A stretch of 64,000 nt of DNA from Pocillopora damicornis (taxonomy: Eukaryota): contig NW_020846500.1 of the NCBI RefSeq assembly GCF_003704095.1, positions 186,001-250,000 on the forward strand. Direction: 5' to 3'. The notes below the pieces were generated by a model, which was not told the origin of the DNA, did not search any database, and saw only the letters and a program-made list of their open reading frames with translations. Numbering within the stretch: the first letter of the stretch is position 1; every line of letters starts with the position of its first letter. Positions 1 to 64,000 of the stretch are shown in pieces. Made by a program: the position numbers and the translations under genes.

Positions 1-2203
1 GTCAAAAAGCACAACTTTGTGATGCAGTTGCTTTTAACCGAAAAAAATGAGTCTTTCACTTTTGTATGCGTCTGTCCTGAGTTGTAAGATTCATTATCTA
101 GATCATGTGTATGCGTCCAGTAAGACAGAATATGAATTTTCCACCGTGGTGTAGAGGCAGTTAAAAAAAAAAGACAACGTCCTTTTCACTCACAGGAATG
201 TGAAAATTGAAAAATAATAACAATGCTGTAAAGCTATCATAGGCAGTAAGAACGGGTGAAGAAAAATCGTTCGGCAACTTCAGCAGCATGCAAAAAAAGG
301 ATGTTGTTATCCTTTACTTACTTGTCTTGCTGCAAGTCCAACTTGTTTTGTTAATAACGATTCTTCCACGACAATTCAAAATAGTAAAGCCATTTTAAAA
401 TGTAAAACCGAAGGGCACATCCTTTTCTATTTTCTGTTTGATATTTCCTTTATTGACCGATAAGTTGGGAAATATCTGTGAATAGCAGGTGGCAAGCTGC
501 AGACCAATGTTATTGGACCGCTCAAAACCTCAAATATTCCATGAATAGTTCTGATCAGCGTCATCGAGAAGAAACGCTTTGGATCGGGTTTATGACTACT
601 GAATGACGCGAATCTCAGTACGTTGTGTGGCAAAACTGATCAGAGACTCTGAATGATTTGTGGGAAAATTAATATAATTGTGTGCTATTCGCGGAATAGT
701 GATTTCACTCTAAAACAATTTAATATTTCGTCTTTGGTCATGACGAATGAAAGGAACGCTTAGCTATATATCTGACTTCAGCCGCAAATAGTGCTTCTTG
801 TTGCGTACTTGGTAGATGTGCCGACATCGTTAAGTGAACTTACAAGTGATTTTCCGTGCCAAGATGTGCGTTTTGCTTACAGAAAGCTGTCAATGTTTTC
901 GTTTGTGTGCTTAATGGTAATGATCGAGGGATTAATATCTGCAGCGTTGCTAATGCTGGCCAAATCTAGCTCATCACAAAATAAAATGCACACATTCCTT
1001 CTCAAGATTCCAATTTTACCTTAGGGGGTCATTCGCTCTCAGTTTATTTCTAGTTTGAAATGTAAATGATGGCACCTTCTAAGGTAAATAAAAAAGGAAA
1101 TGATAAGACAAAAGGAGAGAGTAGTTGTATTGTCTATATAGCATTCCACACTTAAAAGATGTAAAATCAGCCGTAACGGTTATTCGATAATCCAATTCTT
1201 TCTTTACGATTATTAACTTTCTTACCTCTCTTTACACAAGTGCACCCCCTTTGATTCAATTGGCATTTCTTTCAAATATTATGTATTTGATAGCCAAACA
1301 TACAGATAACCAGGGTGAAAAAAATATTCAAATAGGAATCAAACTGGTTATATCATATTTTCCAAATATAATCCTAACTTTGTTAACTTTTGAAATGATG
1401 TTGAACAGAAACGTGAGGCTGAAAGGCATAAACTAATATGCACAAACTGATCTTTCTCTGACCTTCCAGCTCATCGTTAATTATTTTCACAGTACGTAAG
1501 AGAAGTGCAAAAACAAGGAAATCACATGATAAAAACAGCAGTTCACCAGATAAGTAAGAATTTATTCCTCCTCAAAACAAAATACACTGTATTTACTCAC
1601 CCTAAGATATACTTCTTTTCGCAATTGTAAATCTACCACGAAATGATGACCTTAAATAATGTTTCTATTCAAACCTAACGATTCCGAAAGAATCATTCAA
1701 AACAGCTTACGAATATCGTGCAGAGTACTGTACGTGTAGATGCAATCGCATGCAAAAACATGTTCGTGGATTTGCAACATTGTGTTCTCGGATCAAATAA
1801 TTTACGTTTCCTTTTTAGAATCAGCTGAAAATGATTTGTTATGTCGCCTGAGCGGCTCGGTTTTTTTTTTTTTCAATTTTTATCTTCCTTGACCTCTTAA
1901 AATTGATTACTTGATGCTACCAGTACGTTTCCGCCTGAGACGGAAAAACCCTATTTTACGAGTACCTGTGTAGAGCAAAAGGCTTCAGTTAAAAGTTTAA
2001 ACCCTATGAGATTGACTCCAATATTTACCAGTGCAATACCGAAAGACAGGCCTAACCAAGCGAATATAATGCTCCTTTTGTATCGTTTCTCATTCATTTC
2101 TGTTTGTGTCAATTAAGGAATTGTTTCCAAACATAAGCTGCCACCACTGGAGTAGGGGCCAGCAATTAATCACTACATGTACAATCACGTAGGTCATATT
2201 AAT

Positions 2204-5200
2204 CTACAGTTCCCCAGTCGAAGACAACACATCATAATGTTGTTGACTTCGTGCTTCCCCACTGTGCTGCATTCTGTGAGGATTTCTATCGCTGTGGTAC
2301 AATTCTCTCTCCCGCAGATCGCGTGAACGTCTCTCAAAGTGAGCTGATCTCTGAGGAAATAACAGCAAACATACAATTATGTTTTACGGCAATGTAATGA
2401 AGTATGGCGAGAGCGAAATACTTACTCTTTGTGATCCCCCAGGTTGTATCGTTGCGATAAAATTCATCCTCGTCCGCCACTCGCTCCTCTCTTTTTCGAA
2501 CTGCTCCTCCATCTCTTCTCTTTCCCTTTCAAATTCTGCTTTCACCTTGCTTTTTTCTTGGCGGGCTTTGGTCTTCATTTGGGAAAGATCGACATGGAGC
2601 TTTTCGATCTCTTCCTCCATTTCTCTCATTCTGCCTTCGTGATGTTCCTTTTCTCTCCTTATCTGCTCCTGGTATTCATTGTCCAACTTCGCCAAGACTT
2701 GTGCATTATTTTCCATTGATAACGGAACACTGACGTTTGCGCGACCTTCTCTGTTAGACATTTGACTTTGTAGTTGTTTCCTGTGCTCTCGCAGCCGTGC
2801 TATCTCTTGGCGGAGACCTTGTAGTGTGCTTTCAATGTTTTCTTTTTCCTTTTGCAGTTTGCGCCTATAATCCTCTTCCATGGTGGCCTCCATGTCCTTC
2901 TTAGCTTCTGCAAGAGAGTTAGCCTCAGAGGTAGCGTTTGCCAGCCGTTTCTCAAGCTCTGCTTTTTCCGCTTTAAACTTCAGTTTCATTTGTTTCATCC
3001 TTGCTTCAAAATCTCCGCGTAGTTCTTCCCTTAAAATTTCAGATTTTGCATTTTCACTCTTCACTTTTTCTATCCATTCTTCTTCGATTTGATTAATTGT
3101 GTCAAGTTTACACTTTTCCCATATCTGCCTCATCTCTTTCTTTTCATTTTCAAAAGCTTCCTCCATTTCTGCTTTGTCTTTTTTCTGTTTCTTTTTTAGA
3201 TCCTTCTTTTCCTGTTTTCCTTTTTCAAGCTCTTTCGTTAATGCCTGCATCGTGGCCTCCAATACATTCTTTTCTCTTTCGAATCTTCTTTTCATTTCAT
3301 TCCTTTCACTCTGCATTTCTTTTACCTTAGTTTTCATTTGTGCAAGTGCCGTGTTGTATTTTTCTTCCGTTTTCTTTGCTATGTCTTTTTGCTCTTGTAC
3401 TTTCTGAGAAACGAGATCTTGTATTTTGTTTTCAAGACCAGTGCTCCTAGAAGACAAATTATTCGAAAAATCTTGTTTTATTTTCTCTTCCAGCTCTTTT
3501 TTCTCCTTTTTAAATCTTTCGGCTAGTTCTGCCTCCTCTTTCTCGTGTTTTCGTCGGATATCGTCTAAGTGGTCTTCATAGTATTTCTTGTTTTCTTCCA
3601 TTCTTCTTTTGAAATCCTCTTTCAGTGCCTCCTCGAGCTTCTGCGTTTCCTCTCGCTGTCTTTTTTCCAAATCAGTTTTTTGTTTTTCGTACTGCTTATG
3701 AATTTGAGCTAGTTTCTGTTCAAGTTTCTGCTTCTCGTTTTGAAGACCTTTTATCTTGTCATTTGCCTCGGCAATATCTCTTATGGCATAATTTTCGTCC
3801 TCGCTATAACCTTCCTGAGGTGCTTGGTCATAGAAGAGGTCTATTTGTAGATCTTGATAACTACTAATGGCGTCTGGTGGTGATCTTGCATTTCTTTCAA
3901 TTTCTATAATGCGTTGTTCCAACTTGGCTTTTTCTTTCTCAAATCGAGACTTCATGGCCTCCTTCTGGCGTTGAAACTCATCTGCCAACTTCCTTCGTTC
4001 ATCTTCATTCTTCTGCAGGTCGTCTTCGTATCTGGACACAGCACTTCGGAGCATCTGTTCCCATTCCTCAGTTACCCTTCGAACAGCTCCAGCGTTGTTA
4101 TTCAACTCATCCTGCAGTTGTCGGTACCTTTCTCGTTCTTTAGCCAGCTCCGAATTATGCCTTTCAACGAGTTCTTTCGTGTCGTTCACATATTTCTCCT
4201 CTGCTGCCCTTTTTGCGTCTTTAAGAGTCCTTATATCGCATTGGAGATCTTCTATTTCATTGTCCAGTTTCTTGCCTCTTGCCTTTTGCTCTTCCAGACG
4301 TCTTTCAGTTTCATCGATTGCGTTTTTCTTGTCCAGTTCCATAGATGATGTTAATTTGGACTTCTCATCGGCAAACTCTTCCTCCATCATTTTGATCTTC
4401 TTTGTTAGCCGTTCAACTTCGTCGCTGAGATAGGCATTATTCCCTTCTACTTTATTCAGATTTTTAGTGATATCATCGATTTCTTCAATCATGTCGTCCA
4501 GTTTCTTTTGCATTTCGCTTCGCTTCTTTGTGTTTCGAGCAATTTCTTCTTGTAGCTCTTCGTTTTTATCCTCGAGTTCTCTCATCTTAGTCACATCTCT
4601 ACCTACCCTCTCTATCTTTTCCTTCAAATTGATGTTCTCTTCTTCTATCTCTTTATTTCTTCGCTTCATAATGCTGTTGTATTTTGTTACTTCCAAGACT
4701 TTCTTCTGCAGTCTGTTGGTGTCACCGCTGTTATCTTCTGTGAGTGTGGTACTATTCCATGACCGTTCTTCACTTTTAGCGCGGCCTTCATTCATGTCTG
4801 AAACAATGTTATCCCTCTCTGGCTCGTTATACTGCTTTTCTTGTATAGTGCTCTCTAAAAGACCTTCTGGTTCCATGTCATTGAAAGCACCCTCAAAAAT
4901 ACCCGACTCCGTCGTGCTTTCCATTACAGAAGCGATCGTTTCTCTTGGAATATCTGCCATTCTTCTAATTAGCTGTTCATTTCTTTTCCTCTCCTCATCC
5001 AGTTCAGCCTTCAGTCGCCAGTTTTCGTTCTCTCGTCCTGCAATTATTCTTGCCTTCTCAGTTTCAACCGATTCTCTTAACAGTTCTTTTTCTTTGGCGT
5101 GCTTCTCCGAATCTTCAAGCATTTTACTTTTCAGCTGCATTAAGTCTTGTAGTAGAGCTTCGACATTTCGACTGAGCTTGTTTTTTTCCTCTGTTTCTTT

Positions 5201-7684
5201 TCTCAAGCGTTCTTGCAAGTCCTCCATTTTTCGACGAGTCTTGGCTTCCACCTCCAGTTCTTGTTTTTGTAGTTTTTCAACTCGATTATTCATGTCATGG
5301 ATTTCTTTTTCAAAGCTGTTGTTGCACTTCTTCAGATTGACAATAACCGACTCAAGTTTTTCTTTCTTAAAAACTTCTTGTTCTAATTTAGACTCGAGCT
5401 TGCTTACTTTTTCTGTAAACTTAGCTTTGATATCCACCATCTTAATGTCATTCTGACTCAATAATTTGGCTTTCTCTTTGTTCTTATTTTCTGCCTTTTT
5501 CAGGTTGTCTTTCAGGATTTCCATTTCTTCCTCTAAGTCAAATTTCATCTCTTCCATCAATCTCTCCTGATCCTTCAGCATCCGTTCCTTCTCCCTTAAT
5601 GCTGTTTCTAACTTAAGCTTTTCCTTTTCTAGCTTCACGTATTCTTCTTTGGGAACATATTTGTCCAAATTCTCAACGAAGTCGTTGAGTGGATCACTCA
5701 TGGGGGCGTCTTGCAGGTGGTCTATTATTTCACTTAATTTCTCATTTTCTTTCGCCAAGATGGCGATATCTAAAGCGTAGCCATTTTTCCCGGGAGAGCA
5801 GCCATTATTATCATCACTTAGGGAGGCAATTCCCGGTTCTTTTGAGCTTTCAAAACTCTTTACTCCAAGACTTGAAGTCGTAACTTTTCCTTGTGTATTT
5901 CCTCGTTTTAGCCGTTGGTTTTCTTGTTTTAAATTCCTTATTTCGTCCTCGAGTTGAGAGGACTTTAAATTGAATCTTTCCTCGAGGAAATCCCTTTCTA
6001 TTTTGTCCTGCCTATATCTTCGTTCAAAGATCGCTTTTTCTCTCTCAATCTGTCGTATTTTTGCCTGGTTATCCCTCTTCTCTCGCAACATCTCATTGAT
6101 CCTTGCGTCGCTTAAGTCTTTGTCCGCCATCCACTTGCTGGTCTGCAATTTATGGTCGGTACCTGTTCCGTACGGGTACGAATGAAAATCATCAATTTCA
6201 TCTGAAGTTTCGCTGACGGTGTCGGTGAATCCATCGGGGTTATCGTTCCTAAGCTGGCTCATGGCCTCTTTCAGGATCCTGTTTTCTTGAAGTATGTTTG
6301 ACATGTCGCGACCGTCATCGGAAAATATCGATGATAAGTCATCGTCACCATAGAAACCGCCTGAAACTCTATCGTTTGCAAGGAAGTCGTCTTCCAAATA
6401 AGACTCGTAAGTGGCCCTCTCCTTTGAATGACTATCTTGTACCTCATCTCGCGCAAGATCGCCTTCATCGTCGTGTATTTCAGAATGCAATGAAACATTG
6501 TCCATTTCCGACCTTTTCTCCTCATCTTTAATTCCATCTCGTTCAACCGCTTCTGGAATTGATCGGTTTTCCTCATCGTCATAATTCTCCTGTCCTTCCT
6601 GAAAACCACTTTCCCGGCCTTCGACGTCATCAAAGTGTTCTGTGGTCCCTTCGCTTCCCTCGCCATCAATATGTGAAGGTGCATCCTCCACTTCACTAGT
6701 ATTGTTTACCTGAGCGTTTTGTTCGAAGTTGTTATCATGTTGTTGCAAATACCTGTCAGGATTATCGGTTACAATCTCTTCGATTATGCTACGGTCTTCA
6801 TTCTCCTCGTCATCCTCTTGGTCGTTATAGGAGTTTGAATCTTTTTTTTCTAAGGTGCTGTTTTCCACGATTTTGGAGGTTTCAGATTTTTGAAATTCAT
6901 CCTTACTCTCATCAAGATTATCAGTTACAATCTCCTTTTCGACTATGCTACGGTCTTCATTCTCCTGGTCGTCATGGAAGTTTGAATCTTTTTTTTCTAA
7001 GATGCTATCTTCCACCATTTTGAAGGTTTCAGATTTTTGAAATTCATCCATACTCTCATCCAACTCTATTGGCATTACCGAGATATCTTCTTCTTCTTCT
7101 TGTTTTTGTTGATGATTTTTGTCTGCCACATCCTCATGCTCAGTTAGTAAATAGGTGTCCTGTAGATCCCTGCCTGAAGTAGTAGGCAAATCTTCCTCCA
7201 ATACAGAACCCTGAGGTTTAGATTCGAGCTCATTTGACGATTCTGGGTCAGTTGTGCCAGATATTTTCTCTTCCACTGAAAATCCGTCTGTTTCTTGTCT
7301 TGAATCCTTTTCATCTCCATCGATCTCCGCTGCTGACATTTCATGGTCGAGCAAGCCACCGGTGGCCAAGTCAGCATCATTTTCTACAAACGCTGTCGCA
7401 ACATCATCCTCGAGACCTTTAATGGTGTCTTGATCTCCACCTCTGGGTATCTCTAGTTGTGCGCAATCTGTATCCTGTTTTCCTTCTTCAGGATCACTGT
7501 CATTTTCTAATTCATCAGGTTCTTTGTAAGCTGATTCTTTGTCTTCTGGCAGTGCTTCGTTTACTTCCTTGCCTGAGGTTGCATCATCTCCATCGCTTTC
7601 TGTAATATTGGTTTTTTCTGTCGCGACTGAAGTAAAAGAGTCATTCTCCTTTTCAGTAAATCCCTCTTCGGCTGGTTCATCCAT
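2204..7684 (-). CDS. Giant coiled-coil protein A (~1801 aa): ~520-aa D/E-rich disordered head plus a segmented heptad/hendecad rod; 2 coding exons (7684-2426, 2350-2204)
   Basis: 1766-codon ORF. Phase-0 donor CAAAGA|GTAAGT after 2426 and acceptor TTATTTCCTCAG| before 2350 give an in-frame exon 2, RSAHFERRSRDLRERELYHSDRNPHRMQHSGEARSQQHYDVLSSTGEL*. E/K/R/L-rich helical composition; no signal peptide or TM segment. Confidence 0.85.
6755..7060 (-). repeat. Two-copy ~147-nt (49-aa) coding tandem repeat in the acidic head of protein A
   Basis: DESMDEFQKSETFKMVEDSILEKKDSNFHDDQENEDRSIVEKEIVTDNL is followed by DESKDEFQKSETSKIVENSTLEKKDSNSYNDQEDDEENEDRSIIEEIVTDNP; the copies are also near-identical at DNA level. 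Confidence 0.9.
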
Positions 7685-10346
7685 TTAATCAAGGAAAGAC
7701 GTGTTCCAAATTACAGTCAAGCCCAGAAAATTATTGTCAAGCCCAAAATTTAAACTGGTAGTCGTTACTGAAGTTCAGTAATGATTACCGCCGAAAAGAT
7801 ACTCGAGTTTCTTGTTTCTCAATAATGGCAACTTATTCGCAGTACAGAACCAGCAAATGGCAGGGATCCGTGCTTGAGAACTTGCTCAAACTTCTGTTTC
7901 GTCCAGAAATTTCGAACTTTGTTTGGCATAGCTTCGTTTTGTATACAACCCAAAATACCTTTGCATCGCGTTGACGATGTGCCAAGCGCTTTGAAAAGGA
8001 TTTCAAATAATTTATTCCTTTGCAATGAAAAGTATTTTTCTACATAATCCGCGTAATAGTGCTAAACGTGCCATGAAAATTGAGTTCATGGGATGATATC
8101 CAGAAATTACCAATTTCTTGAATAATAAGTATAGGGATGAAAACAGCCACCAGACGAGCAAACACCTCCCTTGCCAAACGTTTGCATGTCAAATATCGCG
8201 TTATTATTCCTAACCATATCCGAGTGCATTTCGCAATGTAGAATTTAGCTTAACGTACCTAATCTTATGAAGTATTTGTCAGTCGAATTCTATTTTGGGT
8301 CCATGCAGAAAAAGTATCTCTGTATATACCTTTAGACTTTGTTTTCGTTTTTTCACAAGCCAAATTCTTGAAACCTCAAAACCGCAATTTTTCATTTGTA
8401 TGCATTTGTAATTTGTATGCACCAATTTGTGAGTGAAACCTGTTGTTTTTGCAGACAACTGACTTTCTTGTAATTCGGTATTTTTCTAAAGTAAAATATA
8501 TTTTCTTTTAATGAATTTCCAAGCTGTTGCCGCTGAATCTTTTGCTAGAGCTTCAAAAGAACTTTCGAAATCACTAGCACACACTTTAGGTCACTTTTTG
8601 AAAGGCAGGAAACCATTGCTTATTGCTGGTGGCAAAATCCGAAAACAGAACACCTCCTTTAACGATACCATAATGTGGTGCAGACTAAAAACATTGTTCG
8701 AGAATATCCTTAGTTACTTGACCAAAACCTGGTAAAATTGTATTTTGGCTCATTTCTGATGACTGATGTTAACTTGTTAGTTTTCGTCGTTGATCAGTCT
8801 AATGGATCTCATTACTATCTCATGAAAAAGTGTATTTTTATATATATATATATATATTTTTTTTTTTTGTTTAATTTACGGGCTAAATATCCTTTTATCT
8901 CTCTTGGAAATGTTCACGGCAATAGTCCTAAAGTAGAGATAACCCTGTTCATATTTTCGCGTTTGCTTTATGCGCTCCAATTCAGTTATTTCTGATATTC
9001 TATCTTAGCTCATACCTGTAGGAAAAGCTGTGATTCGTACATCTCTTTTTACTACTATCAATATGACCATTTCTGCTCAAGACTGAGGCATATTTCTAGC
9101 TCTAATACAAGCAAAGTCACAAGCTTTGGACTCATTGTTTACTTTTAATTTATCGCAGGCGGGAGTGGGGGTGTGACACTTAATTTTTTTTTTGTTTTAT
9201 AAACAAAGAAGAGTTAAATTGTACTCACTTTTGCATAAAAAATGAATTATTGAAATGATATTTCTGCAGATTTTTTTTTTTAATAACTTCGAAATAAGTT
9301 CTCGTTATCGATTCCATAAATTCAGTTTTGTTTTCGGCTGACTTTGCGACTGACCCCAGGTATATAACCAATGAACGCGATTGAGAAGGGAATTACACAT
9401 GCTGAAGTCGACAGAATAAATTGGCCATTATCCGAGAGCCAATCAGAAACCAAATACTCCTTTCTTGAAAAGCGTAATTCAAGATGTCTTATTCTTGTTA
9501 TGTCAAAGGGTTTTCTTAAGTGCTTTGAAAATAATTTTCATTTGGTCGAATGCAAATGCCTTCACTGCCTTTCTTCTACGCTCAAAAATGTCAAAAAAAA
9601 TACCAGCCGACGTTTTGAAAAGAATGGTATCAAAGAAATTTTCCTTGTTTCTTACACTTGTTAATAATTTATACCAATACATACTGAAAACGCCTACGAC
9701 AGTTTTTTTAACTTACAAAATGAAAACATAGGCGCCGAAGCTGGTACACGTAGTTTTTGCTTTCAGTAACTTTCCAAGTGATACTGTAAATTGCACCGGG
9801 AAATTGGTAAGCGATTCTTGCATAAGTGCCCGGGAAGAGGCCTCTAGAGGATGTGAGTTTTCAGTCTTCGTGCGGTGGGAAGATAGAGTGCGAGAAGCGT
9901 TCCTATAAGTGTTGATTACGCAAACATTAAATTAAAAACGTTAGAAGATACCACTTACAAAGAGTCACGTCACGCGTGTTCCGTATTCTATGGTCGACAT
10001 CCTGTCTATCAGGAATTCTCTGCACCTAAAACGTAAATGAAAATCAATTAGTTGTAAAAGAAAGCAGAAGAAAGTTGGCAAGGAAACTTGCTCCGCAGCG
10101 AATGATGAATACATGATAAAGTATTGCCACCATTCGGTGATAGGTTAAACAAAAGATTACGGAAATTGTGTTTTTCTGCCTGTTATTTTTCTTGATAGTT
10201 CCGTCTTTGAGTAAGATTAATTTGAAAGTAAGGTGGAAAATTAAATTCTCAAAGCTATGCTCGACTTCCTGCATTACTAAGAGTAATCCAGCGTATGGCA
10301 GGCAAGCATACACGTTGAGCAACAAATAGTTTTGATTAGATGTAAG

Positions 10347-10410
10347 CGACAGATCATGGGTTCAACTCATGTCGGACATACTCCAAGTTGCTTTCTTTGA
10401 GTATGCCGAC
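10347..10410 (+). mobile_element. Degenerate tRNA-derived SINE fragment
   Basis: B-box-like GGGTTCAACTC followed by TTTCTTTGAGTATGCC; a similar fragment lies at ~10560-10610. Recognised by pattern only. Confidence 0.3.
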
Positions 10411-11838
10411 TTCCCTTACAGTAAGAAATCATCCCCGTTACCTTCTTATCTCCATAATTGCGCAGAGGAATGACATCATTTTCCAATTCATATTAGTATG
10501 CAGAATGCAATCCAATGAACTTTAGTTCAAAGACCCGCCACTCTTATTAGAAGATCCTAAACTCGATTCCCGTAGCGATCACTTGGAATTTCTTTCCAGG
10601 ATATGGCAGTATACACTATTACTTGACTTTTACAGCACCCGTGCTCAGTCAATTTTCTTGTGTTCTCTTGGCAAGTCCACGTAACAGGATAGAAAACTTG
10701 CTGGGGTATAAATTTCCTTAAACCATTCTCATTTTCTTTGGCTAGTGTCCCTATGAAGTTGTCAGCATTAACAAATATCCCCCCTCCGCAATTTTTTCTG
10801 TGATATAATCAGCCTGTCTATTGTTGGACACGTCAACGACTTCCTTAGAAATAACTTGTCATACTTTTCTTTTATTTTTTTTTGTACACTTTGTCCCACG
10901 CGACAAGACAGGACGAAAAAAATCTTCTCTACTTCTCTTTTTATTCGCCAAGATTAACTTGTCAAGGAAAATGTTCTCACTGAATACTTCGCTCAAGTCG
11001 TGGCTCTTCTTCGCGTCTTATTAGCATGTAGCTTATCAAGAACTGGTGCGTTTGCGAATAAAAGTTGTCCTTACTAAATTGTTTTTAGAATATTAATGCT
11101 GTCTGAAATGGACAGGTGTTGTCAGCTGTATCAATATAGTTAAGATAGAGGGTCTCTTACCTAGATACTATCTCATGAGGAAGTTGCGCAAGAAACACCG
11201 ACAAGTATTTTTTGGGTTTTTCGTCTTACTTTATTCCAAATCTTAGTAGGTAAGTTTTCCTTGAGATGTATTATGCTCATTGGTGGAAAAAGTGAGGTTA
11301 TCGTCATTTTATCGTCGGGTTGTCGTCTCAGGTTATCGTCTCAACGTGAATATTGTTCGATTGAGAGAGGTTCCGCATATTCTACAGCTGTCTACGTATT
11401 CAGTCGTTCTTGAAACTGAATTTAACCTCAAAGAAAACTTTCCCCTAAATCTAGGCTTGATGATATGCGATGTACTTTCGTTTAAAAAAGCAACCTTTTT
11501 GTAGTAGTTAGAGAAATACGTCATCGATATAGATGCAAATTTGCTCTGTTATAAATTTTGCCCAGTGTTTAAGCATGCTAATTGCTTATCTTGGCTTGGT
11601 TAACGAGGCAGGCATTACCATGGAAACTCAGTGAGGCTAGTATCTTTTCTTAAAATACATTTCCAGTTTACTCAAACTAAACGAAAAGAACTGATATGGC
11701 TCTAAAAGGATATTCTCACCTTATCTGTTTTCAATTAAACCAACTCGAAATTTATGGCACGCAGTTAAATCTTCATTAAGCATTCTGATGGCTTAGTCAA
11801 AAGAAAATCATCAGCTTTTTTTAGAGTTTTAAAAAAAA

Positions 11839-11880
<42 letters not shown>
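11839..11880 (+). repeat. (AT)n(AG)n compound microsatellite
   Basis: Directly visible. Confidence 0.9.
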
Positions 11881-12781
11881 CACCATTGTCTAATAGCTTT
11901 AATTGTTAAAGATTTTCCATGTTACGCAAAATCTAAAAGCGAAAGTATCATAATCTATGATGTTTATTTGGCCTAACATTGACTAACATTTCATGAAAGC
12001 TCCGTCATACAGAGGAAAAGCGATAGCAAGATTAGCCGCCCATTTTTGCATGTCTTAAATAATTTAGCCGCTTTTTGTGAACGTGTTTCATTGTGAGCAT
12101 CAATAATGCATGCCACTTCAAGATGAACCAACACTAGAAGAACCTTAATTTCGCAGAACCAGTTTCAACTTCCTATCTGTCGATCACAAGAGAAGAAACT
12201 AAAGAAGAAGAGAAGAAGAAAACAATTCGATCTTCTCAGTCGCATTTCGATTAATCCCTCAAAAAACTAACAGTTCTTTAAAAAAAGACGGAACATGATC
12301 CTTCTTTAGGCGACGCTTGACCAGATGACGCCATCGCCTGAAAAAAGCCGACAAATGTATGGAAGTGACCGCAAACAAATAACCTATCGCTTTGCATGTT
12401 AAACTTCCCGATCAACTCTGTAAAAAAAATACTGAGGTTGATTACAAATGGATCTTTGGCGGTAGAATGTTTATCCATGAGTGTGTGTTTGGAAAAAACA
12501 GTTTATCCTCAAAATCTCAGACCGGGCTACGCAGGCTTAAGTAGGGACCAGGGAACAGAGAGCTTGAGAAGTAATAGACTCAAAATAGATGGTAAAACTG
12601 ATCCACGCTTTCGACGCAACAAAACAGACAAATTTGTTTTTCCCAATTTTTTTGATGCCATATGGTTGTTTGGTTTCTATATATAACAAGTGGTGTAATT
12701 TATTGGCGGCTATGTAGTGACATTTCACAAGTTCCCATCCGCGTGACCTCCCCTTTATTTAGGAAATATTAATTAGGCCTC

Positions 12782-12965
12782 TTAACCCTTCAGCCTCTAA
12801 GTAAGAGTGACTAACATCTAATTTCTCCTTGCAGTATCACCCCTGAATCAAACATTAAGGTCGTGAGAATAATGGAAATGATCAACAAGTACTGGAGCTC
12901 TTGATTGTTAAGCAAAATCTCCTTATCAGAACTTTAGGAAATGTATAGAAAAAAGTATGGAGAAT
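12782..12965 (+). mobile_element. Truncated TTAA-type (piggyBac-like) MITE
   Basis: Begins TTAACCCTT and carries AATTTCTCCTT/GGAGAAT internal motifs like the element at 55321-55533; the right terminus is missing. Confidence 0.5.
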
Positions 12966-15900
12966 CGCGGGTGTCCTTCGGGAAAAAAATTGCACGCGCG
13001 CTAGCTTCACTTAATCCAACAAACTATACAACAGAAGAAAGCTTCATAACTGTGGGTTACGATAAAAATATGAATTAAGCGACTCTTTTTTTTCAAGGAA
13101 GTGTCAGGAGCTGGTAAGGTGTGAAACGACCGAAAGTTTTTCAATTGAATTTATCTGGTATCGGATGCCGCAGCAAAAGCTAAGTGACTGCTCAGTCTTA
13201 TTCACAAGGCAACAATCAACGAAATTTTGTCAGGCTTTTTCGATACTCTGCTTGGTTGTCTAGTTATCGGCATCTTAAGTGGGAGTAGCTAAAAATATCG
13301 AGGCGAGTTGCGTATATGGACACCACGGGACACATATTTCAAATATCGAAGTTTCTCGACACACTTTCGTTTCTCATTATTCCCGGAATGTTTTGGCGAA
13401 ATTTGACGAAAATCGGTCAAATCTATATGCTCTATAAATTCTCTCAAAGTGGTCGTATTCCTCCCAAAATCAAATGCGAGATTTTAGCTCATAAAGGTTC
13501 GCAAACAATTCGCGCCACGCCAGGAATATTCCCATACAAACTCTTATAATTTCGCCATGGCTCTTATTTCACAAGATGATCATCTCACAGCTGGAGCTTG
13601 GGCCGCCTGTAGACGGAGCTACTGACACCTTTTTGTGTAGTGTTACAACAATTGACAACTCGTTTTCTACAGTACACGTATCCCAGGAGTTAAACGGCGG
13701 TCACCGAATTAGATTTGAGTTCCTTTTACAAGGACATAAAGCAAACATTGCTAACATTAAAGCATCGATCACCGAAATGTCAGTACCTCAGCAACGTGTA
13801 AAAAAAAAGTTTCGCCTTTCCACCCACAATTTATGTTGTTGTCTACGTTTGGTAAAACCGACAAAAATGCAAGAAGCAACATTTGTGTCAGACAGTTACT
13901 ATTGTGCTTTGCACTTTTAGTCGATTGTCCACAATTGTTGAAACGTTGAGAAAAAATGATAAGAACCACGTGATGGAGGCATTATGTACCTCTCATAAAG
14001 CAATTTTTCTAGGAAATATCAGACATTGAAAACGACAGATTTGTCACATATTAAAATGGTAAGGAAGCCATCAATACATCCTTTAGAATTTGACAAGTTT
14101 TGAGAACAGTCTTAAGAAAAGAAAAAGAGAAAGTGTTACAGGCCTTTTTGATAACGTGATCCAGTTTTCTCAGAGCCTTTATTGGTCGAATATAATGATG
14201 TGTGTATGCTTATGAGAGTGCGATTGTAAACAAAAGTTTTCCTATAATAATTGACGATCTCCTAACTAGTACATTTAATTAATTACGTTTTTCCTTTCAA
14301 CAATTTTCCCTTCCACGATTTTGTCGTACGCTACTTTTTCGTTATTTGTCATACCCTGCTGTTATGCTGGAAATAAAACAAAACTTACAAAGATCATGCT
14401 CGAATTAGTAACCTCTAAAAAGAGCAGTGGGAAGCAATTTATCGGTCTATTGCCATAGCACGACAGGTGAATCAAATTAATTTTCCCTGTCGGTGCTTTA
14501 CTTCTCTCTTTGAAAATCATCATTCATCTCCCGGTGACGAAAACGCAGGAATAATAAGCAGACGAGTTTGAGAATTTTCTGTGTCTACTGCTTTTTTTTT
14601 TTCATTAAAAATTAGCATGTAAGATGCAAGTGGCTGGATGTTTGTCAAAGAGCCTTTTGTTTAGTTCCTTGAAAATGTCCTCCTGAAGGTCTTGCAGCCA
14701 GCTGCACATCTACAAACTGTGCACAATATACCCACCAACATTTGCATATTGGTTTCATTGTGGAACAAAGCACGGCTTGTGTTCTCGTTCGATGTTCACC
14801 GAAAAATATTGCAAAGGCGTAATGATGGAAGTAGCCGCCATTTGAATCAGTTCCTGTTATCCAAGGTGTGCTAAAAGTTAACTTGGCATGTTTCTGGTGT
14901 GAGAAGCTTTGAAAATGTCTAGTGCTGAGTTACATTCGGTGATAAATAAGGGTTTATCTTCTTTCAGTTGCTTGCAAACATCTTCCTACTGAGAAAACTG
15001 CCAAACACAAAAAGCAAACAAAGAGCTAAAAAGGCTAGACGAGAAAAAAGCCAGACTTCTAAACGACTCGAAGACGTAGGTTTTGAACCAAAATGATGAT
15101 ATGCGGCTTACGAAATCGCTCCCTCTTGTTTTGCATGATCTCAGTAATTACATATAGGATATTTTACCACCCTATGAAGTAAACTCATCCATCAAGGCCC
15201 TATAACGTTAATTCTTTATATTTGACGTACTGTTGTCTTTACGACTACATATCGTAGCCAGATTTCGATACTACTGAGCTTCATTTCTATAGCTTTACTA
15301 AATAATATGCTGACATTCTGTGCGTTTTGCACTTTTAGTTTGTAATACCAGCTCATGTTTTAATTTTTCACCAAATAGACAGCTTTTTTTCCTCTGTCGG
15401 TTCACTCTGTTTGACCTTGTAAAACCCTTCCGCGACATACCGTCTAGATTACCACCGTAAATTTTTAATTGTAGAGGAAATTCGCATAGGCATCTGAATA
15501 AACTTGCTATGTTTGTTGATCTGGCAGAGTTTTATTTATCTACTTACTTGCTGTTAAGGCGAAAAAACATCATCTCGATTTTAAAAATCGTACAGGCTAC
15601 CTGCTGGTTATGAATACTCTTTATTCTGTTGCTTACTAGGATTCTGCCAAGAGATTTACACAGAACGACCCATTTGGCTTCATCCGGTGTAAGTGCTCTC
15701 TTTTTAGTCATCTTTTTCATTCATTTTATTTTGTTTTATGTGAAAAATGTGCGATTTGAAAGGCACAAGCGAGGGCTTCCCTCGATTTTAAGAGGCATTC
15801 AAGTGCATCTTATGTGAACATGATTAACTTAAAAACAATTAAGACGACGGCAAAGCGAATAGAAAAAACTTACAAACAAAAAGGAAGCAAGATTTTCCCA

Positions 15901-16319
15901 CTGGAAAAACAGCGTGCACAACAAGCAAAAGGAGAGCACCATTTGAGGGTACATAAATGAGGAAATTGCAAAGTCAAACTTTTCTGTTTTCTAACTATTA
16001 AAGATAACAGACAAAAATTTGATGGTAATACTACTCAAAGGGTTTTAGAGAAAAAAACTATTTGTAGAAATCACTTGGCCCCGTTGATTTGCTTCAAAAT
16101 TTTCAAAAAGTGACCACTTTGCTTGTATCTTTGCAGTACCTCAGCAGAACAATTTTTCCTGAAAATAAGAAAGATCGTACTTAAATACTTTCCTTGACCT
16201 AACCCTTTTCTCTGAACGCAATTTGAAGGTTGATAACAGTGTTATTGATTTTAAAAAATTTTTGCGCTATCAGGGCTTGCACCCAAAAGTCGCACCTTTG
16301 GTTGCATAATTAACCAGTC

Positions 16320-16470
16320 GACTGTGGTTTAGTGTGTTCTGTACTCTTATCGACAACGATATTCGTTGTCAGTGGTCAAAATGTTGTGGACTCGCGAGGT
16401 TCAGCTGTATTCTGATCGACAACGGCAAATTCGCTAATTAGATTGCAACATTACTGCCAATTGTGGTAAA
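16320..16470. mobile_element. Degenerate interspersed repeat (MITE-like)
   Basis: GTGTTCTGTACTCTTATCGACAACGATATTCG...GATCGACAACGGCAAATT with an internal ATCGACAACG repeat; I recall this as a common anthozoan repeat but cannot verify it. Confidence 0.35.
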
Positions 16471-19283
16471 GAAGGCGATCCATGCCTGAAAATATTCATG
16501 TTGCGTTTCAAAATGGAACTCGTCGATAATCAGCTCTATTTAGCGACAGTCACAGTACTCATTGAATCTCTCCTTGTTTTGTAGCGGAAGTAAAAACCTA
16601 AATTAAATTATGATTTGTAATCTTTGTAGTTACGTAAGCTTAGTGTTCATAATTATCGATCAAGAAATTCCTCGGCAAACTCGTTTGGATTGGTAGAGAG
16701 GAAAATTCACTTTAATTTTACGGGAATTCTCCTTTTAAGACAGCGGTTTTAGCCCAGTCCTAGCCCAGTTTGTGTCGCGAAATATTTTCGAGATAAAAAC
16801 GCGGTCTTCGATTCGCCGAAAGAATCAATATCCTAAAGCCTCGTCTTAATATTGGTAATCCGTGGTCAAATTTACATATATTTGTAATATTATCCTTTTG
16901 AGCGATTGGCATCCCGCTGTTTTCGATATAAACTTGAGCACAACGATAATAGTACCATAAGCATGATCAGGTATCGGGAGGTTATTAACAAAGCCGCCAG
17001 TGTAAGATGTGGCACTCTAGTTGGTTTGTTTCCTTCTTTAAGTTTGAACCAAAATCATTTGAAGCACCATACATGTTCAAGGTAGTAATAAGCTCGTGTG
17101 AATCATATTTCTAAACGTTCCAGCAGTTGTAGTAAGTCATGTCTTTTCTATGTTCAAAAAACTGTTGACATGTAACTTGCGTGTGATACTGCAACTCGAG
17201 GATATCTTCGCCCGCGCTGTTACGACAGCTACATATCACACATAATTTTTAACCGCTAAAAGTGCAAGTCTTGTTTGTAAGAGAAACGTATTTATCAAAT
17301 GTTATCGCCTTGCCACAATGGAAATGATGAGAGAGAGTTCCTAAGAACCGTCTCGGTTCAATGCAAGTGAGGTCGAATTAGAAACGATAAGAATAAGTGA
17401 TTTATATTAGGAATGAATATCTCTTTAATTTTATTGACAGGTTGAACCAGATTTTACAAACAGGAAGGGTGTCTATAGTGATATTTGCTAAATCATCTAG
17501 ACGTCATTTGGGTTAAATTCTGTAGAACGTGACCCGGAAAATTGAAAAATCCTTCAACTTTTTAATGCTATTTATTACGTTCCTTTAGGAACGAGCTTTA
17601 TTCAAATACCTTTCTTTGGTATGGGACGCACTTGAATTGTTCTAACTGCTTTCGTGATGTGGACGCAATACTTTTTCCTCCATCTAGTGTGTGGGAAACA
17701 CAATGCGTAGATTTTCTGTCGCATTTGTTAGTACTAATGCAAACATAGCATTGTGCCCTTCTTTCAACTTTAAATGTTTTGAGGATCATGACACCATATC
17801 TTGTTTCAAACTTTTTAATATGACAAAGCCATTTGTAACTTTTCTTTTGTAAGAAGCTATTGCTAAATTTCATTCTGTCAATTTTGGAAAGCATAGTCTG
17901 ATGGTTTCGGCAGGAAGCTTTGTTTTAACTTTTTGTTTTGTGATGAAACTGTTTTGAACTGTATGCCAGATTAGGAAAAACAAAGGAGATTTACATCGCA
18001 ATAAACAGTTTTCAATCTTTAAATGTAGGATGTAGAGGGGAATAAGAAAGTTATGGCATTGAGTGACCAAACTTAAATTCAGATATTCATTTCAAAATTG
18101 TCCTTATATGAAAGTTGTCTAAGAGTCACGAGAATTTTTCATTAACATCTATTCGTTTCCATTTATCTGAAAAGTTACAAACAAAACGTGTTAAACAATA
18201 CCTCTATCTACCTTCATTTTTTAAAAGCATTCTGAACACTTTAAGTGGTTTATCGTTACCAACCACTCGCACGCAAACTTTTCAATCAACACGTGTGCAG
18301 TGATCTTCCGGGATTTATTCTAGTCCTTGGCATGTTTATGTTCTTTCAGCTTCAGATTTGAATTTTTTAATGGATCAAGTTATTGAGATTTTATTTCATA
18401 AAGTGCGTGCTCTGTTTTCGTTTTAATATGCGACTTTGTGCACGTTTGTGACAGAACATATAATTGCACCTGCTAATACCCTTTGTAAAGCAAAGGTTCA
18501 TCTGCTCCTCAATCGGTTGATAGTTCAGGCATTATCGAATTCTGAGTTTTCTCGCAATCTGTTCAGCAACTATGGATCGTCTACTTTGGGAACTTTAGTC
18601 GTTTTTCGAACAACGGGGAACTGTGTACATTAGAACAGATTGCTTGCAAACGTACATTTGGATGTTTACATTGCTAGAATAATATTTCAAACCACTATTC
18701 GTGACCTTCTCCTTTCGATATCGAGGAAGGAGATCTTCACAGGGGCTAAATGATTGAGGTAAAAATTGTGAGATATTTTTAAGGGGAGGTTATTGCCCAG
18801 TCATACTGGTACTGTTATCAGAAGACTGAAGTGTCACAAACGCCTTCTTAATTATTTTTCCTTTCCTTTTACGTTATTGGAAAATCCCACCTGCCCAAAA
18901 CTATTTGTTAAACTCAGCTTGTTTTAAGACGTTTGACTTTCTACGTGTTTATTTAAGAAAACGCAAGGCATTACGGGTGCAAATTACTCGTCTTTCTCGC
19001 TTTAATCACTCTACATATTTTTGACCATTCTCTTGGTGGGTGATACAATGTTCCCACTTGAGGAGGTAGAATTTTTAAGTTTCTACCTCTAAGTAACGGC
19101 GAACTCATATTTTGCACCTCACAACGCGCTGTAATAAGCGCGAAGCAACGAATCAACTGATCGCAGATTCAGTTTTGTGTTTATGGTTTCTTTCAGAGGG
19201 TTTGTCCGTCACCACATAATCAGCTTCCGCCATACTTGTTAACAGTTTTAAAGGACTCTTCGTCTGAGCAGAAGATCTTCAGC

Positions 19284-20474
19284 ATGACCGAGGTTAACAC
19301 TGGGATGACTATCACTAACTGTACTTTTATGGTCGACAGCGTCGATCGACGGAAACATCTTGCTCCGACAAACACCGCTGTTATCGTATTGAACTCTATT
19401 TTCTCTCTGATAGCTACGATTCAAAATCTTCCAGTAATTTACGCAATTGTGCGAACACCTTCCCTGCACAATCCTCCTTATATCCTTTTGTGCTCGTTGG
19501 CTTCGACGGATCTTCTCGTCGGATTTATCATTCAGCCTTTGTACATCGCGCACAATGCCATTCTCCTAAGCGGGCAACAATTCAACTGCAGCCTTTGGAT
19601 GACGAAAGAGACACTCTTACTGTTGTTTATGTTTGTATCTATCTCGACCCTGGTCATGATAAGCACTGAGCGTTGGCTTGCGCTCCATTTTCACCTCAGA
19701 TACCGTGAAATTGTCACAATGTCGCGGACGCTCAAATCGGTTGGCTCAACTTGGTTCTTTTGTACTGTGTCGGTTATCGCGTGGCCTGCAGGGCTCCCTA
19801 TTTACTACTTCACAGCAATCGGAATCGTTGTCATAACGATAGCTGCAATTTTGCTGCTTTTCATGTACATCAAAATATTTCTGGTGCTTCGTCGACACCA
19901 AGCTCTAATTGACAACCAAACCAAGCTTCATCCTCAATCAGTCAGCATAAGGAAACATAGGAAATCTTCCGCCACCATGCTTTACGTTGTGGTTTTGTTC
20001 TTCATTTTCTACGCGCCTACGTTCTATGCTATGATTCACTATTTACATTCTAAAGAAAAAACGGCCAGCGTGGAGCAGACAATTTTATGGGAGGTGGCCA
20101 AGACGGTGGCGTTAATAAACGCTTCCGCGAACCCTGTAATGTACTACTGGAAAATGCGGGAATTGCGACGCGCCGTCCAAAATGTGTTTGGCTCTACGTC
20201 CGCAACACGGGTTCATGTGGGAGATGTTATCACCCCTGGATCAGGGAGCATGGAGAATGAGTTTAGGAGTAGAACAGAACATCAGCGGCAAGGATCGTTT
20301 TCGCTTAGACCGCGAGTAAGCTGGTCGAATACTGCTCTTTCTAAACCAGATCTTCGTGAAGATCAAAGTTGCTCGGTAACGAAACCACCGGAGAAAAAAG
20401 TGTTCCTCTTGCCGAGATATCTCGAGCCTGGCCCGAGCTTTGGATGGCAAGTACCGTCAAGCAGCGATAAATAG
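19284..20474 (+). CDS. Class A (rhodopsin-like) GPCR of the cnidarian adenosine/melanocortin/histamine-receptor-like expansion; single coding exon, 396 aa
   Basis: Seven hydrophobic segments; TM1 QN, TM2 LASTDLLVG, TM3 STERW (E/DRY variant), TM4 W, TM6 FYAP, TM7 NASANPVMY, helix 8 ELRRAV. First ATG is at 19284; the acceptor TTTCTTTCAG ending at 19196 suggests a 5' UTR intron. Confidence 0.93.
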   Translation: MTEVNTGMTITNCTFMVDSVDRRKHLAPTNTAVIVLNSIFSLIATIQNLPVIYAIVRTPSLHNPPYILLCSLASTDLLVGFIIQPLYIAHNAILLSGQQFNCSLWMTKETLLLLFMFVSISTLVMISTERWLALHFHLRYREIVTMSRTLKSVGSTWFFCTVSVIAWPAGLPIYYFTAIGIVVITIAAILLLFMYIKIFLVLRRHQALIDNQTKLHPQSVSIRKHRKSSATMLYVVVLFFIFYAPTFYAMIHYLHSKEKTASVEQTILWEVAKTVALINASANPVMYYWKMRELRRAVQNVFGSTSATRVHVGDVITPGSGSMENEFRSRTEHQRQGSFSLRPRVSWSNTALSKPDLREDQSCSVTKPPEKKVFLLPRYLEPGPSFGWQVPSSSDK

Positions 20475-22445
20475 AAAGCCTCAAGTAACAGAACGGGTCA
20501 ACCGCATGATTTCCTTGAGTGTTCGCAATTGCATAAAAACATTTGGAGGGCTCTCCTCGCTTAAGTTAAATCTTGCTTTAAATCTCCTTGACATTTAGAT
20601 TAAATAACAGACAAGTTTTTTTTTAGTTTCTATAGTCTATTGAAAATTGTTTTCGTCATTTGAGGCAAGATGTTTCGATTCCTATCGCCATTTCCATCGA
20701 GTTCTATATTCAAGAACCTTTGTGAATGAAGATCAACGCATTTAGCTTTGTATGAAATTATTTCATCAGGCACTACACTTTTCAAGTTAAAATTCTGAGG
20801 GCTTTTCCTGTTGGCTATAACATTTTATTGACTCTTGACAATCTTTTGATTTAAGAAATAAGAGCGATGTTTTGTTCACAAGAGCCCTTGAATGGTTTTG
20901 TGTGTGAAATTCAGGGCGGTAGACTGACGCTGAATTTTGTTTTATGTTAATTTTTACCAGACATTTGCTCGAGGGAAACCGACATTAGATTACAATCTGA
21001 CGTGCTCACATTTACTTTTCTATTCCACTTCGTTTTATTGGCGACGCTACATCTCAGCTAGTCTAAATTTGCGGTGAAGGTCATTGTTTTTCCTTTTTTA
21101 AACAACATATCACCGAATACTTTACTCGAGGTTTCATAGAGTAACCTGATATTCTGTCGACATGATGCCGGACGGCAATTACGCGGTGAAATCGCCAGGT
21201 AAAGAATCCTTTCGACTTAAATAAAAATATCCTATTATCTTACGGAAATGTTTGCCCAGAACAACCCAATGTGTAAAGAAAGAAAACTTCAAATAAATTA
21301 AAAACATGGGCCCAAATATCCAATGTGAGTGTACTATTGGATAACAACCAATCGAATTTCAAAGGACGTCTGATTAATATCGAAACTAATATGCTACTTT
21401 TATGGCTTGTTTAATCTTTCAATTTAGATTATAAAAATGTTTTTAAAACCGTGCGGCGCTTATATGAATTATTCCCTTTGTATTAGACCATTCAATGTTT
21501 GGTAATTTTCTGCGGCTTATTTTTTTGTGTTATTAGGAAATACAAAAGCTTTTATTACCCAGCTTTAGGAAATATTGTTTAGGGTTAAAAATGTGTCGTC
21601 TAAGCCAAACAGAACAAAAAAATTCGGATTGATAACCACGCATAATACGCGACATTTTATTTAATATCAAGTACTTAACAGATATTTCTTTTAACAAATG
21701 GAGGTGCTTTTGAAAGTTTGTTTCTTTTTTTTCTTCGCATTGATGGTCTCTTTCGCTTGAGTTATAGAAAAGCTGAGGGACTTGTCTTGGTTTCTTTGAT
21801 TAAAATCTTCAAGAGACAGCTTGAAAACGAAATTTAGAGGTGTTGCAGTTAGGATCGCTGTAAGGCTACAAAACTACGTAATTCTGCATTATTTTTATTT
21901 GTGAACTGACCTTACCTTTCCTGCACAAACAGACAGTCGATGCATTTCACTTCATCGAGTTCGATACGTTTCGTTTCATAAACAAATTGTACTGATCTGC
22001 AAGCGTCTTAAGCGATAGCTTTGCACTCCAGCAGTCGACTACATTGCAGAAAATTATGCATTTATTGAAACAAATTTACCATAGTCAAAAATGATTTACA
22101 AGCGAGAAATATCATAACCAATATCAATGACTTTAGAATCCTTTCTGGGTGGAATTTTCAGTTAGCTTTAAGCTCACAACAAAAAATGTCTGAGGTAAAT
22201 TCTAAGAAGTCAATGCTCGCATGCGAAAAATCCTCCTTAAAACTACTTGAGTAAAACAGTTTAACTAACGTATATACCAAACCTCGCATATATTTCAGGA
22301 TAACTAGCATCAGTCTCTAAATTGAAAAAATTAAATCCACTATTATCTTCGTTCGAAAGAATGATGAAATAACGAAAAAAATTCGATTCATTGTGAGATC
22401 GATTGGCCTATTACGCCGTTGTGCTAATCAATACAATTGTGTTCA

Positions 22446-22760
22446 TTAAAAAATAGATGCGAGCGCAGTTTTGGCAGCGTCTGCAGCATCTTCAGCAGCT
22501 TCTTTAGCAGCGTCCGCTGGTTTTTCTTCCTCTTTGGATTCAGCGCCCAACATGCCGCCAAGGCCACCTGGTATCTTAGCTAACAGGTCCTCCTTCCCGT
22601 CTCCTGCCAGCTTCAGAACCTGCTCCAATTTTTGCCGTAATTCGTCACATTGTGTTTGCAGACTAGTAACTTCGGCAGCTTTCTTCGATAGATCTTCTTT
22701 CAAAGAAGCTGCCTCGGCAGTTTTCTCAGCCAGTTGTTTCTTAATGTCTTCTTCTGCCAT
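22446..22760 (-). CDS. Small 104-aa A/E/K-rich helical protein (N-terminal coiled coil, Gly hinge, amphipathic Ala-rich C-terminal helix); function unknown
   Basis: Coding-like composition; AAAATGG start context immediately after the acceptor TTTTCGTTCAATTTTAG; minus-strand AATAAA at ~22061-22066. Confidence 0.75.
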   Translation of the reverse strand: MAEEDIKKQLAEKTAEAASLKEDLSKKAAEVTSLQTQCDELRQKLEQVLKLAGDGKEDLLAKIPGGLGGMLGAESKEEEKPADAAKEAAEDAADAAKTALASIF

Positions 22761-23979
22761 TTTCTAAAATTGAACGAAAATTATAAGATGGTAACCTTGA
22801 GGCTTGAGGCTTGTACGAAGCCTGAAGGTTTTCATTAGGCTCTCACTTCTACAGGCATTATCGTTTTGTTTGTGCATTCGCAAAAGTCCCTTTTCAAGCT
22901 GAGATTCAGCGAAGTCTTTCTTTAATTTGTGTGCTCTGGTTTCCCCCTTGTCAATTATATAGAATACGTCAACTTCATATAACCTTATCTCACAATGAAT
23001 TTCGCACAAACGCAAGTAGATCTGCGGCCACATTGGCTTCAAACCCTGTTTGTCAAGTTGAAAATTTGATTAACTGCAGTTGAGATCACAGTTACATTAT
23101 GTGATCAGTATTTACTTAAATAACTGGAAAAGTATTGTGTTTCACGTAACAAGCTGACCACTACTGCAGCACTCCCTTTAAAAGTGACGAATAGTATTTT
23201 TCCTCAAGGGGATTTTACTCGGTTCACTGCTATCGGTCTGATCTTTATAGCAAAATTGAGAAAAACATTATGCCCTACCTACCAAACTTGTTCTATTTCC
23301 CGGCCTCGTCGTCTGTGGAACAGAGTAGCGAAGTCTTATAAGCTGATTGATAGCTTTGGCGCAGGTTGAGGCTTTAAGAAGCTACTTTAGGCGCCCCTGA
23401 GTGAGAATCATACATGAATTATAAATTAACAACAAGTTGTTAAAAGAGTGTAAAATGCGCAAAGCCAAACGTCCACAATTTCGTGCCAGGTTTCGTGGTT
23501 TAACGGCCTGACGCCACATACCCGCAGATCCTATCCATCCATTTGAACAAAGCAGAGTGCTATTCCTTTTCGAGCCACTTTTCTCAGCTTATCCTTTAGT
23601 TGACTGTTTAACATTATCATTTTATATAAGAAAAGAGAAAAAGAAAATTTCTTAACAAGGTCCTATAACATGCAAATTAAATACTCCTAAATACATGTAT
23701 TTTTACTTTCAATTAAATTAGCAACGTTTGTCAAAAATGTTTCTCTCCCGTGCAATATATAGTCTCCACGTTGTCGTCAAACAGTGAGTAGAATGAAGGA
23801 AAATAGTTATACTGCCCGGTCCAATTCTCTCTGATAATTTATCGAGAATTGAATAGTATAAGGAAAACGGGAAATCAAAAGATAAAACTCTACGTATTGT
23901 AGTTTTTCGCATATTTAATTATCAATTTAGCACAAATTACCTGTTATCCTGCGGGTGAGCAACCACCATTTCCCGATTC

Positions 23980-25398
23980 ATAATTTAGCAGCGGTTTGCG
24001 TTTGTTAAAACCCACAGCGTCCCTTTGCGGTGTTCGGCAACGGCATTCATCAAAACGATAAACATCTTGTGAAAGCGAAAATTCAAAAGAAGAAAAGGCA
24101 AAATGGGAAAAGTAAAACTATTGCAAAACAAAAAAAAATGTTGTCAATTTAAAAAACATTTAAAAACCTGCGCAAACAAGATAACACCAGACTCGTCGTA
24201 AATTATGCGGTAATTAATAAAGAATTAGCCAGAAACTGGGGAAGTAAAAATGTCATTTGTTACCACTCATATGTTTGCTTTGCATTTTGTCTTCATTCAG
24301 CGTTTGCGTGTTCCTTTCCTTTAAGCTGCACTTATTTACTTATTAAGAATTTCAGAAAATCGCTTCCGCTGAGGAACTATATTTTTAATTTTAGATTCAT
24401 CAAAATTTAAAGGGTAGTTTTCTCCGTGTTGCGACCAGGCTTTAATCTTCCGTGGCAGCCTTTTTTTTACGCGCCCTAGTGGATGGAGTAACCACTGTAT
24501 TTAAAAAATTGTGTATTAGCAAAAGTTCAAGGAGTCAACGATGGATAATAATTCGACTGGTATACTAGTGATTTATCTGTTCTACTGTACACAAAAAAAA
24601 TCGAAGAATATTTTATATTCAGAGGCCGATGCTACGAATGTTAGTCTGAAATGTTTATAACATATCTCTGTTCGCCAGTCAGCCTTCCTTCGGCACAATG
24701 AATTCTAACATTAGAGTAAGAGTCTGTGAAGTTATAGTTTTACAATTATATGGAAAACAACACCGAGTAGCGAAAAGTAGCATCACATAATGACTGATTT
24801 TAAAGATTCCATGGGAGCTGCACACTTTTAACGAGACCTGCGATGGATTCAGACACGGAAATATATTAGCCAATCACGTAGCACGAACAAAAGTCATCTC
24901 TCGAGGACGCTGTCATGTGGTATTGTCATTGCGTTTCCTACCAAAACATCCTACCTTGTTCTTTTCCGCGAAGAAATTTAGACTGTCAAAATAAAGTCGT
25001 TTCTTGAAAACAACTGTGATTTCAGATTTTCATGCCTTCACCACATTGAGATACTTCTCGATTTCCCCACGCAGGAAACTTGCGACTTTGCCAAGCCTTT
25101 AAGTAGGCAGGACTCTTTTTATTCATAAATTTACCAAAACTCCTTGTTCGTAACAAATTCGTTAGAACCAGACCTGTGTATGGGAGGTTTGGCCCTTTCT
25201 AGCAGCAAATGAATCTTTCTTTAATTGAACAAACTTTATGTAAATATGCGCTTTGTTGTAGAATTTAGATCTCCAGGTTAGTCCGAGAATAAGTTTGAGG
25301 AGGATTATTTCTTGGTGAATTAATGATTCGATACAGATCCTTAAAATCGAATGAATTAGCCAAAAAAGAGGGGCATAGTTGTTTGACTGAACTAAGCC
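23980..25398 (+). repeat. Direct duplicate of 32752-33892, with a ~275-bp extra segment at ~24326-24600
   Basis: Collinear near-identity by eye from ATAATTTAGC..GGTTTGCGTTTGTTAAAACCCACAGCGTCCC to GAACTAAGCC; ends at the N gap. Confidence 0.92.
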
Positions 25399-25498
25399 NN
25401 NNNNNNNNNNNNNNNNNNNNNNNNNNNNNNNNNNNNNNNNNNNNNNNNNNNNNNNNNNNNNNNNNNNNNNNNNNNNNNNNNNNNNNNNNNNNNNNNNN
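25399..25498. other. Assembly gap (~100 N); further gaps at 26854-26952, 30921-31020 and 32652-32751
   Basis: Runs of N. Confidence 0.99.
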
Positions 25499-26544
25499 GA
25501 ACATTTCACCTCAAGATTCTATATTAGAGACTTAAAAACTTCAGGCAAAAGTATTAAATTCGACCTGTCGAACTATTTTATGTTACGGGAAAATTTACTG
25601 ATTTTCTCGTGTGTGTTATTCGTAACATATTTATTCGTAAACTTTCACATTTAACCATTTCAAGTCCTTTCATTTCAATAAATCGAAAAAATGCATAAAA
25701 ACCACAGTAGCTTTTGAATAGATTTTTGTTGTTACTCGCTTCCATCATATGCACCTGCTTGTCGGCACTTTTGTTATTTATTACATGGTTTTTTTTAGGT
25801 AAATATAAGTGATAATGGTCTTTCTGGAAACATTGGTTTTCATGGTAGATAGCAGCTGAGTTTAAACGCGTAAATCTAATTTCTTTTCATGCAATGGTTT
25901 CCAAACCAATCTTGTATAAATAAGCAGAAACTTTTAATTACTTTTTTCGTTTTTTATTTCCTGAGCTGCGCTACTGCAATTAAGATAGGTATTGTTTTTT
26001 ATACCAGAGCTGTAAATTCGCACCTAGGTTTCCTACTTTAATGGCTTAAAGTTTATTGCATCCGTCTTTATTATTTTGAGATACTTTCCGTCGTAGAAAC
26101 AGATGGAATAATTAAGTAGTTTTTGTTTAGCTTCAAAGAGACTTTTTTCCGCTCCTTTGTGTCCTTACTCAAATATTGCGATTTGTGTAACAATAGCACT
26201 TCGCACCAGTTACTTCTTAAGCAAGTACCTTGTACAGCTTTGATGATTACAAACTAGAGTATGCTAGAGGTCATGTCGCTTGTTGGCCTGACCTAGAATA
26301 AAGGTACTGTGGAACCAAAGATTGTCTTATCCTTGACGTCCGTACAAGCTTACTAGAAGTAGATCTCCGTGTACCAGGAAATCGTGACGAGTTTCCGTTC
26401 TCGCTGCCGAGTAGTCTCTACAGAGTTATTTCCCCCAGTTGTTGTTGTCCCGTCCGCGAAGATTCAGTTCCCCAGTTTGGAGAGAAAAACTTTATCGTCA
26501 CATTTAGTTTGTAAACTATCGCAGGAAGTGAACTTTGATGGTTT

Positions 26545-26853
26545 GACACTTTTGACAGCTTTAGTCTTGTACAGCCAATCAGATTATTTGAACTATTCTA
26601 ATAGGGATTCTGATTGGCTTATTGTAGTGTGCTTTATGAGAGTATAGAGCATGCTGACGACATTGTTGTTTGCCTTGGAAATAAAGTTTATTTTGAAAAT
26701 TGAAAGTAATGCTCGGGGAATCTAATGGATTATTTATTATAAAACAAATAGAGAAGCCTTGACTGTGCTCTGTTCTGTTATAAAGCACGCAGTAAGCGCG
26801 CGGCTAGAGCACGAAAGAAGTGTAAGGAGAAACACGAGACGTAGTCGAGTGTT
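26545..26853. mobile_element. Interspersed MITE-like repeat cut by the gap
   Basis: AGCCAATCAGA..TCTGATTGGCT palindrome and ACTGTGCTCTGTTCTGTTATAAAGCACGC...AAACACGAGACGTAGTCGAGTGTT half-hairpin ending at the gap; family recalled as an anthozoan repeat. Confidence 0.5.
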
Positions 26854-28869
26854 NNNNNNNNNNNNNNNNNNNNNNNNNNNNNNNNNNNNNNNNNNNNNNN
26901 NNNNNNNNNNNNNNNNNNNNNNNNNNNNNNNNNNNNNNNNNNNNNNNNNNNNNATAACTCGTAACACTTGTCGCTTTAAAAGCGAAGTGTATAGCCTTTT
27001 ATCAGTACCCTTCGAGTGCGAAAACTTGAGAGCATTTCTTTTTACTCACAAAATGTTTCTTTCTTTGGAGGAAACCGTCATGTTTAGTATACTAAATAAA
27101 TCTTTTATTTCGGCCATAATCGGAATTTCATTTTTGCAAGGTGTCTCATTATCATCGATTACCTATCAACGCCAGCGATAATTACTCGCTCATTGGAGCT
27201 TGAACCTTCTCCGTTCCTGTTCATTGTTTTTCTAATTGTCTGTTTTCCAAAAGTGCAGATTGGATTGTGATTCAGCGATATTTAAGCTTCCACCTCCTTG
27301 TCTTCAGTCATTTCACAGACGAGTGCAAAACATTTTCATTCGGTGTAACAATAGCCGTACCAATAGCTCTGCGGTTTGAAGTTCCATTAGTTTTTTTGCC
27401 TTTTGTGGCTATTCAGTTAATTAGCTCCCTACAACAATCGGGATCGAAACAATCGACACTTTTTGCATGTTTTTTAACACCAAACACTTGAAATTGTTAA
27501 CGTCATCTGTGTAAAGGCCAAGTTAATTACTTCCACGGCTGACTTATAATCGCTATTTAAAAGAGGCTTTCGTTCAAGAATCATGCGTCTGGCTTAGCAT
27601 GAGGTGGATTCTACTGGAGAAGGTATTCTTGCGAAACTCAATTAAAAAGCTTTTCATGCAATTCCTTGTTACGTTACAAGCTAACGGGAAGCTTTTCCAC
27701 AAGTTGTATCACCGTCTGTTAAACTCTGCGAAGAAGATAACAGTTCTTGTTGTTTAACCGACAGGAAATTTCAATCTAACTCAATAGACCATGCAAACTC
27801 GCGTTAAGGAACCAACCCTTTTTAAAACATCTCAATCAAAGAACCATCCAAAGGAGACATTGAAAAATAACTGTTTTATCGACTGAGTGCGCTTTTGTAC
27901 AGTTGCCAGAAATCATTGACTTGTGACATCAATGATTTAAGTGTGCGGTACTAGATGTTTTAAACTGTAGCTTACACGTTTTGATATTTTTCTGCTCTAA
28001 GTCAAAGCAAAATCGAATACGCATTTAACTTTTGTGCTTTTGAAAGAAAATGCATGATTGACTTGTCTTATATTTGGAATTTTTTTTTTAAATTAAAATT
28101 TATCCGCTCGTAGAGCATTTGGTTTGAATCGTCGCCGCTGTTGTCGATTTTGGAATATGTTTCTTTTGTCTTTTGGTGACTCATTGAAAAACATTTCCTC
28201 TATCGCATGAGGCAGAAGATCAAGCAAGCTTTACTGAAGAAAATGACAAAGATGAGAGTCCACTGCTGAATCAAGTTCAGGGTTTTGCTCATGTAAAACT
28301 TAATCGGAATTGATCAATAGCTCGTGTTTCGCCTGTCTCTACTGTGTTATTTTCAACAAACTAGTTTCGCCACAGGAAAATCTGTCGGCAACTCAGTTTC
28401 TTATATCAAAGCAATTCTAAGAGTTACTCGAAAATGCCATTGTTTATCCCCGCTGTCTGCATTACGCATTACACTTTAGAGCCCTCTGTACTCCGAGGTG
28501 GGGGGAGGCCCTGTGGGCATGAACGATCTTGCCTTAGACCACAACCCTCAGTTCTTAATTACTCACCAACAATGCTATGGCAGAAACTGATCCTTCTGAT
28601 GAATTCAGGTTGGAAAATATCTCTGGTGCATGGTGATAAGTTGCTGGTACTCCTACTGAAATTGAAGATCGGTTGAAGCTGTCCAAATAGTGTTGACGTA
28701 AAGTGGGCGGTCGGCTTCTGTCATAGAAGTAAACTCGTCTCGCACTCGGCAGCAGTTTTGAATTTGACCATCAACGCAGTAACATGTATTACCACAATGG
28801 TCTGAGACTTGGGCTCCTTCGTTCGAGCAGGACTGAGAATTGTTCAGACCAATGGCGTAGACAAATGGT

Positions 28870-29020
28870 TGGACATTCTAGTCTTTTCGGATAAGGACCA
28901 TAAACCGTAGCCTCAGTCTCCTGCATCTTCTCTGTACTGGTTAGCAGGGAACGTTAAAGAACCCACGCGCTTCTCGCCAAGATTGAGGGACGTAACTCCT
29001 GGTACTGTGGTCTGGTCGTG
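28870..29020 (+). mobile_element. Deu/Nin-domain SINE core remnant
   Basis: TTTTCGGATAAGGACCATAAACCGTAG...GGGAACGTTAAAGAACCCAC matches the conserved Deu/Nin SINE core (TCGGAT-x-GAC-x-AAACCG-x-G...ACGTTAAAGA-x-CCCA); a poly-C tract follows at 29035-29058. Confidence 0.6.
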
Positions 29021-29233
29021 TCATTGACTGTATACCCCCCCCCCCCCCCCCCCCCCCCATTCAAACCAGCTTTGAGCTGAACCGTGCCGTCCTGTCTGGT
29101 TATACAACGCTGTGGCAAGAAGCAGTGGGGTAAATTTATTCTTTTATCATTTGTCGTTCAGATCTCGTAACGGATTGTCTTATTATAGGAACGTCCCTTA
29201 ACTCTTCATCTTCATTTATCTTTGAATTTACTT

Positions 29234-30920
29234 TAACTGATGATTGGCTACCGTTGTCATCACATTGTAATGGACCATGATTTGGGGGAGACTGTAAGAC
29301 ACGTTAATTTTTAATACATCAAATCGACCTAATCCTTGCTAATTGGCCAGCCTAGCAACTTTTGTAGTAACGACTGTTTCATTTCGGTCCATAAATTTTT
29401 CCGACTTTTAAATATTTCAAAATATTCAGTGCGCCTCCTTGCAATACGTATTTTTTTGGCTGCTTCAAAGACAAAAGTTTCGAGAACATTTCTTAATTTA
29501 TTTTCTACGAGCTATCAGATATAAGCCAGACGCTGACAATCAAAACACTATAGACTAATTAACGTTTTTTTTCGGTAATTTTATCCTTAAAGAAATGCAA
29601 ATGATTAAAAGGCTACGCTACCAGAAGAAAACCTCAAGTCAGATACAGTCATTCAAATCATACGAGTAAATCCTTTGCACTGCCTGACTCAAATCAGATT
29701 TCCCCTTCTAAATACAATAGCCATTTAAATTCAATCAGCACCTGAGAGCAGCTCCAAACTGATCACTGCGCGTGGTAATAAGTGCGAATTAGCTTCATCA
29801 AACTTAGATTTCTTTCATCCGATGATATATATGTCCTATTGCATACGGGTCAAGCTTTTCTCAACAAAACGAGAGAAAAAATTTTTGAGTTTTAGTATTA
29901 ATGTATGCTTCTATGATATAAACAGCAGCCGTTTGTTAGCTGATACAGGTGTCGAACCCTTCCCGAGTTGAAGTGAATGCTTCACACTTTATGATTTAAA
30001 GCGAACGAATCTCCCAAGAGGACGAATCTTTGGGATGATGAGTAAAATCCTGAGATGGACGCCGAATTTAAACTCGATGTAGAGAATAATCCAGACTTGA
30101 TGAGATATACTGGTTGTGGGTAAAAGCAAGCGTTTCCATTGGATACTCAAGATGCTAAATCAAAACACGCTGACATAAAAGGCAATAGTTATTAATCCGT
30201 TGTTTGTCCTCGTGTCCCAAACATAGGCTCTTAAGACCTGTGTGGTTTGAAATCAATCCCAAAACGCCAGCAGCGATGCTTGTTCTGAATAAAAACTCGA
30301 GTGACTGTTAGTTGAGGAGTTCATATGAAGGACAAAAAAATAGGTAAACACCTTGGATAAACGTTATTACCGGGATATAAAATTTTATATTATCTTAAGC
30401 CTTGATTTCTGTTGTGTTAGCCTATAAAAATTCAAGGCATAATCCCTTGTAAAGACAATGAGATCAAAGAGTTTCCTATTGAAGAACACTAGAAACACTC
30501 TGTGGTCGCAACTGCTATCGATAATTCCAGTGAAATTTGGCTCAAGGATGCATTATTGGGATTCCTTGAGCCACTTAAATTTAATTTTCAGCGTCAAATG
30601 TAATTAGATAAATCCCACAACTAAGAAATTGTGGGGATGGCATCACTGCATAATCGTTGCTCTTATGTGTTTTCGACGATTAAAAGAAGTAAAATAGCTT
30701 AAGAATGCTTCACACCTTTGCTAACCGGCTACATTTTCTTGCCAGCAACTCAGATGATTAAATAGATCCTCTTAATAATCCGGGGTATGATTCTTTCTTG
30801 TGATCTATTTCTAAGGGTGTTCCATTGTGTTAAACGTAGAAAAGAGGCTCGAATTAATCGATGAACTTCTCACTCTATAGCCTGGATATCTGATGAAAAT
30901 TTGCCCAGTATTATAAAACG
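29234..30920 (-). repeat. ~1.7-kb inverted duplicate of 35839-37606
   Basis: The reverse complement of 30901-30920 (CGTTTTATAATACTGGGCAA) occurs at 35839, and the reverse complement of 29234-29280 matches 37560-37606; collinear in between with small indels. Confidence 0.92.
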
Positions 30921-31687
30921 NNNNNNNNNNNNNNNNNNNNNNNNNNNNNNNNNNNNNNNNNNNNNNNNNNNNNNNNNNNNNNNNNNNNNNNNNNNNNNNN
31001 NNNNNNNNNNNNNNNNNNNNTTCGCAACGCCTTTTGTGAGCAAGGTAAGAGAAGGTTGTTGTTTCAGGCGCTTGACTGACAAAGCATGGAAAGTTTGACG
31101 TGATCCTGTATCTTAAACACAAAAGGAAACCTGCCATAATCTATTTTCCCTTAGTTTTGTTTCCTTTGGATACGTTTTATTGACATAATGTATTTGTTCC
31201 AATCAAAAACATCAATGTTTTCTTTGTCACTTTATCTTTAGATCGCCTTTATTTAATTATGTTTGGTGTTTCGTTCGCTTTTTGTTTCTGTCATGAGACT
31301 TGACCTACGGCATGACGTCATTCTAGAGCTTTCGTCACAAAATAAATTCTCAATGCCTTCAGTTTATCTTTCGCAACGCCTATTGTGAACAAAGTAAGAG
31401 AGCGTTGTTGTTTCAGGCGCTTGGCTGAAAAAACATGGAAAGTTTGACGTGATCCTGTATCTTAAACACAAAAGGAAACCTTCAATAGTCTATTTTCTCT
31501 TACTTTTGTTTCTTTTAGATACGTTTTATTGACATAATGTATTTGTTCCAATCAAAAACATCAATGTTTTCTTTGCCACTTTATCTTTAGATCGCCTTTA
31601 TTTAATTATGTTTGGTTTACTTGAACTGAATTAAATACGTTAAGCCTTCTTAATAAACGCGAGGAAATGCCCGAAACTTCAAATAAT

Positions 31688-31830
31688 CTGGGAGCAGTTG
31701 TTGAAAGAGCGGATAACTGACTACATAACTATAAATCGCTATCCAGTGGATAAGTGTTCACAAAACGTACTGCGCTATCCATCGGATAGAGACAGTGGAT
31801 AGCGCTATTCAGCCTTTGAACAACTTGGAC
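31688..31830. mobile_element. Short MITE with internal ATCC-N3-GGAT palindromes (second copy at 34451-34573)
   Basis: Termini CAGTTGTTGAAAG / CTTTGAACAACTTGG; repeated TATCCAGTGGATA-type units. Confidence 0.6.
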
Positions 31831-32324
31831 TTGTGTTCTAAACACGCATTTCCTTTGCAAGGTTTTGATAGTTCATTTAATGTATGTTTAAGACTTGGCC
31901 AATCAGCGTCGGTCCTCTGGTTTAATTTTTACAGTTTTGCTGTTTATACCTCCAGTGGTTGTGGACTTTCACTTCACAAAATTAATTGCTTTAGCACACT
32001 GTTAAATACCAAAATGTTGTAAGATTATAGTAGATATTTCAAGTCACGTCACTTTAGTCAAGACAATGATTTAGTTGAGACTTGTTCTTAAATAGAGGTC
32101 GAACTATTTTTTTTGTTGTTCTTTGAGTTTGGCAAAGTGTGAATCAATCAGGGCAAGGTCAAATCGAGGTGCTTCTCAATTTTTGGTAATAAAAACTGAT
32201 TCTGTCAAGCTGTTCATTAGCCATCTATCAAATGCACTGAAGCAGTGAATATTTGGGGTGTTCGGGACAATTTCCTCTTAAAACTAACTTTAGAGAAAGA
32301 TTTCGATATTGTCTTCTAAATTCC

Positions 32325-32444
32325 GGCCCGGTTGTTCGAAGGGGGATAGCATTATCCGGTGGATAACGCTATACGTTTTTCTATCCGCTGGACAGAGATT
32401 TATCCGTTGGACAGCGTTATACGCCCTCTAATGCAACTTGGCCC
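32325..32444. mobile_element. MITE of the same ATCC-N3-GGAT family (second copy at 34741-34879)
   Basis: GGCCCGGTTGTTCGAAGGG...GCAACTTGGCCC inverted termini; internal ATCCGGTGGAT and ATCCGCTGGA units. Confidence 0.6.
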
Positions 32445-32751
32445 AAGTGACAAGAAGAGAGCTAAATGCAACATAAAATGTAGAATTGGAAACCTCTCAT
32501 TACCGGGGAGTCTAATTTTGATGAGCAGAGTAAGAGTGGCTCTGATTTCACTCGATGGTGAATTTTACACTAAATATACATGCTAATACCCGTTTTTTGT
32601 ATGAATATTTAAACAATAAACATTCACTGTATAAATCCTTTACATTTACCTNNNNNNNNNNNNNNNNNNNNNNNNNNNNNNNNNNNNNNNNNNNNNNNNN
32701 NNNNNNNNNNNNNNNNNNNNNNNNNNNNNNNNNNNNNNNNNNNNNNNNNNN

Positions 32752-35089
32752 ATAATTTAGCGACGGTTTGCGTTTGTTAAAACCCACAGCGTCCCTTCGC
32801 GGTGTTCAACGACATTTATCAAAACGGTAAACATTTTGTAAAGGCAAAAATTCAAAAGAAGAAAAGGCAGGATGGGAAAAGTAAAATTATCACAAAAAAA
32901 AAATTTAACATTTTTAAAATCATTTAGAAACCTGCGCAAACAAGAGAACGCCAGACTCGTCGTAAATTATTCGGTGATTAATGAAGAATTTGCCAGAAAC
33001 CGGGAAAGTAAAAATGCCATTTGTTATTACATATGTTAATTTTGCATTTTTTTCTTCTTTCAGCGTTTGTGTGTTCCTTTCCTTTAAAAGCAAAGAATAT
33101 CTTATATTCAGAGGCTGATACTACAAAGGTTAGTCTGAAATGTTTATAACATATTTCTGTTCGCCAATCAGCCTTCTTTCAGCACAATGAGGGCTAACAT
33201 TAGAGGAAGAGTCTGTGAAGTTATAGTTTTACAATATGGAAAACAGAACCGAATACCGAAAAGTAGCATCATATAATGACTGATTTTAAAGATTCTATGG
33301 GGGCTGCACACTTTTGGCGAGACCTGCGAAGGATTCAGATACGAAGACATATTAGCCAATCACGTAGCACGAACAAAAGTCACCTCTAGAGGACGTTGTC
33401 ATATGGTATTGTCATTGCGTTTCCTACAAAAACATCCTACCGCTCACTACGTCTTGTTCTTTTCCGCAAAGAAATTTAGACTGTCGAAATAAAGTCGTTT
33501 CTTGAAAACAACTGGGATTTCAGATTGTCATGCCTTACCCACATTGAGATACTTCTAGTTTCCATTTCCCCACGCAGGACACTTTGTTAAGTCTTGTATT
33601 TAGCAGGACTTTTTATTTATGGACTTACAAAAAGTTCTTGTTCATAACAAATGCTTTAGAACCAGACCTGTGTATGGGAGGTTTGGCCCCTTCTAGCGGC
33701 AAATGAATATTACTTTAATTGAACAAACTTTATGTAAATATGCGCTTTGTTGTAGAATTTAGATCCCCAGGTTAGTTCGAGAATAAGTTTGAGGAGGATT
33801 ATTTCTTGATGTATTAGTGATTCGATACAGATCCTTAAAATCGAATGAATTAGCAAAAAAAGAGAGGCATAGTTGTTTGACTGAACTAAGCCGTAGAAAC
33901 TTTATCAACAAAGAAGAAACCTGTGAAAAGCAAGAGTCTGTAAATTTCATATTTGCCTTAGCAAAACCTAATATTGGTCTTGGGTTTTTGTTTCTGTCAT
34001 GAGACTTGACTTACGGCATGACGTCATTCTAGAGCTTTCGTCACAAAGTAATATCTCAATGCCTTCAGTTTATCTTTCGCAACGCCTTTTGTGAGCAAGG
34101 TAAGAGAAGGTTGTTGTTTCAGGCGCTTGGCTGACAAAGCATGGAAAGTTTGACGTGATCCTGTATCTTAATCACAAAAGGAAACCTGCCATAATCTATT
34201 TTCCCTTAGTTTTGTTTCCTTTGGATACGTTTTATTGACATAATGTATTTGTTCCAATCAAAAACATCAATGTTTTCTTTGTCACTTTATCTTTAGATCG
34301 CCTTTATTTAATTGTTTGGTGTTTCGTTCGCTTTGTAGTTTGTAAAATAAACATGCGAATTGTATCAAATTATTTAATTTACATGAACTGAATTAAATAT
34401 GTCAAGCCCTTCTTAATAAATGCGAGGAAATGCCCGAAACTTTAAATAACCTGGGAGCAGTTGTTCAAAGAGCGGATAATATCCAATGAATAAGTGTTCA
34501 CAAAACGTACTGCGCTATCCATCGGATAGAGACAGTGGGTAGCGCTATTCAGCCTTTGAACAACCGTGGCCTGTATTTTAAACACGCATTTCCTTTGCAA
34601 GGCTTTGATAGTTCATCGGTGTTCGGGACAAATTCCTCCTAAAACTAACTTTAGAGAAAGGTTTAGAAAGAAAGATTAAGGAAGCAAAATTAACTAACTA
34701 ATCTAGAGCCATTTAAATACAGATTGTCTTCTAAAATTCCGGCCCGGTTGTTCGAAGGGGGGATAAAACTATCCGCTGGATAAACCTCTATCGCGTGGAT
34801 AACGCTATACGTTTTGGTATCCACTGGATAGCGATTTATCCGTTGGACAGCGTTATACACCCTTTATGCAACTTGGCCCAGGTGACAAGAAGAGAGCGAA
34901 ATGCTACATAAAATATAGAATTGGAAACCTCTCATTACCGGGGAGTCTTATTTTGATGAGCAGAGTAAGAGTGGCTCTCTGGTTTCACTTGGTGATGAAT
35001 TTTACACTATATACACGTGTTAATACCCGTGATTTATATGAATATTTAAACAAATAAACATTCACTGTATAAATCCTTGGCATTTACGT
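32752..35089 (+). repeat. Contiguous second copy of the segments at 23980-25398 and 31021-32651
   Basis: Collinear matches described for those features. Confidence 0.88.
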
Positions 35090-35838
35090 GTAGAGTATCC
35101 TTGTCAGCAGTATTAGAATGGCTATCTGATTAGAGAAGATAGTCACGATGAGGCTTCTGGTTTTTGCAATTGCTGAGTTTTAGATTTTTAAACGCATTGC
35201 TTCACAGAAATTCCTTTACAGTTCTTGCACTTTTATGACTTTTGACCATAAAAATGAGCATGGACGTATAGCTTCTTGGAATTTTTATTCTTTTGGTGTC
35301 ACCTGGCATCCAAAATGCAAACGAATTCCTTTAGATACTAGCATTACGAAAACATTTCCCTGACATCGATTTAAGTACATTTGATGAAAAGAACAAATTT
35401 GGTTTATTTGCGACTGTCCAGCGTCTCAGTGGTCCTATGCCATTAATTGCCCAATATCTTGTGGTCCGGCGTTACCTCACCAAGAGACTACGGGATAATA
35501 TTCACAGAGGCGAAGGACACCAATTTGTCTTTTGTTGTTGCTTTTGATTACAAGAACAACTTCACTGTATTTAAAATAGTTCTGCAAGACTAGTAGGTAA
35601 CACCGCGAAATCGCAGAAACCGTTTTGAAAATGAGTGCTTCGCTATGACAATCACCTTGCGTTGGGTCATCATTCCATGAAATGAGCTTATCTCCCAACA
35701 ATCAGAACGCACTTCTTTATAATCTCCAAGATAAATTACCAAATTGAGAAAAGGGATAGGTATACCTCAAAAAATTAGTTGTCAATAACAAGAGAGGGTG
35801 GTGTATAATCTGGAATAATTGCACAACGGTTGCACAAT

Positions 35839-37606
35839 CGTTTTATAATACTGGGCAAATTTTCATCAGATATCCAGGCTATAGAGTGAGAATTTCATCG
35901 ATTAATTCGAGTCTCTTTTCTACATTTAAAACAATGGAACACCCTTAGAAATAGATCACAAGAGAGAATCATACCCGGATTATTAAGAGGATCTATTTAA
36001 TCATCTGAGTTGCTGGCAAGGAAATGTAGCCGGTTAGTTAAGGTGTGAAGCATTCTTAAGCTATCTTACTTTCTTTTAATTGTCGGGAACACATAAGAGC
36101 AACAATGATTATGCCATGATACCATCCCCACAATTTCTCAGCTGTGGGATCTATCTAATTACATTTAACGCTGAAAATCAAATTTAATTGGCTAAAGGAA
36201 TCCCAATAATGCATCCTTGAGCCAAATTTCACTGGAATTATCCATACCAGTTGCCACCACAGAGTGTTTCTAGTGTTCTTCATTAGGAAACTCTTTGATC
36301 TCATTGTCTTTACAAGGGATTATGCCTTGATTTTTATAGGCTAACACAACAGAACTCGAGGCTGTAAAAAACGTAAAAGTTTATATCCCGGTAGTTACGT
36401 TTTTCCACGGTGTTTACCTACTTTCTTGTCCTTCATATGAATTCCTCAACTAACTTTTACTCGAGTTTTTATTTAGAACAAGCATCGCTGCTGGCGTTTT
36501 GGGATTGATTTCAAACCACATAGGTCTTAAGAGCCTATGTTTGGGACACGAGGACAAACAACAGATTTATAACTATTGCCTTTTATGTCAGTGTGTTTTG
36601 ATTTAGCATCCTGAGTATCCAATGGAAACGCTTGCTTTTACCCACAACCAGTATATCTCATCAAGTCTGGATTATTCTCTACATCGAGTTTAAATTCGGC
36701 GTCCATCTCAGGACTTTGCTCATCCCAAAGATTCGTTCTCTTGGGAGATTCATTCGCTTTAAATCATAAAGTGTGAAGCATTCACTTCAACTCGGGAAGG
36801 ATTCTACACCTGTATCAGGTACTCACAAACGGCTGCTGGTATCAGAGCAGGTACGTGTAAATTGCATGCATCTACATCGAAGTCATTCCAATGTTTATAT
36901 CATAGGAGCATACATTAATACTAAACTCAAAACTTTTGCACAATCTCTCGTTTTGTTGAGAAAAGCTTGACCCGTATGAAATAGGACACATATATCATCG
37001 GATGAAAGAAATCTAAGATAAGAATAGCATTATGATTTTGACTTTGACGAAGCTAATTCATACTTATTACCACGCGCAGTGATCAGTTTGGAGGTGGCTG
37101 TAAGGTGCTGATTGAATTTATATGGCTACTGTATTTAGAAGGCAAATCTGATTTTAGTCAGACAGTGCAAAGGATTTACCCGTTTGATTTGAACGACTGT
37201 ATCTGACTTGAAGTTTTCTTTTAAAGTAGTCTTTAACCATTTTAAGGATAAAATTACCGAAAAAAAACGTTCATTAGTTTACAGTGTTTTGATTGTCAGC
37301 GTCTGGCCTATATCTGATAGCTCGTAGAAAATAAATTATAAAATGATTTCGAAATTTTTTTCTATGAAGCAGCAAAAAAATACTATCGCAACGAGGCGCG
37401 CTGAATAGTTGGAAAAGGTAACAAAGACTTAAAAGTCGGAAAAACCCATGGACCGAAATGAAACAGTCGTTGCCACAAACGTTGCTAGGCTGGCCAAGTA
37501 GCAAGGATTAGGTTGATTTAATGTATTAAAAATTAAGGTGTTCTACAGTCTCCTCCAAATCATGGTCCATTACAAAGTGATGACAACGGTCGCCAATCAT
37601 CAGTTA
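35839..37606 (+). repeat. Partner arm of the inverted duplication, ending ~400 bp upstream of the protein B start codon
   Basis: Reverse complement of 29234-30920, with extra segments at ~36839-36893 and ~37017-37043. Confidence 0.9.
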
Positions 37607-38013
37607 CTCTTTACTAAAAAAATTATTTTCGCCCAAAAGGCGAAATAAAACGGTGTTGTTGAACGTGTGGTTTACATAAAGAGTGAACGGAATGACGATT
37701 CCAAACCATCTGAAGGTGTTTCGTTTGTTTGGAGCCACCACTTTTGCTTAATTTGTGCACGATTTAAGAGTCACTACCCCATAATCTTCCACAATGAATC
37801 GTTTAAAGCTTTAGTTTCACATGAAAAGTGGAAGTTATGATAGTACTTTGGAATCGCTGGAGGTGGCTAACATGATTCCAAATTAGTTACAGAGGTTTCC
37901 TTTTATTTATTTTTTTTTAACATGGAGGTCAAACCATTTTCTTGACTTGTTATTTTGCGTTATTCAATTTCTGTTCAGCATACTTTTTCACCTAAACCTC
38001 GCAGAGCTTAGCA

Positions 38014-41000
38014 ATGGACTCAGTTGAGCAGGAGCCGGAAGCGGCTTATAGCGGAGAGTTGGCGGCTGAGAGTTACCTGGACTTTGAAACAGAACTGCCC
38101 CTTGACTTTGACCCGACTTTCTATGAGAGTAACTATCAACAGCTTCTCAGGGATCGTGATGAGCTCCGTTTTCGATACGAGCGTGAAAAGAAAGACAGAG
38201 AATCTCTTGAGATCAAGTTACATCAAGAATTTGACCAAAAGATACATTTTGAAGAAAACTTGTCGGAAGTTTCTAGAAACCTGGCGAGTTACGAGGAGGA
38301 GCTTCGGTCACTGCGCCTTGAAAATAGCCACCTGAAAGCGCAGTTTAGCCAACTCAGGACGGCCATCCAGACAAGAGTGAATTTGGGGACCGCAGCAGCG
38401 ACGCAAGGTGGATCAGAAGGGGCATCTTTGAGTACTAGCGGTGGCGTCTTTCTGTCCAGTTCCTCTGGTGAAGGTTCCTTCTCGGGGAGCACTGAGATGT
38501 ACAAGCAAGAAGTGGCCTTACTGGCCCACGAAAACGAGCTTTTTAAGCAAATCATCGATGTAATAGACAAACAGGACTACAGCAAAGCTATACTTGAGGA
38601 CAGAGTTTCTGAAAATAACAACCAGAAGCTTAGGTTGTTTGAGGAGGAAGTAATAAGGCTAGAAAGGGAAAAGTCGCTACTGGAAGATCGTGTGAGGGAA
38701 CTGGAAAGATTCACTCAGGAACAGGAGCGTCGTCTAGAGGAAGCGAACAGCAAGGCCGAAAGTGATCTAAGGGTTTGCAAGAGAGAGAGTAAGGTGTTAG
38801 AAAATGAGCTTTACTCGAAGTCTGCTGTTCTGGAAGATTACGAATTTCAAATGTCACAGATGAAGCAGGCGTATGAAGAAGAAATTCATCAGGTTGAGAT
38901 CAAGCTTGAAATAGAGATCAGCAACAATAAACAACTTCAAGAACAAACTCATCAATTGGAGGAGAATATCCGAAAAATCGAGGAAGAAAGAAAAGAAATT
39001 CTCCTAAAAATCGAAGAAGCGTATAAAACGGAAAACGATGTAATTGAGGAAAGAACCACCCTTGAGGAAACGTACTCACGAGATGTCAGTGAGTTGCGTA
39101 GAAATATTGAAGAGGAAATCCAAAAGAAAGCTGAGTTGTCAATGGAAATAGAACGGCTAATGGCAGAATTAATAGAATCTGACAGACAAAGAAAGGAAAT
39201 GGAAGACAGATTTTTTCGTGAAGCTCAAGAACTTAAACTTCAGTTTGAGAGGGAAAGAGAAGAAATTATCTCCTACGTAAATGGATCAGCAGTCAATCAG
39301 TATATGATTCCGTCAAACTTGATGCAGCAAACGCACTCATCATCTCAACTTATTTCCGGTGGACAGGGACAACTCTCAACACAAGAAGATGGAAAACGGA
39401 AACTCGAAGAAGAAATTCGGAAGAAAGAGAGGCTCGAGGAAGAAAACAAGAAACTCCTGTATCAGATTAACGAACTGCTTGAGCAAAACGTTTCTGATGG
39501 AGGTTCCACAACTCGAGTAAAGGACAGCATGACTGCAACGTCTCAGTCGACGGGTAGCAAGCAAAATTTGAAAGAGCTGATGTACGAAATAAACGAACTG
39601 AGAGAAACCTGCCAAATATTGGAACGAGAAGCTAAGAAAAAGAAAGAAATAGAAAATAAAAACGTAGAACTGTCAGAGGAGATCGAAGAGCTAACGTCCA
39701 AGAAAGATGACATGATCCGTAAGCAGAGAGAATTAGTAAAGGAGCTGGACAATTCGTTGTCATCCGTGCAGCAAGTGGAAGATAAGAACAAACGACTGAC
39801 AGAGGACGTAGAGAGTCTCTCAAGGAAAATCAGGGAAATGGAGGAAAATTTCAGAAATGAAAAGGAAGACTGGATGAGAAATTTCAGTAAGGACAAGACG
39901 TCTCAAATTAACGACATCTTGAGTGAAAAGGAAGCACTCGAGAAAAAGTACAACGAGCAGGTGAAAGTTAGCAGAAACATGGAGGCCGAGATCAATTCCC
40001 TAGAGACGAGAATTTATGACTTGGAAAGGTTAAACGAACGTCTAGAGAGGAAGAAGAGTGAAATAACGGCTCAGCTAACAGAGGAAATCAATTTTGAGAG
40101 GAACAGAGCTAAAACTGTTAAAGAGGAGCTTGAGAAGAGCGTTGAGGTATTTAAGAAGCAGACGGAGCAACTGGAAAGCACTTTGTACGACAGGAAGAAG
40201 AAGTATGACGAGGAGATTAGGACCTTGGAAGAAGAGAAACAGCGAGTCCGAAACGAGTTTGACAACGAAAAGGAGATATACAGGCGGCGTTTTGAGGAGG
40301 AGAGAAAAACAATGGAACGACGAATAAATGAAATAGAGGAGAGATTGAGGAAACAAAACACGTCCAGTAGCGAATTTGTATCAAATCAGATTGCTTTGAC
40401 TTCTGACGAGTTTCCTGCGAGTAACACTATTAATCAACCAGGAGTAAGTACGGCTTCTCAGAAAACAATAATCGAGCTAAAGAGTAAGATAGATACTCTT
40501 ATATCTGAGAAAAAAGAATTGCAAGAGAATCTTTATGATGCAGAGAGAAAGTACAGCCGAAAATTTGATGATATGGAGTACGATAGTGATCAGAAGATTA
40601 AGAAATTGAGAAGTGAGATTGAGGAAGAGTATAGACGAAAAATAGATGACTACGAAAGACAAATCGACAACCTGAGGAAGACCGACTCGTGTCAAAGGGA
40701 TTCAAAAGATATATATCAAGATGGAGTTGGAAGTATGGCTGAACTGGTGAGAGATCACAAAGAGCAGATGGACGAGTTGAGAAGACAAATCAAGCTTCAA
40801 TTGGAAGCGTTTGAAAGTGAGAAACAAACCCTTAAGAAGGAGCTGCAAAACACTACACGAATAAAGGATGGTGAGCACAGATGTCTTCAAAACACCGTGC
40901 AAAAATTGACTGAGGAAGTGAAGAAGCTGAGGCACGAAAAAGAGACCCTACTGAGCAAAATTAGAAAGGGGAAAGGAAACAACAACAGCCGAATCAAAGA

Positions 41001-43497
41001 ACTGTCAGAGGCCGTGACGAAAGTTCGTGAAGAGTGCGATATAAGACTTCAAAAAGAGAGAGAAGGTACCCAGAAGTCCATGAACGAGCTTAGAAGGAAG
41101 CTCTCTGTTTCTGAAAGCAATAGACGAAGCCTCGAGGAAAAGCATCGGAGAGACCTTCATCAACTGGAGATTAAATTCGAATATAAGAAATCAGAGTTGG
41201 AACAAGATACGACGAGCATAGAGAGTCAGTTAAGGGAAAGTCTCCAGCTGGAATATCGAGTTGCTCTCAACAAAGAAAGGGAGAAATACGAGGAGACTTT
41301 GCGCGTATTGAGAAAAGAGATTACGTCTCTGCAGGAGCAGCGAAAGCAAATTCAGCTTAAGCTTTCTGATCAGGGAATACAAAGCACCTATAGCCTACTC
41401 CTCAACAAAGACTTTTCTGCGAATAAGGAGTCTTTTCTCAAAACTGAGCTGGACATGGAAATGAGAGCCTCACGTGGAAAGATGGAAGTCACAATACATG
41501 ATCTCGAGCGAGAGATAGAATTCTTGCGAAAAGAGAAATATGATATAAAAGCGAATTACAAGCAAGAAAGAGCCCAAATGCAAGAGGAGTTTGATAGAGA
41601 AAGGGATCGTCTGGAGGAGAAATACAAAAGACAAATTGAAGATCTTAAAAGAAAACTACAGGCAACTGCTGCTCAGATGAAATCAACGACGCTAATGGAC
41701 TCAAAATTGGTGAGTTAAGCATTAATTTATGTCTACGCGTACTATTCTTTCAAGTCTGAGAGGAACAATTAAACAGTTAGTCGTCCTCTCTCAACAAGTG
41801 CACTTAATCTCTAGTACTCATTCATGTTTTGAAAACCTTTTTTCATTATGTCTTCTATAATTGGAAAAGCTTTCCTCTGAGATCTCAAAATACAAATATA
41901 ATTATGTATTTAATTCCAGAGCAACGGATTCGCGAATCTCAGATTTTACCGGCTCCTCCCTTTGAGTTCAACCATCTTACTACTTGTTAATGTTAAACAG
42001 CTAGACCAGGAGGATCCTCCCAAACAGCTTAACTCTTTTGGAAGCTTCAGTTAACATTGTGACTATTTTTCTAAAAAAGTTTCCGAAATTTATCCTTTAT
42101 TTTGATTCCTTTCTCAGCGATACTCCGCCAGTGTAACTGAATCTCTAAAAGACAAGAACTTGACCTTAGAAGCGAAGAGGAGTTCATTAGAGAGCCAGAT
42201 GAATTTTCTTAAGGGGAGAATGGACGACATTGAAGAACGTCAAGCGCGAGCTCTCCGATCAAAATCCAAGAAGGTTAGTGTTACGAATTTTTAGTGTTTG
42301 GCTGCCTTACCCTCCCTTTTGTCTTCAACCAAAATCTTCTCTCTTTACGATTAGTGCTGCTCATGAAATGTTCCAATTTTCTGGCTTCCGTCACTGCTGT
42401 AAGCAGCCTGCCAGGCTTACTGAGTAAGTAATTAATTTAATTGCCGTTCTGTCCTTCTCCAGGCCACTAATGTAAGGTTTTCCCCAAGTCTGGAGAGAAG
42501 CCGCGATCTTGGTCGTCACTCTGGAAGGCTCTCATCATCAATGTTAGACCTAAGCTCGAGTTCTCTACAACGAAGGGAAAAATCTGGAACTCCCAGAATT
42601 GCCTCCAGATTGCAAAAACTAGCAAGTTCGAGTCGAGAGGCTAAAGATAGCAGGTCTTTTTTAAGCCAATCACTTCATGATGTGCGATCTGTAGGGCAGG
42701 GTTCCAATACAAGAAATGATCAGTACCTAACCAGTCGTGGTTATGACATCGGAGGTTCTTCTTCCACAGCATCAGCTCTTCAGAGTGGTCTTACGTCCTG
42801 CGCACCTGCTCCTTTTTTTCATGCGAGGTCGTTAAGTGGTGGGTTTGACGCTACACGTAGCAGCACCCTTTTACAGCCAGGAGGTTCTTTTCGCAGTGAC
42901 CAGTTATTTCTACCGTCCGTTGGAATCTTAGGTGGCCTCTCCCAAGCAAGAGAATTCGGCGCACTCAGGGGATCAACGTTTGGTGGCTTTGGCGGTGTGA
43001 GTGGATTGAATTCAAGATTTGGTTTTCAACGGGTTATGTCAGGGCCATCTATATATGGCCTAGGTATAGCATCCGGTTTTAATGGCGGCTTGCATCATTC
43101 CGCCAGTCTTGGCAACCTTCATCAACAGTTCTCATCACAAGCTGCAGAAGTTTCCCCGCGACAAGCGTCCAAGGAGATTAGTGGTAAACTTGACGATGAA
43201 AAGGCGTCTGATGACACTCCGCGTCAAGTTATATCTTCTGCGGGAGCCGAGGTTTGTGAAGAAAGAAATACCTCTCATTCAGCAGGTGTTCCCGAAAATG
43301 ACTCAGGCAATGGCCACTCGCAGGAAATCCCATGCGTAATTGAATCAGCTGAAGGTGAATCAACCGCTCTTCCTGAGAAGGACCAGCCACAGGAAATTCC
43401 GTGTGTAATTCAACCAGCTGAAAACCAAGAAGGTTCCCAAGAAGAAGTGATCGGGTCGCCAATTCCACATGCTGAAGAAAATTCTCCAGAAACCTAG
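38014..43497 (+). CDS. Giant coiled-coil protein B (~1628 aa), paralog of protein A, with a Ser/Gly/Phe low-complexity tail; 3 coding exons (38014-41709, 42118-42273, 42463-43497)
   Basis: 1234-codon ORF with donor TTG|GTGAGT at 41709; acceptor TTTCTCAG| opens exon RYSASVTESLKDKNLTLEAKRSSLESQMNFLKGRMDDIEERQARALRSKSKK ending |GTTAGT; acceptor TTCTCCAG| at 42463 is in frame with the 42541-43497 ORF. All introns are phase 0. Confidence 0.87.
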
Positions 43498-44356
43498 GTA
43501 ATGAAATCTGCTATCGGAGCAGTCAGTGTGAGCCTAATTCAACAGTTTAAAGAACCTTAAGAGGTGATGAGTACAATCAAGATCAACAAAATTCTTTAAT
43601 AAGATATGTGATTACTTCTGTCAGTACTAGAGAGACTGTGGTGATTCGCGAAATCATTAAAGGACGACTATTATTTTAATGTTAGTTCAGCCTTACTGTA
43701 ATCAGTAAGCCGATCAAAACCGGAAGATTCTTCATCAGAGAGAGATCAATCTTCCACTTCTTTCTAGTTTGAGGGTAATGTTGTTAAACATAGTTTTTTT
43801 TTGCCAAAAGAATAGCACTTTCTTTCACTTTTTTTTTTGAGATAATGTTTCACAATGCAATCCCCAAACTTCTTAAATTTTTTAAGCTAGAATTTAATCC
43901 AAGTTAAAACTTTTGTATGTACTTGAAGAATCACACGATTCGAAAAAATATTTTTGATGCAAGAGATCCGTTCTGCTAAATTTGAACAATAATGATATAA
44001 TGCTTTTTTCCAAGAAATTCAAGGATCATATTAACTCGAATTTTAAGTATTATAAGTCTTCACGCATTTAATAGATTGTACTGTCTTGAAGGTTTTCTAA
44101 TTGAGCATTGGGATTTACTAGATTGGGGAAATGTTTCCTCTTTGTCTTTTCCTGTTTAATCATCTGTGTATGGTACCAGGACAATATTTGCTAACATGGA
44201 TGGCTTGTTGAGGAAACCGAAGACACGTATAGGGGGCAAAGGGTAGATTATTTCACTTGTAAGAAGGTTTTGTGACTTGGTTTTAACCAGGCTTAAGTCA
44301 ATATCTCAACTTATCCTTGTTGATGCTAAAATAGCATTTCGTGTTACGTTTCGTAA

Positions 44357-44763
44357 CAAGTGAAGGTGGCGTAAAATGAATTTCACACTATAATTACCAG
44401 GTAAAATAGACGATAGTGTTAGAAATAAGGGTATTACAACTTTCAAATGGTATTTTTCAGCAAGTAAAGGCGTGTAATGAATTTCACGCCATAACTACTA
44501 GGTAAATTGGAATTAGTTTTAGAAATGAGAGTGTTGAAATTTCAAATGGTGTTTTTCATACTATTATTACGGGGCCGGTAATTCGTTTATTAGTTTTCGA
44601 AATAAGGGTCTTGAAAATTTAATTTAAAATGATATTTTTCTTCAAGTAAAGGCATGTAAGAAATTTCACACTATTATTACTGGGTTGTTTGGGTAGTGGT
44701 TTTCGAAAAAAGAGTTTATCTGAAGCTATGAAATGAATGCCACGCATTATAATTACTGGGTAA
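44357..44763 (+). repeat. Diverged ~100-bp tandem array (~4.5 units)
   Basis: Recurring blocks GAATTTCACACTAT(A/T)ATTAC, TAGT(G/T)TT(A/C)GAAAT, AAATGGTATTTTTC and CAAGTAAAGGC(G/A)TGTAA. Confidence 0.75.
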
Positions 44764-45353
44764 TTTTTGCGACAGTTCCAGAAGGATAAGTTATAATTTT
44801 GCTCTTAACGACACATCTTAACGATGCTTGTTGGCAAATAAAAACTAAAGTTTCTTCTTTGTTGAAAGATAGAGTAATGTCTCCCTAGACCTGTAACCAG
44901 TCAAACTGTTTCTTTTTGTTGCCGTTCTCAAGCCTTACTCTGTAATTCTGTATTTTTGAAACATTTAAGACCGAGATTTTATTCTGAGTTTGTAATCTAC
45001 GTTCCATGAAAATTCAAAGACCTTTTCCTTTCGTGAAACGTCCTATTAGCAACTGTGTTTTAAAAGATCCCCATGAATTCTCAAAGAGTTGCCAAGATCG
45101 ATAACTTGATCACCCGCAAAAGTTTACCCTGCAACGCGCCATGCAATTTGCATAATAAGTTCTTTAGCACTCAAAGCGGACTGAGAAAATTGTGGTAGAC
45201 TCAAAAAAACGTTTACCTGAAATAAAAATTCTGACTGTTCCTTAATTTACGTCTCCGTCGATATTCGAGGAGCCAGCTTAGGAGCTTAAATGATTATGTA
45301 GTTTCACTAGGATCATTTTAAAGCGATCAATGGTCGTAAAGTGCCCTTACAGA

Positions 45354-45356
<3 letters not shown>

Positions 45357-45405
<49 letters not shown>
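45357..45405 (+). repeat. (AT)n microsatellite
   Basis: Directly visible. Confidence 0.95.
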
Positions 45406-45409
<4 letters not shown>

Positions 45410-46175
45410 TTTAATTTTCTACTTCTTTTTACAAACTTCATCTCAGCAATCCTTGCGCTTACTGAATTCGCAACCTAGGCCAAGAAGAGTGTTGGGTCTC
45501 TGACATAGAACCCAATCTTGGCTCTAAATAGCCAAGATTTCTGCTTGAGGTAGTTAGGTTACCTCCAGGGGATTAGATCAGTGACGTTTTACAGCTTTTC
45601 CACATCTGCTGCCTTTCCAGTTAATAATGGTATAAGAAGTGTCTCAATAAAACTTGGTAGGTAGTTACTGTTTTAATTAATAAAGAAAATGAAGTTGATA
45701 CGTAAATCAGGATAGCTTTATGTCACACTAATAATCTCCTCTGATATAGTTATTGTATTTCATAAATTACGCTCGTTACAGATTAATATATATTATTTTG
45801 GCAAATCAGCGACGTGGCTAGTGGCGTATCTTTACAACATGACTGACTGCTATTATAGCACTTGTCGCTACTTCTCACCGTAAGGGAGTGAACAGCGAAC
45901 CCAACGAGATGCTTATAGTCGCAAGATCACTATACATTATAGTGAGATTATTTTCGTTAACTATACCATTCCGTCTCCTAGTTATCATACACGGCACTCA
46001 GTGAAGTACTATTTACAAATGCGCAGAAATCTGTTACTAAAATCTCGTCGTTACAATCGTGTGATCGTGAATATAGACCGGTTTTCACACAGACTATTCC
46101 ATTTTATTGGTCCTCTTGACTACTTTAGTTTGTGTTCTACCACACTTAACTGTAAGAAACCGCAGTACTTGGGCT

Positions 46176-49100
46176 TCAAATTAACTCTGATGGCCAATGA
46201 AACGTCACCTCGCCTTTCGTGTTCGCAGTTTTCACCTGCGCCCAAGTTAAGAATCTGTAGGAGTCGTCGTTGGTCTGGCATTTGCCATCTTTAGCACCAT
46301 TTCCTTTGTAGATTTCTTCTATTTGCTCCTTACTTAGAAACGTCTTCCACATCTGAAAACAAGTAATTCGTCCAGAAAATGGATTCTCTAAGTTTACGTT
46401 TTCACTTTGCTGCCCAATCAGGATGTTTCCGCTTTCAATAGTCTTGCCCTCAAACTTTCCAAGCCCCAACTCTGAAAAACTGTTGACCACGAAAACGTAA
46501 TTTCCGTCCTTACTTCTCCATGCAAAAGCGACAAAATGCCAGCGGGATGAATCCAGTCCAATATATTTCGAACCTAACCTGCAGATGATATTTTGGAAAA
46601 AAAATAAGGTGAAATTATTTCTTCTTCAAAATCATACAATTGATACCATTTTTCTCATAGTTAGATCTTCCTTAGTTTCGGTAAATTCATACTGCCGATC
46701 TCGTGGCTGGATCTTTCAAGAGATGCTATTTAACTTTTCGAGGTGGCAGCGAATGATGCTTTATCGACAATCCCGGGCAGAAGTCGTCATCAGGGGTATT
46801 AGAGTTAAGAATAGCAACATCTCTTCATTTAAAGGGTCGCCTGCCCGAGAATGACGTTTCTCTCTATTTAGTGAATTTCAATCAGTCAACATTGTCCATC
46901 TGTTTTTGTTAACATGTGAAATGAAACGAATCCTCCTTGTGATTGTCTTTGATGAACAGGAGAAATGATTCCTTTTTCCTGCTCGGGATTGACTGGAGGG
47001 GAAAAGTGCAGGTAGCCAGCTTACATACTTTGTTCTCAAGTTCTGTGTCTACATCTCCCTGTCTTACACAAACTCGGGAAAGAGCAAAGGGCGGAGAGAT
47101 TAATTTTCATCAATGTGTCCAGCACTGAAATCTTTCGCCACAAGAAAATTCCTTCATTGATCAAATTTATTCTCCCGGTATGATAGGACGTTGGTGTCGT
47201 TCTTTGATTTCGTCGTTATGCATAAAAACACTTCAAAATATGACCGGTATAACGCGTGCGCTTACTTGAATGTTGTCTGACTATGTAGAAATTAGGGAAC
47301 GTTTCGATTGGGCAAGCAGACATTTTGGAGGTTTGATCCCATCCTATATTTCATAATATCATAATAATACAAATCGTAAATATTTATGTGAGTGTCTGAT
47401 TATTAGCAATAGCTATATTTGCAACAGGAAAGAAGCCTTTCTCAAGCGCTAAATTGGTAATTATGTTACGGAAGAAGATGCAAGCATACGAAGGGGCCAT
47501 GTGTCGGGTCGCCGCAGTCCTTATCGCGCCCAGTTTACATACTAAACGCCTGGAACGGGCATGTAACAAACACCCCTCTAAATTTACGTACAAATTGGGT
47601 TAGAAAAAGATAACTTACTCATAATTTTTCATGATAATACTCAGCTTGCATTCTTGGATTGCCGTGATTCCTTCCAGTTTGAACGAAATCTCGCTATCAT
47701 AATCGGTAGTGGAATAAACAAAACTGGTGTGTTTTGAATCACATTTGTCATTCTTCAACCACATGCTCACGGTCAGGGAAGAAAGTTGAAGACCTGTTAT
47801 CGTCTCTTTCATCACGTAACTCCCAGTTGATTCAGGAGCGAACTGTACATCGAAATCCTCCTCCGACACTGAAATTCGAAAAATAAAAATTGGAAGCACT
47901 TTTTTTGGAGAGCCAGTTATTCCTAAGTGATAGTTGTATAATCAAATGCTAGTTACAGATGCAGCAATCCATCAACAAACATTAGCAGTCATATATTCTA
48001 GTTACATCGTTCAACAGATTCGTTTGGTTGTTTTTTTTTTATTCTTATTAGCATGTACGTTGACTATTTTAGGGACTTGATCATAGATTTCGTGCTCTAG
48101 TGTAAAGGTAGGGTAATTTGGTATCATCAACTGAGTTGATATCGTTAATTGACCACCATAAAGAGTTTAAAAGCTGACGTTTCAAGCGTTAACCCTTCGT
48201 CAGAGCGAAGGAGGAATTGCTGCTTGTGTAAGCAAAGGTCGGTATAAAAGGGTATAGGTTCGAACCCCGCTTCCCCTCCCCCCCAATCCCCCTGTAGGAT
48301 TTCAATAAAAATATCAGCCGATGTAAGAAAATATGACGGGTGTTTTCTAACCAACATTCGGCTGTGTAACTGAGGATGGAACTTCCTGGCGCACGTTGCC
48401 AACCGCTATCCCGCTCTTCACCTCATTCCAGTTAAGCAATGGATTAGAGTATTTTTCGCATCTTTTCTTTTGAGATAACGCTTTGATGATAGTATCCGTA
48501 AGGGAAAAGGACCACATTTGTAAGCATGTCATTCTTCCCACAAACGGATTTTCCATGTGAGCTGCAGTCTTTTTTCCACCAATGACTAACAAACCGCCGG
48601 CTGGAATCGAGAGATAAGACAAATGGACTCCTTGCCCCGCCAATATTCCGCTGACCGCTTCTGTGCCGTTAATGAAGAATGAGTAGGCTCCTGGAATGTT
48701 CTTCCATACCAGACATAAATGATTCCAAACGCCGTTTTTAGGAGAGAACATGGAATACGCTGTACGTCCTCTGAAATATAAGCAGACGATCGAGAGGTTT
48801 GAAAGGGGTCGCCCCAGATCCCTTGCAGACCTATCAACAGCTCGCTGTACCCAAGGCCCTGACCTCTTAACTCCTGAGTGACCAAGACAGAATTTTTCCT
48901 TATTTACTGTGCTTCAGTCTCTCACCCCAACCCTAAAACCCTTTTTGGTTAAATGAAAAAAAAGCGAATGTGTTAAGAGCTACGAAAAGAAAGACTAACT
49001 GTTCAGTTAATTCCATTGCCCAACTCCTTCCTCCACCCCTCCCCCCACCTTTCGCCTTTAACAACGTTTCCCCTTTTCACAAACTGAGAGCAAAACCATG

Positions 49101-60576: not shown

Positions 60577-61140
60577 ATGAGTAAGTTTTATGAAGTATCG
60601 AAAGTGCTCGATAAGCGTACGGACGCTCACGGTCGCGTTCAGTACCTCGTCCGCTGGCGTGGCTATGGAAAGAAGTACGATAGCTGGGTGGATGAAACGG
60701 ATACAAACGAGCGCCTAAAACAAGTGTTTAGGACACGCCACCAAGGAACTCCAGGCTTGCTGCAGACCTTGGCTGTGTTAGTTGCAGAGGAGCTGAACAT
60801 GAAGAAACTGCCAACAACCAGCATCGTGAGACGTGCGTCCGTTACCATGCCGATGGATACCGAGACCTTTAAAGAGTTGTTCGGTGGACTTCCTTCCACG
60901 CCAAATCTCTTGCGAGCGACGAAGTTTTCTGTGCCCATTCACGAGCTTGACGCCATAATGCCTGCCGGATGGTCATTAAACACTTTCAAAACCTCCACGA
61001 CTTGTCGGTTGCAGCCCGGCAAGCCTGTCGAGATTGCTCTTTTAGAGCGCAAAAAAGTGTTTTTTGATCATTCGGGGTGTTTGCGCTGTCAAGGTGGGAA
61101 TGGAGCCCCCGTCGCTTGTAAAGACGTGGTGCGGAAATAA
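60577..61140 (+). CDS. Intronless chromodomain protein (187 aa) with an unrecognised C-terminal domain containing H-x2-C-x2-C-x9-C
   Basis: FYEVSKVLDKR...QYLVRWRGYGKKYDSWVDE is a canonical chromodomain with Y/W/Y aromatic cage; AACATGA start context; GC-rich relative to flanks. Confidence 0.78.
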   Translation: MSKFYEVSKVLDKRTDAHGRVQYLVRWRGYGKKYDSWVDETDTNERLKQVFRTRHQGTPGLLQTLAVLVAEELNMKKLPTTSIVRRASVTMPMDTETFKELFGGLPSTPNLLRATKFSVPIHELDAIMPAGWSLNTFKTSTTCRLQPGKPVEIALLERKKVFFDHSGCLRCQGGNGAPVACKDVVRK

Positions 61141-62182
61141 GTGTTCGGTTCAACTCTTTTAAAGGTCTCATTCTACCGTGAGCGGAACAAGCAAGCCGAG
61201 CGAAAGCCCAAGGAGCGCACGAGACTAACCTGGGCGAAACCAAGATCAGTGGCCAAGTAGATAACAGTGACCTATATATACGGTATATTTTGTCAAGTTA
61301 CTGTATAATCTCTAAAATATACTTCTGTATTGAGAGTGACGCTCAATTATTTGAAGTTATCGAGTCTTACATAGGACAGCGAATTGTTTTTTTGAATTTT
61401 TTTCTGACCTCCACAGTGTGTTCCATTTGTGCTTTCATTATAGAGTCGGCGTTTTGAGAATGCTTGGACGTTTTGCACTGAGAATTTTTATCAGCAACTC
61501 ATTCGCTGCACTCACAACAGAGGAAACTGGTTTGTACTTAACTCCAAAAGTGAATGAATTGTGGTAGGATCCACTTGAGCGGCTCAATTCAAGCTTAACA
61601 TGATTTCATGGGCTTTTAAAGGGAGAAAGGAAATCATTTTTTTATTTTACTTATTCGACACGTGATTGTTTTTTTTTTCATTCTTTTCCGTCTATCTTTG
61701 ATTTAACTTCGCGATTTGACTTAATTGAATTCAGTAGGCCACTGTTTATACATACATGCTCAGAGTAAAATAAATGCTATTATTGTAACCAATCAACCGT
61801 TTGTATTGAACTCAAAATAGGAAGTATAAATAGTTCTAAAAAAGCTTAACTGTGGTCTTTTGTTGGTACTGTGAGTAACGTCAATACTGTCAAATTTATC
61901 TTTAAAACAAGAAATATTTGCCTAACAACCATCAGCGCCTCTTAAGGTTGCATGCACAAGAAATAAAATACATCGCAGTTCCTTTTTCAATACGAGACCA
62001 AAATAGCAGGTAGAGAAACTTTAGTATCTTGTTGGGACTTGGTGGTTAGTGTTCCACAATATACCTCTCGTGTTCTTATTTTATAGTTATGAAGCTATAC
62101 CCAAGCAAATATTCTACACCGACAACGTCGTTCAAACTGACATCGGCCTGTCTCATCAAAAAAATTATTATCAGGAGTGAAA

Positions 62183-62338
62183 TATGTGCTTATTAACTGA
62201 GTGGGAGAGTCGGACAGAAAAATATTTGGCTCGAGGTCATGACGTTAAGACCGAGCGCAGCGAAGTCCGTTACCCCATGAACAAGAGCCAAATATCTTAG
62301 TGTCCGGCCGACCAAACTTAGTCGGTAAGCATTTCATG
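62183..62338. mobile_element. Palindromic MITE
   Basis: TGCTTATTAACTGAGT..CGGAC..ATATTTGGCTC..CATG pairs with CATG..GAGCCAAATAT..GTCCG..ACTTAGTCGGTAAGCA as a fold-back. Confidence 0.6.
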
Positions 62339-62351
62339 ATATGGTGTCAAA

Positions 62352-63202
62352 TTAAGGAGGCTCCAAAGGGTTTTTTGACCGTGTGAGATCTAGGTGCGAA
62401 CATAGTGCGGGCTTTGAAAGTGTCAACATGCAAAACAAACATGGCGGCTCGATGTCATCGCACATCGTTAGCTGAAGAAGTGTTTTAAAACAGTTTAACA
62501 CGATACAGTTTTTTAGGTGATGGTATCTAGGGTTTCCAGTAACTGCACCCGTAATATTTATAGACCATCTACGCCCGAAAAATACTTCAACCGAAAAGAT
62601 TGCCAAAATGCGACAGATTCGAAAGTTTACGCATGCTCAGATACAGATCTCGGCGAAGTTCTATTCCATTACGTAATATTTTGCCACAAAGAAAATAGGG
62701 ATCTATCGGGCAAGATTTCTCGAGTTTTCTTCCATGGAATTTCCTAACATTTACTGGAACGTTTAACATATTTGTGCCCTTCCTCAATAAAAAAAATGAT
62801 AAAATAATAAAAACAGCTCACAGGACCAAATTTAAGATGGAGCAAGAAAACACAAGATTGCAAATAGCGAGGAAGCTTTCCTTTCAACCCCGATTTTTGG
62901 GAGCTTTTAAATAAATCTCTCAAAATTTTCACAACATTTTGACAGATTTCACCGAAGCAAATTGAGGAAAATCAAAGGCAAAGCCAAATTATTACTTGCG
63001 AGCGCCTCCCCTCATGGAGCCTTAGCTTAAAAGCGAAAAAATTTTGATAATATTTATTACAGCAAACGATAGTTCGAGCCTTGCTCATCGCCTTTTGATG
63101 GCTTTTAGTGACCTTGAAAAGCCAAAACATAAAATTTTCTAGAAAAAAATTACGTTGACGCGCGCGACAACATTGAGAAAAAACCCTTTAGAGCCTACTT
63201 AT
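62352..63202. mobile_element. ~850-bp non-autonomous DNA transposon with a TTAA target site (Kolobok-like termini)
   Basis: Left TTAA-GGAGGCTCCAAAGGGTTTTTT; the right end AAAAAACCCTTTAGAGCCTAC-TTAT is its inverted repeat with few mismatches; no transposase ORF inside. Confidence 0.6.
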
Positions 63203-63479
63203 GTAAGACGCGATAGATCAGTGCACGTGCGACAACCACAAAAAAATTATATAACAATAGTTCTCCTTTATTTTTTTGAAGTCAAAATAACGAAGGCGAA
63301 AGAGTCTTATGATACTAATTGTTATGTAATATGCTTCTAACGTCTGAAAACGTGAGTAACGTCTGGTTTCAATTTGCATCTGATTGGTCGAGAGCTTTGC
63401 GCTCATGATGTAAACCAATCATATTCCGGATTATTCCCGACATATAGTCCAAAACTGCACCTGCTCTGTATCCGAGCGT

Positions 63480-63807
63480 ATGCAGTCGTTGACCACAGTG
63501 ACCATGAAACCAACTCGAGAGCGCCTCTTTCCACCGTTATACAATAATGTCGAAAAAAGGCAGGAGTTTCAAACAAACTCGCGCCCCCCTCGTTCAGGAT
63601 TCAAAGGCGATACTTTCGCTGCCAGCAGCCATTGTGCAACACATGCAGCAGTTAATGAACAAAAAAACCGTGCAGATCTTGTAGAAGGAAATAGAGATTT
63701 ACAATTGCACTTGGTACCGAACCAACGTTTCTCCCGAAGGCATGGGTCGCTAATCTCAGATTGTTCTCACCGCAGAGAACAAAAGTTCCTATGTGACCAG
63801 AAAGGAG
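63480..63807 (+). CDS. Probable first coding exon of a gene running off the window (unknown product)
   Basis: ORF MQSLTTVTMKPTRERLFPPLYNN... with a strong donor GGAG|GTAAGG at 63807; two CCAAT boxes (ATTGG ~63383, CCAAT ~63415) upstream. Confidence 0.4.
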
Positions 63808-64000
63808 GTAAGGTGCATTTTTATCGTACTAAAAGAATGCTTGTTATCTTCGAGAGTAACGAATTGCAGAGTTCTTTGCACGATATTGACAGCGGTGAAC
63901 TTTGCTTCCCATTGCATAATCTGCCAGATGCTAAAATCAGGGCAGGCAACTTTTAGGCCACTGAATTTTACGGCAATGAGGGCAAAACTACTTCACCACA

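Follow-up and report, generated by a model that had tools for sequence, protein, structure and literature searches.

Several described systems resemble the coral genes treated here. With the intermediate filaments (type I/II keratins; nematocilin/cytovec, 'Cilin') they share clustered paralogues, a segmented coiled-coil rod, an apparently intracellular location and a head–rod–tail plan with low-complexity ends, including Gly/Ser/Phe-rich tails. The rod of intermediate filaments is about 310–350 amino acids (aa) long (the profile has 313 positions), long-range charge periods drive keratin or myosin packing, and keratin ends and neurofilament side-arms serve as models for tail cohesion and head spacing. 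Trichohyalin and the S100 fused-type proteins have a giant final-type exon, clustered genes and E/R/K/Q-rich helices; giant exons, clustering and such helices are also found in the coral genes. Ninein/NINL and FAM184A/B are, like the coral proteins, long E/K/R-rich segmented coiled coils; ninein has a large rod exon, and ninein/NINL carry an EF-hand region at the N terminus. The likeness of rootletin/CEP250, CEP290, golgins and myosin rods is one of composition and length. For anthozoans, a single cytoplasmic intermediate-filament type is reported in passages of 10.1101/2025.08.21.671432.

Two giant-exon genes and their surroundings

The window, which is the whole stretch of 64,000 nucleotides from Pocillopora damicornis that was analysed, contains two genes of this kind, A and B, with main ORFs at 2384–7684 (minus strand) and 37996–41718 (plus strand). 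The features are as follows.

1545..2203, minus strand: 3' UTR of gene A, with AATAAA near 1566 and without a joint to gene C
2204..2350, minus strand: last coding exon of gene A, 48 aa and stop
2351..2425, minus strand: intron of gene A, 75 nt, joint 2350/2426 present in RNA contigs of four out of four studies
2426..7684, minus strand: giant coding exon of gene A, 1753 codons, ending at a phase-0 GT donor; acidic head (aa 1–515) and segmented coiled-coil rod (aa ~516–1748)
2450..3322, minus strand: family module of ~290 aa in A (aa 1455–1745)
11246..20474, plus strand: intervening rhodopsin-type GPCR gene, outside the coiled-coil family, ORF 19161–20474
22449..22760, minus strand: intervening 104-aa acidic helical ORF, a candidate gene, without a Pfam family over the cut-off
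38014..41709, plus strand: giant coding exon of gene B, 1232 codons, phase-0 GT donor; 40-aa acidic start, then segmented coiled-coil rod
40816..41688, plus strand: family module in B (aa 935–1225), three long helices predicted (2–51, 56–194, 201–290)
42118..42273, plus strand: exon 2 of gene B, 52 aa, which adds a short coiled coil; predicted on the basis of splice sites and models of orthologues
42463..43497, plus strand: exon 3 of gene B, 344 aa and stop; predicted in the same way

The proteins comprise 1801 aa (A) and a predicted 1628 aa (B), the exon structure of A being based on RNA contigs and that of B on splice sites and orthologue models. The 3' UTR of A is unbroken to 1545–1547 in the contigs of two runs and falls into two pieces in each of the other two, and unspliced RNA extends 370–620 nt upstream of the ATG of A in the contigs of three of the four runs. 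An earlier note on this DNA had described a phase-0 intron after the rod exon, a large acidic head on A and a G/S/F tail on B, and all three were recovered: phase-0 donors end the giant exons of both genes, the head has a net charge of −118 over 515 aa, and in the last exon of B about 230 aa rich in G/S/F/R are followed by an acidic end of 114 aa.

The genes had also been described as linked head to head. Their divergent orientation stands, but their adjacency does not, as 30.3 kb with a 7TM GPCR gene (probable 5' exons from joints 11246/15637 and 15688/19197, in one run only) and the 104-aa ORF lie in between. The nearest divergent neighbour of A is the GPCR gene. A further relative, gene C, starts 4.8 kb past the main ORF of A, just outside the window.

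Homology of the rods and a family of six

The proposal that the rods of A and B are paralogous is borne out by some 1,120 rod residues that align at 26–28% identity, well over all controls. In BLASTP, 26% of 1228 columns are identical (E 1e-56), and the Smith-Waterman score is about 1044–1048, against a highest shuffle maximum of 568 (maxima of 40 shuffles each: full, 355; 20-aa windows, 391; 7-, 28- and 56-aa blocks, 361, 454 and 568; heptad-preserving, 414) and against 390 for reversed B. A further five coiled coils of the genome score 28–404 against A, each under every B window of equal length; three of these come from regions of C, D and F that do not belong to their best matches with A or B. 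The peptides quoted earlier as matching are present (six out of six that were checked by script), and the remaining pairs can be seen in the BLASTP alignment. The description of the rods as register-matched was overstated: the alignment is collinear, but it requires 23 gaps, of which six are multiples of seven.

A and B do not form a pair by themselves. The genome holds four further paralogues, so that the family has six members (six loci out of 28 scored candidates), with C, A and B on one contig and D, E and F on another. Their frames span 1.2–7.2 kaa and differ in layout, the longest being F with 7,198 codons. E provides a third full rod (identities 26.1% for A–E, 29.9% for B–E and 28.5% for A–B) and carries an acidic head as well as a Gly/Ser tail, whereas C, D and F have only part of the rod in common with A and B. 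The module of ~290 aa is common to all six, whole or in part, and is under constraint; it is modelled as long, bare helices (pLDDT 86.8, pTM 0.33). In trees computed in quick mode, with SH-aLRT as the only support measure, the members and their orthologues form six clades with values of 95–100 each, and the A and B clades are not sisters; a second tree was restricted to 27 of 43 rows by omitting C, D, F and rows without an assignment. To judge from these comparisons, nothing marks A and B as a matched pair within the six-gene family.

Conservation of linkage

The expectation that linkage is conserved in relatives was confirmed, in that family members share scaffolds or chromosomes in Stylophora, Montipora, Acropora cervicornis and distant relatives. 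In Stylophora, B (SpisGene12110, XP_022794325.1) and E (SpisGene12098, XP_022794321.1) are on a single scaffold of 505,985 bp, in both Montipora species B and E are on one chromosome, and in Acropora cervicornis A and B are two locus tags apart. A distant relative has A-, B-, E- and F-like proteins, only 28–45% identical, together on a contig of 228,799 bp, and another distant-relative contig of 426,375 bp has A-, B- and F-like proteins. At least four of the six genes thus appear to remain linked in distant relatives, where linkage was read from equal-sized contigs and locus tags rather than from DNA and means co-presence, not order or orientation. According to passages of PMC10236652, corals often have genes in tandem clusters, and tandem duplicates make up about a third of their genes; linkage alone is therefore no proof of co-regulation.

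The head of A changes faster than its rod: A of Acropora is 56% identical in the rod and 29% in the head. The B protein of a sea anemone has a tail of Gly-Met-rich repeats, which suggests that the character of the tail is kept while its sequence changes.

Rod properties and comparison with known families

The rods have a hydrophobic period of 3.5–3.7, and 11 of 13 segments peak at 3.49–3.67. For charge, a strong long-range period was not found in them (powers up to 11.2 at scattered periods, nothing consistent). Net charge per 100 aa is −2.0 for the A rod, −3.0 for the B rod and −0.3 for the E rod; since the A and B rods are both acidic, there is no acidic/basic pairing. Hydropathy scans revealed no membrane span (maximum over 19 residues 0.47–0.95) and, in simple form, no signal peptide in any of the six proteins (maximum over 9 residues in the first 33 aa, −0.13 to 0.56). 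Secreted coral acid-rich skeletal proteins (CARP/SAARP) carry a signal peptide, and a role of this kind in the skeletal matrix was rejected because the scan detected none.

Profile searches assigned no characterised family to A or B: of 84 hits, 78 were classed as family members or pieces of them, and six were weak and unrelated. In Pfam the coiled-coil family gave only hits below the cut-off, and a description of it was not found in the open-access main texts searched. Public gene models are called 'CEP290-like', 'golgin A4-like', 'myosin-10-like' or 'trichohyalin-like'; as orthologues of one gene are named differently from species to species and no Pfam family matches over the cut-off, these names are generic. 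Fifteen weak PDB matches of the module profile (E 0.001–0.01; haemagglutinin HA2, a keratin 10 piece, LmuB) were set aside as coiled-coil noise. Of 64 pattern matches that the exon-like piece P0272 had in metagenomes, none was confirmed.

Unlike intermediate filaments, with their shorter rods, the coral proteins have a rod of ~1,100–1,250 aa and lack the Filament domain, the rod-end motifs and an acidic/basic pair. PF00038 had no match in A, B, C, D or the part of E that was scanned, and its four places in the genome, on contigs C2045 and C808, are all outside the coiled-coil clusters. The earlier statement that LNDR and YRKLLEGEE are absent holds for A, and also for C, whereas B has one loose LNERL (~aa 673) in mid-rod; single loose matches in D, E and F are likewise away from the rod ends. 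From trichohyalin and the S100 fused-type proteins the coral family differs by the lack of an S100/EF-hand head and by a clear hydrophobic coiled-coil stripe. 'Trichohyalin-1 and -2' of Hydractinia are nematocyte markers in passages of PMC11876637, a lead by name only. The head–rod–tail plan fits the earlier suggestion of an independent structural family.

A possible fibre scaffold

We see about an even chance that these genes encode segmented coiled-coil rods with disordered ends, an ancient intracellular family of cnidarians, of which several members probably mix in a fibre scaffold instead of forming a fixed A:B pair. Each rod would be a parallel two-stranded coiled coil interrupted by Ser/Gly/Thr hinges and, at the textbook rise of 0.148 nm per residue, ~150–170 nm long. 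The shared module may be where all members assemble or are anchored. On the model of keratin ends, the Gly/Ser/Phe tails of B and E could bind filaments to each other, and the acidic heads of A and E, which evolve fast, could space them apart in the manner of neurofilament side-arms. Co-regulation of the genes in a single cell type under mechanical load would explain why linkage is kept, and for this cell type desmocyte rods and cnidocyte supports are our guesses; filament rods are present in cnidarian desmocytes according to passages of PMC3114865. Counting against a scaffold are the net acidity of the A and B rods, the lack of a strong long-range charge period, the partial rods of C, D and F, and the language-model comparison, in which centrosomal and tether proteins are the nearest look-alikes. 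The main text of PMC8162421 (Stylophora atlas) had, for the terms searched, no passage that bears on co-expression of the family.

Alternative explanations

These look-alikes raise the possibility, which we consider unlikely, that the proteins serve as scaffolds at the centrosome, basal body or ciliary rootlet, as ninein, FAM184 or rootletin do, and perhaps descend from one of these. The language-model atlas ranks ninein (0.92) and FAM184A (0.91) first for the B module, a precomputed Ninein_long_CC label (PF27974) is present on one of 42 B homologues, and passages of a coral larval proteome (PMC12960093) term a 'trichohyalin' ciliary, a protein that may be from another family. Yet the atlas matches share just 114–126 of 256 features with the module (114 for ninein), only two of the ten best agree on a family, and the N-terminal rod of B (aa 35–330) matches an unrelated mix of coiled-coil families. 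The family members scanned had no Pfam match to an EF-hand, or to any other domain over the cut-off including that of FAM184, and neither ninein/NINL nor FAM184A/B is among the profile hits. The genome's sole hit to PF15665 (FAM184) over the cut-off is on a separate contig (C1282), and its exon scores 181 against A and 163 against B, compared to 321–475 for B windows against A.

It is improbable that the proteins are non-polymerising long tethers or spacers with separate jobs, their linkage being a relic of old tandem duplication. Such a relic would suit the abundance of tandem duplicates in corals, the great variation in size and layout of the members and the absence of a clear charge period, but it sits poorly with the constraint on a module common to all six and with four members sharing one 229-kb contig in so diverged a lineage.

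An obligate A:B heterodimer like that of type I/type II keratins, which the earlier note had put forward by analogy, appears about as improbable. The rods are collinear with linkers at similar places, A–B linkage reaches Acropora, and five of the 14 A-homologue rows on contigs >50 kb have a same-sized contig among the B homologues. Total gap length is 149 for A–B and 146 for A–E versus 213 for B–E, and gaps in multiples of seven number 6 of 23 for A–B versus 2 of 28 and 2 of 27 for the other pairs. Evidence against exclusive pairing comes from E, which fits both rods about equally well (B–E 1101, above A–B at ~1044; A–E 997), is near neutral beside two acidic rods and has both types of end; moreover, the clades of A and B do not group as sisters, and the two genes have no adjacent promoter region in common.

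That A only supplies exon 1 of a 3,563-aa protein with C, as in the public models XP_027051825.1 (3563 aa) and XP_068692417.1 (3806 aa), can be dismissed as scarcely credible, since RNA contigs, which drop rare variants and could miss a rare A–C read-through form, show no joint out of the last exon of A and continue into its 3' UTR with AATAAA, while the two models connect A to C by peptides unrelated to each other and A is separate in the Acropora gene model.

Implications

Five different generic annotations and a fused gene model have obscured the family. No paper naming the proteins of the dense cnidarian filament rods was found, and the six genes give concrete candidates. A bolder form of the scaffold reading, possible in our view but doubtful, is that corals and anemones have a filament cytoskeleton of their own, unrelated to lamins and keratins, in which the proteins of an ancient six-gene cluster (1.2–7.2 kaa) co-polymerise via the 290-aa module and do the job of bilaterian cytoplasmic intermediate filaments, for example as tissue–skeleton anchoring rods or stinging-cell braces; the giant exons would then be due to a loss of introns that preceded the expansion of the cluster. 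If true, this would be a keratin-like system of independent origin in animals; if untrue, the annotation would still be corrected and the gene cluster would still be unusually old.

Homology and structure of A and B

The two giant coiled-coil genes of the window contain these long frames:

2384-7684, minus strand: long frame of A
37996-41718, plus strand: long frame of B

The homology proposed in the earlier note is real. Residues 572-1745 of A align to residues 89-1220 of B with 26% identity (BLASTP, E 1e-56), and the local A-B score of 1048 exceeds both the shuffle maxima (355-568; six schemes, 40 shuffles each) and the score of reversed B against A (390), while five other coiled coils of the same genome scored lower against A than every B window of the same length. 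Judged by these alignments, A and B are true paralogues.

Gene A has two exons encoding 1801 aa. Its 75-nt intron is present in RNA contigs of all four studies (4/4), and its RNA contigs run past the stop codon into a 3' UTR with AATAAA. In one run, an alternative A splice joins at 7626, beyond the first ATG. For B, three exons and 1628 aa are predicted from splice sites and exon-by-exon mapping of Stylophora and Porites models; its closest relative (89% identity) is from Stylophora pistillata, which identifies the host as a stony coral.

A family of six genes

The earlier note regarded A and B as a pair, but the genome has six family genes, A-F. A mid-rod B query gave three matches among 116 candidates, with E, on contig C2263, outranking A (E-values 1.5e-32 vs 4.7e-21), and the F copy of a module of ~290 aa retrieved six loci among 28 candidates, namely A, B, C, D, E and F. 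The last three stand in tandem on C2263, with frames of 2106 (D), 2519 (E) and 7198 (F) codons.

C3135:179553-183575, same strand as A: C, just outside the window
G000:C2263:77840-81496, minus strand: E head, Gln/Glu/Met-rich repeats over ~1,200 aa with a net charge of -211
G000:C2263:85686-107279, minus strand: F, a single open frame of 7,198 codons in a 21.6 kb exon

The module occurs, whole or in part, in all six genes, near the start in C and C-terminally in the others, and an in-frame GT donor lies close to the end of each giant frame. A quick unrooted tree built from 43 modules resolved six clades, one per gene, with a 97% branch splitting A from the other five; a second unrooted tree, on 27 rods of A, B and E, recovered these three clades. 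The E head differs in length among relatives. F has a degenerate internal repeat (aa about 3,200-5,200) and an orthologue of 5,516 aa in a distant lineage.

DNA between A and B, and neighbouring genes

The head-to-head linkage claimed earlier does not hold, as the ATGs of A and B are 30.3 kb apart with a rhodopsin-type GPCR gene in between. Since upstream exons of the latter reach back to 11246 (one run) and an alternative 5' exon of A lies at 9959 (RNA contigs of one run), the divergent neighbour of A is probably the GPCR gene. These two 5' exons are ~1.3 kb apart on opposite strands (one run), and a shared promoter within 9959-11246 is possible. Direct and inverted duplicated segments (84-98% identity) surround four 100-N gaps at 23980-37606 and may be assembly redundancy; because duplications lie beside assembly gaps (24-38 kb), the A-B distance may be inflated. 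At 12674-14007 lies a short repeat element where RNA-contig depth is very high and loose ends are numerous. Other features are:

22449-22760, minus strand: 104-aa Ala/Glu/Lys-rich ORF between A and B, short coiled coil, no Pfam family
46179-53188, minus strand: multi-exon gene with several pentraxin/laminin-G-like exons
56916-58208, plus strand: 430-aa low-complexity ORF, no Pfam match; two similar ORFs downstream (C3135:250140 and 254100)
60556-61140, plus strand: ORF with a chromo domain, which may belong to a mobile element
G000:C3135:172490-173620, minus strand: single-exon F-box gene immediately downstream of C, which could serve as a synteny marker

Linkage and range of the family

Conservation of A-B linkage is supported by locus tags in Acropora cervicornis (A, P5673_007649; B, P5673_007651; one contig) and by equal-sized contigs elsewhere. 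Among A homologues on contigs >50 kb, 5/14 match the contig of a B homologue in size, the non-matches being uninformative since the listing covers representatives only. In Stylophora, B and E lie on a single 505,985-bp scaffold with gene numbers that differ by 12; in both Montipora species they are on the same chromosome, which in M. foliosa also carries A. With equal contig size as proxy for the same contig, a distant lineage has proteins nearest A (28%), B (34%), E (37%) and F (45%) on a 228,799-bp contig, and A-, B- and F-like proteins on one of 426,375 bp. Of C and D, only C shows linkage outside this genome (a fused A+C model in M. foliosa). Linkage of the family genes is old. B is also present in the anemone Actinostola, its tail there being Gly-Met-rich. 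The duplications thus predate the split between corals and anemones, which dates back hundreds of millions of years.

Searched against 1.84 billion representatives, a profile built from the rods of A, B and E gave 84 hits (E up to 0.001). By our own classification (best match and reading; the library is without protein names), 78 are family members or pieces, and six, all weak (E 7e-5 or worse), are unrelated microbial-type proteins. Every named member is from a hexacoral. Several short pieces appear to come from a homologue between B and E:

P0270, P0272, P0296, P0299-P0302, P0304, P0306, P0307, P0311, P0318, P0319: exon-sized pieces

These are 25-45% identical to B and E and resemble exons of an intron-rich homologue: four of ten aligned pieces end at one common residue, and two start homology after the same dipeptide. 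The family may thus extend to taxa other than hexacorals, and its giant exon may be a derived state.

No Pfam family exceeded the cut-off for the family proteins, and the Filament and FAM184 loci of this genome are sited outside the family clusters. For the module, Atlas searches pointed weakly to ninein and FAM184 and the overlap in features was low; the N-terminal rod drew an unrelated mix. Published work describes one cytoplasmic intermediate filament type in cnidarians (10.1101/2025.08.21.671432), filament rods in hydroid desmocytes compared with coral ones (PMC3114865), 'trichohyalin' nematocyte markers (PMC11876637), a coral larval 'trichohyalin' called ciliary (PMC12960093) and tandem duplicates among coral genes (PMC10236652); passages of PMC8162421, PMC4300403, PMC8846589, PMC13581030 and PMC13044578 do not mention the family. 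Literature queries, including family accession numbers, returned no description; supplements may list these genes.

Possible mode of action

Eleven of 13 rod segments show a hydrophobic period of 3.49-3.67, which indicates heptad-to-hendecad coiled coils, and the module is predicted as three long helices. Signal peptides and membrane spans are absent from all six proteins, and the rods have no clear charge period in support of packing. Between Pocillopora and Acropora, A is 56% identical in the rod and 29% in the head. We infer, with about equal chances of being right or wrong, that long hinged dimers would join through the common module into an intracellular fibre scaffold, in which Gly/Ser tails would provide cohesion and acidic heads would act as spacers.

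A centrosome or rootlet scaffold is rather unlikely, and separate, non-polymerising tethers are improbable. An obligate A:B dimer, likened earlier to type I/II keratins, has a similarly small chance. Gaps in multiples of seven are commoner in A-B (6/23) than in the other two rod pairs (2/28 and 2/27), which would slightly favour such pairing, but E matches both rods equally well (A-B 28.5%, score 1044; A-E 26.1%, 997; B-E 29.9%, 1101), and the rods of A and B are both acidic. Moreover, E, which has a three-exon plan like B, combines a Gly/Ser-rich tail with a 1,200-aa acidic repeat head, so the argument from complementary ends falls. An exclusive pair is not supported. Piece by piece, the A and C region shows 77-100% identity to a Pocillopora RefSeq model, and public models fuse the two genes:

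window 2204-7684 plus G000:C3135:174802-183575: A + C as fused in XP_027051825.1 and XP_068692417.1

Such a fused protein is most improbable, as RNA contigs argue for two separate genes.

Turning from these alternatives to the family itself, an independent filament system is a tentative and somewhat doubtful proposition. The six giant head-rod-tail coiled-coil genes constitute an old, clustered and apparently undescribed family of lineage-specific coiled-coil structural proteins.
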